Of a stretch of 64,000 nt of DNA, positions 1-64,000 are shown piece by piece. The stretch is from Candidatus Bathyarchaeota archaeon (lineage in GTDB: Archaea > Thermoproteota > Bathyarchaeia > Bathyarchaeales > Bathycorpusculaceae). Where the stretch lies: contig CAWDYC010000004.1 of assembly GCA_963806535.1 (NCBI GenBank), positions 128,001-192,000 on the forward strand, written 5' to 3'. Below the pieces are notes generated by a model, which saw nothing but the letters and a program-made list of their open reading frames with translations, did no database searches and was not told where the DNA came from. Numbering within the stretch: position 1 is the first letter of the stretch; each line of letters opens with the position of its first letter. The position numbers and the translations under genes were made by a program.

Positions 1-813
1 ACCAGTAAACAACTACAAGGAAACACTTCGCCACTACAAATTATAAGTGAAACTGGAAATCTATTCAAAGAAGTTAAAACGTAGCCTACATCTATCGCAA
101 TGAGCGTAGCTATGCTTATTTTCAATAAATTGGAAGAAATTGCTGGTTTGCCTCTGGTTAAAGTCTCTGCGGCTGCGATGTCGTAGGTTTTGGGTATTTG
201 TTTTCGGAAAAAGAGGTAAATCAACAGGAGGCTGCTTAGGAGAACTACGACGGCGACGGGACCCATAAAAATCAAGTGGTCGATGAAGCTGTACTTGAAA
301 AAGTCGGCGCTCAAGATGTTGATTGGGTTGCTTGTAATTAATGGCATTGCTGCTGTATCAGCGATTAAGCCCGCAGTAAAAAGATAGGCAAGTCTACTTT
401 TTCCACCGATGCCAAGGCAAGTGACAACCTCCAATACGATCGGCGTTAAAATTAAGACGGCGCTGTCATTTGCAAAAAGAATACTTACCGCTGCAGTTAA
501 CAAAGCAATGTAAAAGTAAAGACGCAAGCCGCTGCCGCCAGCCAACTTCACCACACGCAACGCAGCCCACTTGAAGAAGCCCATAGCATCCAAAGTAACC
601 GACAACGCAACGATACCGAGAAACGCCAGCGCTGCATCCCAAATATTCAAAAAAGATTGTGCCGCCTGCCCCAAACTAACAGTGCCAAGCAGAAGGGAAG
701 CAGCCGCTCCGATACCAGCCGCATAACCCAACCGCAGACCAAATGGCCGTTTGATCATCAAGAAAAGCGTGACTGCAAAAATAGCACACTGCAGCAACTG
801 TGATGTAATCCAA
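1..813 (-). CDS. arsB: ArsB/NhaD-family arsenical pump membrane protein (runs off window start)
   Basis: Manual translation gives AIFAVTLFLMIKRPFGLRLGYAAGIGA...IWDAALAFLGIVALSVTLDAMGFFKWAAL...LFANDSAVLILTPIV, matching ArsB motifs; not in the ORF track because truncated and frameshifted near the start. Confidence 0.85.
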
Positions 814-1060
814 GACTTAGCCTCGCGTTGTTTTAGCAAAGCGTGTCTTTCAGGTATAAAAAATTAGCTTATCCAATAAACCGTAATTTGACGTTTAATC
901 AAATTGTAATTTGATAAAAAGGTATTGTGTGTCATAAATCTAAGGGTGAAGAAGTTGAAATACCTCTGCCGCGACTAAGATATCCCTAAATTTTCTAATA
1001 TACGCCATGTACTTGAAAGTAACCTTTTGAAGAGTTCTCGGATGGTGTTTAAGCTTGTCT

Positions 1061-1312
1061 CTAAAATTGCCGTTCAATTATGGTTTTTATTATAGCCTGT
1101 GTTATGATTTCCTCTTCTAATGGCTTTCCAGTTAATTTTTTGTGCTCAATTATATGTGCATTTATGGCTTTTTTCATTGCAGGCAAATCTGGAACGATCA
1201 TGATGCAGGCTCCACATGAACATTTGTAAATAGGTATTTTGTTAGTTTCTTCAGTGTGAATTTGAGAACTTTTTATTTGTGCTTTATTCTCATTTATTTT
1301 TAATTTTATCAC
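1061..1312 (-). CDS. small hypothetical protein with CxC...H..H putative Zn site
   Basis: ORF track; CSCG...HIIEH. Confidence 0.6.
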   Translation of the reverse strand: MIKLKINENKAQIKSSQIHTEETNKIPIYKCSCGACIMIVPDLPAMKKAINAHIIEHKKLTGKPLEEEIITQAIIKTIIERQF

Positions 1313-1582
1313 CCTAACGTTTCGGTCGGGAGTATTCTGTATTCAGATTACATTCAACAACTAAGATAACGTTTTTTACAAAGTCAAATTCGCTTGATTA
1401 GCATAGACGCCTTCGCAAGCTTGTAAAGTGCAGCTAACAAATCTTGTTATCCTTACTTCCTAAACAAACTTATATGCAATTTATTGTTTGAGTATCAAAC
1501 AGTTAAGGGGTCACTTCCACAGTAAGGCGTCCCTCTCCCTTAGAAAAGGGGATTTTTGGCCCTTAACCTCAAAAGTTATTTT

Positions 1583-1807
1583 TTAAATCGCACTTTTTGA
1601 TTTTAGGCTTTTTCGATTGAAGCCTTTTAAACCAACTAAAATCATGAGACTGCCAATAATTACAAAAGATATTTCCAATGAGTTTAGAATGGCGCTTTCT
1701 TCATAGATCTTCATAAAGCCTATTATGAAGAAGAATAATCCCAAAAAGTCTAGATTTACACCGATAAGTGTGAGGTACAAACGAGTTTTCATGCTTATTT
1801 TGCTCAT
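1583..1807 (-). CDS. small two-TM membrane protein
   Basis: ORF track; two hydrophobic segments and a basic tail. Confidence 0.55.
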   Translation of the reverse strand: MSKISMKTRLYLTLIGVNLDFLGLFFFIIGFMKIYEESAILNSLEISFVIIGSLMILVGLKGFNRKSLKSKSAI

Positions 1808-2011
1808 TAATCACTCTTCCGTATTTTCCGGATTTAAGAATTGTCATCAATTATGAGCTAGGTAATTCTTTTAGTCTTTACTTAACATTTTTTCGACTTT
1901 GCTTCCAAATGGTTTTAAGCCATCAGCACAAGCTGTCTTTCTAAATGTTAATTTGGTAATCAGAGTGGCTTTCAATAAACGTTAAGAAAATGTGCATTTG
2001 CCGCTGGATTA

Positions 2012-2248
2012 CTATTTTCCTGTGACTTTCCTTGTCGCGATTTCAATGTCTTTTGTTTGGATAGTTTTTCTTCCCGCGTAAATTGCATAATCCAATGCTT
2101 CTTTTGCAATCTTTGTGCCGATCTCATCGAGAACTTTTGCAAGCTCCTGAGCTGCTGTTTCACTTACTCTGTCTGCTCCAGCTTTCTTGCATAATCGATG
2201 CATTGGAGCCATCGCTATTTCTATTTCTTTCATCTTGTCTTTCTCCAC
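2012..2248 (-). CDS. archaeal histone (HMf-type)
   Basis: APMHRLCKKAGADRVS...A.YAGRKTIQTKDI histone-fold signature. Confidence 0.93.
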   Translation of the reverse strand: MEKDKMKEIEIAMAPMHRLCKKAGADRVSETAAQELAKVLDEIGTKIAKEALDYAIYAGRKTIQTKDIEIATRKVTGK

Positions 2249-2360
2249 AGTCTCTTTACCTTTTTAAGGTAATATTAAGCTTTGTTATCTTTATTCTCTT
2301 TGAATTGGGCAAATTATAAATACAAACAACGACATAATTCATATCCCGAGGTTTATTAGA

Positions 2361-2417
2361 GTGGCCAAGAAACCAGCTAAGAAAGAAGTTAAAAAAGCCC
2401 CAGCAAAGAAAAAGTAA
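2361..2417 (+). CDS. 18-aa Lys/Ala/Pro-rich micro-peptide MAKKPAKKEVKKAPAKKK
   Basis: GTG start with GAGGT upstream, TTATAAATA at ~2314-2322, T-rich terminator-like tract after the TAA. Confidence 0.65.
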   Translation: MAKKPAKKEVKKAPAKKK

Positions 2418-2514
2418 AATCTCGGCATAAGCACATTTACTCTCTTTTTTCTTTTTTTAAGAAATCGTTAATGTAATCGCCGATCAAAATGGTAGAAAAC
2501 AAAGGTTAGTTTTC

Positions 2515-2853
2515 TTACTGTTTGTCAGTAAGGTCCTTAAGCTGTTTTTTGTTTAATCCAACTCCTGGTTCTGCGTCCAGACGTTTGTGCACTTTTCCTT
2601 TTTTGAACATTATCACTGTTGGGTAGTATTCTATGGCGTATTCTTCGCAGACATCGGGCTCCTCGTCTACAATGACGCTTAGGCACTCTTTCGGATTACT
2701 CTTTGAATATTCCTCAAAAATTGGCAGGAACCGCTGTGAAAACGGGCACCAAGTTGCATAGAAGAGAACATATGCTTTGTCTTTGTCCTCTATTTTTTCG
2801 TGGAAAGTGTTTTTCTTTTGGTTTATATTTTTTTGTTTCTTTGCCGCGCTCAT
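2515..2853 (-). CDS. thioredoxin-family protein (WCPFS, CxxS)
   Basis: FYATWCPFS...YPT cis-Pro motif. Confidence 0.85.
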   Translation of the reverse strand: MSAAKKQKNINQKKNTFHEKIEDKDKAYVLFYATWCPFSQRFLPIFEEYSKSNPKECLSVIVDEEPDVCEEYAIEYYPTVIMFKKGKVHKRLDAEPGVGLNKKQLKDLTDKQ

Positions 2854-2866
2854 GAGTTATAACACC

Positions 2867-3729
2867 TCAATATCCTGTTTGAGGATCAAGAGAGCTTCTT
2901 GTTTTTATAAAAGTACCGTCTTCCAGCTCTTCAAAGGCGTTGTCTAGTTCTTCTTCAGTATTCATTACGATGGGTCCTCTCCAAGCCACAGGCTCATTCA
3001 AAGGTTCACCTGACACATAAAGAAAGCGACTGCCGTTTTTTGAACTTATTTTGACAGAATCTCCTTCGCCAAAGACTACGCATTGCCCCTCCGTTATGGT
3101 TTTACTCTGAACCTCAACAGAGCCCTTAACGATATAGGCAAACACTGTATCGTTCTTGGTTGTTTTGTGTTCAAATGTTTTTCCTGTGGCTAACTCTACA
3201 TCAAAATACTCTATGTCAATTGCTAAGTCACGAACAGGTCCCTGAATTCCATCTACATTTCCCGCTATGACTTTAATCTTTATGCCATCTTTTTTGGACT
3301 GTTGGGATTTGTTCTTTTACTATTCCTCGGTATTTGGGATTAACCATCTTTTTCTTTGCGGGCAAGTTTACCCATAGTTGGAAGCCCTGCATCAAGCCGT
3401 CATATTTTTGTGGCATTTCCTGATGAATTATGCCTGAACCCGCAGTCATCCATTGTACGTCTCCAGATTTTATTACGCCCTTGTTGCCCATGCTATCGCC
3501 ATGTTCAACCTCGCCTGTCCACATGTAAGTGACCGTTTCCATTCCTCTGTGGGGATGCCAAGGAAAACCTTTGATGTAGTCTTCAGGGTTGTCTGATCCA
3601 AAGTGGTCTAAAAGCAAGAAAGGGTCAAGCGTAGAGTCTTCATCGTTACCCAAAACTCTTTTCAGCTTAACTCCTGCGCCTTCAAGAGTAAGCGTGACGC
3701 TTCAAAATCCTTTGAATTTGTCTCTCCAA
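2867..3729 (-). CDS. pirin family protein (frameshifted)
   Basis: DPFLLLDHF, GFPWHPHRGMETVTY, WMTAGSGIIHQE, GPIVMNT across two ORF fragments. Confidence 0.92.
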
Positions 3730-3850
3730 AAAATCGCCTAAAGATACTAAATTGAATCATCCTATATTTGTTATTCGATGTGGAAAAGAATTGGGAATTG
3801 GGGTGATTACTCTGTATTCCCTTCTTCATTTGACTGTTATTAACTATTGA

Positions 3851-4295
3851 TTATGATAGTCCAAGCTGTTTCATGAATCCGACAACATCGTAGAATAGTC
3901 TTTCTTCGACGATTTCGCCGTTTTTCCAGGTGGCAACTGTGCAGAATTCAAGCTTTGCTGTTTTTCCAGTGGGCGGGATCATCTTTCCGTCTGCACCTTT
4001 CATGGGTCCTTTCATGGTTACCGTCCAATCGGCGACGGTGCATGTGTGGTCTCCATCACCAAACGCTATCTTGTAGGGGTTGTTGACTAATCGATTGTCA
4101 AAGGTTTTGAAGAACTCTGTAGCTTCGACGTCATGGTTGTGTCGTCCTACTGTGGGTAAGGGTTGAGCTGGCCAATACACTTTGACGTCTTCTCTGTGAC
4201 GTTTCTTAAACGTCTCCCAAAGTGGACTTTCTGGGACCTGCATTCCATGCATCATCAAGTGTCTTCATTAACTCAAGGTTTTCTTTAACTCCCAT
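3851..4295 (-). CDS. SnoaL-like / ester cyclase family protein (frameshift near N-terminus)
   Basis: TMKGP...IPPTGK...EFCTVATWKNGEIVEERLFYD...QLG; GAGGTGA RBS before ATG 4295. Confidence 0.8.
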
Positions 4296-4504
4296 ATCGT
4301 TCACCTCACTCTTTTAGGAGATATTTTGTGCTAATAAACTTATGATGCACACAAGAAAACCTAAGTCAAGAAAACTAAACTAACAGAGAGGCGCATAGTC
4401 CAGAAACCTTGACGAAAAGCTTTTTATCCCCAAAAAAATGACGGACTCTTTAGGCGAAGCATGTTTTGCACTTTCGATTAAACTCCTTGAAGGACGGTAA
4501 ACTA

Positions 4505-5881
4505 ATGTCTAAGAAAAACCTCTTAGTTTTATTAACAATTAGTTCCCTTTTTTTCACGTTAATCCAACCAAGCATGTCTCAAGTTCAATCATCTACATTC
4601 CAAGGCTGGCAAGTTGAAAACAACGGGGGTTTCTATGCTGAATCAAACGACACTCTAAGATTATGGGCAAACGGCGGAAACGATTGTCCCTCCATATCGC
4701 TTTACAAACCTATCAAACCCACAACTGATTTCACCTTCTCTTTACAAGTCAACGCCGAGACACCAGAAAGCTGCGGAATATGCTTCAGAAAAAGCCTACC
4801 AATTGCTGGAAGTATGCTGGGATTTAACTTTGAATTCGGACACTATAGTCAGGATCTTTTTCTATTGGCTAGGAACTCCAATAGCTCGACAACTAGCCCA
4901 GACGTTTACTCGAGAGATTCAAGCAACTGGACAGCTAGCCAAGTTGCTTATGGAGACCCACACGTTTGGTATACACTGCAAGTAAGCGTTTCTGCATCTC
5001 CTTTTACAATCTCAACCTCCGTCTTCGATGAAAATGGCACTTCAGAAGGGTCATTTTCAACATCCGAAATAACCGATTTTACATTTGCAGATATCAATTA
5101 CGTAGGCCTGTGTGTGTGGGGATATTCGCCTTCAGACTATTCATTTAGAAACATCCAAAACCCCTTTGATAACCCCGCAAACATTTCAATCTCAACAGAG
5201 TGCGATTCAACAACCGCTGGTTCAGCAGTTAATGTTTTTGGCACCTTAACCGATTCAAACAGTACACCCTTGCAAAATAAAATAGTTGTTTTGTCATACA
5301 CTTTTTCTGGAGCTGGTTCGTGGATTCCGATTAGTTCAGGACTCACAGACGAACAAGGCAACTATAATATTCAATGGATAAACAGCGCCTCAGGAACATT
5401 TACACTTAAAACAGAATGGATCGGAGACTCGACATACACGGACGCAAGTAATACCACCACATTGAGTTTTTTGCCCTACCAAAATAAACAAGTTTTCTTT
5501 ATTGAAACAAACAGCACAGTTTACGATTTAGCCTTCAACAACGAAACATCTACTTTGAGTTTCAATGTAACGGGGCCGTCAGGAACTGCAGGTTACGTGA
5601 AAGCAACAATATCCAAAAGCTTACTTACAAACAGTGAAAACCTGAAAGCTTACATTGACGGAAATCAACTTAATTATTCAGCAACATCAACAGTTGATTC
5701 CTGGGTTTTAACATTTAATTATCACCACAGTACCCACCAAATAACCCTCAGATTGGGAACTAATGCGTCCTCAAAAGAACCGTTGGGGAATGAACTAGTT
5801 TTAGTTGTTATCGTAGCCTTATTTGGCATAGTGTTGGCTGTTGAAACAAAATATTGCTTGGTCAAAAAGGCAAAATCCTAA
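4505..5881 (+). CDS. secreted, C-terminally anchored surface protein (beta-sandwich/Ig-like domains)
   Basis: Signal peptide, S/T-rich beta-type body, C-terminal TM plus basic tail. Confidence 0.75.
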   Translation: MSKKNLLVLLTISSLFFTLIQPSMSQVQSSTFQGWQVENNGGFYAESNDTLRLWANGGNDCPSISLYKPIKPTTDFTFSLQVNAETPESCGICFRKSLPIAGSMLGFNFEFGHYSQDLFLLARNSNSSTTSPDVYSRDSSNWTASQVAYGDPHVWYTLQVSVSASPFTISTSVFDENGTSEGSFSTSEITDFTFADINYVGLCVWGYSPSDYSFRNIQNPFDNPANISISTECDSTTAGSAVNVFGTLTDSNSTPLQNKIVVLSYTFSGAGSWIPISSGLTDEQGNYNIQWINSASGTFTLKTEWIGDSTYTDASNTTTLSFLPYQNKQVFFIETNSTVYDLAFNNETSTLSFNVTGPSGTAGYVKATISKSLLTNSENLKAYIDGNQLNYSATSTVDSWVLTFNYHHSTHQITLRLGTNASSKEPLGNELVLVVIVALFGIVLAVETKYCLVKKAKS

Positions 5882-5998
5882 AGTATTAAGTTCTATTTTT
5901 TATTAAAAAAATAATTTATTAATCATGCTGGAGATGGACTTAACTCTTCCATCTACAGAGAGAGCTATTAAAATTAAAATAAAAAAAAGAGAAAAAAT

Positions 5999-7066
5999 TT
6001 ACTCTTGTTTCTTGGCTTTTCCAGGACGCAGTGAACGTACGGTTGTGCCTGCACGCCACATTTCGCTATTAGCCATTTCTTTGAGTTCATCAGCGAGTTT
6101 CTGGCGGTAGTCTGGTGCTTGGCTCTTTTCGAGTACGATGCGTGTTTCTTCTCCTGCAGCCACGAGTTCGTAGAGTGAATCAAACACTGGTTGAGTGGCT
6201 TCGCGGAAGCGGGGTCTCCATCTGAGTGCGCCGATGCGTGCGGTTTCGCTGCAGTTGCAGTACATCCAATCCATGCCGTTTTCGTCTACTAAACGTATGA
6301 GGCTTTGGGTAAGTTCTTCGACTGTTTCATTGAAGGCTTCGCTTGGGCTGTGTCCATGTGAACGTAGTGTGTTGTATTGTGCTTCCATGATGCCGGCGAG
6401 TGCGCCCATTAGGACCCCTCGTTCGCCTGTTAGATCACTGTAGACTTCTTTTTCAAAGGTTGTTGGGAACAAATATCCTGCGCCGATTGCGATTCCCATG
6501 GCTTTGGCACGGTCCATTGCCTTTCCTGTTGCGTCTTGACCAACTGCGAAGCTGCAGTTTATGCCAGTTCCATCAACAAAGTTTCTGCGCACGGAAGTGC
6601 CTGAGCCTTTAGGTGCAACAAGAATTACGTCTACGTCTTTTGGTGGGATAACGCCTGTTTGTTCTTTGTAAACGATGCTAAAGCCGTGGCTGAAGTAGAT
6701 TGCGTCGCCTTTCTTGAGGGTTGCTTTGATTTTTGGCCAAACCATTTTTTGTCCTGCATCGGTTAAGAGGAACATTTTGATTGTGCCTTTTTTGGCTGCT
6801 TCTTCCATTGGGAAGAGGTTTTCGCCAGGTTTCCAGCCGTCGGCGATTGCTTTGTCCCATTCTTTTTTGAATACGCCTTCTTTTTCTTGTCCTATTATTA
6901 CTTTTACTCCGTTGTCTCTCATGTTTAGTGATTGGGCTTGGCCTTGGATGCCGTAGCCAAGTGAGACGACGACTTCGTCTTTGAGGATTTTTTGGGCTTG
7001 TGCCACTGTGAATTCTTTTCTTGTGATGACGTCTTCTTTTACGCCACCGAAATCCATCTTTACCAT
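5999..7066 (-). CDS. ilvC: ketol-acid reductoisomerase
   Basis: GYGIQG, SHGF, VAPKGSG, DLTGERGVLMG motifs. Confidence 0.96.
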   Translation of the reverse strand: MVKMDFGGVKEDVITRKEFTVAQAQKILKDEVVVSLGYGIQGQAQSLNMRDNGVKVIIGQEKEGVFKKEWDKAIADGWKPGENLFPMEEAAKKGTIKMFLLTDAGQKMVWPKIKATLKKGDAIYFSHGFSIVYKEQTGVIPPKDVDVILVAPKGSGTSVRRNFVDGTGINCSFAVGQDATGKAMDRAKAMGIAIGAGYLFPTTFEKEVYSDLTGERGVLMGALAGIMEAQYNTLRSHGHSPSEAFNETVEELTQSLIRLVDENGMDWMYCNCSETARIGALRWRPRFREATQPVFDSLYELVAAGEETRIVLEKSQAPDYRQKLADELKEMANSEMWRAGTTVRSLRPGKAKKQE

Positions 7067-7207
7067 TTTATTTTACCTTCAAGCCAGAGACTTTAGAAGA
7101 CGAGGTAATTAAGAATTACGCAGATGGGAAACCAAGATAATTGCCAAAGTTGTTTCGGTTAATTTTTGAACAAGTAGTTTAGTAGTTTACTTTTACTAGA
7201 ATCGAGT

Positions 7208-7807
7208 TTATTTCTTAGTTTTATTGTTTGGGTCTATTTTCAATCCTTTTGCAATTTTTTCAGAGATAAAATAACTTGTTGGAATAACGTAAAGTGGTAC
7301 TGTGATATTAAACAGAACAATACTTGGCATAATTGCACGAACTATTGAATATGCCACTGAAATGCTTAAACCTGACACAATTGACACCAAAAACCCGTAT
7401 ACTGTGTAATCTAAGGGTATCATGATAAGTGTTCGCGTCAAAATACATAGAACTGTGGCAAGAAGCGCGGATTGTAATGATCCATCATTTTTTCCTTTAA
7501 CATTTCGCCAAGCCACTATTTTTTGAGTAATATATAATCCTGAAAGCATTGCAAGAACAGAGACGAAGTAGTATGGTGGACCAACAAAACTTCCCGGACC
7601 GAATTCAATAGTCATAGACGCAAACATACTCAAGAATGCTGCTGATACACCATATATCGGACCAAAAAGTAGAAATGCGGTAACTATTGCAATATCACCA
7701 AATTGATAGCTGAAAGCAGGGAGGAAAGGCACAGGAATTCTAACTAGGTTTAGAACGGTTGTAAGGGCCGTAAAAGCGATTATTATTCCTATTGCCTTAG
7801 TGTTCAT
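7208..7807 (-). CDS. ECF transporter S-component-like membrane protein
   Basis: ~200 aa, multi-TM, FTALTTVL...IPVPF.P...Y.FGDI.IV...LLFGP..G pattern. Confidence 0.7.
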   Translation of the reverse strand: MNTKAIGIIIAFTALTTVLNLVRIPVPFLPAFSYQFGDIAIVTAFLLFGPIYGVSAAFLSMFASMTIEFGPGSFVGPPYYFVSVLAMLSGLYITQKIVAWRNVKGKNDGSLQSALLATVLCILTRTLIMIPLDYTVYGFLVSIVSGLSISVAYSIVRAIMPSIVLFNITVPLYVIPTSYFISEKIAKGLKIDPNNKTKK

Positions 7808-7877
7808 TAAAACATAAGGTTCAAAGTAGACTATTTAAAATAATGGAGAAATAGTCCAGAAATTGATTTATAATTAA

Positions 7878-8363
7878 CTATTTGGGTGTTGCCAGTTCCT
7901 TAGCTCTCTCACTAAGAATTTTGCCAAAGTTTTGTCCTATCGGAAAATTGACATCGGCACTGCAAGCGATTTGTATATTTTGAACCTCCGGGATTTTTCT
8001 TGCTTCCTTGAGTAAAACTTGGATGCTTTCTAGATCAGTAATGGGCGCAATTGCGAGGATATCATAAGGTCCAATAGTTTCTGTTACCACGATGATATTC
8101 CTTACTTTCTTGAGGAGTGAAATTATTTCGGATTTATTGCCGTTTGGAGAAGTTTTTATCAATAGAAATGCTTTACCCTGATACCCAATTTTGGAAAGGT
8201 CAATTGAAACAATATGGCTAAAGACTACTCCTTCTTTTTTCATTTTCTCATAGCGTCTTCGGACTGTAAACGGTGAAGCCCTTATTTTTTTTGCTATTTT
8301 CACAAATGAGAGTGTTGAATCTAGCAGCAATTCGCTTAATATTTGATAATCTGTCTTATCCAT
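7878..8363 (-). CDS. Lrp/AsnC transcriptional regulator
   Basis: MDKTDYQIL..L..D...SF..IAK HTH; GPYD in RAM domain. Confidence 0.9.
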   Translation of the reverse strand: MDKTDYQILSELLLDSTLSFVKIAKKIRASPFTVRRRYEKMKKEGVVFSHIVSIDLSKIGYQGKAFLLIKTSPNGNKSEIISLLKKVRNIIVVTETIGPYDILAIAPITDLESIQVLLKEARKIPEVQNIQIACSADVNFPIGQNFGKILSERAKELATPK

Positions 8364-8366
8364 ACT

Positions 8367-8852
8367 TCATCGCTTTTTATTTGGATTAAGATCAATATTT
8401 TCAAAATTCATTTGGGGCATACCAGCCCAGACGTTGACAACTATCTTTTCTATTCCAAACCTTTTTCTAACAGCATTTATTTTTTGATTCAAATTATTAA
8501 TGTCTTCCGCATATATAACTGCGCAAAAATCGTATTCGCCTACGCAAGTTGAAGGTTCAATCAAATGAGTATGTTCTTTAAAGAATTCAATAAGCTCTTC
8601 TGGATTTGAATCTGTTTCCATACCAATTGTTGCGACTATGTGAAATCCCAGATTGTCTAGTGAAGGAAAAAGTGTTGCTCCTGTAATGACACCAAGGTCT
8701 TCTAAATGTTTAATTCGATTTAGCACAGCAACTGAAGATATATTACACGTTTTAGCGATATTTTTTAAGCTGGTGCGTGCGTCTTGGATAAGTGAGAATA
8801 GAATTTTTCTGTCCGTTTCATCAATTTCGACAGTCGTTTCTTTTTGCCTCAG
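8367..8852 (-). CDS. Lrp/AsnC transcriptional regulator (probable CTG start)
   Basis: Frame extends upstream of track ORF: LRQKETTVEIDETDRKILFSLIQDARTSLKNIAK; GEYD motif. Confidence 0.88.
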   Translation of the reverse strand: MRQKETTVEIDETDRKILFSLIQDARTSLKNIAKTCNISSVAVLNRIKHLEDLGVITGATLFPSLDNLGFHIVATIGMETDSNPEELIEFFKEHTHLIEPSTCVGEYDFCAVIYAEDINNLNQKINAVRKRFGIEKIVVNVWAGMPQMNFENIDLNPNKKR

Positions 8853-9037
8853 TCAATTAATGATTTACAATAACATAAACGCTTCTAAACGAGAAACTGT
8901 TTCTGCAAAAAGTTTTCAATTTTGCTATTAAATTAGCTGAAATAATGTTATTAGTTAATTATAATTGCTGAGAAATGGCTAGTTACTAAACATTTATATC
9001 AATTCAGGTTTTTGCTGTTGAGATATTGGAAAAAGGT

Positions 9038-9146
9038 GGAGAGGCTGAGAGGGCTCTGGTGATCATGGGTCAATTTGGTTTTGCTCATGAAAGATTTGCA
9101 TTTTCTTATCTTCCTTAGGTTTGTCCAGAGCCTCAGCAAACTTTCT
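9038..9146 (+). ncRNA. BHB-motif structured RNA, copy 1
   Basis: GGAGAG/CTTTCT outer stem, GCTG/CAGC helix, AGA and AAA bulges, GGGCTCTGG/CCAGAGCCT inner stem; TTTATAT at ~8993. Confidence 0.72.
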
Positions 9147-9392
9147 AAAAGGATAAAGCCAAGGCCAATAAATTTTTGTTAATAGCGCGTGTGACTGTTA
9201 CGTGTTTAAGATTTTGAATTAATCTTCAATGATATGCATAATTATCTAATAAATGCATTTTAATTAAGCAATAAGTGTATTAACATTAATAATGATTCTT
9301 AGAGAAAGGTTGAATGCAAAGATTTTATAACTTACTGGCTTATACTTCTTGACTAAGGCAAGTGAGCTTAGCACTTGTCAGAGAGAGATGTG

Positions 9393-9502
9393 AGGGGCTG
9401 AGCAGGCTTTGGTTAAAATCATTAAATCGCGGATGTTTCGGGAAATTCGGCTCTCTTATCCCTAAGTTCTTCCTTCAATTGTCCAAAGCCTCAGCAAACC
9501 CT
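9393..9502 (+). ncRNA. BHB-motif structured RNA, copy 2
   Basis: AGGG/CCCT, GCTG/CAGC, AGC and AAA bulges, AGGCTTTGG/CCAAAGCCT; TTTTATAA at 9323-9330. Confidence 0.72.
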
Positions 9503-9863
9503 GAACAATAAGAGACTTTCAAAAAATTTTATCAGAGACATTTAGAATGTGAAATCTGGTGAAATTCTAGTATAAATCGGAAAATTGTTTATTTTCACTA
9601 AAGGAACATAAGACTTTTAAGTGAAAGTAGTGCTTGCAGTTTCCTCTTATTATTTCTTCCTTAGGCTGCACGCTTTACTTCCCCATATTAATTCAATTTC
9701 AATTTTGTGATTTTCACTCCGGAAACTTTTATTTTTGTCCCTATAAGACTGATATCCCTAATTCTTGCAAGGTTTTATTACCAAGTTAGTTACAATTAGA
9801 TTTTTTGTTGGACGAGATCATCAAACTTCTTGCCCGATATAAACCTAAGGAAGAAAAAGAAAA

Positions 9864-9940
9864 ATGAAAATGTTAAGAGAAAAGATATTAGCTTAGCTGT
9901 TGCGGCAATTCTGCTCTTCTATCTACGGCTATTTCGATTG
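9864..9940 (+). pseudogene. 5' remnant of a secreted-protein gene (signal-peptide-like start only)
   Basis: Purine-rich leader then MKMLREKILA and, after a shift, LAVAAILL; no continuing ORF. Confidence 0.4.
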
Positions 9941-10070
9941 GATGAATTCTGAATCAGATTGACCTAAGTTAGTAGATACGAAAATGATTGTCCTTTAAAA
10001 GGATTTGAATAAATGATAAGAACTCTTAAAAAAACACAAGAACGTTAGAGTTAATTGAAGAAAATTAATG

Positions 10071-10162
10071 TTAAGCGGATTTAGCCAAGTGCTAAACAAC
10101 AGGCAAAGTGTAAAACTCAAGAGGGGCACACTTCACCTCAGATAGCAGCCGAACCCGCTTAA
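10071..10162 (-). ncRNA. long irregular hairpin, candidate ncRNA
   Basis: TTAAGCGGG/TCCGCTTAA, TGCTA/TAGCA, AGGTGAAGTGTG/TACACTTTGCCT; G-U pairs work on the minus strand; TTTTATAT upstream at ~10217-10224. Confidence 0.45.
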
Positions 10163-10393
10163 GCAATCACTGGCTCTTAGCTTTTTTCGTTGTTAAAGAG
10201 ACTACGATTTAAGAGAATATAAAACAATGTTGTCTCAAATTGAACCAACAACTCTATTCCTTGACCTCGCCAAAAGAGGATTGAAAAAGATTTATGCGGG
10301 CTGTAGTGAGAGGCGTAATTGAGTTTTAGTCCGGTTATTTTACACATTTTGTTTGCGCAAAATAATTAAACAGTTTTGCACTATTAGAAATTC

Positions 10394-10822
10394 ATGACCA
10401 ACAACAAATTTACCCCTGAACTTGTTGCGCCTTGCGGAATGAATTGTGCCATTTGCAGAGCTTACGTCTCTTATACACATGGGGTACCGCGGGTAAGAGG
10501 GAAAATAACATATTGCGCCGGCTGCGTTCCCAGAGCCAAAAACTGCTACATCAAACGAGGCTGTAAAAAACTTTCCAAACACCAATTCCAATCCTGCAGC
10601 GAATGCGACACTATGCCCTGTGAAAAACTTGCTCATCTCGACAAACGTTACCGCGAACGCTATGACATGAGCATGGTAGAAAACCTAAAACTGCTGAAAG
10701 CCAAGGGCATGGCTGAATTCCTTAAGAGTCAAACACAAAAGTACACTTGCCCAAACTGCGAGGATGTAATTTGTGTGCATGATGCAAAATGCTTAGCATG
10801 TGGCTACAAAAGAAAAGCCTAA
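10394..10822 (+). CDS. DUF3795-like Cys-rich protein
   Basis: VAPCGMNCAIC...CAGC...C.IK.GC...CSEC..PC plus C-terminal CxxC pairs. Confidence 0.8.
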   Translation: MTNNKFTPELVAPCGMNCAICRAYVSYTHGVPRVRGKITYCAGCVPRAKNCYIKRGCKKLSKHQFQSCSECDTMPCEKLAHLDKRYRERYDMSMVENLKLLKAKGMAEFLKSQTQKYTCPNCEDVICVHDAKCLACGYKRKA

Positions 10823-11204
10823 GTCACCATACTTTTCAACAATTTCTCTAATTATATTCATGTTTCGAGTTGTAGCTTTTAACTTCAGTTTTGACTCAAT
10901 AAACGGATTGGGTAACGCTCCTTCTCCACCACCATGGGTTTCACTGAAAACTTCCGTACCTTTGGATGAGATTACTTGAGCGGTTGATTTTGGAATTGTT
11001 GTTGGCAATTCGATTGGAAATTTTGTTGAGGTATTTGCAAGAAAAGTGACTAGAAAGCTTGTGTCTTCTTTGTTTTGTTTCTTGAAGGGTTCACTGTTCA
11101 ATTATTTTTTCAAGCTGAGTGATTGTGCGGATAAATACAGCTACATTGTAGCCCAATGTCTCTTGAAGTTTAATCTCTATTTTCTTTTTTGATTTCTTCA
11201 ACAT
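10793..11204 (-). CDS. hypothetical protein (frameshifted; boundaries approximate)
   Basis: ORF track fragment plus upstream coding-like frame from ATG 11204. Confidence 0.4.
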
Positions 11205-11358
11205 TTCCAGGGTCAATTTCAAAAATTACGTTGCCGCTCTGTTTATAGGTGGAAATTTTTTGAAAGCCCAAAGAAGTGAAGGTTTCTTGCAGCTTCTCTT
11301 TTTTAACAAAGTGTCCGCCAACATTGATTCCTCTTAAGGAAAGCTACAAAACGAGGCA

Positions 11359-12269
11359 TTATTTCATCAGTTTTAGCATTATTGCTTTAGCCGAGTATAA
11401 TCGGTTTTCTGCCTGCTCATAAATCACCGACTTCGGACTCTCAATGGCTTCAGCGCTTATTTCGTACCCGCGGTGAATCGGCATGTCATGCATAATGTAG
11501 GCGTCGCTTCCTTTGAGTAGTTCAGCGTTGATTTGGTAGGGCATCATAAGTTTAATCCGCTTCTCCTTCTCCGCCGCAAATTTGGGGTCAGTGAAAAACT
11601 CCATATCAATCCATGTGTCAGTGTAAACAAAATCTGCCTCTTTAACGGCTTTTTTTGCATCTAAAGTTGATTGCCAAAGCCCAGTTTTGTTGGCTTCAGC
11701 CAGCATCTCTTCATCTCGTGCTGCTTCATTAAAAATCGGGGTAACCGTTGTTATTTTGACTCCTGTTTTTGTGCAGCCCTCAATTAGCGAGTTGCAAACA
11801 TTGTTGTGAACACCAATGTAAACCAGTTTAGCGCCTTTAAGAGTGCCCTTTTTCTCTTTTATGGTGATTAAGTCAGCTAATGGCTTGGCTTGGATGATAC
11901 TTCTCGTCGCAACCGTTGATTACTGGAACACGCGATGCTTTAGCCATCTTCAACAAATCCGTGTCATAAAGCAATCTAGCCATGATGCAGTCAACATTAC
12001 GCGATAAATACTGAATCTCATCGGTTATGTCTGCCATCGTGAAGTTGGTTGTTCGCCAATCAATAAATAAGCCATGACCGCCAAGCTGAGTAGCTGCAAC
12101 CTCAAAAGAAACCCTTGTCCGAGTGGAAGTTTTCTGAAAAATCAAGGCAGATGATTTACCCTCAAACGCTTTACTAGTATTTTTTGGGGTTGTGCTTAAC
12201 TTCGATGCCTAAATCAACCAATGCATTAAGCTCTTGGCTGGATAATTCTTTGAAATTAATCAGATGCAT
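11359..12269 (-). CDS. argF: ornithine carbamoyltransferase (frameshifted)
   Basis: FQKTSTRTRVSF, HPSQA, YTDTW, HDMP.HRG.E, QAENR. Confidence 0.9.
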
Positions 12270-12364
12270 CTATCTTTGCCTTCCAGATACGCTGACGAGC
12301 CAGCAATTATAAGCTTTATGGAAACCCTTTTCACTCAAATCATACACAATAAGACTGAACCAGC

Positions 12365-13197
12365 ATGATTCTCCTCGTAGCCTCAAAAAAAGACATTGCA
12401 AGCCTAAACATCAAAAAGCAAATCCTAAAGCACTATCCCTTTAAAAAAACTTCTCAAAACCTTCCAAGAAAACTCCATCTACAACGCGAATTTAAACGGC
12501 AAAGACATCATGCTTGTAACTTTGAACCAGGAATCTGTTAATGCACAAAATCTGCCTGAATGTTTTCCCAATTCAGAAATAATCGTCTTTATCTCAAGGC
12601 ATAGCAGTGCAAGTGGCAGACCAACATTGTCTGTTCACACGCCTGGAAACTTTGATGAAGCAGGGCTAGGCGGCTTGCCAAAAACTCGTCTCAGTTTCTC
12701 CTGCAAAAGCCATGAGCGACGCCTTAAAAGCGCTTTTACACTATAAAGAAGAGTTAAGCCTTGACTATGAAGTGTCATATGAGGTCACTCATCATGGTCC
12801 AAGCCTAAATGTGCCCGCGATGTTTGTTGAGTTAGGCAGCTCAGAGAAGCAATGGAGAGATTCTAAGGCTGCAGAAGCTGTTGCTCACTCAGCGATGCAT
12901 GCAATAGCTAATTTTTCAAAACCTGCTAACTCTTGCTCGGCGGTTCTAGGCATCGGTGGAACGCATTATAATCAGAAATTTACGTGCATGGCTTTGGTCG
13001 GAGAAGCTATTTTCGGTCACATGATACCTAAACATGCTGTTTGCAAAATTGATTCAGAAATGTTATTGCAATGCAGGACGAAGACTTTTGAGAAGGTTTC
13101 GCTGGCCATTCTTGATTGGAAAGGAATCAAAAGCGAAGACAAACCAAAACTTTTGTCTGCTCTGCAGGATGTGGGGTTGCCTTTCAAGAAAGTTTAA
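12365..13197 (+). CDS. dtdA: D-aminoacyl-tRNA deacylase, archaeal DTD2 type (frameshifted)
   Basis: SRHSS, SVHTPGN, EVTHHGPS, FVELGS, GIGGTHY, GHMIPK. Confidence 0.92.
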
Positions 13198-13299
13198 TGC
13201 GTTATAACAAGCTTTAAAAGGTTAATTATGGTTGCTTTTAAACTCTAAGTTACAGTAACGTTTATTATTCATAAATGAAATCTTGAGTGTGCGATAAGT

Positions 13300-13500
13300 A
13301 TGGGAATAAAATCTTGGCTACAGCAAGCAGCAAGAACTTTAAAGTTAGCTGTTAAACCTGGAAGAGAGGAGCTGTGGCTATCAATAAAAATTAGCCTTTT
13401 AGGCATAGGTGCAGTTGGTTTAATTGGTTTCGTTATTAAACTTTTATCCTATGCTGTAGGCGGCGCGGCTTCACCGGCATCACCGACACCAACACCTTAG
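13300..13500 (+). CDS. secE: protein translocase SecE/Sec61-gamma
   Basis: RTLKLAVKPGREE...TM GLIGFVI; located before spt5. Confidence 0.9.
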   Translation: MGIKSWLQQAARTLKLAVKPGREELWLSIKISLLGIGAVGLIGFVIKLLSYAVGGAASPASPTPTP

Positions 13501-13514
13501 AAGGAAACTTATTT

Positions 13515-13985
13515 ATGGACAAGAAAGAAGAGCAAAGACAAGTAAAAATTTTCGTTGTCAAAACAACAACTGGGCAAGAACGCAACGTTGCAAGATTGAT
13601 TGCGTCAAAAGTTGAAATGAACCATATTCCAATAAAAGCTCTTCTTGTACCCGACACATTGAAAGGCTACGTGTTTGTTGAAGCTGATGGACCACATCTT
13701 GTGGAAGAAGCAATCACAGGCTTAAGGCATGTGCGATCCAGAATCCCTGGGCTCGTAAGCTTTGCCGAAATAGAACGGTACATCGTCCGAAAACCAGTCA
13801 TGGAAGACCTCAACGAAGATGACGTCGTCGAAATTACTGGTGGACCATTCAAAGGTATGCGTGCAAAAATCACAAGACTTGACAAGTCAAAAGGCGAAGT
13901 TACCCTCGAACTGCTTGAGGCAACATTCACTTTGCCAATCACAGTACATTCAGATTATGTAAAACTAGTAGAGAAAGCAAAATAA
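13515..13985 (+). CDS. spt5: transcription elongation factor Spt5
   Basis: KTTTGQE, KGYVFVEA, KOW motif VEITGGPFKG. Confidence 0.96.
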   Translation: MDKKEEQRQVKIFVVKTTTGQERNVARLIASKVEMNHIPIKALLVPDTLKGYVFVEADGPHLVEEAITGLRHVRSRIPGLVSFAEIERYIVRKPVMEDLNEDDVVEITGGPFKGMRAKITRLDKSKGEVTLELLEATFTLPITVHSDYVKLVEKAK

Positions 13986-13998
13986 TTGGTGAAATGAT

Positions 13999-14487
13999 AT
14001 GGGAGAGAAAAAAGTTGTAGAATTGCTCGTAAATGGAGGACAAGCCAATGCAGGTCCACCATTAGGTCCTGCTTTAGGTCCATTAGGTCTAAACGTTATG
14101 GCTGTCGTCACTAAAATTAACGAGCTTACCAAAGACTATGCTGGAATGAAGGTTCCAGTAAAAATCACCGCTGATACAGAGGATAAAAGCTTCGAGGTTT
14201 CCGTTGGCACTCCAACCGCTTCAGCTTTAATCGTTGCTGAATTGAAAATTGAGAAAGGCTCAGGAACACCTAACACTGTTAAAGTAGGCAACTTGTCTAT
14301 GGAACAGATGGTGAGAATAGCCAAAATTAAGGGTCCTCAGCTTTTATCGCCAACTCTCAAGAAAGCAACAAAAGAAATGCTTGGAACCTGCGTTAGCTTA
14401 GGCGTCACTGTTGAAGGAAAAGACCCCCGTGAAGTCCAAAAAGAAATTGATGCTGGCACCTACGAGTCGCTATTTGGTACTGAATAA
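13999..14487 (+). CDS. rpl11: 50S ribosomal protein L11
   Basis: [18 protein letters not shown]. Confidence 0.97.
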
Positions 14488-14545
14488 TGATAAGCGAATA
14501 TTTTTATAATCGATTTCCAATCCCTCATTGGCACGAGGCTTAAAA

Positions 14546-15197
14546 ATGCCCCTAGACAACAAGACAATATTAGAAGCAATTAAACAGGCAAAGGCGAAGT
14601 CTGGCGACAAAAAATTCAACCAGACCGTAGATATGATCTTAGATATCATGGAGATCGATATGAAGTCGCCAGAAGGCAAAATCCAAGAGGTTGTTGAGCT
14701 TCCTCACGATACTGGAAAGCCAAACAAGGTTTGTGTTATTGCTTCTGGAGAATTTGCAATGAAAGCAAAAAACGCGCAAGCTGAATATGTTATTGAACGT
14801 GCTGATTTAGACGCGTTAAATGGCAAAAAGAAAGAATTACGAAAGCTTGCCAGCGCAATATGATGTTTTCATTTCTGAAGCTCCGTTAATGCCGCTTGTC
14901 GGTAGGATTCTTGGTCCAGTTTTGGGTCCAAGAGGAAAGATGCCTATTCCTGTTGCACCTAATGCGGACATTGCAGCTCTCATTAAGAAGCATCGTAAAA
15001 CGGTGGTTGTGAGAATGCGTAACCAACCGATTATTCAGGTTTCCGTTGGTACTCAACAGATGAAGGATGAAGAGCTTGTCGATAACACAATGGCTGTTCT
15101 TCGTGTTTTAGATGGAAAACTCAAGCGTGGCTTGAAAAACGTAAAGTACGCTTTCTTCAAGACATCTATGGGTGAACCAGTAAAAATTAAACCTTAA
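14546..15197 (+). CDS. rpl1: 50S ribosomal protein L1 (1-bp frameshift)
   Basis: KFNQTVD, LGPVLGPRGKMP, KTSMG. Confidence 0.95.
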
Positions 15198-15213
15198 CAA
15201 GAGAAGAGAAATT

Positions 15214-16081
15214 ATGCCGTCCCAACAAGTATTAGAAGAAAAATCAACTGAAGTAGAAGCAATAAAGGACATACTGAAAGAACATAAATCCATAGGCATC
15301 GCTAGCCTGAAAAAGGTTCGTGCTTCCCAACTTCAAGAACTAAAGAAAAGCATGGCTGGCAAAGTTTACCTACGCGTGTTAAAGAACACATTAATGCGGA
15401 TAGCTATTGAAGAAATGAATCAAGCAGACTTAAAAAAGCTTGAAGTGTACTTGGATGGCTCAAACGTTTACTTGTTCTCAGACATAAACCCTTTCAAACT
15501 AGCTTTAATGCTGGAAAGAGGCAAAGTAAAAACAACCGCCAAATCAGGCGACATAGCTGCCATGGACGTAATTGTTCCAGCAGGCAACACTGCTCAACCT
15601 CCAGGCCCAATCATTAGCCAACTAAACGGCGTTGGTCTACCAACAAGAATCGAATCAGGCAGCGTCTGGGTCAGCAAAGATACATTGGTCGTTCGCAGAG
15701 GAGAAGTAATCAGCGAACAACTCGCAGGTGTTCTCTCAAAACTTGGAATTAAAGCGGTTGAACTCGGTATTTCGATGCGAGCGGTTTTTGATAATGGCTT
15801 AATGATTACCGGTGACCAACTCAAAGTTGACGTTGATGCGACACGAAAAAGCGTTGAACAAAGCAACCAAGAAGCTTTCGCCTTAGCAATGGAAATCTCT
15901 TATACAACCAAAGAAACAATCAAGCCACTACTTGCAGAGTGCACATCAAAAGGCTCTTGCGTTAGCCGTTAGTGCTGCGATACCTACCAAAGAAACAATT
16001 GGCGACTTAATCCGAAAAGCAAACATGGAAATGACAAGTCTAATCGGTGCAGTCGACAAAGCCAAGCCAAAAGCAGCCTAA
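15214..16081 (+). CDS. rpl10: 50S ribosomal protein L10/P0 (frameshift near 3' end)
   Basis: VLKNTL, PAGNTAQPPGP, LSKLGIK; corrected end ...DKAKPKAA*. Confidence 0.95.
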
Positions 16082-16215
16082 TAATATCTCTCTTTTTAGT
16101 TTATTATTTCTCAAAACTAGGACTTCTCAGCTGGGGCTTCAATTTCATGTCTTAGTTTTGATAAGGCTTAATAGTTTCTTACGTCGTGTACATTTAAATT
16201 ATAATGTGACTAGCC

Positions 16216-17505
16216 ATGGTTGATGTTTGGCTTCCCTACGGAAAAACCGACGTGTGTGTACGAGTTCCAGCCCGAAACCTTCTTGGAACAATCGAACCTG
16301 TAGACTGGTCAGGTGTACCAGATCCCAAAGTTGAAGTTGAGAGAGCTCTAAAAAATCCCATCCCAGTTGGTTCCAAACGTTTGAGCGAAATTGCTAAAGC
16401 TGAAAGCAAAGTCGCAATAGTTGTTGACGACGCAACACGCAAAGCGCCAAACGAATTGATGCTTTTACCAGTACTCGCCGAGTTAAGCCTAGCTGGCGTA
16501 AAAGACGAGAATATCACAATTATTTTTGGTTGCGGAACGCATCGGGCAGTTAAACCTGAAGAAGCGACAGCAATTCTTGGCGTAGAAATAACCAAGCGAA
16601 TAAAAGCTGTTAGTCACGATTGCAAAGCGCAAGATTTGGTTAACATAGGGACGACGAAAACACATGGCAACAAAGTGTACGTTAACCGCGTTTTTGCTGA
16701 GGCAGATGTGCGTGTGCTTTTGGGTGATGTTGGTTTTCACTATTATGCAGGTTACGGCGGTGGCAGAAAAAGCGTTTTACCCGCAGTTAGCGGAGAAGAA
16801 ACCATCAAACATAACCATTCAATGCTTCTGCATGCTAACGCCCGAAGCGGCAACTTGGCTGAGAACCCTGTGCATCAGGACATGACTGAAGGGGCAAGAT
16901 TAGCCAAAGTTGACTTCATTGTTAACACCGTTGAAAATAAGAAAGGTGAAATCGTAAAGGCATTCGCCGGAGATTTAGAGCAGGCTTTTTCTGAAGCTGT
17001 AAAACTTGTTGACGAAATGTTTCGTGTAACTGTGGAACGCCGGGCTGACATCTTAGTTGTGAGTGCGGGCGGATATCCAGCGGACATAAACCTCTATCAA
17101 GCTTACAAAGCCTTAGACAACTCTCTAGACGCGGTCAAACGGGGAGGAGTAATAATTCTTGTCGCTGAATGCACCGAAGGTCATGGAAATCAGGTGTTCT
17201 ACGATTGGATGACGCGTTTGGGTGATTTGAAGAATGTCGAGCATGAAATAAAACGCAACTTTGTCATGGGCGGACACAAAGCCTATTACCTCCTAAAAGC
17301 CCTGCAAAACCACCAAATTATCCTTGTCTCTTCCATGCCCGATTACTATGCCACAAGCATATTCAAACTCAAAACAGCTCGGGCAGTAAACGATGCTTTA
17401 ACCGAAGCGCTAAAAATTGCTGGTTCAGCCTCAAGGGTCTGGGCAATGCCACATGGCAGCTACACATTGCCAGTGTTTAAGGCTCCAGACGAAACAAATA
17501 CTTAG
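16216..17505 (+). CDS. larA: nickel-dependent lactate racemase LarA family
   Basis: DDATR, GCGTHR, HYYAGYGGGRKS, GGYPADINLYQA.K. Confidence 0.88.
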   Translation: MVDVWLPYGKTDVCVRVPARNLLGTIEPVDWSGVPDPKVEVERALKNPIPVGSKRLSEIAKAESKVAIVVDDATRKAPNELMLLPVLAELSLAGVKDENITIIFGCGTHRAVKPEEATAILGVEITKRIKAVSHDCKAQDLVNIGTTKTHGNKVYVNRVFAEADVRVLLGDVGFHYYAGYGGGRKSVLPAVSGEETIKHNHSMLLHANARSGNLAENPVHQDMTEGARLAKVDFIVNTVENKKGEIVKAFAGDLEQAFSEAVKLVDEMFRVTVERRADILVVSAGGYPADINLYQAYKALDNSLDAVKRGGVIILVAECTEGHGNQVFYDWMTRLGDLKNVEHEIKRNFVMGGHKAYYLLKALQNHQIILVSSMPDYYATSIFKLKTARAVNDALTEALKIAGSASRVWAMPHGSYTLPVFKAPDETNT

Positions 17506-17595
17506 ACAACTTGCAATAATCCCAAAGCAACTAATTGAACATAAAGCGCAAACTTTAAGTTTAAACAGTGAAATGTGGATAAAGAAGGCGTCAAA

Positions 17596-18072
17596 ATGCA
17601 ACAAACCTTCAAACTACGCAAATTCGTCCCAAATGACTTACAAAATGTAATGCAAATCAACCGTGTTTGTTTACCAGAAAACTACACTGACTTCTTCTTT
17701 ATGGACCTGCATCAGCGTTTTCCAGAGACCTTCATTGTAGCAGAAGAAAATGGCGAGATCGCAGGCTACATAATGTGCCGAATTGAAGTCGGTTTATCAA
17801 ATTATGGGTTCGGCGGCTTAGTTAGAAAAGGACATGTAGTGTCCATAGCAGTTATGCCACAGTATCGACGCAAAGGCATTGCCCAAGCAGTAATCAATAA
17901 GGCGTTGGAAGGCATGCAATATTACAAAGCCAAACAATGCTTCCTAGAAGTTCGGGTAACAAACGACGCAGGAATATCGCTTTATAAGAAATTGGGTTTT
18001 GAAGTTACAAGAACAATAAATGGGTATTACTCTGACGGCGAAGACGCATACGTTATGACAAAACGGCTTTAA
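17596..18072 (+). CDS. N-terminal acetyltransferase (Ard1/RimI GNAT)
   Basis: CLPENY, GHVVSIAV, LEVRVTN, YYSDGEDAY. Confidence 0.93.
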   Translation: MQQTFKLRKFVPNDLQNVMQINRVCLPENYTDFFFMDLHQRFPETFIVAEENGEIAGYIMCRIEVGLSNYGFGGLVRKGHVVSIAVMPQYRRKGIAQAVINKALEGMQYYKAKQCFLEVRVTNDAGISLYKKLGFEVTRTINGYYSDGEDAYVMTKRL

Positions 18073-18207
18073 GCAAAAATAGAATATAAAATGACGTAAG
18101 CGTTATTTTCTTGATGGTTTTTCTATTCAAAAACAAAAACTAAACGGACAAGCAACACAACTTCTTTAAAATGCTGAATGCATAATTAGTTTTGAGGAAT
18201 CAAGTTT

Positions 18208-18897
18208 ATGTCGATCCAAAAGATCCCCGAAAAAAACACTGTCTTCTTTGTTTGGCTAAACCAATACTCTGGAATATTGCTGAAAACCCCCAGCAAAACC
18301 CTAGCCATAGACCCAGTTGACGTCAAACCCAAAAGCCTCCAAGGCATAGATGCAATTTTAATAACTCATGAACACTACGACCATTTAGATCCACGATTAA
18401 TCGTTGAAGTTCAAAAAGCAACAGACTGCCTGATAATTGCGGATGCTGCCTCAACCAAGAAACTTCAACACGCCATACCCGTCGAAAAGCTTAAAGAAAT
18501 CAAGCCAGGCGCTGAAACAAAAATCGGCGAAGTCTCAATAAAAGCAGAAAAATGCAACCACACTGCACAAGCACCAGTAACATACATCATAACCAGCGAA
18601 GACGAACTCAAAGTCTACCACACCGCAGACAGCTTGCCTTTCCCAGAACTTGCTGCCATGGGGCAAAAAGAAAAATTTGATGTCGTTTTTTGTACGGTTG
18701 GAATCGCACCTGGTGCCAGTCCACAATCAGGGTTTGAAATAGCACGATTAACTAAGCCACAAGTAGCAGTACCATACCATACAGGATCAAAGGCAAGCCA
18801 AACAGAGTTTGCTGAAATATTAAAGAAGGAATTGCCAAGAACCGCTTGCTTGATTCCGCAACAAAACAAAATTTATCAATTATCAAAAAGGAAGTGA
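18208..18897 (+). CDS. MBL-fold metallo-hydrolase
   Basis: THEHYDH, YHTADS, PYH. Confidence 0.88.
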   Translation: MSIQKIPEKNTVFFVWLNQYSGILLKTPSKTLAIDPVDVKPKSLQGIDAILITHEHYDHLDPRLIVEVQKATDCLIIADAASTKKLQHAIPVEKLKEIKPGAETKIGEVSIKAEKCNHTAQAPVTYIITSEDELKVYHTADSLPFPELAAMGQKEKFDVVFCTVGIAPGASPQSGFEIARLTKPQVAVPYHTGSKASQTEFAEILKKELPRTACLIPQQNKIYQLSKRK

Positions 18898-19532
18898 AAA
18901 AATTGAAAACAGAAACAGCCAGCCAAGAAAAGAAAGATGAAATGGCAAATATACTTCTCAAACTTGATGCGATAAAATTTGGTGTTTTCAAATTATCAAG
19001 TGGAAAAGCCAGTCCCTACTATATTGACCTAAGAGTAATACCAAGCTTTCCAGATGCTTTCAGAGAAATCTGCGACTTCTATGCTGCATACATAAACAAG
19101 TCGGTTGGACTAAAAAACTTTGATAGAATAGCAGGAGTACCTTTGACAGGAATCATTTTTGCATCCCAAATTGCATATAACCTCAAGAAACCGTTCCTTT
19201 TCGTGCGGAAAGGTGTTCGATTGCATGGAAGAGCAAGAAGGGTCGAAGGAGTCTTAGCATCAGGAGATAAAGTTCTTCTAATTGACGATTTAATTACCAC
19301 TGGGCTTTCCCTCAAAAAAGCTGCAGCGGCAGTAAGAGCGGAAGGTGGAGTTGTAACGGATGCAGTTGTTTTTCTAGACCGGGAAGAAGGCGGAAAACAT
19401 CAACTTGAAAAATGCGGAATAAAACTTCATGGCCTATTGAAAATAAGCGAAATAGCAAATGCGCTTTACGAGATTGGCTCCATAGATCAAGATAGCCTTA
19501 AAACGATCTTAAAACAAATAAAAAAGAACTAA
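18894..19532 (+). CDS. pyrE: orotate phosphoribosyltransferase
   Basis: FKLSSGKASPYYIDLR, LIDDLITTG. Confidence 0.95.
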   Translation: MKKLKTETASQEKKDEMANILLKLDAIKFGVFKLSSGKASPYYIDLRVIPSFPDAFREICDFYAAYINKSVGLKNFDRIAGVPLTGIIFASQIAYNLKKPFLFVRKGVRLHGRARRVEGVLASGDKVLLIDDLITTGLSLKKAAAAVRAEGGVVTDAVVFLDREEGGKHQLEKCGIKLHGLLKISEIANALYEIGSIDQDSLKTILKQIKKN

Positions 19533-19540
19533 AAACAAAC

Positions 19541-20101
19541 TTACTCGTAAAATATTAGGCTAGTCTCTTCAAGTAGCGTATGCAATTTTTCGACGGCTAC
19601 ATAAACGTCTTGTTCTTGTTTGGCTCCGGTACAAACAAGTTTTCCGCTGGCAAAAAGCAAAACCACAACTTTGGGCTCTGCCATTCTGTAAATCAACCCT
19701 GGGAACTGTTCAGGCTCATACATCGCGTGTTCAAGGGTGTAAGCGGCTTTTTCCAAATCAATCATGCCTCCGAGCCCCCCTGAAGCAACAATATTTTGAA
19801 TCTTAAGTTCAGGTTTGCTGATAATTATGATTCCGCCTTTTTTGAGTTCCTTTACGACTTTTGTGACAGCTCGGCGTGCTTCCTTCTCTGATTTGGCGCC
19901 GGTGCAAACCATTTTTCCTGAGCTAAAAATTAAAGTTGCTGTTTTAGGACGTTTTAATCTGAAAACTAAGCCGGGAAATTGTTCAGGACGATATTCTACA
20001 CCTGGATAGCCTTTAACTACAGCGTTTAAATCCACTTTTTGGTTGAGCGTTGCAGAAGCGACCACGTTCTCAATGCTTATTATTGCTTTAATTCTTGGCA
20101 A
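19541..20101 (-). CDS. tbp: TATA-box binding protein
   Basis: Two YxPEQFPGL...LxFxSGKxVCTGAK repeats. Confidence 0.97.
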   Translation of the reverse strand: MPRIKAIISIENVVASATLNQKVDLNAVVKGYPGVEYRPEQFPGLVFRLKRPKTATLIFSSGKMVCTGAKSEKEARRAVTKVVKELKKGGIIIISKPELKIQNIVASGGLGGMIDLEKAAYTLEHAMYEPEQFPGLIYRMAEPKVVVLLFASGKLVCTGAKQEQDVYVAVEKLHTLLEETSLIFYE

Positions 20102-20155
20102 ACAATTTCCCCTTCTTAAACCGGCCCTTAAATATTCATTTATCAAAGGCTTTCT

Positions 20156-20869
20156 TTATAAATACATCTGTGGCATTGTTGGCGCTGGCGGAATGTTGTT
20201 CTGTTCTTTACTTTTTTTGTTGTCGCCTCTTATTATAGGAATTACAAATTCAAGAATCACAAGTATCATTATTATTCCAATTATTAGTGGTAAACCCAAA
20301 GAGTTGCCTCTCATGAAAAGTGTTATCCACCCAAACCATGGAATGCGCATAATTACTTTGCCAACCACCAAGTTTTGAGGGACTCCCGGTGGATTGTTGT
20401 TGTCCCATGGATCTAAGCCTTGGTTTGGCGTTTTAGGCCATGTGTCTGGAGATCCGTTTCCATCACCTTTTGTTTGATAGTATGTAACACCGTTGACTGT
20501 TTCTGATGAAATTATTCGGTGAACAATTAATTCGCCATTTATTGGGCTATGAAAAATAATTATGTCACTATTTGGATAGTTGGTGTTAAGGTCTTTGGCT
20601 TTTACGCCTTGGACAACTATAATATCACCTACACTAAGGGTGCGATCAAACGGGTGATTTATGCTTAACACGAAGCCCTGCCAATTAGGCGCTTCGTTGC
20701 CATCGTAGGGGATACTCATGCTGCCGCTTTCCACAGTCAATAAAGGATAAGACGTCTTAAGCCCAAGTTGCAAACCAAAGAAAAACCCTAGAACTATCCC
20801 GATAATCAAAGCAATTGCGATTACAGTTTTGAAATAATCGTTCTTCCACAACTTTTTTAGAGCAATCAA
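20156..20869 (-). CDS. signal peptidase I (Sec11-type)
   Basis: VESGSM, GDII, IVHRI, TKGD. Confidence 0.9.
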   Translation of the reverse strand: MIALKKLWKNDYFKTVIAIALIIGIVLGFFFGLQLGLKTSYPLLTVESGSMSIPYDGNEAPNWQGFVLSINHPFDRTLSVGDIIVVQGVKAKDLNTNYPNSDIIIFHSPINGELIVHRIISSETVNGVTYYQTKGDGNGSPDTWPKTPNQGLDPWDNNNPPGVPQNLVVGKVIMRIPWFGWITLFMRGNSLGLPLIIGIIMILVILEFVIPIIRGDNKKSKEQNNIPPAPTMPQMYL

Positions 20870-20997
20870 GCTTTTGCCTCTGCAACGAAGTATTCCAGTT
20901 CATAACGGCTTTCTATGTTTTAAAACTTGCCTTAAAAAATAAAGAAAAAATAAGAGAGGGCTGATGCTGCGATCAGTTAATTTCTGGTTGCAACTTA

Positions 20998-21168
20998 TTA
21001 AATTTTCTTTTTACTTAGTACTTCGCGGAATACATGACCGCATTTTGGGCATTCGTAGAGTCCGATTTCTAACTGCATACGTTTTCCAGCTTTATCTGGA
21101 CGACCGGCCATTTTCCATGTCTTTTTTGTTTTTGCCACTTCAGTTCCACATTTTGGACATTTAGCCAT
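20998..21168 (-). CDS. Cren7-like chromatin protein, Zn-ribbon type (frameshifted, absent from ORF track)
   Basis: Manual: MAKCPKCGTEVAKQK-TWKMAGRPDKAGKRMQLEIGLYECPKCGHVFREVLSK; GGAGG RBS. Confidence 0.72.
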   Translation of the reverse strand: MAKCPKCGTEVAKTKKTWKMAGRPDKAGKRMQLEIGLYECPKCGHVFREVLSKKKI

Positions 21169-21475
21169 TCAAATTTCCTCCGTATTGCTGTTTCCATGCT
21201 TTATCATTATAGAATAAAAAACTTTCCATACCTTTCAAATCGATATTTTTTGAATCAACATCATATTTATACAAATTTTTGTCAATGCAGCTGAAAGCAT
21301 TTAAATGAAATGGTTGAAAGAGTTCAAAATAGCGTTTGAATATTATCCAAAACAGCAATAATTAAGCAAGCATGATCATAAAAGTGAAATACAATAAGAC
21401 CCTTTGATTTTATGTCGTTTCCATAACATATTTTATATCAGACTCCTGCTTTACCTATCGAGGGTTTACCCTATA

Positions 21476-24349
21476 GTGCAGGCAACTTCTGAAAACGCTT
21501 TTGACATGCTTGTGAAGCCAGTTCGACGGCTCATTGAACAGAAGGGATTCTCTAAACCAACTGAACCTCAAGAAAAGACAATCCCAAAAATCCTCGACGG
21601 CAAAAACGTCCTTTTAATTTCACCGACTGCAACAGGCAAAACAGAAGCCGCTTTCTTACCCGTGTTAAGCATGCTTTTGAAGGAACCCAAAACGCCAGGC
21701 ATCAAAGTCCTATATATTACTCCGTTGCGAGCGTTGAACAGGGATTTGCTTGACCGGCTTCAATGGTGGTGCAACAGCCTAGACATAAAACTAGCTGTTA
21801 GACATGGTGATACCGAAACCAAAGAAAGAACCCGTCAATCACGCAGCCCGCCCGATATTCTGATAACTACTCCTGAAACCTTGCAAGCCATACTTTCGGG
21901 CTGGGTTTTGCGTCAACACCTTCAAAGTTTAAGGTGGATAGTTATCGATGAGGTTCATGAATTGGCTGATAGCAAACGTGGAAGTCAGCTTTCTTTGGCA
22001 TTAGAACGAATAAGAAGCTTAACAGGCAAAGATTTCCAAATGATCGGTTTATCAGCCACAATCGGTAGCCCGGAAAAAGTTGCCCAGTTCCTAGTCGGCA
22101 ACCAACGTCCAGTTGAAATTATCCGAGTCCCCGTTGCTAAAATGGTTAAGCTGCAAGTAATCTATCCTAAACCGACGGATGATGATGTTAGGTTTGCAGC
22201 GAAAATTTACACGCATCCAGAAGTAGCGGCTAGATTACGGATTATTCGCGATTACATGGATAAACGAAAATCCGTTTTGCTTTTTACGAATACACGTTCA
22301 ATCTCAGAAGTGTTAGCCTCCAGGTTTAAGGTGTGGGACATTGATTTTCCAATATCAATTCATCATGGTTCGCTGGCCAAGGTTTCAAGGATAGCGGCTG
22401 AAACGGGTTTAAAACGTGGTGACCTAAAAGGCTTAATCGCTACCAGCAGTCTCGAATTGGGCATAGATGTTGGACGCATAGATCTTGTGATTCAATACAT
22501 GAGCCCGAGGCAGGTAACTAGGTTGATCCAACGTGTAGGTCGGGCAGGTCACACTTACGGCGACGTTGCCGAAGGAGTAATAATTGGAATGGATTCTGAT
22601 GATACTCTTGAAGCATTGGTTATCGCTCGAAGGGCTCTCAATGAAGAATTAGAACCCCTTCAAATTCCAGATAAACCATACGACGTTTTAGTCCATCAAA
22701 TCGCTGGGTTAATGCTCAAAAACAGACGGCTAGAATTTAGCGCTGTTTTAGAGATCGCCCGCAAAGCCGCACCCTACGAAAACTTAACCATAGAGGACGT
22801 TGCTAAGGCTTTCAAATACATGCATGAACGTTTTCCACGTTTAGCCTGGGTGTCCTTTGAAGACCAAGTAGCTCTGAAGCCTCAGCGTTCAAAAGCTCTT
22901 TTTGAATACTATTTCGATAATTTATCAATGATTCCAGTTGAAAAACAATTCCTAGTTATAGATGAGTCAACTGACACGTCAATTGGAGTTTTAGATGAAG
23001 CGTTTATGGCAGAATACGGCAAACCAGGAACAAAATTCATTATACGTGGTAGTCCCTGGCAAATAATCCATGCTACAGAAGACAAAGTGTATGTCCGTCC
23101 AGTTGACGACCCTACGGGTTCAATTCCCAGTTGGATTGGCGAGGAAATTCCAGTGCCATACGAAATAGCGCAGGAACTGGCAGAAATACGTGGATTTGTT
23201 GAAGAAAAAATGAAGAGCGGCCTCTCGCCTGAAGAAGTCAGTGCTCTGCTTTCTAAGCGTTACCCAGCTGACGCTGAAACAATTCTACGTGCTATATCCG
23301 AAACCGTTGAACAAGTTACTGCGGGCTATGCAGTTCCCACTCCAAGAAGAATTATCGTTGAGGATTGGGGAGAATTTGTTATTATTCATTCCAATTTTGG
23401 TTCATTAATTAATCGTGCCTTAGCTCAGTTTCTCGGGGAAGTTTTGTCTGATAAACTTGGCCGTGGCATGGTGGTTCAGCATGATCCCTACCGGATCTTT
23501 GTACAGACCATGGGAAGCATGAGTGCTGAACGAGTTGTTGAAGTTTTTAATGAATTAAGAGAAATGAGTACACAAACTGCTAAGGACACACTGACTAGGT
23601 CAACTGTGAAAACTGGATTATTCAAACGGCGGGTAATTCAGGTAGCAAGGCGTTTTGGTGCACTAAAGAAGTGGGCTGATTTTAGCAACGTAAGTATTCA
23701 GAAGCTTATTTCCAGTTTTGAAGGTACTCCAATTTACGAGGAGGGCTTGAAAGAGGTTTTCTCTAAAGACCTTGACGCAGATGGATTAATCATGGTTCTC
23801 AAGCGTATTCGTGATGGCGATGTAGTTTTCCAAGTGGTTGCAACTGGGGGAGACGCAACTCCTGTTGCTCGAGTGGGAATTGAGCGTGTCAGCATGAAAA
23901 CCGATCTTATTCCTCCTGAAAAAATGCGTGCAGTTCTTATTGCGGCAGCTAAAGCACGATTGCTAAATGAATCAGGCAATTTTGTTTGCACAAACTGTTG
24001 GGATTACATGGAGACGATCCGAATAAAAGATTTGCCTGATAAACCAAAATGCCCCAGATGTGGGTCTTTGGCACTTGGCTTACTAAAGGTTGATGAGGAG
24101 AAGGCTATGCCATTGATTGAGAAGAAGGGGGAGCGTTTAGCAAAGGATGAGGAAAAGATGCAGATGCAAGCAAAAAGAACCGCAGAATTAATTGAAAAGT
24201 ATGGGAAAGCGGCTGCAGTGGCGTTAAGTGCTCGCCGAGTTCAAACCGCAGATATTGCATTAGTGTTGGAGAAAGAGCCTAAGCTTTCGGACCGATTTTA
24301 CGAGTTGGTTATGGAAGCTGAACGTAAATCTTTGAGCAAACGATTTTGA
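21476..24349 (+). CDS. lhr: Lhr-like DEAD/DEAH-box helicase with C-terminal Zn finger
   Basis: PTATGKT, TTPE, DEVH, SAT, SSLELGID, QRVGRAGH. Confidence 0.92.
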   Translation: MQATSENAFDMLVKPVRRLIEQKGFSKPTEPQEKTIPKILDGKNVLLISPTATGKTEAAFLPVLSMLLKEPKTPGIKVLYITPLRALNRDLLDRLQWWCNSLDIKLAVRHGDTETKERTRQSRSPPDILITTPETLQAILSGWVLRQHLQSLRWIVIDEVHELADSKRGSQLSLALERIRSLTGKDFQMIGLSATIGSPEKVAQFLVGNQRPVEIIRVPVAKMVKLQVIYPKPTDDDVRFAAKIYTHPEVAARLRIIRDYMDKRKSVLLFTNTRSISEVLASRFKVWDIDFPISIHHGSLAKVSRIAAETGLKRGDLKGLIATSSLELGIDVGRIDLVIQYMSPRQVTRLIQRVGRAGHTYGDVAEGVIIGMDSDDTLEALVIARRALNEELEPLQIPDKPYDVLVHQIAGLMLKNRRLEFSAVLEIARKAAPYENLTIEDVAKAFKYMHERFPRLAWVSFEDQVALKPQRSKALFEYYFDNLSMIPVEKQFLVIDESTDTSIGVLDEAFMAEYGKPGTKFIIRGSPWQIIHATEDKVYVRPVDDPTGSIPSWIGEEIPVPYEIAQELAEIRGFVEEKMKSGLSPEEVSALLSKRYPADAETILRAISETVEQVTAGYAVPTPRRIIVEDWGEFVIIHSNFGSLINRALAQFLGEVLSDKLGRGMVVQHDPYRIFVQTMGSMSAERVVEVFNELREMSTQTAKDTLTRSTVKTGLFKRRVIQVARRFGALKKWADFSNVSIQKLISSFEGTPIYEEGLKEVFSKDLDADGLIMVLKRIRDGDVVFQVVATGGDATPVARVGIERVSMKTDLIPPEKMRAVLIAAAKARLLNESGNFVCTNCWDYMETIRIKDLPDKPKCPRCGSLALGLLKVDEEKAMPLIEKKGERLAKDEEKMQMQAKRTAELIEKYGKAAAVALSARRVQTADIALVLEKEPKLSDRFYELVMEAERKSLSKRF

Positions 24350-24471
24350 AAACCATGTTATAAGTATATTTAACGAAATTGTCTATTTCGAAGCAATAAC
24401 AGCAACTTTTTAAACCTAGAACTGCTATGTTTGCATATCCGCTTATAGGTGCCCTTAGGAGACTAAAAAGA

Positions 24472-24798
24472 GTGGAAATAAGCCGAAAAAATCTACGCGA
24501 TGAAGTTCTTGAACGAGTCAAATACGTAAAAACCTGCGTTATGGCGCGTGAGCTATGTCTGCTTGTACGCACCAACAGAGCCGTTTTAGAGCCTACAGAC
24601 GTTCAAGAAATCTGTCAATACATTTCAAATCTATGCAAAGAAGAAGGATGCAGCGAACCAAGTGAAATATGCACCAAAGCAGCCAAAGCAGTTGGATCCG
24701 CGAACGAAGAAAAATACCTTGAGTTGTGCGCTCAAAGCTGCGTAAAATGCGGCGAAGCGAGAAGACCGATACCGAAAAAAGACGCTTACGTGGCATAA
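24472..24798 (+). CDS. conserved-looking Cys-rich hypothetical protein
   Basis: ORF track; AGGAG RBS before GTG. Confidence 0.65.
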   Translation: MEISRKNLRDEVLERVKYVKTCVMARELCLLVRTNRAVLEPTDVQEICQYISNLCKEEGCSEPSEICTKAAKAVGSANEEKYLELCAQSCVKCGEARRPIPKKDAYVA

Positions 24799-24831
24799 AA
24801 CATGATAATCAATTCAAAGGTGAATTATTAG

Positions 24832-25308
24832 ATGTTTATTGCTCCTTTTGTTCCAAGTCCAAACACAGTTGTAGAGTACATGTTAAAGCTATCTGGTTTG
24901 AAAGCTGGAGAAGTCCTGTTTGACATGGGCTCTGGTGATGGCAGAACAGTAATTATGGCGGCGAAAACTTTTGGGGCAAGAGGCGTTGGCATCGAGTTGC
25001 GTGAGGATTTAGCGAAAAAAGCGTTGGCTAACATTCATGAGAACTGTCTAGATGACAGAGTAACCATTGTGAATGGCGACATGTTTAATGTAAATTTAAC
25101 TTCAGCCGATGTTGTTTACCTGTATTTGACTACAAGTGCAAACGAGAAAATCAGGCCCAAACTTGACAGCGACCTAAAAAAAGGCGCACGTGTCGTCTCC
25201 CATGACTATGAAATTATCGGTTGGCGCCCTGAGAAAGTTGAAAACTTTTGTGAAAACCCGCAGTTAGGCTACCCCTCCCACACTATTTACCTCTATAGGA
25301 AACCATAA
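24832..25308 (+). CDS. class I SAM methyltransferase (protein-lysine MTase-like)
   Basis: APFVPSP, DMGSGDGR, RVVSHDY. Confidence 0.88.
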   Translation: MFIAPFVPSPNTVVEYMLKLSGLKAGEVLFDMGSGDGRTVIMAAKTFGARGVGIELREDLAKKALANIHENCLDDRVTIVNGDMFNVNLTSADVVYLYLTTSANEKIRPKLDSDLKKGARVVSHDYEIIGWRPEKVENFCENPQLGYPSHTIYLYRKP

Positions 25309-25539
25309 TTTTTCATCCGATACAACAGTTTCATTAATAGAACAACAACAGTTGGTGTTAGCACTGGGTGTTGTTTTTCTCTGATAGAAGAAGAAGGACG
25401 GCTGGAATTAGCACATCCTACTTCTTCTCTGCTTTTTAAAGAAGAAGAAAACCTGTGGGGGCACACTTCTTCTTCTTTTCAGATAGGAAAAATTCTTTAG
25501 TCCCTTTTTTTCTTGACAAGTTTAGAGTGTCAAGCTAAG

Positions 25540-26061
25540 ATGCAGTTTGTTCCATGGCAAAACATAGCGGATTGGCGTTGCAAAGCATGCGGTTACTGCT
25601 GCAAACTCTACAGCGTAGTCCTGGGCTTCCCAGAATGGTTAAGAATCGCCAAAACCTACGGCGTTGAAACTACAGTGGCAGGTTTAGATCGTTTCTTTAT
25701 TAAACGGGCCAGCGACGGTTCATGCGCTTTTCTCTGCAATGACGCAACAAACTATCATTGTTCGCTGCAAAATGCGAAGCCTGAAGCATGCAAGATTTGG
25801 CCTTTCAAAGTGCTTTCAGAACCCAAATATGGAGAGCCAAATCAGGCTGCATACGATTATGGGGGTATACGTCTGTACGTTTACGGAGATACTATGTGTT
25901 GTGGTTTGCGTTCGGGCACACCAACGTGGGATTTCCGCTATAAAACCATAAAAGAATTTACAGAACTTGCACTTGGACTAAGACAAGTACAGTACAAAAC
26001 AACTAGGCCAGAGACATTTCGATCTCAGCAACAATGGGGAAGACAAATATTTCCCAAATAG
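25540..26061 (+). CDS. YkgJ-family cysteine cluster protein
   Basis: CKACGYCC...CAFL...C...KPEACKIWPF. Confidence 0.85.
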   Translation: MQFVPWQNIADWRCKACGYCCKLYSVVLGFPEWLRIAKTYGVETTVAGLDRFFIKRASDGSCAFLCNDATNYHCSLQNAKPEACKIWPFKVLSEPKYGEPNQAAYDYGGIRLYVYGDTMCCGLRSGTPTWDFRYKTIKEFTELALGLRQVQYKTTRPETFRSQQQWGRQIFPK

Positions 26062-26184
26062 CAACTAAAGTAATTTAATTAAGACTTTCTAAATTGGATT
26101 TTGCAATCTTCCCAACTAGATTATTAAGTGAGTTCTAAAATCATAACCATCAAAACATCAAGTAAACAAGAGAGGTAACTGTAG

Positions 26185-26967
26185 ATGCCCAAAGCCAAAG
26201 TTGGCGTTTCAATGCTTTATTGCTTAGGCGAGCCATTCAATCGGATGGTTAAACGTTTAAGCTCAATGGATACTCACTACATAGAAGTCTTAGACGATGG
26301 CATTCATGAATTGAACAAAAACCGAGTCGCCATTCTCAAAGAAACTGCCAAATCCTCTAACATACAATATTCATTACATGCTCCTTTTGCAGACATCAAC
26401 ATTGCTTCGCCATCCAAAGTCATGCTAAATGCTTCCATGAAACGTCTCAAACAATCATTGGCTTACGCAAATCAGTTGGATGCTAAGATTTGGGTTTTTC
26501 ATCCTGGCGCAAAAACAGGAATCGGTCAATTCTATCCTGGCGCTGACTGGAAACAAAACATCGAAAGTATCAAAGAGCTGCACAAGTTAGCGGAAGAATA
26601 TGGCGTAAACATTGCGCTTGAGAATTTGCCTGCAAAATATTATTTTTTTATGAGTAAACCCGAAGAATTCTCTCGTTTCTACAAAGAAACAAACTTGCCT
26701 ATCGGAATTGTTATGGATATTGGACACGCTAACTTAGAGGGCCATATTGAAGGCTTTTTTAACCTCTTAGCCGACAAAATTATTCATATTCACGCCAGCG
26801 ACAATGACGGGTCAGATGACCAACATTTGGGAATAGGTTACGGGAAAATTGATTATACCTGGGTTGCACAAATACTCAAAAAAACTGGCTACGACAGATC
26901 AGTAATTATTGAATCAATAACCAACGTTCCCGAAACAATCACAAAACTAAAACAGATTCTCGCCTAA
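26185..26967 (+). CDS. sugar phosphate isomerase/epimerase (AP-endonuclease-2 TIM barrel)
   Basis: HAPF, FHPG, ALEN, DIGH, HASDN..D.HL. Confidence 0.88.
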   Translation: MPKAKVGVSMLYCLGEPFNRMVKRLSSMDTHYIEVLDDGIHELNKNRVAILKETAKSSNIQYSLHAPFADINIASPSKVMLNASMKRLKQSLAYANQLDAKIWVFHPGAKTGIGQFYPGADWKQNIESIKELHKLAEEYGVNIALENLPAKYYFFMSKPEEFSRFYKETNLPIGIVMDIGHANLEGHIEGFFNLLADKIIHIHASDNDGSDDQHLGIGYGKIDYTWVAQILKKTGYDRSVIIESITNVPETITKLKQILA

Positions 26968-27887
26968 TTTTCTTTAAGCGGCAGCTCCAACTCCATAAAA
27001 TCTTCAGCGACCAAAGTATTGGCAAAGACTTTTTTCGCTTGTTCCAAAAGCAAAGTGGCATCAGGGTATCTTGCGCTAATATGGGTCAAAACCAACTGTT
27101 TAGCCCCGGCTGCTTTGGTTTCTTCTGCTGCTTGACTAGGTGTAGAATGCCCATCCAATTCCGCTTTCTCTAAAAGCGAATCGTCAAAGGTGCTTTCATG
27201 AATAACCAAATCCGCGTCTGCTGCAAACTTTGCGAATTCCTTGAACGGTCTAGTGTCTCCTGTGTAAACAATTTTTCTTCCAGCCCTGGGCGGTCCCATA
27301 ACCTCACTTGGCTTAACCACTTTGCCGTTTCCAATTTCAACATCTTTTCCCATTTGAAGCTTGGACCATAATTCGCCTTTGGGAACTCCGAGTGCTTGGG
27401 CTTTTTTGGGGTAAAACTTTCCGGGACGAGGCTTTTCCATGAAAGCGTAAGCGTAACTCTTGACGGCATGATTAGACTTAACCGCTGTTACAATGTACTC
27501 CTCTTCATTTAGCACAGTACCTTCACCTAAAATTTCGTTTATTTCAACTGGGAACGTTAAGCCAAAATTCAATGTTTCTTTTGTGCAGACAAGAAAATCC
27601 TTAATCCCTGGAGGACCATAAACAGCAACTGGTTCTTTGCGGTCCATCAAAGCCATCGTCTGCAAAACACCCGGCAAACCCAACACGTGATCACCATGTA
27701 GATGAGTCAGAAAAACTTTTAGTTTTTTGTGAAAGCTTATTTTTCCCTGCATCATCTGCCGTTGCGTGTTTTCGCCGCAGTCAAACATACATAACTCCTT
27801 TTGGCATTGGATTACTACAGAGGGCAAACTACGTTTTAAAGTTGGCACACTGCCGCTTGTTCCCAAAAACACTACATGAATGCTCAT
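26964..27887 (-). CDS. rnz: ribonuclease Z
   Basis: FLGTS, FDCGE, THLHGDH, YTGDT, HESTF, GHST, THISARY. Confidence 0.96.
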   Translation of the reverse strand: MSIHVVFLGTSGSVPTLKRSLPSVVIQCQKELCMFDCGENTQRQMMQGKISFHKKLKVFLTHLHGDHVLGLPGVLQTMALMDRKEPVAVYGPPGIKDFLVCTKETLNFGLTFPVEINEILGEGTVLNEEEYIVTAVKSNHAVKSYAYAFMEKPRPGKFYPKKAQALGVPKGELWSKLQMGKDVEIGNGKVVKPSEVMGPPRAGRKIVYTGDTRPFKEFAKFAADADLVIHESTFDDSLLEKAELDGHSTPSQAAEETKAAGAKQLVLTHISARYPDATLLLEQAKKVFANTLVAEDFMELELPLKEN

Positions 27888-28933
27888 TTTTTCTGCACCT
27901 TTTCAAACACTGCTATTTCCCTTGTTAGACTTCTATGTATGAAAGCGAAATGGGACTCTACATGCTTGTAACCTAAAGCCTTGCCTAATGCTTTAAGGTG
28001 TAATGTTTTAGGTGAAGCAATACAAATCCGTTGCCCCCCTTCCAATAAGTCATAAGTTGAAGCCAAAATATCCTGCACCAACTGCTTTGTTGTTGACTTC
28101 AAGGTGCTTGATGAGCGACCGTAGGGCGGGTCAGTAACCACGCAATCAACCTTGGAGAATGGTAATTGTCGGGCGTCAGCCAAAATCAACCCTTCAGCGG
28201 AAATATTAAAGAAACGCAGGTTTTTTCTGGTGCCCATAATCATTCGTCTCTGAGCATCCACCCCCACAGCTCGGCAACCAATATAGGTGGCTTCAATAAG
28301 AGAAGTGCCAGTGCCGCAAAAAGGGTCAAGCACCAACGATTCCGCTTTGGCATGTGCTAAGTTCACCATGCAACGCGCCATTTTCGAAGGCATCGCAGAT
28401 GGGTGGAAAAACGGTTTTTTTCGAGGTCTGCGCTCTGAAAAAGTTTTAGAGGTTATATCCGTGAGTTTTAAGCCTAAGACAAGTTTATCGTCTGTGATTA
28501 TGCCAAGAAAGGTTTTGTCGGGGTTTTTTAGGCTTACTTTTGTGCCTTCAGTACCGTTTAGGATTTGTTTGCCCAGTTTGCCTTCAAGCACCATCGTATT
28601 CAAAGCTTCGTCGGCGTAGTTTTTTATCCGGTTTATTCTTACCGCAAAACTTTCGCCAGACTTGAGCACAGCTTTGAAGTCTGTTCCAGAAGCAGCCTGA
28701 GCTATGTCCGTTAGATTCGCGTTTGACAAAAAAAGTTCCAATGCGCAAACCCGCGTGTAAGCTGAGCGAACCTGAATGGTCTGCACGCTGCCTTCATCTG
28801 CTTCCAACCGCAGAACCTGGTCAAACTCCTCCGCTTGGGCGTATTGGTAGCCTTCAGCTTCCAGAATAGCTTTAACTTCAGCGGCAGGAAGCGACTTATT
28901 CTCGCCAGATAAAAGAAAAAAGAGTTTTGCCAC
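27884..28933 (-). CDS. tRNA m2G10 methyltransferase (Trm11/TrmG10, THUMP domain)
   Basis: RRP..KPFFHP, DPFCGTG, TDPPYGR, HRSLTR. Confidence 0.9.
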   Translation of the reverse strand: MAKLFFLLSGENKSLPAAEVKAILEAEGYQYAQAEEFDQVLRLEADEGSVQTIQVRSAYTRVCALELFLSNANLTDIAQAASGTDFKAVLKSGESFAVRINRIKNYADEALNTMVLEGKLGKQILNGTEGTKVSLKNPDKTFLGIITDDKLVLGLKLTDITSKTFSERRPRKKPFFHPSAMPSKMARCMVNLAHAKAESLVLDPFCGTGTSLIEATYIGCRAVGVDAQRRMIMGTRKNLRFFNISAEGLILADARQLPFSKVDCVVTDPPYGRSSSTLKSTTKQLVQDILASTYDLLEGGQRICIASPKTLHLKALGKALGYKHVESHFAFIHRSLTREIAVFEKVQKK

Positions 28934-29814
28934 TATTTTTGCGCCCTAAGTTCTTGGCTCAAAAGCGGTGCTAGCGAAACCTTGCTCACACTGCCAGGTA
29001 CGCTGTCTGTTCCCACGATTTCCTCTACGCCAGCGTCTAAAATGCGTTTTTGTGCGTCCCCGATCAACAAACCGTGTACGCATGCACAGAAAATATGTTT
29101 GGCGCCTTGTTCTCGGAGAATTTTTGCTGCTCCTACAATGGTGCCGCCTGTGCTGATGATGTCGTCAAGGATGATTACGTTTTGGTCTTTCAGGTTTAAG
29201 CCCTCAGCAGTCTGGACCGTTTGTCCAGTATAGCGGTCCCGCTGCTTGTTTAGGTGTCCACAATCGCCGCCAAGCACTTGTTGAGCTTGTTGAGCGATGT
29301 ACATCGCCCCTTTATCTGGCGATAGGGCAAACGCGCCTTTGAAACCTTTATCCACGAAGTACTGTGCCAAAAGCGGTATGGCGCTTAGAGTTTTGGCCGG
29401 AAACAGAAATTGCTTTAGCGCAGGTTCAGAGTGAATATTTACTGTGATTAGTTCGTCGATGCCTGCTGCTTTGAGCATTCGTGCGATGGTTTCGACGCTT
29501 ATGCCTTCGCCCGCTAGAAACATCTTGTCTTGACGTGCGTAAGCCAAATAGGGAACTACAGCCGTCACTTTGACGGCGCCACTGCGTTTTGCCGCGTCAG
29601 CCATGAATGCTAACTGGAAAAGTCTCCCATCTTGGGCAGGGGGACACGTAGTTTGCACAATTGCTACGTTTTCGCTTTTCACATTGCTTTCTAAGCGAAC
29701 GTATGATTCTCCGTCGGGAAAAACTTTTGAAGCAACGGGAATATTGCCAAAGCCAGTTAAAGTCGAAACCCGTTCAGCAAGCTCCTTAGATGCTGGACCA
29801 GAGATAACCTTCAT
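28933..29814 (-). CDS. prs: ribose-phosphate pyrophosphokinase
   Basis: FPDGE, PYLAYARQD, SPDKGA, DDIISTGGT. Confidence 0.96.
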   Translation of the reverse strand: MKVISGPASKELAERVSTLTGFGNIPVASKVFPDGESYVRLESNVKSENVAIVQTTCPPAQDGRLFQLAFMADAAKRSGAVKVTAVVPYLAYARQDKMFLAGEGISVETIARMLKAAGIDELITVNIHSEPALKQFLFPAKTLSAIPLLAQYFVDKGFKGAFALSPDKGAMYIAQQAQQVLGGDCGHLNKQRDRYTGQTVQTAEGLNLKDQNVIILDDIISTGGTIVGAAKILREQGAKHIFCACVHGLLIGDAQKRILDAGVEEIVGTDSVPGSVSKVSLAPLLSQELRAQK

Positions 29815-29951
29815 TATTTTGCCTTCTTTTCTTTAAGAATGCAAGTTTAGGTTTTAAGGCTTTATCTCTCTCCCTATAAGAACAAGTTTTTCATTGTCCA
29901 TAAGAGTTTTAAGCAATATTCAGTTTTTCATTGAAAAGGATTGAACACTAC

Positions 29952-30740
29952 ATGGATACTTGGCGCCTATTACCGCTTGAAACTAACAATGCCTTCATAA
30001 ATATGGCAATTGATGAGGCAATCTTAAATGCGCGAATTACTGGGCAAGTTCCAAACACGCTCCGTTTTTATCGTTGGCAACCATCTGCCGTCAGCATTGG
30101 CAAAAACCAGGACCCTGAAGCCGTAGTTTACATTGATGCCTGCAAACAGTTAGGCGTTGACGTGGTTAGGCGTATTAGCGGCGGCGGCACAGTTTACCAT
30201 GACTACGATGGCGAAGTGACCTATAGCATAACTGCCAAAACGGAAACTTTAGGAACAGCCGACATCACTGTTGTTTACGCCAAGGTTTACGAGGCAATAA
30301 AAGACGCACTTAGACTTTTGGGAATAACAGCCGACTTTAGCACTGGAGATGCCAAAAATTGTCCAAATATGACTGTCAACGGCAAGAAAATCTCTGGCAG
30401 CAGCCAAATCATAACCCGAGGCATCGTGCTCCAACATGGCACACTTTTGAGAAGTGTTGATTTGGCAAAAATGTTTCAGCTTCTAAAACTAAAAAACGCT
30501 ACCTGCAGCCAAGCCGCAGACATAGGCAAAAGAAAAATCACCAGTATCCAAAACGAGCTTGGGCACACTGTTTCACCCGATACAATTGCAAATGCGTTGG
30601 CTCAAGGGTTTAGGGCCATGCTGAAGATTCAGCTTGAGCCGGGCGAGCTAACATCTAACGAGTTGGAGCTTGCAAAGAGGCTTTGTGAAGAAAAATATTC
30701 TAAGAAGGAATGGAATTTTGAGGGTAAAACGGGCAGCTAA
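29952..30740 (+). CDS. lipoate-protein ligase A family
   Basis: NMAIDEA, RRISGGGTVYHD, KKISGS, LQHGT. Confidence 0.92.
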   Translation: MDTWRLLPLETNNAFINMAIDEAILNARITGQVPNTLRFYRWQPSAVSIGKNQDPEAVVYIDACKQLGVDVVRRISGGGTVYHDYDGEVTYSITAKTETLGTADITVVYAKVYEAIKDALRLLGITADFSTGDAKNCPNMTVNGKKISGSSQIITRGIVLQHGTLLRSVDLAKMFQLLKLKNATCSQAADIGKRKITSIQNELGHTVSPDTIANALAQGFRAMLKIQLEPGELTSNELELAKRLCEEKYSKKEWNFEGKTGS

Positions 30741-32164
30741 GCTTTTTCTTTATGCCATCGAATACCCTGTGTTGTGTCCTCAAGCACAATGCCCAGTGCT
30801 TTAAGCTGTGCTCTTATCTCGTCGGCTTCTTTCCAATTCTTTGCTTTTCGGGCTTGCTCACGCTTTTGCACTAACATGTCAATGTCTGCAGGCAAGGCTT
30901 CTTCAACTTCAACCCTTCCAATAACCCCTAAAACCTCGTCGATAAGCATCATTAAACCACCAACTTGCGACGCTTCAGTTTTGCTGATCATATTTGCATC
31001 AAGCAGGTTGTTTATTTCTCGAACAAAATCAAACAGTGATGCCAAAGCAGTGCCAATGTCTAAGTCGTCATCCATTGAACCGCCAAAACACGCCTGAAGT
31101 TTCTCAGTTAAAACGGCAACTTTTCCCTTACTATCTTTACCCAATTCAACATCATGCAAGCGCCGAACAAAATTCCGAAGCCTCTCCACCGCGCCCCTAG
31201 AAGATTCCAACCCTTCAAAAGTGAAATTGAACTGCTGCCGATAATGCGTAGACATAAGCAAGTACCTTATTGCAATCGGATCGTAGCCTTTTACTAAAAG
31301 GTCACGTAACGTGAAGAAGTTTCCGAGGCGCTTAGCCATTTTTTTGCCTTCAACAAGCAAATGCTCATTATGCAACCAATAATCAACAAACTTCTTACCC
31401 GTCGCCGCCTCACTTTGCGCAATCTCGTTCTCGTGATGAGGGAACATGTTGTCGACTCCGCCGCAATGAATGTCAAAGGTTTCGCCAAGATACTTCATGC
31501 TCATAGCGCTACACTCGATGTGCCAACCAGGTCTACCCTTGCCAAGCTCAGTCTCCCAAAACACATCACCATCTTCTGGCGTCCAAGCCTTCCATAAAGC
31601 AAAATCCTGTGCTTCTTCTTTAGCGTATTCGTCTTGGCTAACTCTGGCTCCCGTCTTCAACTCACCACTTTTGATTTTTGAAAGTTTGCCATAATCTGGG
31701 AATTTACATATGGCGTAGTAGATTGAGCCGTCTTCACCCCTGTAAGCATAGCCCTTATCCATTAAGGTCTTGATTAAAGCAACCATCTCGGGAATGAGGT
31801 CAGTGGCTCGCGGGTAAACATTCGCTGGCACTATATTCAAGGCTTTGATATCTTCAAAGAACGCTTTCACATAAAAATCGGTGAATTGCCTAAGCGGTAT
31901 CTGCTGCTTCTGACTGCCCTTAATAGTTTTATCATCAATATCAGTTAAGTTCATGACATGGTTAACTTTAAAGCCTCGGTGAACAAGCCAACGTTTAAGC
32001 AAATCCTCAAACAAAAAAGCCCTAAAATTGCCGATATGAGCGTAATCGTAAACAGTTGGGCCGCATGTGTACATTTTCACTTTTTCGTCTTCCAACGGCT
32101 TAAAAGCTTCTTTTTTTCGCGTTAATGTGTTAAAAAATTTAATATTTGATTGCGTGTTGGTCAT
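30737..32164 (-). CDS. cysS: cysteine--tRNA ligase
   Basis: [31 protein letters not shown] (KMSKS variant). Confidence 0.97.
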
Positions 32165-32565
32165 TATTTAGCCTGAAGAAAATACAAGAGCGAAATTATT
32201 TAAGCATTCCACCATTTCCATTTCGCTTAATTGCAGCAACCTTCAGAACTGCAAGAAATATGAAAAAGCGAGTCTCTAAGTAAAAAACATAAACAATAAA
32301 AACAACGAAAGACGTATTATTAGTAGGCAAAGGCAAACAAAATCATTGACGAAAAATTGGGTAACTTTAATTTAAACAAACGGAACCCAACCAAATGCGC
32401 TCCTTAAATTTCGTCGAAGATCAGAAGAAATGGATGAGCAACTGTTTCTAAAGTTAGGAGCCGAGGGTTCAAATCAAAACTCGCGCCATAGTCACCCCCA
32501 CCAATTAAACCAATAAACTCGTAATAATTTGCTTTTGTCAATCTATGGAAATGGTGGAGTAAAAA

Positions 32566-32931
32566 ATGGCGAAAAAACCTCATGTATCTTCAATGTTTAG
32601 GAGAGCAGTATCAAATATATTTGTGGAACCAGCAACAACAAAATATCCATTTTCGAAACCCAAAGTGGCCGATGGTTTTCGAGGTCAACCAATATTTGAT
32701 TCTAAGCTTTGTGTCGGCTGCGGCTTATGCAGAAAAGATTGCCCAGCGAACGCAATAGAAATGGTTATGGTCAACGGAAAAAAATATCCTCAAGTGAATT
32801 TGGGTAGATGTATATTTTGCTATACATGCGCAGAAGGCTGCCCCAAAAAAGCTATTACGTGTTCAGACTTCTTTGAGTTAGCGACAACTGATAAATCCTC
32901 ATTGATTATGAAGCCTCTGCTGGTTGTTTAG
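32566..32931 (+). CDS. NuoI/EchF-like 2x[4Fe-4S] protein
   Basis: ATTKYP...GFRG, two CxxCxxCxxxCP motifs. Confidence 0.85.
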   Translation: MAKKPHVSSMFRRAVSNIFVEPATTKYPFSKPKVADGFRGQPIFDSKLCVGCGLCRKDCPANAIEMVMVNGKKYPQVNLGRCIFCYTCAEGCPKKAITCSDFFELATTDKSSLIMKPLLVV

Positions 32932-33018
32932 AAGAAGCTCAAGTGGCTAACTGCTCAATTTAACTCCTTTTTTTATAATTAATCAGGCGGTCCTATCTGT
33001 GAATCTCTTTGATACCCA

Positions 33019-34308
33019 TTATTTTTCCATTATTAAGCCTTTAAGATAAGTCGCAGAAGCCTCTACAACTTTAACTTTCAAGGTTTTTCCCAGAAGATTA
33101 TCAGACCTTTTTACCACAACCGGTTTGTAAGCAAAGTTGCGTCCAACCCATGAGCCGTCCACCTTGCCCTTCTCGTCAAACAGCACTTCACCAATCCATC
33201 CGACCCAAAGCTGATTCCGCTCCGAAGAAATTCGCCTAACCAACTCTGCGGCTACACTGCTTCTCCGCTTAATTTCCTCGCGATCAACTAAACCATTTTT
33301 AATCTTCGCCGCAGCGGTTTTGGGTCGAGTAAAAAACTTTGAAACATTGGTAACATCAGGCTTAACTTCTTCCAAGAGTTTGAGCGTGTTTTCAAAGGCT
33401 TGGTCTGTTTCGCCTGGAAATCCCACGATTACATCGGTAGCAAGTGTCAAGTTAGGAAACTCCGCCCTGAATGCGTCCACAATGCTCTTGAATTGTTGAG
33501 TAGTGTAAAACCTGTACATACGCTTCAAAGTTTCGTCATCGCCGCTTTGCACCGGTAAATGCAAAAATTTGAAAATTTTATCGTTCTTAAAAGCGTTAAT
33601 CAGCTTATCCTGCATGTCAGTTACCATGTTTGGCGTCATCATACCAACCCGGACTTTGAAATCGCCAGGTAGATCGCCCAGCGCTACAAGCAGCTCTGCG
33701 AGGTTAGATTGAATTTCTCTTCCATAACAGGCTGTGTCTTGAGAAGTTATCCAAAACTCTTTGGTGCCCGATACAAAATCACTCTGCACTCGCTTTGATA
33801 CTTCATTTATGCTGTAGCTTCGTAGATGTCCTCGGGCAAAAACAACACAACAGTATGCACAGGACCCAAGACATCCGTAATTCACTGGAACTACGCTGAT
33901 AATCGGGTTAGTCTTTACTCTTGGAAGATCTAGATGTGGTTTACAATTTAGGCTAGATAATTCCACAACTCTCTCGCCAGCATAAACGCGGGAAACAATG
34001 TCTATGATTCCGCTGCCTACCGATGGACCGACTGCGCCGTCAAAACACACTTCCCGGGTTAGCCGTTCAAAACTAATTATAGGCAGACAACCTGCTACGA
34101 TGAGTTTCTTGCCTTTTGGAGCATGTTTCATAGCGTTGATTATGCGGTTTTCTGTTGGGCCTTTAACTGCGCATGTGTTATAGATTAACACGTCAGCGTC
34201 TGATTCTGAATCTGCAAGTTTGAAGCCAGCTTGGGCTAGGCATCCTGCCAGGACTTCGCTGTCTGCTATATTGGCTGAGCATCCGAAGTTTCTAATGAAA
34301 ATCTGCAA
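33019..34308 (-). CDS. mtaB: tRNA t6A37 methylthiotransferase (MtaB/CDKAL1 type)
   Basis: GCSAN, NTCAVK, GCLGSCAYC, HLPVQSG, C-terminal TRAM. Confidence 0.9.
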   Translation of the reverse strand: MQIFIRNFGCSANIADSEVLAGCLAQAGFKLADSESDADVLIYNTCAVKGPTENRIINAMKHAPKGKKLIVAGCLPIISFERLTREVCFDGAVGPSVGSGIIDIVSRVYAGERVVELSSLNCKPHLDLPRVKTNPIISVVPVNYGCLGSCAYCCVVFARGHLRSYSINEVSKRVQSDFVSGTKEFWITSQDTACYGREIQSNLAELLVALGDLPGDFKVRVGMMTPNMVTDMQDKLINAFKNDKIFKFLHLPVQSGDDETLKRMYRFYTTQQFKSIVDAFRAEFPNLTLATDVIVGFPGETDQAFENTLKLLEEVKPDVTNVSKFFTRPKTAAAKIKNGLVDREEIKRRSSVAAELVRRISSERNQLWVGWIGEVLFDEKGKVDGSWVGRNFAYKPVVVKRSDNLLGKTLKVKVVEASATYLKGLIMEK

Positions 34309-34452
34309 AGCCCATGAATCACCGGTTTGTAAGAAGCTTCAACAAGAGATAAAAACTTAAAGGTTCCTTAGCGAAAATTGACAAAAACCTGCAACGATGT
34401 TCATTAAAGGCTTATATGCTAAGGTATGAACATGTTATAAGCATATTTGTAG

Positions 34453-34478
34453 CATATTATATAGGTGTATATAATATG
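34453..34478. promoter_or_regulatory. perfect 11-bp inverted repeat, probable operator
   Basis: CATATTATATA-ggtg-TATATAATATG ~45 nt upstream of the RHH gene. Confidence 0.6.
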
Positions 34479-34522
34479 AGAACTTGTTTAATTATTCAAT
34501 CACAAATTAGGAGCGATAACTC

Positions 34523-34678
34523 TTGAAGATGATTACTCTGTATTTACCTGAAACATATATAAAAGCTTTGGACCAGCTTGTCGACGAAAGGTTCTATCCG
34601 AACCGCGCCGAAGCAATCCGAGTCGCTGTTCGAGACTTGATCAGTGCAGAAGTTTGGAGGCGAAAAGGCGTTGACTAA
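34523..34678 (+). CDS. CdrS-like ribbon-helix-helix regulator (below ORF-track cutoff)
   Basis: MKMITLYLPETYIKALDQLVDERFYPNRAEAIRVAVRDLI; AGGAG RBS. Confidence 0.85.
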   Translation: MKMITLYLPETYIKALDQLVDERFYPNRAEAIRVAVRDLISAEVWRRKGVD

Positions 34679-34958
34679 ACATTTACATGAAGACACCCTA
34701 AAACCGCTAGGCATTGAAGACTTGAAGATTGAGGTTCTTCCAAAAACCATCGACCACTCAATGGTAATAGGCGGTGGGCAAATTGTCCGTAAACCTAAAA
34801 ACAAAATGAAAGTAAGGATGGTAAAATCTAAAATGCCCGTTAGAAAAACTAGCCGATTAGACAAAGCCACGAATCAACTATACGACCTTGAAGATGCTCA
34901 CGGACCTGAAAAACCATTAAACATCGACTTCGGGCTCTACCAAATGGAAGACTATTAG
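34671..34958 (+). CDS. 95-aa protein overlapping the RHH gene stop; possible FtsZ-tail remnant
   Basis: TTG start overlapping the RHH stop; ends LYDLEDAHGPEKPLNIDFGLYQMEDY. Confidence 0.6.
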   Translation: MTKHLHEDTLKPLGIEDLKIEVLPKTIDHSMVIGGGQIVRKPKNKMKVRMVKSKMPVRKTSRLDKATNQLYDLEDAHGPEKPLNIDFGLYQMEDY

Positions 34959-35036
34959 CAAACACCTTTCTTATTTTTTGTATCTTTTGGTATTTTTTAG
35001 TAAAGCTATTATTCTCAAAAAACTGTTTTTACCAGC

Positions 35037-35747
35037 ATGAGCAGTATCCTTGCACAAATAAGAAAAGAACTAAAAGCCAACACCGACCTTCAAACGCAAA
35101 AAAGTTTTCAACGTTTCTTTAAGGAACAAGTAAAGTATTACGGCGTTAAAACCCAAACAGTCGGTAAAATCGCAAAGAAATATTGGAAACAAGTAGAGAC
35201 GTTGAATAAACAAGAAATTTTTGCTCTTTGCGAAGAACTTTACCGTTCAGACTACACTGAAGAAGCGTTTGTTGTTGCTTTTTGGTTACCAAACTACATC
35301 TATCATCTAAAACCAAGCGACTTGACGGTTTTTAAAGGATGGATTGAACGGTACATAAACAACTGGGCTAAATGCGACGGTTTCTGCAACCATACAGTCG
35401 GCGACTTAATCCAAAAATACCCGGAAGTTTTAAACGAAACAAAACGCTGGGCGAAATCTGAGAATCGTTGGCTTAAACGGGCTGCGGCTGTTTCACTTAT
35501 TGTTCCCGCAAAAAAAGGTTGTTTCCTGCAAGACTCCCTCGAAATTTGTGACCAATTACTCACTGACGGCGACGATATGGTACAGAAAGGTTATGGGTGG
35601 TTACTCAAAGAAGAAAGCAGACTGCATCAAAAAGAAATCTTCAACTATATTGTGAAAAACAAAAAGGTCATGCCTCGAACCGCATTGAGATACGCCATTG
35701 AGTTAATGCCAAAGGACCTTAAGACAGAAGCAATGAAAAAAGACTAA
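35037..35747 (+). CDS. AlkD-family DNA alkylation repair protein
   Basis: YGVK, INNWAKCD, WLKRAA, DMVQKGYGWLLKE, RTALRYAIE. Confidence 0.9.
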   Translation: MSSILAQIRKELKANTDLQTQKSFQRFFKEQVKYYGVKTQTVGKIAKKYWKQVETLNKQEIFALCEELYRSDYTEEAFVVAFWLPNYIYHLKPSDLTVFKGWIERYINNWAKCDGFCNHTVGDLIQKYPEVLNETKRWAKSENRWLKRAAAVSLIVPAKKGCFLQDSLEICDQLLTDGDDMVQKGYGWLLKEESRLHQKEIFNYIVKNKKVMPRTALRYAIELMPKDLKTEAMKKD

Positions 35748-35757
35748 ATTTTCCTAT

Positions 35758-36888
35758 TTATATTTTCGATGGTCCAGTTGTCCAGCCTGGAGCAACCTTT
35801 TTGCGCAAAATAATCACTTGAATGTGTCCAATAATTATTATTGCCATCCAAATTGTTGAATAGAAAAAGTAGTAAACGAAGAATTCATGAATTTTCATTT
35901 CGCGGAATCCCAATTTTCGCGAGAAAGCGTAAAAAACGCCTGCAGTTATGGCGAAGCCTGATAGAGAAATTACTAAGATTTTTATCATGTCTGCAGTTCC
36001 TAGTGAAACAAGAAAAATTGGTAACATGATGTTGAATTTAACTGATAGAAACAGTGAAAAAACAAGCAGTGAATTATACATCCAAAGGCTTGGAACTAAT
36101 GCGGTTATGAAGAAAATTGCGACTGAAGGATAAAGGAAGAACAAGCCTGGCAGGAAAACTTGCGGTTTCTTCACAAATTTCTTTGCTAAAGTGCGATACC
36201 AACAAACTAGCCATGAGGCTTGTCCTATTGCCCATCTTCTACGTTGAGTAAGCCATTTTCCCCAGTCAGAGTAAACAACGTTTTTTACTTCAACGTCGGA
36301 TGAATAAGCGAAACTACTATCTTCCAAGAAAGCTCTTGTTGCTAAATCAATGTCTTCGGCAATAACTCTGTGAAAGCCTCCGACTTTCTCAAAAGTTTCT
36401 CGTTTAATCGCAAATGCTGCGCCGTTTACTGCTGGACATTTGTGAAGGTATTTTGACGATAACCAGGCGCTAACGTTATAGGTGAAGTATTCATAATAAG
36501 CCATTTTAGATAGGAGCGATTTTCCTTTTATTACTCTCTTTTTTATGTCAACAATATCTGCAGTGTGCGTTTCCATAATTATTTTTCTCAAAAAATCTGG
36601 GTCGCCACTAATTTGTACATCAGAATCAAGAAAAAGTAACACTTGACTTGATGATAATTTTACTGTGCTGTTTACTGCGTTTGCTTTGCCGATGCGTTCT
36701 TTATTCACTATGAATTTAACGTTCTCGTTCTCGAGACTTTTAATTTTTTGCGAAAATTCTTCAGTTGGCGCGTCAACTGTTACGAAGATTTCTTTTGCAA
36801 CATTTTGGGAATTTAGCTCATTCAGCATGCTTGCTAGTTGATTTGATTCCCTGTAGACCGGGATAAAGATGCTAACGTCTACTGTCAA
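35758..36888 (-). CDS. GT2 glycosyltransferase with C-terminal TMs
   Basis: IPVY, GKANA, DSD, AED, QRRRW. Confidence 0.9.
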   Translation of the reverse strand: MTVDVSIFIPVYRESNQLASMLNELNSQNVAKEIFVTVDAPTEEFSQKIKSLENENVKFIVNKERIGKANAVNSTVKLSSSQVLLFLDSDVQISGDPDFLRKIIMETHTADIVDIKKRVIKGKSLLSKMAYYEYFTYNVSAWLSSKYLHKCPAVNGAAFAIKRETFEKVGGFHRVIAEDIDLATRAFLEDSSFAYSSDVEVKNVVYSDWGKWLTQRRRWAIGQASWLVCWYRTLAKKFVKKPQVFLPGLFFLYPSVAIFFITALVPSLWMYNSLLVFSLFLSVKFNIMLPIFLVSLGTADMIKILVISLSGFAITAGVFYAFSRKLGFREMKIHEFFVYYFFYSTIWMAIIIIGHIQVIILRKKVAPGWTTGPSKI

Positions 36889-37065
36889 ACCGCAATCCTC
36901 ATTAGTAAGTAATTATCAATATTAAATTTTCAAATGGGTTTTTAAATCATTCTAGAAAAAAGGGACAAATTAAGCTGCTTAATGTTGGAAAACTGGAGAA
37001 ATCAGCTTATTCCTCTAGCTTTATAGGAAAATTATTATTTATCGCAAAAGAATCCTTTTTGCGAT

Positions 37066-38070
37066 ATGACACACGCTAAGGCTATAAGTTTGCTTTCTGG
37101 CGGCTTAGACAGCATACTTGCAACAGAACTTATTCGTTCACAAGGAATTGAAGTAGTAGCCTTTAACGTTAAAACTCCCTTCTGCATCCCCAAAAAAGAC
37201 GGAACCAGCGAAGCAATCGAAGCCGCAAACCAACTTAAAATTCCATTAAAAGTTGTCAATGTTGGAAAAGATTATTTGCAAATGCTCAGAAACCCAAAGT
37301 ATGGTTACGGCAAAAACATGAACCCCTGCATTGACTGCAAAATCTTCATGATAAGAAAAGCCAAAAAATATGCAAAAGAGATTGGGGCTGACTTTCTTTT
37401 CACAGGCGAAGTGCTTGGCGAAAGACCAAAATCGCAGCATGGACCTGCCTTGAAGATTATTGAGGAAGAGGCTGGTTTGAAGGGTAAACTTCTAAGACCT
37501 CTTTCAGCGAAACTGCTCCGTGAAACAAAAGCCGAAAGAAAAGGCTTAGTTGATAGAGCCAAATTATGCAATATTCAAGGACGCTCAAGAAAACCCCAGT
37601 TCCAACTTGCACGTGAATTCGGAATTAAAAGTTTTCCCGCACCGGCTGGCGGATGCTTGCTGACCTGTGAGGAATACGCAAAGAAGCTTAGAGACTTATT
37701 CTCCTAATAAGAAACGAATTTCAATGTCTGATGTCGCTTTGCTGAGAATTGGCAGACACTTTAGGTTGGGTAAAAACAAAATTATTGTTGGAAGAAACGA
37801 AGTCTGAAAACAAGCTTTTAACTGCTGGGAAAATACGTGGTGATTTCTATTTTGAGTTGCCCGATATTGTTGGTCCTACTAACAATTTTGCAGGGACCTA
37901 AAACAAAGAGTGCCATTGAGACCGCGGCGAAGTTAACTGCGTTTTATTCCGATGCGAAAGTCGCTGAGGTTAAGGTTAATTTTGGCAGAGAAGCTTTCAA
38001 CAAATCCCTTATGGTAGCCGTACCAGAAAAGGCTGAAGTGGATAGATTAAGAGTTGGCAACGTGAAGTAA
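37066..38070 (+). CDS. ThiI-like PP-loop tRNA thiolase (frameshifted)
   Basis: SGGLDS, NPCIDCK, TGEVLGERPKSQ, PAGGCLLT, GRHFRL...IVGRN. Confidence 0.85.
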
Positions 38071-38164
38071 ACTATCTCTTTAGATATTGTTAATTAAGAG
38101 AGAGTGGTTGTAAGGCAAAAACTTATCCATTAAACGTTACCTAATAGACAACTAGGGTAAGAAG

Positions 38165-38982
38165 TTGACTATTGAATCTAACAGAACTTTAGGTGGAGTA
38201 GGCTGCCATTTTAATGCTAATAGGCGTTGTCAGCCAAGCATCTACTGGCTTTTGGATACCTTTTTCCTCAATCAACTGGGGCCTTGATATTAGCCGGCAT
38301 AGGCGGTTTATTTGGGATTTTGTCTTTTGTTGGTTTTCTACTATTCTTAGTAGCAATGTATGGTTTCTCCAAAGACTACCAAGAGCACAGAATTTTCAGT
38401 TATTTGTTATACGGGATCATAATTACAATTGTAGCTGCTGTGATTCTTGTCGCAATTTTGGTTATAGTTATTTTGTTTAATGTTGCTACCCTTTTTCCAA
38501 ACTTAAGCTCCTCAGCTTCCTCGTCAACTCAAATATCTTCCGAAATGTCAAAAATCTTCAGTTTAATTTTTCCTTTGTTTAGCCTTGTTGGAATAATTTG
38601 GATAGCGTTTAATGTCAAGGCTTTCAATTTGCTATCAGATAAGTCCAATGTACCTCTGTTTAGAACTGGAGCTAAAGTGCTCATCGCCGGCGCATTAGTG
38701 AACATTGCAATTGCAATAATATTTGCTGTCGTTGGCTCTTATGTTGCAGTATCGCTTAACACTCTGCTAGCCCTTCTGATTATTGGAAGTTTGGTGCAGG
38801 ATGTTGCTTGGGTGCTTTTTGCAATGGCGTATTTCAGAATACAAGCGCCCGCTGTTCCAATACAAGCGGTGCCACCCGTTAGTAGTGCACCCGTTTCTGG
38901 ACAAGTGAAATTCTGCACTTACTGTGGAGCACCGAACCCAATGGATGCAACCTACTGCACTCGATGTGGACAAAAGCTATAG
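38165..38982 (+). CDS. DUF996-like membrane protein with C-terminal zinc ribbon (frameshift near start)
   Basis: MTIESNRTLGGVG start, multi-TM, FCTYCG...YCTRCG. Confidence 0.75.
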
Positions 38983-38988
38983 TCAAAT

Positions 38989-39303
38989 TTAGTAGTGCAG
39001 TTGCTTTTCTGGCGGAAACAGAAACTTGCGTCTGGTAAAGAACAATACTGTGAAAACGACAAAGAAAACGGCGCCTAAAACTAAATATATAATTCCGTCA
39101 GTGACCTCTTGACCAGCAGTCGTTTCACTAAAGTGAACATACGGATTCGTATGGTCGATAACAACGCCGGTTAACCCATCTGACAATCTCCAAGAACCAA
39201 TTATTAATAATGCCATTCCCCCAATAACCAGCAAGGCAACTGCTACAAGGCCCAAAGGAGTCGGACCCTTGTGAGAATGAGGGAAAGTTGACATGGACAT
39301 CAA
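38989..39303 (-). CDS. two-TM hypothetical protein
   Basis: ORF track. Confidence 0.55.
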   Translation of the reverse strand: MMSMSTFPHSHKGPTPLGLVAVALLVIGGMALLIIGSWRLSDGLTGVVIDHTNPYVHFSETTAGQEVTDGIIYLVLGAVFFVVFTVLFFTRRKFLFPPEKQLHY

Positions 39304-39421
39304 TTGCAGTTTTTAACTTATAAATTTAGCTCAGTCGAACGATTGGCTAAGATATAGCGATAAACGTAAGGCCAAAAGGGTAAAATTATATTTGTTAGTG
39401 TTTCATTATGATGCCCGATAA

Positions 39422-39499
39422 GGGCCCGTGGCGCAGTACGGATAGCGCGTCAGCCTTCTAAGCTGAAAGTCATGGGTTCAAATCCCATCGGGCCCGCCA
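39422..39499 (+). tRNA. tRNA-Arg(TCT), CCA encoded, no intron
   Basis: GGGCCCG/CGGGCCC acceptor, TCAGC-CTTCTAA-GCTGA anticodon arm, GGTTCAAATCC T-arm. Confidence 0.97.
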
Positions 39500-39689
39500 G
39501 AACCCTTTTCTCTTGAAAAGGCTTCACCGAAAACTCGGTGTTTTGGGTGTTGCGGTTGCTTAGTGCTTCTATACAGTCTTTTAACGTGTTTTCTGCGATT
39601 TTTGAGACATTTAAGCCGAGAGAATGCGCCTGATCATACACTGTTTTCGAAATATTCAAGGTAACTCTAACTTTGTCAGATTTAGACGT
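39450..39689 (-). pseudogene. N-terminal fragment of att-split (SSV-type) integrase with RHH/CcdA-like start
   Basis: KVRVTLNISKTVYDQAHSLGLNVSKIAENTL read into att peptide LAGPMGFEPMTFSLE; start codon appears as ACG. Confidence 0.6.
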
Positions 39690-40507
39690 ATTTATACACC
39701 CTTTTTGATTTTTTGATTCAAATGTGGATTGAGCATTAAGAAAATCTTAGGATTTTTGTGTTCGATCGCCACAGAAAAATAAAGAGGATCATTCGGGTTA
39801 GTTTCATCGATCCAGGTGTATGCTTTTCTGATCCACTCTGGTTCTTTTCCGTCAACGGCAATGCCGTTATCAGGATCTTTCATAAAATTCTCAATAAAGC
39901 GAAAAGCATTAAATTTCCCAAGCTGCGCGTCAGTAAAATTAATGTTTTCTGGATTAATCTCATAGACTTGTTTTCCGTTTTCGTCAATGATTTTGTTAGT
40001 TGAATTATAAGGTTGAAAGAATTGTACTGCTTCAGAGAATCTTAGACCGGTAATTGCTATAAAATCCATGAAAAGACAGTATTCAGGCCTTGCGTCTTTT
40101 ACCTCTAGGATCCACTGGAAGACGTCCTCTGGATTATCAGTTCTATTCAAACGGTCAATAATAATATCGTCAGCGCTTCTACCGGCCCAGGTTAAACCAT
40201 AATTCTTAATCAACTTAAGATAGCCTTCATAACAACCTAGAAACTTAGCTAAAGCGCTATAGAGACTGCAAGAACTTTTGACTGCATACTCTTAGGCAGC
40301 TGAGTGATTGTGAAAGATCGCTTGATAATAGACAACTTGAATACTTGAAAGCTGAATTGAAAACCTGAGACTCCCATCGAGAACTAAACTCTCTATTCTT
40401 AAGATATTTGCCAAAAGAAACCCAATCTATACCCTTTTCGCCTAAAGAACCTTTTAAATCGGCTTCTAAGCTGAAAGTCATGGGTTCAAATCCCATCGGG
40501 CCCGCCA
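39455..40507. mobile_element. collapsed integrated element bounded by 45-bp att repeats (tRNA-Arg 3' half)
   Basis: CTTCTAAGCTGAAAGTCATGGGTTCAAATCCCATCGGGCCCGCCA at 39455-39499 and 40463-40507. Confidence 0.9.
39692..40507 (-). pseudogene. C-terminal fragment of tyrosine integrase, truncated after the first catalytic Arg
   Basis: IDWVSFGKYL...SALAKFLG.Y...FIAITGLRFSEA; no HxxR or Tyr box visible afterwards. Confidence 0.72.
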
Positions 40508-40695
40508 ACGTTTCAAGATTGATTGAATTCGAATTAATTTTACTCTTCACTCACGATAGGTGAGAGTCACTTAAGTATCGTGTGATAAAAATAATGTTTG
40601 ATTGAGTGAGAACACTATGGATTCTTGCTCAAATCAGAAGATTGAAGAAAAGCAAAATTAATGTTGCTATAAATACAGCAGCATTTGGGAAGAAT

Positions 40696-40794
40696 AGGGG
40701 CTGAGAAGGCTCTAAATTAGATTCACAATATAACTATAGTTGAAGATTTTGCATTTTCTTCTCCTATAAAGTTTGCAGAGCCTCAGCATACCCT
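40696..40794 (+). ncRNA. BHB-motif structured RNA, copy 3
   Basis: AGGG/CCCT, GCTG/CAGC, AGA and ATA bulges, AGGCTCT/AGAGCCT; TATAAATA at ~40668-40675. Confidence 0.72.
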
Positions 40795-40975
40795 TAGATT
40801 TCTTATGATTTTGAATAGCTATTTTAGGTGAATTGCCTAATTATTTAAAAACAAGTTAAACGAACATTATTTAGAACCTCGCGAGAAATAGTGACTAATA
40901 ATTCGCTAGGCATCACAGCCGCATGTCTTAACTGGTGAGTTAAACACTACTGAAGCATAGGAGCCAAATGAAAAT

Positions 40976-41665
40976 ATGAACATCGACAATCTTATTTGGG
41001 CTTTAGTGGATGCTGTTTCGGCAGTGATTTGCTTCGTTCTTGTCTGGTTTATGACAAAGCCTTACCGCTTTACAGGAGAACGCAAATACATTGGTTTACC
41101 TTTTAGTTTCAGTTTTCTTGGTGCCTCATATGTTATAGGGCTAACTGGTTTCTTACAGTCAGGTGGTTTTGTTGATGTTTTGAGATGGGTTCAGCTATTC
41201 ACACAGTCGTACGCATTTGCATTTCTTGCAGTAACTTATTATTTCTCTAAAAAAGAAAAAGAGACAACTCTGTCTTGGTTTGCTGATTGCTTTTGCAGCT
41301 ATTCTCTCGCTCTGTGTCTCTTACACAGTAATTCTTGTTGCTCCATTGTATGATTTGCCGCATTTCCATACAGTAGATGATTACATGAGAATCTTCAATA
41401 TTGTTTGCTTATCGTACATTGCTATTCACACTTTGAGAAGCCACGCATCTAAGCCAGACGCTAAGACAATTTGGATTCCGCTTAGTTATCTTTTGTTTGA
41501 TTTCGGCCAATATTCTTTGTTGACTTTGGTCGCTTGACGGAAGTTTCACAGCGTTTGTTGGAGCACATTTTTTGAGATTAGTCTGCGTTGTTGGTTTTCC
41601 TATTTGTTGCGTATCAAACATTTTACTCTTCAAATGAATCGTACCCGAGAAAGGGAATTGAATGA
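40976..41665 (+). CDS. multi-TM membrane protein (frameshifted)
   Basis: Consecutive hydrophobic ORF fragments. Confidence 0.6.
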
Positions 41666-41941
41666 AAAAGATTCCTCGCAGAGATAAGTTGAAAATTTAC
41701 GGAGATCATTCTCTCCATTATTTACAACGAAGCGAGTTATGAAAAAATCGTTCTCAGTCGAATTCAGGTCAAAGCAAATGTTCCTTTTGACCGATTAAAA
41801 AGTTACATCTTTGAGCTCGAAGGTTTGGGTTTGATTCAACAAGAGCCCAGGCTACGGCTGACGGAAAAGGGCAGGCAATACTTGACGGAATATGAGAAAG
41901 TTCTTGAATTCATGAAACGAATGGGTTTGACTTATTTATGA
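41662..41941 (+). CDS. winged-helix regulator (frameshifted)
   Basis: R.DKLKIYGD...LSRIQVKANVPFDRLKSYI.EL..LGLI...LTEKGRQYL. Confidence 0.75.
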
Positions 41942-42016
41942 AGATTGACCGTTGCGATTTTTGAGAGATATAAAATTTATTAATTGATTGCTTCAAAACT
42001 TGTTTTAGGAAAGATT

Positions 42017-42385
42017 ATGGTAGCTAAGAAAAAGATTTAAAAATGTAGATGAATACATCGCTACTTTTCCCAAGAATGTCCAATTAATTTTAGAAGAAGT
42101 CAGACAAGCAATCAAGAGAGGCAGCACCTGAAGCGAAAGAAACTATTAGCTATCAAATGCCATGCATTCGAACAAAATGGTATTTTGGTGTGGTTTGCAG
42201 CATTCAAGAGATCATATCGGTTTTTTTCCTAAAGTTTCTGCTATTGAAGTCTTCAAAGAGAAATTGTCTTCCTATCAAACAAGCAAAGGTACAATCCAGT
42301 TTCCAATAAATCGAACCAATTCCACTTCGATTTGATAAAGGAAATTGTAAAGTTTAGAGTTAAGGAAAACACTCCTAAGAAGTGA
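42017..42385 (+). CDS. DUF1801/YdhG-like protein (several frameshifts)
   Basis: VDEYIATFP...APEAKETISYQMP...WFAAF..HIGFFP...SKGTIQFP. Confidence 0.78.
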
Positions 42386-42581
42386 TTAGCTCATTAAGAT
42401 GCGCTTTATCTTCGCAAGAGTAATAACATAACACTTATACCCACAAATAAGAAAACTTGTCAATCAAATCTATTACCTGCTTATTTCACAATTAGGGATT
42501 AAAATGATATAAGAAAGACCCATCCCTTAGAGATTATATTCCAAAATATAAATCGAAGTTTATCGGGAGCGCTAAAGAAAA

Positions 42582-43793
42582 ATGCAATATAGAACGGTTC
42601 CAAAAAATGGAGACAAATTATCTGTTTTAGGGTTTGGCACTATGCGTCTACCACAGAAGTCTCTAAAGATTGATGAAAATCGGGCAATAAGCCAGATACG
42701 CTATGCAATTGATAACGGCGTTAACTACGTAGATACTGCTTTTCCTTATCACGCTGGAGAAAGCGAAAAGTTAGTTGGAAAAGCGCTGCTGGACGGTTAC
42801 CGGGAAAAAGTGAAAGTTGCAACCAAATTATCGCACTTTATGATAAACAAACCTGAGGACATGGATAAATTTCTCAGTTTACAATTAGCTAAACTTCAAA
42901 CTGACCACATTGACTATTACTTGCTTCACTCGCTTGACGCAGAAGCATGGAATAAATTACAAAGCTTTAACGTTTTAAGTTTCCTTACGAAAGCAAAGGC
43001 AGAGGGAAAAATTGTCAATATGGGCTTCTCTTTTCACGGTTCACGCTCAACATTCAAAGAAATCATAGATTCAAACGACTGGACAATGTGCCAAATACAA
43101 TACAATTTTCTTGACGAAAACTTGCAGGCAGGAACTGAAGGTTTGCGTTATGCTGCTTCAAAGAGACTCGCAGTTATGGTGATGGAGCCACTTAGGGGTG
43201 GCGCATTAGCTGGTAAACTTCCCAAAGAAGTTAAACAAATTTATGATAACTCTCAAACTGGCAGGACGGCTGCAGAATGGGGTCTTCGCTGGGTGTGGAA
43301 TCATCCCGAAGTAACGGTTGTTCTTTCAGGGATGAACGATGAAAAACAAGTTCAGGAAAACATAGAAACAGCAGAAACAGCCCTTCCTTATTCGCTGAGT
43401 CAAAATGATCTTTCAGTCATAAGTAATGTGGCTGGTTGTTACAAACGCCTAATGAAAGTTCCTTGCACAGGCTGCGCTTACTGCATGCCATGTCCAAACG
43501 GAGTAAACATTCCCGCCAACTTCAACATGTACAACCAATACCACATGTTCGGAAACAAGATATACACAAGAGGATTTTACGCGGTAATGCTTATGGGAAT
43601 AATGCATGGCGAACCTGCTGATGCGTCACTTTGCAAGAACTGTGGCGTATGCGCTAAAAAATGTCCTCAACACATAGCAATTCCAGATGAGCTTAAAGCT
43701 GTAAAAGGTAGCTTAGGAGGGCTTCAAACAAAAATCATGCTTCCTATCATAAAACAGGCGGCGAAGCGGCAATTCAAGGCAAAACTTGAATAA
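42582..43793 (+). CDS. aldo/keto reductase with C-terminal 4Fe-4S domain
   Basis: LGFGTMRLP, DTAFPYH, MEPLRGG, CTGCAYCMPCP. Confidence 0.92.
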   Translation: MQYRTVPKNGDKLSVLGFGTMRLPQKSLKIDENRAISQIRYAIDNGVNYVDTAFPYHAGESEKLVGKALLDGYREKVKVATKLSHFMINKPEDMDKFLSLQLAKLQTDHIDYYLLHSLDAEAWNKLQSFNVLSFLTKAKAEGKIVNMGFSFHGSRSTFKEIIDSNDWTMCQIQYNFLDENLQAGTEGLRYAASKRLAVMVMEPLRGGALAGKLPKEVKQIYDNSQTGRTAAEWGLRWVWNHPEVTVVLSGMNDEKQVQENIETAETALPYSLSQNDLSVISNVAGCYKRLMKVPCTGCAYCMPCPNGVNIPANFNMYNQYHMFGNKIYTRGFYAVMLMGIMHGEPADASLCKNCGVCAKKCPQHIAIPDELKAVKGSLGGLQTKIMLPIIKQAAKRQFKAKLE

Positions 43794-43810
43794 AAAAATC
43801 AGGGCATTCC

Positions 43811-44872
43811 TTAAGATTTACATTTTGGCTGTTGTTGCGAAATACAGTGAATTGCACCAAACCCGCAAATCAAATCAACAGAATCCACGCCGACAACTTT
43901 TCTTTTCGGGAAAAGCTTTTTCAGAATAGACAACGCTACTTGTCATTTTTTGATCTAAAGGTCGGCACCAAAACTGTTTTGTTGCCTATGTAAAAGTTTG
44001 TGTAGCTTGCGGGAAGGCGTTTTTTGTCGCATTCAACATTTCCAGGCATCGGCAACTTGACAATTTTTAATTTTTTACCGTCTTGGTCGGTGGATTGGCA
44101 TAGTATTTCATAATTTTTTCTTAGCGCTTCTGCATTTTCGTCGTCGCCTTCATCATAAGCGCAGACAACAGTCGTTGGATTAACGAATCGTGCAAGGTCG
44201 TCAACGTGACCGTCTGTGTCATCTCCTACAATGCCACATCTTAACCAGATAATGTGAGTTACACCCAAATAATCTCGCAAGAATTTCTCGATTTTTTCTT
44301 TTCCAAGCTGAGCATTCCTGTTTTTGTTAAGTAGGCACTGCTCGGTTGTAAGCAAGGTTCCTTTTCCATTAACATCAATGGAGCCGCCTTCCAAAACTAT
44401 GCCTGGTTCAAAACAGTCCAAATGCATTGCTTTGTTTATTACCTGAGGAATCTGTGCATCTTTTAGCAGATTCTCATATTTTTCTCCCCAAGAATTAAAA
44501 ATCCAGCGTACCATCGCCAATTTTTGCTCTCTGTTCATAACAAATATGGGACCATAATCTCGGAACCAAACATCAGCATAATCAAATTCGAAAAAACGTA
44601 TTTTATTTAAATCAATGTTTCTTTTCTTAAACAGAACCTGTTATTTTTTGCTTCATGTCTGCATCTTTGACGAAAAGGTTAACGTATTCATCTTTGTGGA
44701 TTAATTCTATAATTTGAAGAAAAGTTTCTTCGACTTTTTCGACGCCTGTTGTGAAAGTTGTGGGGTCATGTGGCCACGCTAACCAGATGGCTTCATGCTT
44801 ACTCCATTCAGGTGGCATGCAGTATCCTAGTTCACGGGGGGTTTTGCCTGAAAAACAATCAACATTCGTCAT
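43811..44872 (-). CDS. aguA: agmatine deiminase (frameshifted)
   Basis: MPPEW..H...[33 protein letters not shown]. Confidence 0.92.
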
Positions 44873-44880
44873 TGGATGCC

Positions 44881-45777
44881 TCAGGTACAACCTTCAATTA
44901 ACGAATTATAGGTGTCTGGTCGCCGATTCTTTAGAAAACCCCATCCTTCTTGGATTTGTTTGTTTTTGCTAAGATCTACCTTAACAACCAGTACTTCTTC
45001 CTTTGTGTAGCTTGCCTCTCCAAGCACTTTTCCAAATGAGTCACAAACAAATGAGCCGCCCCAAAACTCTCAGTTGCCCCTCCTGCACCCACTCGGTTCA
45101 CAGCAGCTACATGGACTCCGTTTGTTATGGCGTGGGCACGCTGCACTGTTTTCCAAGCATCATGCCAGTCGCCGTCAGATGAATTTTGACCTTTGATGTA
45201 GCCAATTGCAGTTGGGTAAAAAATAATTTCTGCGCCTTTAAGCGCGTTGATTCTGGCGGCTTCAGGAAACCATTGGTCATAACAGATTAGCACTCCTATG
45301 TTAGCGTATTTGGTTTTGTGAACTAGGTAGCCTTGGTCGCCTTCTTCGAAATAGTTTTTTTCATAGAAAAACGGGTCTTGAGGAATGTGCATTTTGCGGT
45401 AGCTGCCTGAGATTTTTCCGTTTGCATCAATTACGACGGCTGTGTTGTAGTATTTTCTGTTTGGAGCTTTTCTCAAATAATGGTGCAATTATTACTATTT
45501 TTTCCTCTTTTGCCAGTTCCGAGAAAGCTTTTGTGGATTCTCCAGGAATGGTCTCAGCTAACTTGCTAACATCCTGTTTTTCTTCTTGAGGAAAATACTT
45601 GGTTCTATACAGTTCTTGAAGACAAACAATTTGAGCACCTTTTGTCGCGGCTTCTTTGATTTTTTCTAATGTTTTTTTCATGTTGTCGGCTATGTCGTCT
45701 GAAACTTTCGTTTGGACAAGTCCAATGTTCACGATTTTTTTTTCGAAGTGGTTTGAATTGCTGTCGCTTGACGTCAT
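44881..45777 (-). CDS. aguB: N-carbamoylputrescine amidase (carbon-nitrogen hydrolase; frameshifted)
   Basis: CLQEL, YRKMHIP.DP.FYEK.YF, ICYDQWFPE, YPTAIG; adjacent to aguA. Confidence 0.88.
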
Positions 45778-45861
45778 TATCTTTCCTTAATCGGAATTAT
45801 GTAAGATCTAGTCGTAAGAACTTTTCTGAGTCAAAATATGAAAAAGCTTTTGAAATACCAT

Positions 45862-46254
45862 TCAGGTGCTTGAATTGATGCCTAAATGACTGTTTAGGTT
45901 TGAATCAAAATTGTCAATTAACGTTTGGAGGCTGTCAGTGATTTCTTTGGCTTTATGCCTTGCCTGCTCCTTTATCCTTTCTGGATCAACAATGCTGTAA
46001 ACGTGGTAGTATCCCCCGCCTTTGAGTCCTTTAGATTGTTTGTGAATTAATCCTGCGCTAAGGAGTTTTGCAAGGCATCGATGTGTTGAGCTTCGATCTC
46101 TATCAACGGCAGCTGCGATTTGGTCAAGTGTTGCAATTTCTTTTTTTGCTACTTCAGCGAATACTTGAAGGTCTATTGGCTTTAGGTTGTATAGGCAAGT
46201 AAGCAGGTCTGAGCATGTGGCTTCTTTTCTTGTCAGGAAGTGAATGCTGTCCAT
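45862..46254 (-). CDS. TrmB-like HTH regulator
   Basis: C..LL.C.YNL...D; RDRSSTHRCL; GGYYHVY. Confidence 0.8.
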   Translation of the reverse strand: MDSIHFLTRKEATCSDLLTCLYNLKPIDLQVFAEVAKKEIATLDQIAAAVDRDRSSTHRCLAKLLSAGLIHKQSKGLKGGGYYHVYSIVDPERIKEQARHKAKEITDSLQTLIDNFDSNLNSHLGINSST

Positions 46255-46347
46255 GACCGTGATTAATACTGTTTCTAAAATATAAGTATTGTGAGGTATT
46301 GACAATACAGCAACATATTAATAACATTCCAATCATATAAATGAGCT

Positions 46348-46482
46348 ATGCAAACAAAAGAAAATTTTGCGCCAAACCTTGAATGCCCTTACGGCGTCCC
46401 TGAAGCAGAATGCTGCGGTAATATGTCATGCAAAACCTTAATCGCAAGAATTAAGGCAAAAGCAGAGACAAACAAACGGTAA
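46348..46482 (+). CDS. 44-aa Cys-rich micro-protein
   Basis: MQTKENFAPNLECPYGVPEAECCGNMSCKTLIARIKAKAETNKR. Confidence 0.5.
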   Translation: MQTKENFAPNLECPYGVPEAECCGNMSCKTLIARIKAKAETNKR

Positions 46483-46585
46483 TTTACCGCGAATTTATCT
46501 CTCTGAAAGGGGCAAAACTGATTGACCGCTAACGAAGAAAAAATAGACCTCTACCAAATCGCTGCTCTTAGCGGGTAACCTGCTT

Positions 46586-46975
46586 GTGGCTATCTGGATC
46601 GCTTTAGGCGCGATTTCGTGTTGGTTAGTTAATTCTCTGTTTGGATGGCTGTTTCTCGCGTTTTCATCTTTCTCAATTTTGATCATTTTGCGTAGACAGC
46701 TATGTAGCTCATGTTATTACTGTAAATCCTGCACGAAAGGTTTTGCCAAAATGTCAATGTTATTTCAAGGTGTTAATCATATTCCTGGAATAGGCAAGGG
46801 CTCACTGTTAGGAATGGCTACGTTTACCTATATTGTCCTGACAGTTGTCCCGGGAGCATTGCTTGCTAATTCATTGTTTACGGACTTCAGTGTCGTTAAG
46901 CTTTTAGTGCTATCTTGCCTTCTTGCTGTTTCAACCTATGCAATACTAATGAGAATAAAAAATCTGTCACATTAA
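46586..46975 (+). CDS. membrane protein with CSSCYYCKSC motif
   Basis: ORF track; start uncertain. Confidence 0.65.
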   Translation: MAIWIALGAISCWLVNSLFGWLFLAFSSFSILIILRRQLCSSCYYCKSCTKGFAKMSMLFQGVNHIPGIGKGSLLGMATFTYIVLTVVPGALLANSLFTDFSVVKLLVLSCLLAVSTYAILMRIKNLSH

Positions 46976-47002
46976 ATATCTCTAAAAAAACTTGAAGGCC
47001 AA

Positions 47003-47197
47003 ATGTACAAAGCCTTTATCGACCCAAATAAGTGCCTACGGTGTATTAAATTCAAAGCGGCAAGAGCTTGTCCAATTAGAGCCATTTTCCGCTTTGACTT
47101 TCAGGACCCTAATTCTGTGGAACCGAAAATTTGCCATGGGTGCGGGGATTGCGTAGAAAAATGCATTGGTAACTTTATAATGATTAAAACAAGTTAG
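47003..47197 (+). CDS. small ferredoxin-like protein
   Basis: CLRC...ACP and CHGCGDCVEKC. Confidence 0.7.
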   Translation: MYKAFIDPNKCLRCIKFKAARACPIRAIFRFDFQDPNSVEPKICHGCGDCVEKCIGNFIMIKTS

Positions 47198-47270
47198 CTT
47201 TAACGATTCGATTTTTTTGTGTAAAAAGTTTCATAAGCTGACGTTATTATAAAGTATCAGCGTGGTCTGG

Positions 47271-47726
47271 ATGGCGTCCGAAAGCTTTGATGACTTGGAT
47301 AAGAATATACTCAAATCGTTACAATTTAATTGCAGGCAGTCTTTTGCAGAGCTGGGTCGTGAACTCGATGTGGCAGAAGCCACGGTTAGATTTAGAGTTA
47401 GCCGACTTGTGAATGATGGTGTCATTACGAGGTTTGCCGCTTTGGTAAATCCAGCTAAAGTGGGGATGAAAGTGAGCGGTGCAATCTTGCTTAAAATTGA
47501 TCCAGCTTATTTGGAGGAAGCTTGCAAGCAACTTGTCTCTTTTAATGAAACCCTGTATCTTTTTCAAAGTACAGGTGAATACGATGTTGTTTCGGTAATA
47601 GTCGCCAGAGATATGGATCACTTAAATAACTTGGTTAAAAATACCAAGATGATTCCTGGGGTAAAGGATGCGAGGGTTTCAGTGACGACGAGGTTTTTGA
47701 AGTTCGACCCAAACATCACGTTGTAG
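47271..47726 (+). CDS. Lrp/AsnC transcriptional regulator
   Basis: DDLDKNIL..LQ.N.R.SFAELGREL.VAEATVRFRV; TGEYD. Confidence 0.92.
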   Translation: MASESFDDLDKNILKSLQFNCRQSFAELGRELDVAEATVRFRVSRLVNDGVITRFAALVNPAKVGMKVSGAILLKIDPAYLEEACKQLVSFNETLYLFQSTGEYDVVSVIVARDMDHLNNLVKNTKMIPGVKDARVSVTTRFLKFDPNITL

Positions 47727-47888
47727 TTGCCTACATTGGTTTTGAAATTATCTGTTCTTTTATGTTGCGGAATTAGCAACAATTATTCTTTTAACATTAG
47801 TTTTCCGCAAGATTAATACATAAAGAAACATCAATATGGAGAGTTAAACCGCTAAATCCTCAGAATTAAACAATCATTTAAACTTAAG

Positions 47889-48413
47889 GTGATATTGATG
47901 ACGGAGAAATCAAGTCAGAATAAAAATGATGAAAAGAGAACTTTTGAAGTAATTTTAGATCAAACCGACCGAAAAATAATGCAACAGACTCAAGATGATT
48001 TCCCGCTTGAACAAGAACCATGGCTCGAAATAAGCAACCGGCTCAAAATTTCAGAGGGCGAAGTGATGACGCGTATAAAACGGCTAATTGAAGTTGGTGC
48101 TATTGCAAAAATTGGTCCAATATTTGATTCTTCAAAAATCGGTTTAAAAGCTGCTACTTTAATAGCGATGAGAGTGCCGAGAAGCCAAGTTGAAGATATC
48201 GCTCTTGCTATAAACCAATACGATAATGTTTCCCACAATTATGAACGAGATGGTGAATTCAATATTTGGTTTACTCTTGCGGCTTCGAGCAGTGACGAAT
48301 TGGCGAAAATACTAAGTGAAATCAAACAAAAGACAGGCGTTAAGGAGCATGACATACTTGATTTGCCTACCGTTAATCGCTTCAAGATAAACTTGCGTTT
48401 TCAGCTAACATAA
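47889..48413 (+). CDS. ahbA: siroheme decarboxylase alpha subunit
   Basis: QDDFPL...P, VSHNYER...FNIWFT. Confidence 0.88.
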   Translation: MILMTEKSSQNKNDEKRTFEVILDQTDRKIMQQTQDDFPLEQEPWLEISNRLKISEGEVMTRIKRLIEVGAIAKIGPIFDSSKIGLKAATLIAMRVPRSQVEDIALAINQYDNVSHNYERDGEFNIWFTLAASSSDELAKILSEIKQKTGVKEHDILDLPTVNRFKINLRFQLT

Positions 48414-48433
48414 TACTGTTTTGGTGACCTATC

Positions 48434-48967
48434 ATGGATGAAATTAACCGAAAACTCTTAGCTCGAATAGAAAAAGGAATTGCCATCACCCCAGAACCAT
48501 TCAAAGAAATTGCCCGTGAGCTAGGGATTTCACAGAGAGAAGTCCTCAAGCGATTGACTTTGCTTAAGGAGGACGGTGTCATTCGGAAGTTTGGCGCTTC
48601 AATAAAGCCTAACATTGTGGGTTTTTCGGCAAATGCTCTGGTAGCTTGGAAAGTGCCTGAAAAACGTATTCAAGAAGTTGGAACTCACTTGTCAAAGTTA
48701 TCAGATATTTCGCATTGTTATGAGCGCAAACCAGTACGGGGAAGGTGGGAATTCAATCTTTACACAGTTATGCATGCGCGAGAACGGATTGGTATTGAGC
48801 GAATAGTTAATCAGATTTCTGTTGAGATGGAGTTGAATGAGTACAAAATACTTTATAGCACAAGAGATCTTAAACGAACCAAGTTTTGGAATATCCGCGT
48901 AGATGGGATGCAATCAAAAACTTCACTTATGGCACCTGAAAACCGGCAGGAGATAGATCAAATCTGA
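48434..48967 (+). CDS. ahbB: siroheme decarboxylase beta subunit
   Basis: GFSANALVAW, ISHCYER...W.FNLYTVMH, LYSTR.LKRT. Confidence 0.88.
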   Translation: MDEINRKLLARIEKGIAITPEPFKEIARELGISQREVLKRLTLLKEDGVIRKFGASIKPNIVGFSANALVAWKVPEKRIQEVGTHLSKLSDISHCYERKPVRGRWEFNLYTVMHARERIGIERIVNQISVEMELNEYKILYSTRDLKRTKFWNIRVDGMQSKTSLMAPENRQEIDQI

Positions 48968-50112
48968 TTAACATTTCCAAGCTTTGGTGCGGAATCCCAG
49001 GTTCAATGGATCAGTTACGGTATAGTTGCGAAACTCATCAAAGGCCGGTCGTAGTTTGGAACACGACACAACGTTGTAATCTCCATTGTGTGCACTGCTA
49101 TTCGAAATCTGAGAACCAGTTATACCCAAACGAGCTAACGACAGAAGAAGCCAAAGCTTTTGTAAAAGACTTATCAGAATTCAAAGTTCCCGTTCTTTTA
49201 TTTTCTGGTGGAGAACCACTGCTCAGACATGATCTCTTCGAAGTTGCACGTTACGCAACTGAAGCCGGCATACGCGCAGTTTTATCAACCAATGGCACAC
49301 TCATAACAGAAGCAAAAGCCAACCAACTGAAAACTGCCGGCTTCTCCTACGTAGGTGTAAGTTTAGATGGAATAGGCGAAACCAACAATAATTTCAGAGG
49401 CAAACCAGAAGCCTTCGAAATGGCAGTTGCAGGAATTAGAAACTGCATTAAAGCCGGAGTTAAGACAGGCTTGCGCTTCACTGTTACCAAATATAATATA
49501 AAAGATGTACCCGAAATCTTTGATTTCATAGAGAACCAAGGAATCCCTCGAGTCTGCTTCTACCACTTAGCGTATGCGGGGCGGGGAACGGCAATCACAA
49601 ACGACGACCTTACGCATGAAGAAACAAGAGCTTTTATGGACTTCATTTTAGAGAAGACGGAAAGTTTCCATAACAAAAATCTTAAAACTGAAATCTTAAC
49701 AGTGGACAATCATGCTGATGCCGCTTACCTCTATCTTAAACTGAAAGAAAAAGAACCAAAAAAAGCCGAAGCTGTCCTTAAGCTTCTTAAATTAAACGGG
49801 GGGAATAGCTCAGGTTCTGGTATTGCGTGCGTTGACTTTAAAGGCAACGTTCATCCAGACCAATTCTGGCAACATTATTCTCTTGGCAATGTACGGACTC
49901 GTAGATTCAGCCAAATATGGAGTGATAATTCCCAACCGATGCTTCAAGTTCTTAGGAACAGAAAAATCCATCTTCAAGGGAAATGTGCAGAATGCCGATT
50001 TCTCGACATTTGCAATGGCAATCTCAGGGTACGAGCCGAAGCACTTTATGACAATATGTGGGCAAATGACCCTGCCTGCTACTTAGCATATGAAGAAATT
50101 AAAATCAGTTAA
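48964..50112 (+). CDS. ahbC: Fe-coproporphyrin III synthase, radical SAM (probable CTG start)
   Basis: PVVVWNTTQRCNLHCVHCY, FYHL.Y.GRG, LTVDNHAD, VHPDQFW, DPACYL. Confidence 0.88.
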   Translation: MINISKLWCGIPGSMDQLRYSCETHQRPVVVWNTTQRCNLHCVHCYSKSENQLYPNELTTEEAKAFVKDLSEFKVPVLLFSGGEPLLRHDLFEVARYATEAGIRAVLSTNGTLITEAKANQLKTAGFSYVGVSLDGIGETNNNFRGKPEAFEMAVAGIRNCIKAGVKTGLRFTVTKYNIKDVPEIFDFIENQGIPRVCFYHLAYAGRGTAITNDDLTHEETRAFMDFILEKTESFHNKNLKTEILTVDNHADAAYLYLKLKEKEPKKAEAVLKLLKLNGGNSSGSGIACVDFKGNVHPDQFWQHYSLGNVRTRRFSQIWSDNSQPMLQVLRNRKIHLQGKCAECRFLDICNGNLRVRAEALYDNMWANDPACYLAYEEIKIS

Positions 50113-50123
50113 AAGGCATCCGT

Positions 50124-51188
50124 ATGATCAAGACTTACAAACCGTATCATTCGCAAATACAAGAAATTGCTCCAAGAGTGATAGCTTGGGAATCTACTCG
50201 TGCCTGCGATTTCGCTTGTGTTCATTGCCGAGCTAAAGCTCAAAAAGAGCCTGATCCAAGACAGCTCACAACCCAAGAAGTCTTCAATTTGGTCGATCAA
50301 ATTGCTGCATTTTGTAAGCCTGTTTTAATCATAAGTGGCGGTGACCCATTACAAAGATTAGACATCTTTGAAATCGCCTCTTACGCTTCAAGCCAAGGTC
50401 TAAGAGTGGTTATGTCTCCGAGCGGCAGCAAGCTGACAACGGAAACTTTTGAGAAACTGAAGGGCGCAGGAGTAAAGATGATTTCGCTTAGCCTCGATGG
50501 TTCCAACCCAGTGGTGCATGACAATTTTAGGCAGGTGTCTGGAGCTTTCAATTTAGCTATGAAAAACATGACGTTGGCTAATCAAAGTCTATTTCCTTTC
50601 CGAATCAATACAACTGTCACCAAACATAACATAGCTGATCTTTTTAACATTCAAAAATTGGCAATAGACATGGGCGCATGTGAATGGGACGTTTTCATGT
50701 TGGTCCCGACTGGCCGCGGCAAAGTAACTATGGAAATAACACCAGACCAATATGAGATGGCTCTCAAAGACATCTATAATGCAAGCCTAAAATCCCCGAT
50801 TCCGATTAAAATGACCTGCGCGCCCCAATACATGAGAATCATCGCTCAGCAACAAAACAAATCCTCTAGCACTGCTCACGTTAAGCAGAATTCGGGCGGT
50901 AGAGGATGCATGGCTGGCAACGGTTTCTGTTTTATCTCCCACATTGGCGAGGTCTTTGGCTGTGGCTTTCTTCCACTTCCAGCCGGCGATATTCGGAAAC
51001 AAAAATTCAAAGAAATCTATCAGCAATCTCACATGTTTGTCGAATTGCGAAATCACGCTTTGTTGAAAGGAAAATGTGGCAGATGTGAGTACAAAATGTT
51101 GTGTGTAGGTTGCCGTGCACGAGCGTTTTCAGTCAATAAAGACTATTTGGAAGAAGAACCATACTGCCAACATCAGCCTGAAAAATAA
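50124..51188 (+). CDS. ahbD: AdoMet-dependent heme synthase, radical SAM
   Basis: WESTRACDFACVHCRA, FMLVPTGRG, TCAPQY, GCMAG.GFCFISH. Confidence 0.88.
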   Translation: MIKTYKPYHSQIQEIAPRVIAWESTRACDFACVHCRAKAQKEPDPRQLTTQEVFNLVDQIAAFCKPVLIISGGDPLQRLDIFEIASYASSQGLRVVMSPSGSKLTTETFEKLKGAGVKMISLSLDGSNPVVHDNFRQVSGAFNLAMKNMTLANQSLFPFRINTTVTKHNIADLFNIQKLAIDMGACEWDVFMLVPTGRGKVTMEITPDQYEMALKDIYNASLKSPIPIKMTCAPQYMRIIAQQQNKSSSTAHVKQNSGGRGCMAGNGFCFISHIGEVFGCGFLPLPAGDIRKQKFKEIYQQSHMFVELRNHALLKGKCGRCEYKMLCVGCRARAFSVNKDYLEEEPYCQHQPEK

Positions 51189-51233
51189 GATTTGCAATTA
51201 AATTCTGCAAATGTGTTTAGCTCTTAATTCTTA

Positions 51234-51906
51234 TCAAGGACTAGGGGTTTCTGCAATTATTGCGTTGTCCACTTCGGAAGCGATAAGAGCTGCGCCATCG
51301 GTGTTTGGATGGACGCCATCCATGAAATAGTCCGTGTGATTACCAAAAGCATTGTAGACATCAACTGTCGGCAAATTAAGATTATTTGCTACATTGTCAA
51401 TCTGTGGAATTACATTGTCGGCAAGATATGTGCTGTTATAGTTTGGGTTGTCAGTGAACATTGGTGGTGAATCCACAGCAAAGATTTGTGGGTTGCTGTC
51501 TAAGATTTTCGAAAGATGAAACAAGTTGGCTATAATCTGCTTCAAAAGTTTCGTTAGATTCATTTACGTCTGTGCGGGCATCGTTGGTTCCCAGCATAAT
51601 GACAACATAGTTTGGGTCGAATTGCTCGGCTTTTTGGAATGCAGTCTGATTCATGTATGGACTTGTAGAATTAAGTGACACAGTGGTACCGGGGACTCCA
51701 AAATTTCCCACTAAATAGTTTGTTCCAAGGAGCAGTTGTAGTTTAGCTGGGTACCCGCTTCCCTGAGTGATGCTGTCGCCTACACATGCCACACGAATTG
51801 GAGCATCTAAGGGTGTCATTTGTCGTATATTCATTATTTGAAAAGTGGCCATGTATGATGCCATTATCATCATTATAGCTCCAATTGCCAGTATTTTCTT
51901 ATTCAT
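51234..51906 (-). CDS. GDSL/SGNH hydrolase (frameshifted)
   Basis: VGDSIT, MLGTND, DGVHP. Confidence 0.88.
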
Positions 51907-52093
51907 GCGTTTTCAGTTCAACCGAAACAGTTCTCAGCATCAAATAAAACATTGAAATTTCGTTGTTTTATTTTTCCAATGTATCATCTGTGCGTAAGAT
52001 TAAAAATATAGGTTTAGCAAACAGGTAAATATGTTTGACGGTTCTAAAATCGGTCTTTTATGAATGCTTTCAATATTTTTGAAATTTCAAAAT

Positions 52094-52397
52094 TTATTTT
52101 GTTCCTGTTTTTTTGGTTTGTTTTAGAGCGTAGTCAAAAAACTTTTCAGTCCTATCTTCACAAGTCCATTCTGATCGTATTCTAGTTTTCTTTTCAGCCC
52201 TGCGCAACTCAGAAACGAACATGCGATTTAAGTCTCTTGCGTTTAGGCCTTTGAATTCAGCGGCAACTTCAAACCCGTCAGCCGTCGCTTTTATGGATGG
52301 CAGCATTGCCAATTATTCTTTCTAACACTGGTTTTATGGCTGATGGATTGTCGCTGCTTATCGTTGCTGATAGCTTAAATTTTTTCTCAGCGACCAC
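52094..52397 (-). CDS. hypothetical protein (frameshifted)
   Basis: ARDLNR...SELRRAEKKTRIRSEWT...FFDY; coding frame extends upstream. Confidence 0.6.
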
Positions 52398-52410
52398 GAG
52401 TCAAATCCTT

Positions 52411-52606
52411 TTAGCGGTTAGCGTGTTTTTCGGAGTGCAGTTGTCCACCTGTTGCCCAATTGCTCTTTGGCGCTTCATAAATGACTACTGTTACTGCGTC
52501 TTTTGGGACTCCTATCTTTTCAAACACACTTGTTATTCCTTCAACTATTTTCTTCTTATTTTCAGGAGCTCATGCCTTCCCAAACGGAAACCTGAACTAC
52601 TGGCAT
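52411..52606 (-). CDS. 4-oxalocrotonate tautomerase family (1-bp frameshift; absent from ORF track)
   Basis: Manual: MPVVQVSVWEGM-PENKKKIVEGITSVF..IGVPKDAVTVVIYEAPKSNWATGG; catalytic Pro1. Confidence 0.85.
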
Positions 52607-52679
52607 ATTTTTTCCTCAATGAACCTTTTCTTATTCTTTTTATTAAATCTTTTTGACGATTTTTGCAGATCGTTAGTAG

Positions 52680-53776
52680 ACATTTTAGTGCCCTAAACAT
52701 CGTTAGACTTTTAGCGCCCTCAGAAGTAATTTGAATAGTGTCTTCAATTTTCACTCCGCCAACACCTTTAACAGGCAAAATTGAGTGTCCCAACAGCCAA
52801 AGTCCAATTTTCACTTATCTCCAACTGTAGATGGTTAGAATAGTGGCTTGGATGAGGCCACTCCTCAAACTCTAAACCGACGCCATGTACTGGTCCCGGA
52901 ATCCAAACGTCACCGTAACCCTTAGCGGTGAAGGCTGCTGTAAACGCTTTAGTTATATCGCCGACTTTCCAGCCTGGTTTAATGTTGGCAATGACGTTTT
53001 GCTGAGTATCCTAGTACGTTTGAATGAGCTCACTTTGCTTTTGTGTGGCTTGCCCACAGACAATGGTTCTTGCACAGTCTGAAGAGTACATATCAACAAC
53101 TGGGTGAACATCAATCACGACAAGGTCGCCGTTCTCAATTTTGCGCCTTGAAGTTCCACCATGCAACCAAATGGAATGCGGTCCACTGTCGACAAAAGTG
53201 CTTGATCCATAACGCATTGCACCGGCTCGTCTCATCACATATTCAGCTTCTGCAGCAACTTCAATCTCAGTTGCACCTGGCTTAACGGCGGCAATAGCTG
53301 TAGTTACACCTTTGCTTGCTACTTCAGCTGCGTTTTTCATGGCCTCAATTTCTTCCGAATCTTTAACATAACGTAGCGGCATCAAAATTTCCTCGTTTTC
53401 AATGATTTTCATCTTAGGATTTGCTCTGAGAAATTTGTAAACTAAAAAACCAGAATTCGAGTGAACGCAGAAACCGACTTTCTTTTCTGAGACATCATGC
53501 TGTTTGACTAGTTGAAAGAAGTTTTGCATGAGCTGTGCAGGCGTACGCCAGCCTCTGACATCCTTGATTTCCTGAAGCCTTCGACGCAGCTTCAACTTCT
53601 TCATCAAAAACAATGATTGTTGGTTCTCCTTCCTGCGGAAGAAATAGCCTAGCTACACTTCGGATGTCTCCTGTTAAGTAAAAGTAATTCTCTCGGCTAG
53701 TAACTTGAAGTGCCGCAACTTCATTCTTAACCATTAATTCTTGAGCTTTTTTTCGGCGGTTCTCAAAACGATTCAT
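52680..53776 (-). CDS. Xaa-Pro peptidase, M24 family (frameshifted; 3' end approximate)
   Basis: LRYVKDSEEI, HGG, D.......Y.SDCART, HGVGLEFEE, GVKIEDT. Confidence 0.88.
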
Positions 53777-53884
53777 AAAATCAACTCACATTTTTCTTAA
53801 GGCAAGAGTTTCTTATCAACATATTGCAGTTGGCAAACTTTAAATTAGCGCTTGATAAACTAAATTTTAAGGAGAAATTAGTTT

Positions 53885-54265
53885 TTGCAGCAAACAAATA
53901 CACAACCTGCTTCTTTGTCTAAAAAAGCCTCCTTAGGGTTTGTTCTTTCATTGGTCGGAGGTATACTGATTTTGTTGCGTGGCATTGTAAGAATTGTAGC
54001 TGGGGATGTCATTACTTTTGTTGGTTCAGATGAAGTTAGACACAGATTTCTAGCTGGGCTTGCGCTCAATGTGATCGGCGGAGTAGCCGTTGTATTTGGA
54101 ATCGCAATTATTATCGGAGCTTACTTAATATACAGCAGAATGGAAGTTGCTGGAGGCATAATCGTTTTACTCTTTTCATTGGCAAGCATTTTTGTTGGCA
54201 GCGGCTGGCTAATAGGCTTAGTCTTGGGCGTAATAGGCGGCATCCTTGCATTAATAAAAAAATAA
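53885..54265 (+). CDS. Gly-rich four-TM membrane protein
   Basis: FVLSLVGGILI...GLVLGVIGGILAL. Confidence 0.7.
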   Translation: MQQTNTQPASLSKKASLGFVLSLVGGILILLRGIVRIVAGDVITFVGSDEVRHRFLAGLALNVIGGVAVVFGIAIIIGAYLIYSRMEVAGGIIVLLFSLASIFVGSGWLIGLVLGVIGGILALIKK

Positions 54266-54371
54266 TGCACTAAGATTAGGAAAGAATTTCAAAAATATCG
54301 TAAGTTTATTTTAAATATAGAAAGCTATTTCCATACTCCAGCAATAACTAATAATTCAGGCGCAACTTTGA

Positions 54372-55370
54372 ATGGAAAGAAAAGATTACCTCCACACACC
54401 AGTCAAACACATAAAAATCGACGGCACATTAACCGTTGACCAGTTAATGCAGCAGTTTAAGGGTTCAGGCGCTCTTGGCGCTGGACGCTTATCGGCAGCA
54501 TGTGATATTTACGAGAAAATGCTCAAAGACAAAGACTGCACAATCTTCCTAGCCCTTTCAGGCGCAGTTGTTCCTGCTGGCATGCGCACGTTAATCACTG
54601 ATTTGATAAGAAAAAGACTTGTAGACGTGATTGTCAGCACCGGTGCATGCATGGTTCACGACGCCATCGAAGCCATTGGCGGGCACCATTACATTGGCGG
54701 CTGGGCAGTAAATGACATTGAACTCTACAAATATCATCTTTTCCGAATATACGATATTTTTGTTCCAGAAGAAGACTATGTCAAATTAGATTTCAAGCTT
54801 TCAGAAATGTACGATGACATTGCTGTTGAGCACAAAGGAGAAAGTTTAGCTTCAAACGAGTTCAGCTGGGAAATAGGCAAGCGCTTATCGGACAAAAATT
54901 CTATTCTTCGAGCGGCTTATGAAGAGAATGTTCCAATTTTCCTTCCAGCTGTGAGAGATTCAGAATTCGGGTTTATCCATTGGCTTCATTCATCACAGCA
55001 AAACTCAAAACCAGTTCTTCTGCTTGACGCTTTCAAGGATGTGCCAACAGTCTGCAATATCTGTGCAAAGTCACCTAAGAACGGGATGATAGTAATAGGC
55101 GGGGGAGTTCCACGAAACACTATTCAGTCTTCAGCTTTGGCTTCTAAGAAAGGCTTAGATTACGCTGTAGTCATCACTCTGGATCGTCCTGAAACGGGCG
55201 GTTTATCGGGCTCAACCTTGGAAGAGACGGTAAGTTGGGGAAAAATGAAGGGTCAAGCCGACCACGTAATGGTTATTGGTGAAGCACTGATGGTTTTCCC
55301 ATTTATTGTTGCCTCAGTAACGGAACGGTTAGGCGAAAGTTTTATTCGAACTCCTTTTCTGCAAATTTGA
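54372..55370 (+). CDS. dys: deoxyhypusine synthase family
   Basis: SGAVVPAG, STGA..HD, GGGVPRN, GGLSGSTLEE.VSWGK. Confidence 0.9.
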   Translation: MERKDYLHTPVKHIKIDGTLTVDQLMQQFKGSGALGAGRLSAACDIYEKMLKDKDCTIFLALSGAVVPAGMRTLITDLIRKRLVDVIVSTGACMVHDAIEAIGGHHYIGGWAVNDIELYKYHLFRIYDIFVPEEDYVKLDFKLSEMYDDIAVEHKGESLASNEFSWEIGKRLSDKNSILRAAYEENVPIFLPAVRDSEFGFIHWLHSSQQNSKPVLLLDAFKDVPTVCNICAKSPKNGMIVIGGGVPRNTIQSSALASKKGLDYAVVITLDRPETGGLSGSTLEETVSWGKMKGQADHVMVIGEALMVFPFIVASVTERLGESFIRTPFLQI

Positions 55371-55408
55371 TAAACCAAGCAAAGGAAGCTAAATCATGAC
55401 TGGCAACG

Positions 55409-55603
55409 ATGTGCGAAAAGTACTGCGGCAACTGTGACAGCCACAACTCATACGATTACCCAACAAAAGTTTTCTGCTCAACCCGCCACGCACAAAACAA
55501 AAACCCGATAGTTGACACACTTTGGCACTGCGAGGACTGGAATAAAGTTAGCCAAGAATGCTACTGTGCGCGAGAAGCGTTGAAGAAGAAAAACGGCGGC
55601 TAA
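55409..55603 (+). CDS. small Cys-rich hypothetical protein
   Basis: CGNCDSH...FC...C..W...CYC. Confidence 0.6.
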   Translation: MCEKYCGNCDSHNSYDYPTKVFCSTRHAQNKNPIVDTLWHCEDWNKVSQECYCAREALKKKNGG

Positions 55604-55656
55604 TTGAAGGCAAAGTTAAAGTTAATAATTGGAACGATGTTTTATTTGAAACCTGC

Positions 55657-55732
55657 AGCCCGGTGGTGTAGTGGTCAAGCATAGGGGCCTCTGGAGCCCT
55701 TGACGAGAGTTCGAATCTCTCCCGGGCTACCA
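55657..55732 (+). tRNA. tRNA-Gln(CTG), CCA encoded
   Basis: AGCCCGG/CCGGGCT acceptor, GGGGC-CTCTGGA-GCCCT anticodon arm, GAGTTCGAATCTC. Confidence 0.96.
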
Positions 55733-56145
55733 TCTTCTAGAGTTAATTTTATACCAATCGAAATGGCGAACAGGGGGGTCAAGTAACAGGTTGACTATTA
55801 CTTGTATCTTGACGAGATTTTTAGTCAAATGTCTTTAGTCTCCAGAGAAGTAATACATAGCCCTTTTCTTTTGTGCTTACTCCCTTACCAAGCAAGGGGG
55901 AGAAATGGATGTTACGAATTTAGGCAGGTATCCTTCTTAAGAAATCTTCCAACCACCATAATTAGCATACCAACGAACACCATACCCAAAAAACATATTG
56001 CCGCAACTTTGGCATTAATATAATTCGCAATGGCTATACCACGCCTAAGCCGCTGAAAGGATAACAGCACCTATCATTACAGTTTATAAAATAACCGGAC
56101 CACGCCACCCGCCAATTTTTCGGGGACCTAGAGAAACTGAGTTCT

Positions 56146-56787
56146 CTATCGATGTGCGGAGGGGCTTGGGCTCGGATTAGAAGGAAGCTCCTGCGCACCT
56201 AGGGGTAATGTAGTTTGAGTTCCATCGTCATTAAATACTACGTGAAATGCATCGCCTTCCATTACATAGATGGCTTCTGTTCTATTGTCGTTTAGATAGT
56301 AAATAGACCGTTCAATTCCACTGCCGCCAACAAAGTCTGGTGCACCTGCAATTTTGTTGAATTCACTTTCCAAGTCGCTCACGTCTTTACTGTCGTATAA
56401 CTTTGCTGCCTGTTCAGCACTTAATCTGGGCGTATCTTTTGGTAGGTCTCCAATAGTGATAAGAACGGGTCGTCTCCATTCGCCGGGCAAACCAATACTC
56501 TTGTCAGCAATAATTTTGTCTAGTTCTTCTTTTTGCTCACTGGTTGCCTTTGCATATGCCGACTCATAGAATGAAGAGTTCGATTCTTTAATGATTGGAG
56601 GTGGGGATATGTATGACGCAAGACCTGAGTAAAATATTGAGAATGTAACTGAAAGAACAAGCGTGGCTATAACTGCCGCAGCAATTGGTAGAGAGTGACG
56701 TTTCAATCTTGCCGTTAAGGGCATTTGGGGTTGAGGGCAATAATCTATGAGATTTTTAATCCTTTTTCGTATGCTCATCTTCTTCAC
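56146..56787 (-). CDS. single-TM hypothetical protein
   Basis: ORF track; overlaps the end of the HTH gene. Confidence 0.65.
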   Translation of the reverse strand: MKKMSIRKRIKNLIDYCPQPQMPLTARLKRHSLPIAAAVIATLVLSVTFSIFYSGLASYISPPPIIKESNSSFYESAYAKATSEQKEELDKIIADKSIGLPGEWRRPVLITIGDLPKDTPRLSAEQAAKLYDSKDVSDLESEFNKIAGAPDFVGGSGIERSIYYLNDNRTEAIYVMEGDAFHVVFNDDGTQTTLPLGAQELPSNPSPSPSAHR

Positions 56788-57241
56788 CTGTTATTTTTGT
56801 GAATAATGCTTCGGCTAGCTTGGATGGCAAAATCTTGCTTGTATCATCTAAGAGCAGGAAGTTGCGGTCTTTGGCTTCTGCGAGCAGGGTGTCTCGGCAT
56901 GTTTGGAGTTTTTTGCATTTTTCGCAGTCGCCTTCATGTTTGTACCAGACTTGGATGCCGTTCTTGGCGGAGAAAGTGACAAAAGCTGGTGTTTTGAAGT
57001 GGTTGCTGTATCCTTTGAGGAATCCTCGTTCGGCGTTGACTGTTTCGGTGTCGATTTTGTTGATTTTGGCAACTTCTTGGAGGGCGTCTTCGATTTTTAG
57101 GTTGGCTATGTCGAGGGATTTGTGGACAGTTTGGCGGGTGACGTTTAATTTTCGTGCGATGTGGGTTTCTTGAAGTCCGCTGCTTTTAAGGCCCCAGATG
57201 ATTTTTTGCTTAGGTGTTAGGTATCCGAAGCTTAGCGTCAT
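56756..57241 (-). CDS. HTH protein (sigma region-4-like) with C-terminal H..C..C...C metal site
   Basis: YLTPKQ..IW......IARKLNVTRQTVHK; WYKHEGDCEKC....TC. Confidence 0.75.
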   Translation of the reverse strand: MTLSFGYLTPKQKIIWGLKSSGLQETHIARKLNVTRQTVHKSLDIANLKIEDALQEVAKINKIDTETVNAERGFLKGYSNHFKTPAFVTFSAKNGIQVWYKHEGDCEKCKKLQTCRDTLLAEAKDRNFLLLDDTSKILPSKLAEALFTKITGEEDEHTKKD

Positions 57242-57251
57242 TTTGCAATCC

Positions 57252-57281
57252 TGTAAGCTACTAAGAGCTTACATTGTAAGC
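57252..57281. promoter_or_regulatory. three TGTAAGC half-sites, probable operator
   Basis: TGTAAGCT 57252, AGCTTACA 57266, TGTAAGC 57275, just upstream of the HTH start. Confidence 0.55.
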
Positions 57282-57488
57282 GTTATACATTTATCAATAT
57301 AAGGCTTTCTTTCGCATATTCCAATAGCTCTTTTAGATCACCAACTGAAACCATAATGCCAGGTTATTACTTTTTTCTACGGGCCATATTGTCATATTTT
57401 TGATATTATCTCCCGGGCTACCAAAGATTAAAACACACCTGAAAATTTTAGCTAACTCTTTTTAGGAACTTAACCACGTTAATTACCG

Positions 57489-58482
57489 ATGGTTATGGAT
57501 CAAAAAAGCTTCATAACGAATGTTGACACGGCCCTTTCAGACCTAATTTGGAAAAGCATAAAAAATGATTCCACACTCATTACCCTTGTGTCAAGCCAAG
57601 AGCAGATTTCGTTTTCTTCTCCAAAAACTGCAACCACTCGAGGAAACAAAAAACTGTCGATTTTTCTATACAACATAACAGAAGAAACGGCAACAAAAAA
57701 CTTGCCTCCTCCGGAAGCTGGATCTGTAAAATTGTCATCTCACATGTCTTTTGCCCTGCATTATCTCGTTACTCCATTTACCGGAAACGAAAAAGACGAC
57801 CATGCACTGCTTGAAAAAATAATTCAGATTGTTTTTAGCACAAACCATTAATTGGCATTGCAGATGCAGAGAATAATATCGAGCTAGCAGTGAAAATCGA
57901 TTCGTTTTCTCTGGATGAGCTAAGCAGACTGTGGATGGCGTTGGATGCCCCACTTAGGCTTTCTGTGAGCTTAACCGTTTCCTCTGCTGAGTCGCTGCAT
58001 AATCCCCAGATGCAGATAACAGACGCCACTGCAGCGCCTCAAACACCTGCACTTGACACAAATCATGTCACCCAACTTTACCAATGCCGTGCTCAAAACC
58101 TTCACTGAGCAATCCACTGGTTGGAGAAACCGCAACATGGTCGTCAAACAATGGGTGCTTCAAGACTTTCAGAAAAACAGTGGTATGACAGTGGACGAGA
58201 TGCAGAGTATGCTTAACAGTTTAGGGGATAAATTGGAACAATGGTGAGTCAGCAGCCGAGTTCATAAAGCCGCTAAACCAGTTGGCTGTATACTATCAGC
58301 ATCAACTTGACGAATTGAAAGGATTACATAAAATATCACATAAACAGACAGAGAACATCGAAACAATAACTGCTTGGATCAAAGACATCAAAGCTTTGGT
58401 TGAAGCGCTGGCAGATAGAATTGAAGAAATCCAAGACGAGAGTTGGAATCTCTCTCAAGCAGACTCTGTTCTAAATAACTAA
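57489..58482 (+). CDS. Pvc16/DUF4255-like protein with helical C-terminal extension (frameshifted)
   Basis: LSIFLYNI, LHYLVTP, DHALLEKIIQ, SLDELSRLWMAL..PLRLSV. Confidence 0.7.
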
Positions 58483-58509
58483 ATGTGTTCTAAATATTGG
58501 GAAAATGGG

Positions 58510-59440
58510 TTACCGCATTCTCTTGTAGCAATAGGGGCAGACGCTGTAGTCTCCTTTGACAGTCCGTTTGCAGTGAGGACATACTTCTTCCTGAACTCGC
58601 TTGTTGAACATTGCTTGAAGGTGCGCTATATCGGTCTGCAGATGTAGGTCGTGCAGAATACCGATTATAGGCAGTGATTCTGGCTGTACCGCGAAGTGGA
58701 AGGAGAACTGTACCGGATGTCGGTGTACTGTAGCGAGAAGTTGGCTGACTATACGGTGACGACAAGGGAGGCGGATAGGCTGTTCAACTGGTGCATACGG
58801 TTCTGGTCGGTAAGGCAAGGGTTCTCTATCAAGGAGCCGATCACGCTTAGGAGAGCGGTTTCTAAAAAACATAAAAGTTATTGGAACAATAACTGCCAAC
58901 TGCGACAACGACAACTATTAAGCCGATTATTAATGGATCCAACCCGGAATTTTGAGGTTGAAGAGTTGGATAGACGAACGGAGTGAAAGTGGGAGTCAAA
59001 CCATTATTTGAGTTTGAAGGTGAGGTGGGAATTGGAGAAGTTGTGGAACTGCTTGGCGCTGGAGTAGTCAAAGAAGCGCCAACAGTAAATGGGACTGTTA
59101 CTGAATTACCGTCTGAATCCGTAACGACAACGTTATAAGTGCCGTCAGCAGTACCGGCGGGCACAGTAAATAGACCTGCCACCATTCCGCCGTACATCCC
59201 AGTAACTTGTGTTTGCTGTACGATTTTCCCGTTAAACGAAATAGTTACAGTCGCATATTGACCAAATCCTTACCCGTTAACAATAACTTGTTTGCCAACT
59301 GGACCCTGGGTAGGATATAAAGTAACGGTGGCTTGTGCAGACACTGTTTTTGAAGTTAGTGAAGTTAATATGCTGACAGCAAGCAAAACCAAAATTGCCG
59401 TCACTACTGCTTGCTTTAAACCAATTCGGCGCTTTGCCAT
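58510..59440 (-). CDS. exported Ig-like, S/T/P linker, TM and zinc-ribbon protein (frameshifted)
   Basis: Signal peptide, FTVPA...G.YNVVVTD, TM, CPHC...CPYC. Confidence 0.65.
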
Positions 59441-59517
59441 ACAATCTCCCCTCTCCTTTGTGTCAAGTATTCCATTTAACGTTTTTGCAAAAAAGCTCTA
59501 AAGCCATCGAATAAGCG

Positions 59518-59938
59518 CTAAAGCAAGTCTGTTTAATCGATTGGTTTTTTCCATCCACCATTGCTGAATCTTGCGATGCATCCGAAAGGAAGCGCTAATA
59601 AAAGATCAATGATTGCTATGAACAGGCAGGAATTGCAAGGCAAAAGTTGTTTGTAATACTAGATTGATAGTGGAGAATGCAAGCAGCAAGAAAACTCCGT
59701 TCAGCCAAAAGCCTACTTGCCAACCTTTGGTTTTATGTAATGTGTTAATTAAAGCAATGTTTAGGACACCGATCACAATTGGCTGCGCAAAATATGTGAT
59801 AGCCATTAAGAAGGCAAAGCCCAGCGGCGGCATATATGACATAAAAGCTTGTTCGGCGCTGTCAAACCAGGCCTTAAAAACAATTAATATGATCGCTAAT
59901 ATTACACCTTGAAAAAACAGTTTTTCAACTAAACGCAT
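59518..59938 (-). CDS. multi-TM hypothetical protein (3' end approximate)
   Basis: Hydrophobic ORF in track. Confidence 0.55.
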
Positions 59939-59966
59939 GTTTCGAAGATGGTTGAAAATTTTGTTG

Positions 59967-60897
59967 TCACTTAACGTTTTGTGCAATCCAGTCACCTACT
60001 GCTTTTTCTGTTGGTGTCCCTCGAATTCCATAATTGTCAAATTCACTGTTCCAATACACAAGCCAGCAACCCTTAAGTCCCATACTTTTGAAAAGGTTAA
60101 GCCCGTTAATGATATAGTTGGTTTGCGCTGTGCTGTCGCTGGTTGACATGCCAAACTCCGTTATTACTACATCTTTGTGAGTTATTGTTTGCAAGTTTTG
60201 AATTAAATGCGGGGATAAAACGAGGAATGAATCCATGTAAACGTCTAAACCCACAAAATTCAGTTTCTTGCTGAACTCTACTGGAAGGTTGCTTCTCAAA
60301 ATATAACCAATGCCGAAGTTAGTGTACAATTGCACTGAAAGATTGTGAGATTCAACAGTTGAGTAAATAGTGTTAAAATGAGAGATAATTTCGTCATCGG
60401 TAAACATGGCTCCGACATCCCAGCTGGAAGACGTTTCCGGTTCATTCATAATTTGAACGTACTTTAAGTTGGTTCCCCAACGATCAAGGTAATAGTTAAT
60501 TTTCTGAGCAGTCTCGTCATTTTGGATTACAAGCGCAACAGCTAAACCATATTGGTTGGCAGCGGAGAAGAACGTGTCTGTTTTCTGATTTTGCAAATCG
60601 TTTTCAACAAGCGGGTTGCATTCAAGGGTTATGCGGATAACTTTGAAGCCTAAATCGTGGATTTGGGTAACTTCTCCGTTGATCTGGCTGAGGTTGTCTT
60701 GTTCGTATACGTAGTGAATGCCGACTTGGAAATTTGAATTTGAGTTTTTGGTCGCTGATGTGATAAAAATTGTATGGATAGAAAATTTGAATGAAAATGA
60801 GCAACACACATAACGTAATAATGAGGAGGTTTTTTACCAAGCTCTTATTTGTAAACCCAACTAACCCTTTAAGTAGGCTTGAAACAAGCTTGCCCAT
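59967..60897 (-). CDS. membrane-anchored clan GH-A-like glycoside hydrolase (frameshift near start)
   Basis: LGFKVIR, QIMNEP (acid/base), ITEFG (nucleophile). Confidence 0.7.
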
Positions 60898-61018
60898 AGC
60901 CCACTCTATACGGCAATCAGCCTTTTTATATTTAATCAACAAAAGGTGAATTTGCTTTGCTTTATTTGCAAAAGTGATTTATATTTTGAGAACTCATAGC
61001 CATAAAGCAAGTGTTGAC

Positions 61019-62600
61019 ATGAAACGCCTCGTTTGTATCATTCTGATCGCAACAATCTTGGTTGGCGGGTTATTTTTTGTTAAAACCACACATGCAACCA
61101 TTGTAAGCGGGACACTTAATGTTAACACACATTGGACTCAAAATGATAGCCCAATCAATTTCAACGGAACAGTAAATGTTGCCAATAATGTGACTTTAAC
61201 GATTGATCCCGGTGTAACTGTTAATTTAGGAATGTATGGTTTGTTCGTTTCTGGCACATTAAACGCTACAGGAGACCCAAGTAACGAAATCATGTTTACA
61301 GCCAGCTCGATCTACAACTTCACCACAAATATTAATGCGGCAATATTTTTCGATCCATCAAGCACCTCCTTGGAACGATGCCAGCAGTACGGGATCAATT
61401 ATTCAAAATGCAAACTTAAACCAAATATATCTTCAAATAAACGGTGCTTCACCGAAAATTGACAATTGCCAATTTAATTTTCAAACACCATATCAATCAA
61501 CTATCAGCATAAGTGGCGGTTCACCAATAATTTCAAACTGCATCATTGTTTACAATGTTCAGGGCGAACATCGGGGGTACTAACTGCTTAAACATCTATG
61601 GCGGGTCTCCACAAATAACGAATAATCGGTTTGAAGGAGCATACTCTAATTATTCCAGCAGCGAAATCAAAGTTGAACTCAGGAACGCCTACAATAACAA
61701 ACAACTTGTTTGAAGGAGACTACCGAGGCTCAAACAACAATGGAATAACTGTGAGTTCAGGAAATCCACGTTATAAGTAATAACCAGTTCGAAGGCAAAG
61801 GGTACCTAACAGCTATTGTTGATTGCATCCTCTGCCCAATTTACAATTTCTAACAATGTATTTTCAAACTGCAATTCGGGTATTACCGTTCAAGCTGCGC
61901 ATCCACATTAACGGTTATCGGCAACTCTTTCTTAGGACGGAAACGACGGATTAGACATCTTAGATAGTGCATCATTAACAGTTACTGGTAACTTAATCGA
62001 CGGCAATTCTCGCTTCGGAATCAACGGCGGCGGATACATAGATTCCAACACTATCACTAATAATCAAGTGGGAATACACAATCCGCCCTCAGGCACAATA
62101 AGCAATAACAATATTGTTGGAAATACCCTCAACAGCATTGATGCAACCACTGCAAACGTGAATGCACAGAACAATTGGTGGGGAACAACTGACACACCAA
62201 CAATCAACCAAACAATCTACGACTCAAAAGTTGACAGCACACTCGGAACCATCATATTTGTTCCATTCTTAACTCAACCGAGCCCAACAGCACCAGCCAT
62301 TCCAGCCACAACACCAGTTGTTACTCCTATTCCGACAATTTTAGCAGACACCACAACCAACTGAGCAACAGTTCCAATCGACACGCCAACGCCTACAATC
62401 ATATCAATATTCGCAGACATTCATTTACCAAGTAGGCAGCATATTTAACCTAAACATGATTGTGACTGCCACTCACTTATCTTGTTCTTGCATGGGTAAT
62501 AGTAATATTAGGATACGGTGCTAAAAAGAGGCATTTCAAAAATTAAATCACCACCAAAAACCAAAATGAAAAAAGTTAACTCTACGTTGAACTATAGATG
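61019..62600 (+). CDS. secreted right-handed beta-helix surface protein (many frameshifts; end approximate)
   Basis: Signal peptide, WT...SP, TLTIDPGV, I.NN repeats, NAQNNWWGTTD, T/P-rich linker, TM. Confidence 0.7.
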
Positions 62601-62702
62601 GACCAAAGTAATTTGTAAAAATAGCTTGCTCTTATAGGGCTCAACTTTTATATTACAAATTTATATTAGAAGCAACAATAACAAACTTGTGCGGTGATTT
62701 GA

Positions 62703-62819
62703 ATGGCAGATTTGAAAGATTGTCCATTTGGACAAGACATAAAAGATGATTGTAAAAACTGTGATTACTCAAAAAGTAACCATTATGACCCAGCTACAGG
62801 AAAATGTGTTAAAAGGTAG
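62703..62819 (+). CDS. 38-aa four-Cys micro-protein
   Basis: GGTGA RBS; MADLKDCPFGQDIKDDCKNCDYSKSNHYDPATGKCVKR. Confidence 0.6.
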   Translation: MADLKDCPFGQDIKDDCKNCDYSKSNHYDPATGKCVKR

Positions 62820-63011
62820 TTCAGTTCTACAATTCGTTAAATCAAGAATAAAACGCTAATCAAAAGCCTTTTCTTCAGTCAGACGAACGTGATGAAGCAA
62901 AATCAAATAATCCTAATAAGTAATTGATGGAAAAAAGCCAAGCGCTATCTTAATAAGCGACAGAATTTTGAGGTATAGATATTAACCATGCTTTACTCTA
63001 AGTGTTAAGTC

Positions 63012-63431
63012 TTGACTAAAATGAATATGGGACTGCAGGTTTTCGAGTTAAATAGCAAGGAAGATAACCCTTTTCAAAGGAACTTCCGTTTCGCTGTAGT
63101 TGACTTCAGCAAATCGGAAAGTTACCCTTCAAACTTTGTTTGCATGCTTCCTTTAAAATTAGGTGCTGGAAAAACAGATAGCGTTTTCTTGAAGCTTTTC
63201 GGAAATAAAAGTTTAGAGCAAGCAAAAGTCTTGTTGACTGCTGCTTTGAAAGCAGAAAATGATTCTGTAATTAAAGCTGAAATTGAAAGAAGACTAAAAC
63301 TGCTTGATCCGGTTCAGACATCACAAATCAAATGCAGTTCCTGCGGCAAGGTCTTTCACCCGCAAAGAATAAGGCGTTATAGAAAGAATTTTTGTCAAGC
63401 CTGCATGAAGAAAAGATACGGAAATCGTTAA
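63012..63431 (+). CDS. hypothetical protein with C-terminal Zn ribbon
   Basis: CSSCGK...FCQAC. Confidence 0.65.
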   Translation: MTKMNMGLQVFELNSKEDNPFQRNFRFAVVDFSKSESYPSNFVCMLPLKLGAGKTDSVFLKLFGNKSLEQAKVLLTAALKAENDSVIKAEIERRLKLLDPVQTSQIKCSSCGKVFHPQRIRRYRKNFCQACMKKRYGNR

Positions 63432-63552
63432 GCTCCTAGAAATTTTCTGCTATCAGCGAATTGTAGTTATTCCTTTGCCTTTTTTGAATACTGATAGGGC
63501 AGCCAAAACTAATAGGCAAACTTATTTGGTTGATAGCTGTTTATCCAAAAGC

Positions 63553-64000
63553 ATGATTTTGGAAAGGTCGTTCTACCAACAAGAAGTAATGACGGTTGCA
63601 AAAGAGCTTCTTGGAAAAATTCTGATTCATGAATCCGCTGATGGCATCACAGCAGGCAGAATAGTTGAGACGGAAGCTTACATGGGACCTGAAGATCAAG
63701 CTGCTCACAGTTCCGGCGGTCGCCGAACAGCCAGAAACGAAGTTATGTATGGATCAAAAGGCCATGCATACGTTTATTTCATCTACGGTTTATATTGGTG
63801 CTTTAACTTAACTGCGGGTGCAGTTCCTGGAAAACCTGAAGCTGTTCTTCTCAGGGCGCTTGAACCAGTTACGGGCGAAGATATTATGGCAAAACGTCGA
63901 GGAATAACTGGGGGAAAGGCTACTAACTTGACAAATGGTCCCAGCAAACTATGCATGGCAATGGGCATATCCAAGACTTCAGAATAAAGCAGATCTAACA
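63553..64000 (+). CDS. mpg: 3-methyladenine DNA glycosylase (MPG), probably continues past the window
   Basis: IVETEAY, AYVYFIYG, AVLLRA.EP, TNGPSKLC. Confidence 0.92.

Follow-up and report, generated by a model that had tools for sequence, protein, structure and literature searches.

The inverted repeat at 9038-9146 of the window, by which we mean the whole 64,000-nt stretch of DNA that was analysed, raises the question why a stem-loop should carry the complement of a translation start in its loop. The answer that we favour, held with about as much doubt as confidence and drawn from comparison of sequences, is that the repeat belongs to a set of gene-linked antisense small RNAs, transcribed from the + strand, which would block the translation of sister paralogs in a family of surface proteins.

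Three copies in the window

The element occurs three times in the window, always on the + strand. Copy 1 (9038-9146; covariance model score 73.8 bits, fold -35.1 kcal/mol) is closed by an outer helix of 9038-9043 with 9141-9146, a 5-bp helix of GCTGA at 9044-9048 with TCAGC at 9133-9137, and an 8-bp helix of 9052-9059 with 9125-9132, with a 3-nt bulge at 9049-9051 on the 5' side and an AAA bulge at 9138-9140 on the 3' side. Its loop (9060-9124) ends in an anti-start segment, 9093-9124, which holds the anti-AUG CAT at 9099-9101 and the anti-SD CTTCCTT at 9110-9116. Read directly from the sequence, this segment reverse-complements to the 32-mer quoted in the initial annotation, a purine-rich leader with ATG and first codons, and the anti-start segment of copy 3 at 40743-40776 (+ strand) gives the quoted 34-mer of the same kind. 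The segment of copy 1 complements both a decayed gene start at 9837-9893 and the start region of a paralog on contig 11. Positions 9109-9122 are indeed a perfect 14-nt complement of 9841-9854, the 14-mer on the minus strand being equal to the + strand at 9841-9854. With at most one mismatch this 14-mer has only 2 matches in the window, and among 100 shuffles the mean was 0.06 and none reached 2.

Copy 2 (9394-9501, 83.3 bits) is built from GGG at 9394-9396 with CCC at 9499-9501, GCTGA at 9397-9401 with TCAGC at 9491-9495, and a helix of 9405-9412 with 9483-9490; its bulges are 9402-9404 and AAA at 9496-9498. It retains the anti-SD tract, TTCTTCCTT, and has no CAT at the expected place, as had been noted before, and 15 nt of it perfectly match the leader at the 5' end of a broken paralog at ~16.3 kb on contig 4. 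Copy 3 (40697-40793, 75.3 bits) has GGG at 40697-40699 with CCC at 40791-40793, GCTGA at 40700-40704 with TCAGC at 40783-40787, a shorter helix of 6 bp (40708-40713 with 40777-40782), and bulges at 40705-40707 and 40788-40790, the latter ATA. A TATA-like box lies ~25-31 nt upstream of this copy.

The 5' arm motif is found 3 times in the window as compared to 0.15 expected, a number that none of 100 shuffles reached. All three copies are solitary, with no adjoining gene of the surface-protein family described below. Copies 1 and 2 sit in a 2-kb gene-poor gap, which also has the site at 9837-9893 (+ strand). A profile of 14 family gene starts matches this site in nhmmer (E=0.0064), and on that match we read it as a decayed gene start of the family. 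It has an SD and an ATG at 9864-9866. The initial annotation had seen a signal-peptide-like ORF start here; the ATG is present, but it opens a frame of only 10 codons and the hydrophobic stretch lies in another frame.

Layout of the element

The element is an inverted repeat of ~100 nt with a loop of 55-75 nt. Along the + strand an outer helix (GGG/CCC, 3-6 bp; 6 bp in copy 1) is followed by a 5-bp helix (GCUGA/UCAGC), a 3-nt bulge G-N-N on the 5' strand, an 8-bp helix (GGCUYUGG/CCARAGCC) and the loop, and on the 3' strand a second 3-nt bulge, usually AAA, lies between UCAGC and CCC. RNAalifold on a MAFFT alignment gave the outer 6 pairs only, and the structure was therefore set by hand. The 18 full copies from this genome give 287 pair cells, of which 90.2% hold standard pairs, and minimum-energy folds reproduce the layout in most copies. 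Of the 101 copies that could be parsed, 92 have a 5' bulge that begins with G and 95 have AAA as the 3' bulge. The latter figure has to be read with the selection in mind, since an 18-mer that includes this AAA served to find 75 of the 121 copies entered (117 distinct). The 3' bulge is also mostly AAA in the 18 copies of this genome, and the exceptions in the alignment are ATA (twice), AAT, GCA and TCG (once each). Copies within the genome are 62-63% identical per column.

An inner hairpin is usual within the loop. The start-codon complement CAU is found in a hairpin loop in 31 of 81 copies, where a random triplet would be expected to lie in 17%. Of the anti-SD 80% is unpaired, and in only 37 of the 81 minimum-energy folds is the whole of CAU free of pairing. 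The anti-start sequence had been described as the unpaired part of the loop, which holds for most of the anti-SD, but the segment as a whole is only partly unpaired in these folds.

Rfam 15 gave no match for the elements: the whole window returned two tRNAs only, and on 8300-10500 no score exceeded 16.5 bits, with thresholds at 60-101. The layouts of K-turns, C/D-box RNAs, retrons, omega-RNAs and bridge RNAs were compared informally with the sequence, and none seemed to fit. Integron attC sites have the core consensus GTTRRRY, with R'' and R' core sites, and stand in cassette arrays beside an integrase; the ends of the element do not fit this core, and the linked genes are 2.7 kb and dispersed.

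Occurrence and linkage to surface-protein genes

In this genome, which is assigned to Bathyarchaeia, 21 copies were found by nhmmer (E<0.01) and 20 by the covariance model. Of the 24 other genomes of the genus that were searched, the model had matches in 21; of 16 genomes from other families of the order it had matches in one (G040), 15 in number. An exact 18-mer of the 3' arm matched 118 stretches in the species collection; among the 80 of these that were listed, 71 are assigned to Candidatus Bathyarchaeota or Bathyarchaeia, one to an uncultured archaeon, and eight are bacterial single hits. The covariance model placed 75 elements in 72 archaeal loci from these matches. The copies are mutually related, and such counts overstate their independence.

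Twelve of the 21 copies in this genome lie ~65 nt past the stop codon of a paralog of one protein family, on the same strand and just beyond a C-rich T-run. The proteins of this family are ~900 aa long and have a signal peptide, a PQQ-like beta-propeller, an Ig-like domain and a C-terminal hydrophobic anchor ending in RKRP. By tblastn the family has 23 loci in this genome, several of them frameshifted. In relatives a family ORF lies upstream of the element in 23 of the 28 best loci, with a gap of 44-78 nt in 22. Six longer stretches from relatives show gene-element-gene-element arrays, with 12 of 17 elements 55-72 nt after an ORF of at least 250 aa. When the coordinates in two other genomes were read by the author, 13 of 15 elements in G003 and 14 of 15 in G040 were directly behind family genes, and in G040 14 of 15 family paralogs carry an element. 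The orientation relative to the family gene is constant, and the linkage of element and family gene is one-to-one in three genomes.

Many paralogs are split into 2-3 ORFs by frameshifts or stops, for example on contig 4 at 16-18, 30-32, 74-77, 428-431 and 584-586 kb, on contig 7 at 153-156 kb and on contig 11 at 195-198 kb, which suggests a rapid turnover.

It was also possible to observe rearranged elements. Between two family paralogs at 44430-46460 of contig 4 there is a patch in which one copy has no 5' arm and, 1.3 kb away on the far side of an HTH-like gene, a 5' arm stands alone and points the other way. The patch also has a reversed loop without arms, in which ATG has changed to ACG, and another copy of the 3' half. 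At 404692-407131 of the same contig a 2.2-kb segment with three short ORFs is bordered on each side by a complete element, and these two elements are oppositely oriented. At 51754-51988 two tandem elements stand 32 nt apart behind one paralog, and the second is more degenerate, with GGCTGAC and two G-U stem pairs.

Complementarity of the loop to gene starts

The reverse complement of the 3' half of the loop aligns with the leaders of the family genes from about -27 to +10, which covers the leader, SD, spacer, AUG and first codons, in alignments that span 19-37 nt. By alignment score 118 of 399 loop-start pairs are above the 99th percentile of 1500 other gene starts. By duplex energy, in a comparison done with reduced samples, 48 of 378 pairs are below the 1st percentile of 200 other starts, as compared to ~3.8 expected (~12-fold enrichment). 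The best energies per loop range from -20.9 to -39.5 kcal/mol, with z from -1.2 to -9.6 relative to shuffled loops; copy 1 reaches -32.8 kcal/mol (z -5.1), copy 2 -27.9 and copy 3 -27.9 (z -4.1). The result was replicated in two genomes, with z from -1.9 to -10.8 in G040 and from -1.9 to -13.4 in G003. The proposal that the loops are antisense to the SD, spacer, AUG and first codons of paralogous large secreted proteins is borne out by these alignments, and the enrichment at family starts over other starts and shuffled loops, which the initial annotation had asked for, is seen in both measures.

For 3 of 5 loops tested a family start ranks 1 or 2 among 2926 ORF starts (at least 100 aa); it ties for the best of the 2926 with copy 1 and ranks 1 with copy 3. 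The loops within one genome share a consensus, their best targets pile on few paralogs, and many unrelated gene starts pair with them at -26 to -33 kcal/mol; the pairing specificity is therefore modest. Given the shared consensus and the piled matches, we would call the loop an anti-start sequence generic to the family, rather than a set of individually tuned guides. Of the constant scaffold with a variable guide that had been suggested, the nearly invariant stem stands, but the anti-start half of the loop is shared family-wide and it is the other half that varies. In this genome the paralogs without an element are matched better (median best -31.8 as compared to -22.7 kcal/mol, n=8 and 10, p=0.006), a post hoc comparison among related genes which cannot apply to G040, since almost every paralog there carries an element. 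The nhmmer profile of family gene starts did not recover the loops themselves at E<1, and from this we take the likeness between loop and gene start to be limited to ~20-45 nt.

A proposed antisense role and its alternatives

In the reading that we favour, the element would be read on the strand of the surface-protein gene that it follows, either as a small-RNA gene of its own or as an RNA module at the 3' end. Its long closing stem, with helices of 3-6, 5 and 8 bp and one 3-nt bulge per strand, would act as a scaffold for stability or processing and present the loop of 55-75 nt, the 3' half of which would be an inverted copy of the translation-initiation region of the family (about -27 to +10). 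The loop would base-pair in trans with the starts of sister paralogs, so that ribosome binding is occluded and translation lowered, and expression of one paralog locus would then dampen the other paralogs. We infer transcription of the + strand, pairing in vivo and translational repression.

The inverted repeat could instead work at the DNA level or be purely structural, with the start-like loop as a trace of the inverted duplication from which it originated, and we find this unlikely, though worth taking seriously. It could be a terminator-proximal hairpin, an insulator between tandem paralogs, a protein-binding site, or a hot spot of recombination or gene conversion. If the loops complemented family starts simply by their descent from an inverted duplicate, the enrichment would be the same in an element with no function. 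Summed over the 16 stem pairs of 121 copies there are 53 G-U and 54 A-C, which equals the neutral expectation and is what would be expected for DNA. The sequence of the arms is itself almost invariant, while the proteins neighbouring the elements are only 28-65% identical across relatives. The broken and inverted pieces at one locus outside the window, and the two opposite elements around 2.2 kb elsewhere, would also fit this explanation.

Other observations speak against a relic. In the closest relative (~81% identity) the arms of the syntenic copy 1 are identical, and the part from anti-SD to anti-AUG has 2 substitutions and 1 indel, whereas divergence is heavy in the other loop half and on either side of the element. 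The same part is conserved across roughly 140 copies and the rest of the loop drifts. This selective conservation, and a pairing of gene and element that is kept across family-level divergence (proteins down to 28%), are the strongest points against a relic. The constant orientation relative to the gene and the conservation of two asymmetric 3-nt bulges argue in the same direction. Among the arm and covariance-model matches in this genome there was no arm-like site upstream of family genes that could act as a recombination partner. In the closest relative copy 2 is degraded and the remnant at 9837 is absent, and the start that copy 1 matches best has no clear ortholog there, the best match being 66% identical and beginning inside the gene.

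The element might also act in cis, as a 3' module of the paralog's own mRNA. Read-through of the T-run would bring it into the transcript, where the anti-SD would pair with the ribosome-binding site of the same mRNA, for autoregulation or a closure of 5' to 3' end. The element is on the same strand, 44-78 nt past the stop, and any family SD gives about -18 kcal/mol with the loop, which could suffice in cis. We nevertheless regard a cis role as improbable. The own linked gene is not matched better than other paralogs or shuffles, its median being -18.0 kcal/mol as compared to -18.2 and -19.6 for others, and the alignment scores of own genes are 16-22 in 8 of 9 linked genes and 31 in the ninth, with a background 99th percentile of 20-26. 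The best family matches of the loops are paralogs other than the own linked gene. A loop aimed at its own gene was rejected on these figures, and so was one aimed at its neighbour in the array, as array neighbours are not matched either. Furthermore, gene and element are separated by the conserved C-rich T-run, typical of archaeal termination, which makes their co-transcription uncertain, and there are solitary copies without a family gene, among them the three in the window.

The transcribed strand

The antisense reading depends on the + strand being transcribed, and gene context, start-codon variants and bulge topology favour this strand. Upstream on the + side there are a conserved T-rich box at about -34 and an A-rich box at about -22, with nothing on the other side (107 and 106 distinct flanks); that these are promoters is read from consensus-like boxes only. 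At copy 1 the pairwise alignment with the closest relative shows a conserved 28-nt block with the TATA-like TTTATATC (8996-9025, + strand), separated from the copy by a diverged spacer, and a conserved T5 run at ~9193-9197, again with diverged sequence in between. The block is a candidate promoter and the T5 run a candidate terminator of copy 1. Mirror-image T and A runs around this copy could serve the other strand.

Counted by eye, a lost ATG has become ACG 9 times and ATA 3 times, and never GTG. The ACG and ATA variants can still form wobble pairs with AUG when read from the + strand. Other variants, also counted by eye, are TTG (2), CTG (1), ATT (3-4) and ATC (2). The evidence from the stem points both ways, and its total wobble counts are neutral, as given above. 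The one clearly covarying stem pair has 12 U-G as compared to 2 C-A intermediates, in favour of the + strand, and another pair has 9 A-C and 0 G-U, in favour of the other strand. The + strand fold is more stable in 13 of 18 copies, but by z-score it wins in only 11 of 18.

A product of the minus strand would have a strong ribosome-binding site and a mini-ORF, and could be a decoy for a leader-binding factor or a translated leader peptide. We give little credence to such a product, although a simple rule finds an SD and ATG at proper spacing in 97 of 144 copies, A-C at stem pair 8 is G-U on the minus strand, and the minus fold is the more stable one in 5 of 18 copies. The ORFs have 4-24 codons, they fall into all three frames relative to the arm (29, 23 and 22), and the peptides are unconserved, so that a conserved minus-strand coding element was rejected. 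The start codons were lost to ACG or ATA and never to GTG, the minus side has no conserved upstream signal, and the handedness of the bulges is wrong for a bulge-helix-bulge (BHB). The concern that the elements are minus-strand remnants of gene starts appears weakened by this.

A miniature inverted-repeat transposable element, or another mobile repeat that came to lie near family genes by chance, would explain the terminal inverted repeats, the size of ~100 bp and the many, sometimes solitary copies, but is very improbable, with a position fixed relative to one gene family in three genomes, copies only 62-63% identical per column and not near-identical, no direct repeats in the flanks inspected by eye, and no longer partner with the same ends in a scan for paired arms with 50-200 nt spacing.

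The closing stem and the bulge-helix-bulge motif

The two bulges raise the possibility of processing. The BHB is described as the substrate of the archaeal splicing endonuclease in tRNA introns, rRNA processing stems and circular RNAs (PMC7714728, PMC12558985, PMC12918454), and its definition asks for a central helix of exactly 4 bp (PMC7714728). The element has two 3-nt bulges on opposite strands and, in the + strand reading only, the 5'-strand bulge on the loop side and the 3'-strand bulge on the outer side of the central helix. This helix has five consecutive pairs, G-C, C-G, U-A, G-C and A-U, each in 16-18 of the 18 copies of this genome, where four is the definition. The fifth pair is A-C in 9 copies, and only such variants would have 4 bp. 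We thus consider the stem BHB-like and not a canonical BHB, and the name BHB in the initial annotation only approximate: the bulges and their handedness agree with that name, but the central helix does not.

As a reference we used the 16S stem of the same genome, since its tRNA introns gave a less clean picture of the BHB. The 16S leader and trailer form a textbook 3-4-3 BHB with helices of 9, 4 and 13 bp, a 3-nt bulge on the inner side of the 5' strand and a 3-nt bulge on the outer side of the 3' strand. The handedness of the element on the + strand is that of this genuine BHB, and on the minus strand it is the opposite. The 16S (contig 4, 221732-223226) and 23S (contig 5, 22193-25215) genes are on different contigs, each with a long leader-trailer stem. 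ARAGORN predicted introns of 21-80 nt in 5 of 45 tRNA genes, among them a tRNA-Trp with an 80-nt intron and a tRNA-Arg(tct) call with an odd anticodon position.

There are two homologs of the splicing endonuclease (PF01974) in this genome, at ~534.8 kb of contig 4 and ~78.7 kb of contig 8. The form of the enzyme with two homologs is described mainly from TACK archaea, with Bathyarchaeota among them, and is said to have a broader substrate range (PMC7714728). A cleavage of the element's stem is therefore possible. Like the known substrates, the element has two opposite 3-nt bulges flanked by helices, with the handedness of the 16S stem. It differs in its 5-bp centre in nearly all copies and in the conserved sequence of its arms, which an enzyme that reads structure only would not require. 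With less confidence than for the antisense pairing, we infer that the endonuclease cuts the BHB-like stem, possibly giving a circular antisense RNA.

An extended form of the antisense reading, which we hold to be quite unlikely, is that a splicing endonuclease of broad specificity cleaves at the bulges and that the products, exonuclease-resistant circular antisense RNAs of ~95 nt, form a cross-silencing network and an RNA-based switch of surface variation. In such a network only one or a few paralogs would be translated at once. The idea of a network comes from the observation that nearly every paralog carries an element, all aimed at a ribosome-binding site of the family type.

Comparison with known systems

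Trans-encoded antisense sRNAs that mask ribosome-binding sites have been described in archaea, for example sRNA162 of Methanosarcina mazei (PMC3510493; reviewed in PMC4152357). The element would be similar in being a short structured RNA that exposes a segment able to pair with the leader and start region of an mRNA from another locus. Unlike sRNA162, the elements number roughly 15-20 in a genome, and each goes with a member of the very family that it would target. They have a single kind of closing stem in common, nearly invariant and with two bulges, and the complementary segment would be an inverted copy of the family's own start region. In Sulfolobus solfataricus, the paralogous transposon-derived antisense RNAs RNA-257(1-4) are reported to pair with the 3' UTR of a phosphate-transporter mRNA (PMC3674436). 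The elements would likewise be a multicopy set of kindred antisense RNAs from a TACK archaeon that arose when sequence related to the target was duplicated, but they complement the translation starts of a surface-protein family, and no mobility was seen. By analogy, the elements would work most like trans-encoded archaeal sRNAs that mask ribosome-binding sites, and as a paralogous RNA family they would resemble RNA-257.

RNA-OUT of IS10 and the antisense stem-loops of plasmid copy control also present the complement of a start region and block ribosome binding across copies. Those RNAs are encoded in cis, opposite their target, whereas the antisense sequence of the element would be a separate inverted duplicate behind another copy of the gene. 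Plant microRNA genes are born by inverted duplication of target genes, so that there too the targeting segment originates as an inverted copy of the target; domain of life, machinery and size are different, and the analogy is one of origin only.

Bathyarchaeia are abundant, uncultured archaea of soil and sediment, and to our knowledge almost nothing is known about gene regulation in them. In the literature on Bathyarchaeia and on archaeal BHB, circular, antisense and small RNAs, mostly at the level of abstracts, we found no description of the element. If the elements are expressed, they would amount to a large family of regulatory RNAs that runs through the lineage, numbers hundreds of copies in the genomes sampled and has no Rfam model. 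They would also be a rare case of a gene family whose members each carry a silencer of their sisters, which is a plausible route to variable surface display, and an example of how an antisense regulator can arise when a start region is duplicated in inverted orientation. With its 5-bp centre, the BHB-like stem could also serve to test how much deviation from the 3-4-3 rule the heteromeric endonuclease accepts.

Another repeated sequence was observed in the window at 10071-10252. This stretch of ~180 nt is a single copy here, and in many relatives it has several matches per genome with 64-76% identity. It has no Rfam match and no long ORF, and its fold on the minus strand is strong (-54 kcal/mol), so it may be another repeated non-coding element.

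Follow-up and report, generated by a model that had tools for sequence, protein, structure and literature searches.

The introns of archaeal tRNAs are excised at bulge-helix-bulge (BHB) motifs and circularised by RtcB, and the metazoan tricRNAs are described as tRNA introns made in the same way (PMC6614914). The window, i.e. the whole stretch of 64,000 nucleotides that we analysed, holds three elements, E1, E2 and E3, with exactly the hBHBh' geometry and predicted cuts of the tRNA-Met intron in this genome, and the excised piece would again be a circular product. However, the elements have a non-tRNA host and their flanking 'exons' have no evident function, and they form a family of 16 or more copies in which the central helix is invariant and the cargo antisense. 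BHB introns outside tRNAs and rRNAs are described in the cbf5 mRNA of Crenarchaeota and in the 5' UTR of HVO_1309 in Haloferax volcanii, the latter cleaved by a recombinant endonuclease and obtained in circular form (PMC7714728). These are presented there as single loci in an mRNA or a 5' UTR, with no known role given for the excised piece (PMC7714728). Our elements share the BHB motif outside tRNA and rRNA but are multi-copy, lie past a stop codon and a terminator tract or stand alone, and have their conserved information in the excised piece.

Circular pre-16S and pre-23S rRNAs and the permuted SRP RNA of Thermoproteus are reported as BHB-framed products of EndA and a ligase (PMC4731332, PMC12918454, bioRxiv 2025.04.27.650855). 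There, as proposed here, the BHB frames a functional RNA, and in handedness our elements agree with the 16S BHB of this genome, but the described cases are housekeeping RNAs from one locus each and not an antisense family. The IS200/IS605 omega RNAs of Halobacterium have circular isoforms, and no BHB was found at these circles (PMC12558985). They resemble our elements as a non-housekeeping class of archaeal circular RNA tied to a repeated gene, our elements being putatively circular, and differ from them in lacking a BHB and in having an unrelated cargo and associated protein. The sRNA162 of Methanosarcina mazei is described as a trans-acting sRNA that masks ribosome-binding sites (PMC3510493). 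Our elements are similar in having a pyrimidine-rich single strand like an anti-Shine-Dalgarno (anti-SD) sequence and complementarity to a target start-codon region, but their antisense part is homologous to the 5' end of the target family, which it carries inverted, and the element genes are physically linked to that family. Many bacterial sRNAs likewise mask ribosome-binding sites in trans, and we know of no BHB frame for such RNAs.

We tentatively read the elements, at close to even chances, as BHB-framed trans-antisense RNAs that mask the starts of surface-protein paralogues, with EndA as the probable excising enzyme and RtcB as the probable ligase. This reading suggests an undescribed route to small, possibly circular, regulatory RNAs.

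A family of BHB-framed elements

The sequence and the stem and bulge layout given for E1, E2 and E3 in an earlier note were confirmed on re-reading the three intervals (Table 1), and the stems and both 3-nt bulges were recovered in minimum-free-energy folds. RNAalifold favours a slipped 5-bp register, GCUGA/UCAGC, over the 4-bp central helix; we favour the 4-bp register because the first inner pair covaries in the family alignment (AU 78, GU 13, GC 10, other 1). The elements lie outside tRNAs, rRNAs and ORFs, as had been claimed: the only two tRNAs are elsewhere, and although the mechanical ORFs 8999-9139 (minus strand) and 9362-9511 (plus strand) overlap the elements, frames on the minus strand show no conservation among copies.

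Table 1. Features of the three elements and of a related relic in the window
Feature	Position	Strand	Sequence, basis or remark
E1 promoter box, BRE/TATA-like	8988..8999	+	AAACATTTATAT; similar to the tRNA-gene boxes of this genome
E1, whole BHB-framed element	9038..9146	+	sequence, fold, covariance-model match
E1 outer stem	9038-9043 / 9141-9146		GGAGAG / CTTTCT
E1 central helix	9044-9047 / 9134-9137		GCTG / CAGC
E1 bulges	9048-9050, 9138-9140		AGA, AAA
E1 inner stem	9051-9059 / 9125-9133
E1 predicted EndA cuts	9049/9050, 9139/9140		putative product 9050-9139
E1 antisense tract	9093..9124	+	anti-AUG CAT 9099-9101, anti-SD CTTCC 9110-9114; start-region alignment
E1 unit, T5 run	9173..9177	+	candidate terminator; kept in G013 orthologue despite diverged flanks
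E2 promoter-like box	9317..9329	+	AAAGATTTTATAA; tRNA-promoter box type; unconserved in G013
E2, BHB-framed element	9393..9502	+	sequence, fold, covariance-model seed member
E2 outer stem	9393-9396 / 9499-9502		AGGG / CCCT
E2 central helix	9397-9400 / 9492-9495
E2 bulges			AGC, AAA
E2 inner stem	9404-9412 / 9483-9491
E2 putative product	9403-9497		from predicted cuts
E2 anti-SD tract	9467..9480	+	TTCTTCCTTCAATT; 14-nt perfect complement to C3:338864 start region
Orphan family-gene-start relic	9841..9896	+	SD AAGGAAG, ATG 9864-9866, stop 9894-9896; antisense matches
E3 promoter box	40667..40676	+	GCTATAAATA; ~25 nt before outer stem; tRNA-gene box type
E3, BHB-framed element	40696..40794	+	sequence, fold, covariance-model seed member
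E3 outer stem	40696-40699 / 40791-40794		AGGG / CCCT
E3 central helix	40700-40703 / 40784-40787
E3 bulges			AGA, ATA
E3 inner stem	40707-40713 / 40777-40783		7 bp only
E3 putative product	40706-40789		from predicted cuts
E3 antisense tract	40745..40771	+	GATTTTGCATTTTCTTCTCCTATAAAG; reverse complement aligns to C11:180050 start region

The covariance-model search of the genome and its relatives that had been proposed was productive. A model seeded with six copies, E1, E2 and E3 among them (E1, itself a seed member, matches with E 4.7e-18), found 10 further copies in this genome (E 4.8e-15 to 2.5e-5) and 107 matches in loci of other genomes. Over the 103 distinct rows 94.9% of the cells are paired and 13 of the 17 pairs have changes on both sides; none of 500 shuffles equals the observed pair statistics and every slid control is far lower. 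The match among the elements thus exceeds chance, both by these shuffles and by the finds of the model. The covariation claimed for the inner and outer stems is supported, with all nine pairs of the inner helix covarying and the outer stems varying between copies with their pairing preserved. The inner helix has 40 G-U against 9 A-C pairs, and this excess indicates that the plus strand is the RNA. The invariance claimed for the 4-bp helix and the 3-nt bulges also held, the 3-4-3 geometry being exact in 100 of 101 distinct copies, a count that leans on loci fetched by a pattern with fixed arms and on a model-fitted alignment. The letters of the central GCUG/CAGC helix and of the A-rich bulges are almost invariant across the family; this is more than EndA recognition alone needs and weighs against our reading, as another factor may read the motif.

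The members are putative structured RNAs of about 105-135 nt with old and divergent interiors, which retain specific motifs and hairpin covariation. The family is confined to one clade of Bathyarchaeia; this genome has 16 clear copies, and relatives have as many as 23. Its presence varies among species, E3 had no match among the related loci that were fetched for its region, and tandem pairs 130-170 nt apart recur. No Rfam family matches the elements, consistent with the earlier statement that no described family was recognised. The carriers of the family are soil and peat archaea.

Surface-protein genes and the antisense interior

The family had been described as free-standing, and this does not hold for most copies. 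Among the 94 usable copies in other genomes, 80 (~85%) adjoin the 3' end of a paralogous surface-protein gene; in this genome 10 of the 18 copies directly follow a family gene, or 12 if a tandem second copy and a copy behind a disrupted gene are included, and six have no upstream family gene. E1, E2 and E3 belong to the stand-alone minority, each with its own TATA box. The gene-linked element typically lies ~55 nt past the stop codon, just beyond an oligo-T tract, on the same strand as the gene. The linked genes encode paralogous secreted, membrane-anchored surface proteins of ~900 aa; this family is large, with about 23 loci and many broken members, its 3' flanks are conserved though the proteins are only about 35% identical, and repeats of a tRNA 3' end flank the islands that hold its genes.

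The BHB frame in the earlier account of the family form stood, but that account overlooked both this linkage and the nature of the interior. The element interior (~55-80 nt) corresponds, in reverse complement, to the translation-initiation region of the surface-protein family, covering the Shine-Dalgarno (SD) sequence, the spacer, the AUG and the first codons. Reverse-complemented interiors align to the family starts 3-6 sd above shuffles for most elements (1.7-9 sd over the 13 tested), and interiors in the sense orientation give no such excess at these start regions. A genome-wide blastn-short search with the interiors gave 16 matches with E<=0.01 outside the elements, of which seven are antisense to real family starts, three are antisense to the start-region relic downstream of E2 and six are element relics, with no other such match anywhere in the 2.9 Mb. 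The relic has a frame of 10 codons before its stop and matches element interiors over 30-31 nt at 87-90% identity (E 7e-4 to 3e-3). Once reverse-complemented, the E1 tract agrees with the C11:180050 start region in 25 of 28 columns, and the tract has a 14-nt perfect stretch in common with the relic (within 9841-9870). Taken singly, E1, E2 and E3 have weak BLAST matches to the start regions (E 0.05 to 0.7), which counts against our reading.

The minus strand retains an SD and an ATG in 75 of 101 copies. The frames that follow are 1-60 aa long, with five more running past the fetched stretch, and encode no conserved protein, so that what is conserved is the nucleotide sequence. The gene directly upstream is never the best match in the nine gene-linked elements with an intact gene, own-gene scores being 7-11 against best scores per element of 11-33, and any action would therefore be in trans. 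Against our reading, target prediction by duplex energy is unspecific, with family starts ranking from 3 to ~2650 among 2705 ORF starts (the E3 tract against the C11:180050 start gives rank 3), and with the 15-nt pyrimidine tract alone the family starts are unremarkable among SD-bearing genes.

In a distant genus, g16 (genome G052), the elements and the gene starts show corresponding sequence differences from those here. Its start regions read GAAGGUGAAAAAAUGAAAAAA and its elements UUUUUUCAUUUUUUCACCUUC, with a 22-nt perfect complement between an element and a start region; the best scores are 18.1 and 16.6 within genomes against 14.6 and 11.0 across genomes, with sense controls of 12.1 and 7.8. 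In a third genus (G211) the complementarity is 12.6 to its own starts and 12.0 to those of G000, with three of the 10 harvested windows mis-harvested by the heuristic; own-start complementarity that is no better counts against the reading we favour.

Promoter boxes, oligo-T runs and proposed processing

The tRNA genes of this genome are preceded by AAAGnTTTATA boxes. The boxes upstream of E1, E2 and E3 resemble them, which confirms the TATA-like box reported for each, and a search upstream of the gene-linked copies found no clear BRE/TATA box, a point against our reading as regards their transcription. In genome G013 E1 has a syntenic orthologue, in which 19 positions agree in a 20-nt stretch with the promoter box, 21 of 23 in the 5' arm and 48 of 50 in the anti-SD tract with the 3' arm, while the leader after the box and the flanks have diverged. 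With its box and downstream T5 run conserved in this orthologue, E1 looks like an independent gene. E2 is missing from the syntenic region of G013.

Oligo-T is a termination signal for archaeal RNA polymerase. A run of at least five T lies within 80 nt upstream of the element in 99 of 112 copies, and the oligo-T between gene and element may terminate the transcript of the gene. Such a run also occurs inside the element in 45 of 112 copies (T6-7 in all 13 G052 copies). Internal oligo-T could halt the polymerase before the 3' arm is made, and these runs count against our reading, since the 3' arm might go unmade.

Genes for two EndA paralogues and for RtcB are present in the genome. The strand geometry of the motif is that of the BHBs in the tRNA-Met intron and the 16S processing stem of this genome, and this identity, together with the covariation, supports the claim that the motif has the form of an EndA substrate. 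Back-splice junction patterns showed nothing meaningful in assembled metagenome contigs. In the mechanism that we propose, the plus strand of the element would be transcribed, the heteromeric splicing endonuclease would cut past the second nucleotide of each bulge, and RtcB would join the ends, giving an antisense RNA of about 85-100 nt that resists exonucleases and may be circular or linear. Through an exposed pyrimidine tract and a hairpin loop that contains CAU, this RNA would pair in trans with the mRNA starts of paralogues and block translation initiation, so that expression of one surface-protein locus might be coupled to repression of others.

Alternative explanations

An alternative hypothesis could be that the element belongs to the surface-protein genes as a 3' UTR or terminator-proximal structure, stabilising the mRNA or binding a protein at its BHB-like loops and never cut by EndA, its antisense likeness being left over from an old inverted duplication of the gene 5' end. 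The fixed position past the stop codon in most copies fits this, the invariant helix and A-rich bulges suggest sequence-specific recognition, and the duplex energies show no antisense target specificity. We consider it unlikely, as a conserved oligo-T tract separates gene from element, free-standing copies have their own TATA box (kept for E1 in the syntenic orthologue), and the SD and AUG complements persist across genera and vary together with the genes in G052, unlike a decaying relic; an exact 3-4-3 motif identical to the known substrates of this genome would also need coincidence. A co-transcribed 3' UTR could instead pair with the start of its own mRNA in a closed loop and autoregulate translation in cis. 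The element does lie immediately 3' of the gene on the same strand, with an interior complementary to family starts, but such a loop is very improbable given that the own start is never the best match, that the oligo-T tract precedes the element and that a third of the copies here (6/18) have no upstream family gene.

At the DNA level, inverted gene 5' ends might be sites of recombination or gene conversion by which surface-protein cassettes are switched or shuffled. The large family with its many broken members, the conserved 3' flanks of such divergent paralogues and the tRNA-repeat borders of the islands would suit this, but the preference for G-U over A-C and the compensatory stem changes fit RNA pairing of one strand rather than a DNA repeat bound by protein, and the staggered 3-nt bulges are exactly preserved, and we think it scarcely likely. 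We give least credence to a selfish repeat of MITE or REPIN type with terminal inverted repeats, which would account for the many copies with conserved inverted arms around a variable middle, the recurrent tandem pairs and the varying presence among species. Most copies, however, sit at one fixed site behind one gene family rather than scattered, the old interiors still keep their motifs and hairpin covariation, the outer stems differ between copies but still pair, and, by the syntenic orthologue of E1, the arms and the anti-SD tract are under purifying selection.

Structure and range of the family

The elements are structured RNAs of the plus strand that make up one family; a canonical bulge-helix-bulge (BHB) frame encloses an antisense cargo directed at the start regions of linked paralogous genes. 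E1, E2 and E3, the three elements of the window (see the table), each start with an outer-stem strand, followed by GCUG, the first 3-nt bulge and the inner-stem strand; an interior of ~55-70 nt leads to the inner-stem partner, CAGC, the other 3-nt bulge and finally the outer-stem partner. This is the layout described in an earlier note on this DNA, and the sequences and single-sequence folds agree with it, with folding energies unexceptional against shuffles (z -1.4, -0.2 and -1.6, respectively).

In a model-fitted structure alignment of 107 matches (103 distinct rows), 94.9% of the cells are paired and 13/17 pairs show changes on both sides. None of 500 shuffles reached the observed pairing measures, and sliding the partners lowered the pairing to 23-60%. 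The inner helix is 98% paired with covariation at 9/9 pairs; the outer helix is weaker, 83% paired and strong only in the 2-3 pairs nearest the bulge, though 4/4 of its pairs vary on both sides. G-U pairs outnumber A-C pairs in the inner helix (40 vs 9), an excess which indicates that the selected molecule is the plus-strand RNA. The central helix is invariant, being Watson-Crick in 398 of 400 cells, which hints at an additional reader of the motif.

Two opposite-strand 3-nt bulges and the 4-bp helix are kept in 100 of 101 distinct copies, as had been expected of homologues, but such counts of geometry and invariance are inflated since loci L034-L100 were retrieved with a pattern fixing the arms and the alignment was itself model-fitted; this inflation does not affect the covariation seen in the outer stem and the distal part of the inner stem. 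Over the 101 copies the 5' bulge is AGA in 66, AGU in 25, AAA in seven, AGC in two and AAU in one, and the 3' bulge is AAA in 94. RNAalifold favours a slipped 5-bp register. We consider the canonical 4-bp register the better one because the first inner pair (AU 78, GU 13, GC 10) has turned to G-C in 10 sequences, a change that the slipped register could not accommodate. Both bulges follow their strand of the central helix on its 3' side, an order of parts shared with two real BHBs of the source genome (G000): the tRNA-Met intron (central helix CUCA/UGAG, bulges UAA and AUA) and the stem for 16S processing (CUCC/GGAG, with bulges AAA and CAA). In this tRNA-Met, exon and intron meet behind nucleotide 2 of either bulge, matching the cut points assumed previously.

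A regular expression run over G000, a genome of 2.95 Mb and 41% G+C in which the window spans C4:128001-192000, gave six copies, which seeded a covariance model with the 3-4-3 structure. The model found 19 matches in G000 at E<=1, 16 of them at E<=2.5e-5 including ten non-seed copies, and it found the family in Bathyarchaeia relatives. Among 60 relatives, 28/36 members of the same genus and 2/3 members of a second family carry the elements, a single genome having as many as 23 matches; 0/21 genomes representing ten further families of this order do. A class-wide draw gave matches at E<=1e-4 in 10 of 151 genomes (5/79 genera), which belong to two families within one order. When one genome per species was scanned with the exact pattern, almost all matches came from Candidatus Bathyarchaeota or Bathyarchaeia MAGs, from peat, fen, bog and soil; three bacterial or Vulcanisaeta matches passed to the covariance model were not confirmed by it.

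Rfam at gathering thresholds recognized two tRNAs alone in the whole window, both away from the elements, and permissive E-value searches over E1/E2 and a fourth copy, E4, gave sub-threshold noise only, in keeping with the earlier view that this is not a described family. K-turn, C/D box and H/ACA motifs were not found by eye, and Rfam gave no match; integron attC sites were considered and set aside on their core motifs. The minus strand of the tRNA-Arg(TCT) carries a single chance match, with one mismatch, to the 5' arm pattern.

Coordinates of the elements and related features (window positions, or genome:contig:position)
Feature	Position	Strand	Remark
E1	window 9038-9146	+	element
E1 orthologue	G013:C6:71119-71236		syntenic, another species
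E2	window 9393-9502	+	element
Family-gene start relic	window 9841-9896		~340 nt after E2; SD, ATG, 10 codons, stop, then shifted signal-peptide remnant
E3	window 40696-40794	+	element
tRNA-Arg(TCT)	window 39422-39499
tRNA-Gln(CTG)	window 55657-55732
Tandem pair	G000:C4:51745/51877
Tandem pair (E1/E2)	window 9038/9393		355 nt apart
Tandem pair	G013:C3:48595/48726
Tandem pair	G192:C15:7267/7418
Decayed element	G000:C4:46089-46130		outside window; inverted, stems missing, ATG now ACG
Decayed partial element	G000:C4:44479-44554		outside window; same-sense, behind gene C4:41715-44432
Family start regions matched in antisense	G000:C7:156054, C4:74035, C11:200855, C10:56097
Copies of a tRNA 3' end	G000:C4:37203, 41413, 52032		outside window; ~22 nt each
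Fuller tRNA-like sequence	G000:C4:55602		outside window
RtcB (PF01139)	G000:C3:346685-347996		outside window; two adjoining frames
tRNA-Trp	G000:C8:168819-168990		outside window; 80-nt intron

Linked surface-protein genes and free-standing copies

Most copies stand behind genes of one family. In G000, 10/18 copies lie 52-63 nt past the stop codon of a same-strand family gene, two further ones are the second member of a tandem and a copy that follows a disrupted gene, and 6/18, E1, E2 and E3 among them, have no upstream family gene. In the other genomes a family gene is upstream in 80 of 94 usable copies and absent in 14, with seven set aside for short flank. The elements had been described as free-standing, and this turns out to be the exception. 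The family genes are paralogues of ~900 aa, 34-63% identical, whose products have a signal peptide, weak matches to PQQ-like beta-propeller and Ig-like domains and a C-terminal membrane anchor; many of the ~23 loci of this kind in G000 are broken.

A conserved CUUUCCCCUUUUUUAGUC-like tract, centred ~29 nt before the outer stem, lies between the stop codon and the element, and a run of at least five T is found within 80 nt upstream in 99/112 copies. The tract could terminate the gene's transcript, serve the element as a TATA-like box, or do both. The TATA-like boxes noted earlier upstream of E1, E2 and E3, like that of the free-standing copy at C9:51936, resemble those before the tRNA genes of G000. 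Runs of at least five T also occur inside 45/112 elements, and T6-7 runs in 13/13 copies of G052, a genome of the second family.

The E1 orthologue in G013 retains 19/20 positions of the promoter box, 21/23 of the 5' arm and 48/50 of the columns between the start of the anti-SD tract and the end of the 3' arm; one G-U pair of the outer stem is replaced by A-U, and the T5 run ~30 nt downstream is kept. With box, arms, tract and T5 conserved against a diverged leader, this looks like the footprint left by a small gene of its own. In the syntenic G013 region E2 is without a counterpart, and E3 was not found in the related loci fetched with its region, where intergenic DNA is too diverged to define the boundaries of an empty site. 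E1 and E2 share a ~1.6-kb stretch free of long ORFs with the start relic, with which the E1 antisense tract has a perfect 14-nt stretch in common, so the region around E1 and E2 resembles a family locus that has decayed.

Same-strand tandem pairs of elements recur in G000 and its relatives, mostly ~130-170 nt apart. On contig C4, three copies of a tRNA 3' end, next to a fuller tRNA-like sequence, flank islands with family genes and elements, an arrangement suggestive of repeated integration into a tRNA gene.

Antisense relation to family-gene starts

Three parts of the interior recur across copies: a variable first hairpin, a second hairpin with a covarying stem and the loop UUUGCAUUU, and a single-stranded UCUUUUCUCCU tract. 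The reverse complement of its 3' half resembles a ribosome-binding site followed by AUG. Reverse-complement alignments to family start regions scored above shuffles for E4 (26.1 vs 18.2 +/- 1.6), E1 (22.6 vs 17.0 +/- 1.6), E3 (22.2 vs 15.6 +/- 1.5) and E2 (18.7 vs 14.8 +/- 1.3), while the sense orientation gave 13-16, not above shuffles. A blastn-short search of 18 interiors against the whole of G000 gave 16 matches at E<=0.01 outside the elements: seven antisense to true family start regions, three to the start relic (window 9841-9870), three to the inverted element relic on C4 and three to a degenerate same-sense element at C4:44513, with zero matches elsewhere in the genome. Taken with the cross-genome comparison, the alignment and blastn-short results place the SD and AUG complementarity to family genes beyond chance. 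The homology extends into the coding region, where the signal-peptide codons ACC-GCG are complementary to the conserved CGCGG found in many elements.

Between G000 and G052 the complementarity tracks the lineage. G052 has start regions with GAAGGUGA and A-rich spacers, and its elements carry matching UCACCUUC and U runs, including a 22-nt perfect complement between an element and a start region. In either direction, elements scored higher with start regions from their own genome than with those from the other (18.1 vs 14.6 and 16.6 vs 11.0; sense controls 12.1 and 7.8), and a re-harvest gave 17.3 vs 14.3. For G211, of a third genus, antisense scored 12.6 against 6.7 for the sense control, which supports the antisense orientation, with no tracking relative to G000 (12.0 for G000 start regions); three of the ten windows harvested there were wrong.

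The minus strand retains SD and ATG in 75/101 copies. A small ORF on that strand was rejected: the frames stop after 1-60 codons and share no common protein, and five more exceed the fetched stretch. Since the frames are not conserved, the conservation is at the nucleotide level, as expected for a pairing surface. We also discarded the 15-nt pyrimidine tract as a specific guide, as the four family starts caught by the filter stand at the 9th-75th percentile among 584 SD-bearing starts; its top target matches are mostly genes outside the family, and ranking targets by duplex energy of the whole interior is mixed, not specific. The idea that the purine-rich leader just upstream pairs with the inner pyrimidine tract was dropped too: the mean duplex energy is -11.32 for the own leader, -10.88 across copies (p 0.16) and -11.21 with the leader reversed (p 0.89), values so close as to indicate a composition effect.

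Four other explanations were weighed against this antisense family, and each fails on at least one tested point. The elements could be structures acting in cis in the 3' UTR, against which the free-standing copies with boxes of their own speak, or could form a closed loop in their own mRNA, but the own gene's start is the best match in 0/9 gene-linked elements. They could be sites of recombination at the DNA level, against which the G-U excess of the inner helix speaks. As a MITE or REPIN, the multi-copy family would be expected as near-identical young copies dispersed over unrelated sites, whereas the interiors are divergent and 80/94 copies stand behind a single gene family.

Proposed processing and significance

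For the antisense RNA family, the most likely mechanism is a maturation in which EndA would cut and RtcB would join, yielding a stable RNA of 85-100 nt that is possibly circular and may mask the start regions of paralogue mRNAs in trans. The predicted cuts in E1 lie at 9049|9050 and 9139|9140, and the predicted junctions are 9139>9050 for E1, 9497>9403 for E2 and 40789>40706 for E3. G000 has two matches to EndA (PF01974), in frames of 198 aa and 184 aa and in the regions of C4:534789-535031 and C8:78712-78966, and an RtcB whose two frames cover model positions 1-335 and 335-426; these two frames could stem from a frameshift or assembly error, or from a gene that is split. The weak points of this mechanism are the internal T runs, the uncertain transcription of gene-linked copies, the invariance of the central helix and the non-specific ranking of targets by duplex energy. 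In assembled metagenome contigs, which are probably DNA, a first junction pattern had 0 matches, and a relaxed one had four chance matches in unrelated coding-like DNA with no element nearby.

We speculate, while holding it rather improbable, that EndA and RtcB serve as a dedicated route to natural circular antisense RNAs, with a BHB-caged inverted copy of the family's translation start region placed right behind the terminator of each surface-protein locus, and that the circle silences the other paralogues in trans, giving mutually exclusive or hierarchical surface expression. If so, such control of a variable surface by the elements would be an RNA-level counterpart of antigenic variation.

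The elements combine two known kinds of RNA, BHB-processed RNAs and antisense RNAs masking ribosome-binding sites, and the central biochemical steps are predicted from sequence. Multi-copy RNA genes with an informative excised piece would mean that BHB processing was recruited for regulatory RNAs, and these would be the first natural antisense regulators of archaea that are circular or, failing that, matured through a BHB. Bathyarchaeia are an abundant, uncultured lineage of soil and sediment, and to our knowledge next to nothing has been described of their gene regulation. The family ties an RNA mechanism to a large, fast-evolving group of surface proteins in this lineage, and it can be tested in concrete terms at precisely predicted cut sites and junctions, with a covariance model and on the target regions predicted here.

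We found no description of a BHB-framed antisense family in the literature on BHB, archaeal circular RNA and Bathyarchaeia non-coding RNA, where supplementary circular-RNA tables may hold similar cases from other archaea. In the available text of PMC7714728 the BHB introns beyond tRNA and rRNA are only those of the cbf5 mRNA and the HVO_1309 5' UTR, two single mRNA introns, and the circular omega RNAs of Halobacterium appear without a BHB in the available text of PMC12558985. The same text mentions that the tRNA-Trp intron encodes a C/D box guide in other archaea (PMC12558985); G000 has a tRNA-Trp with an intron as well, listed in the table.
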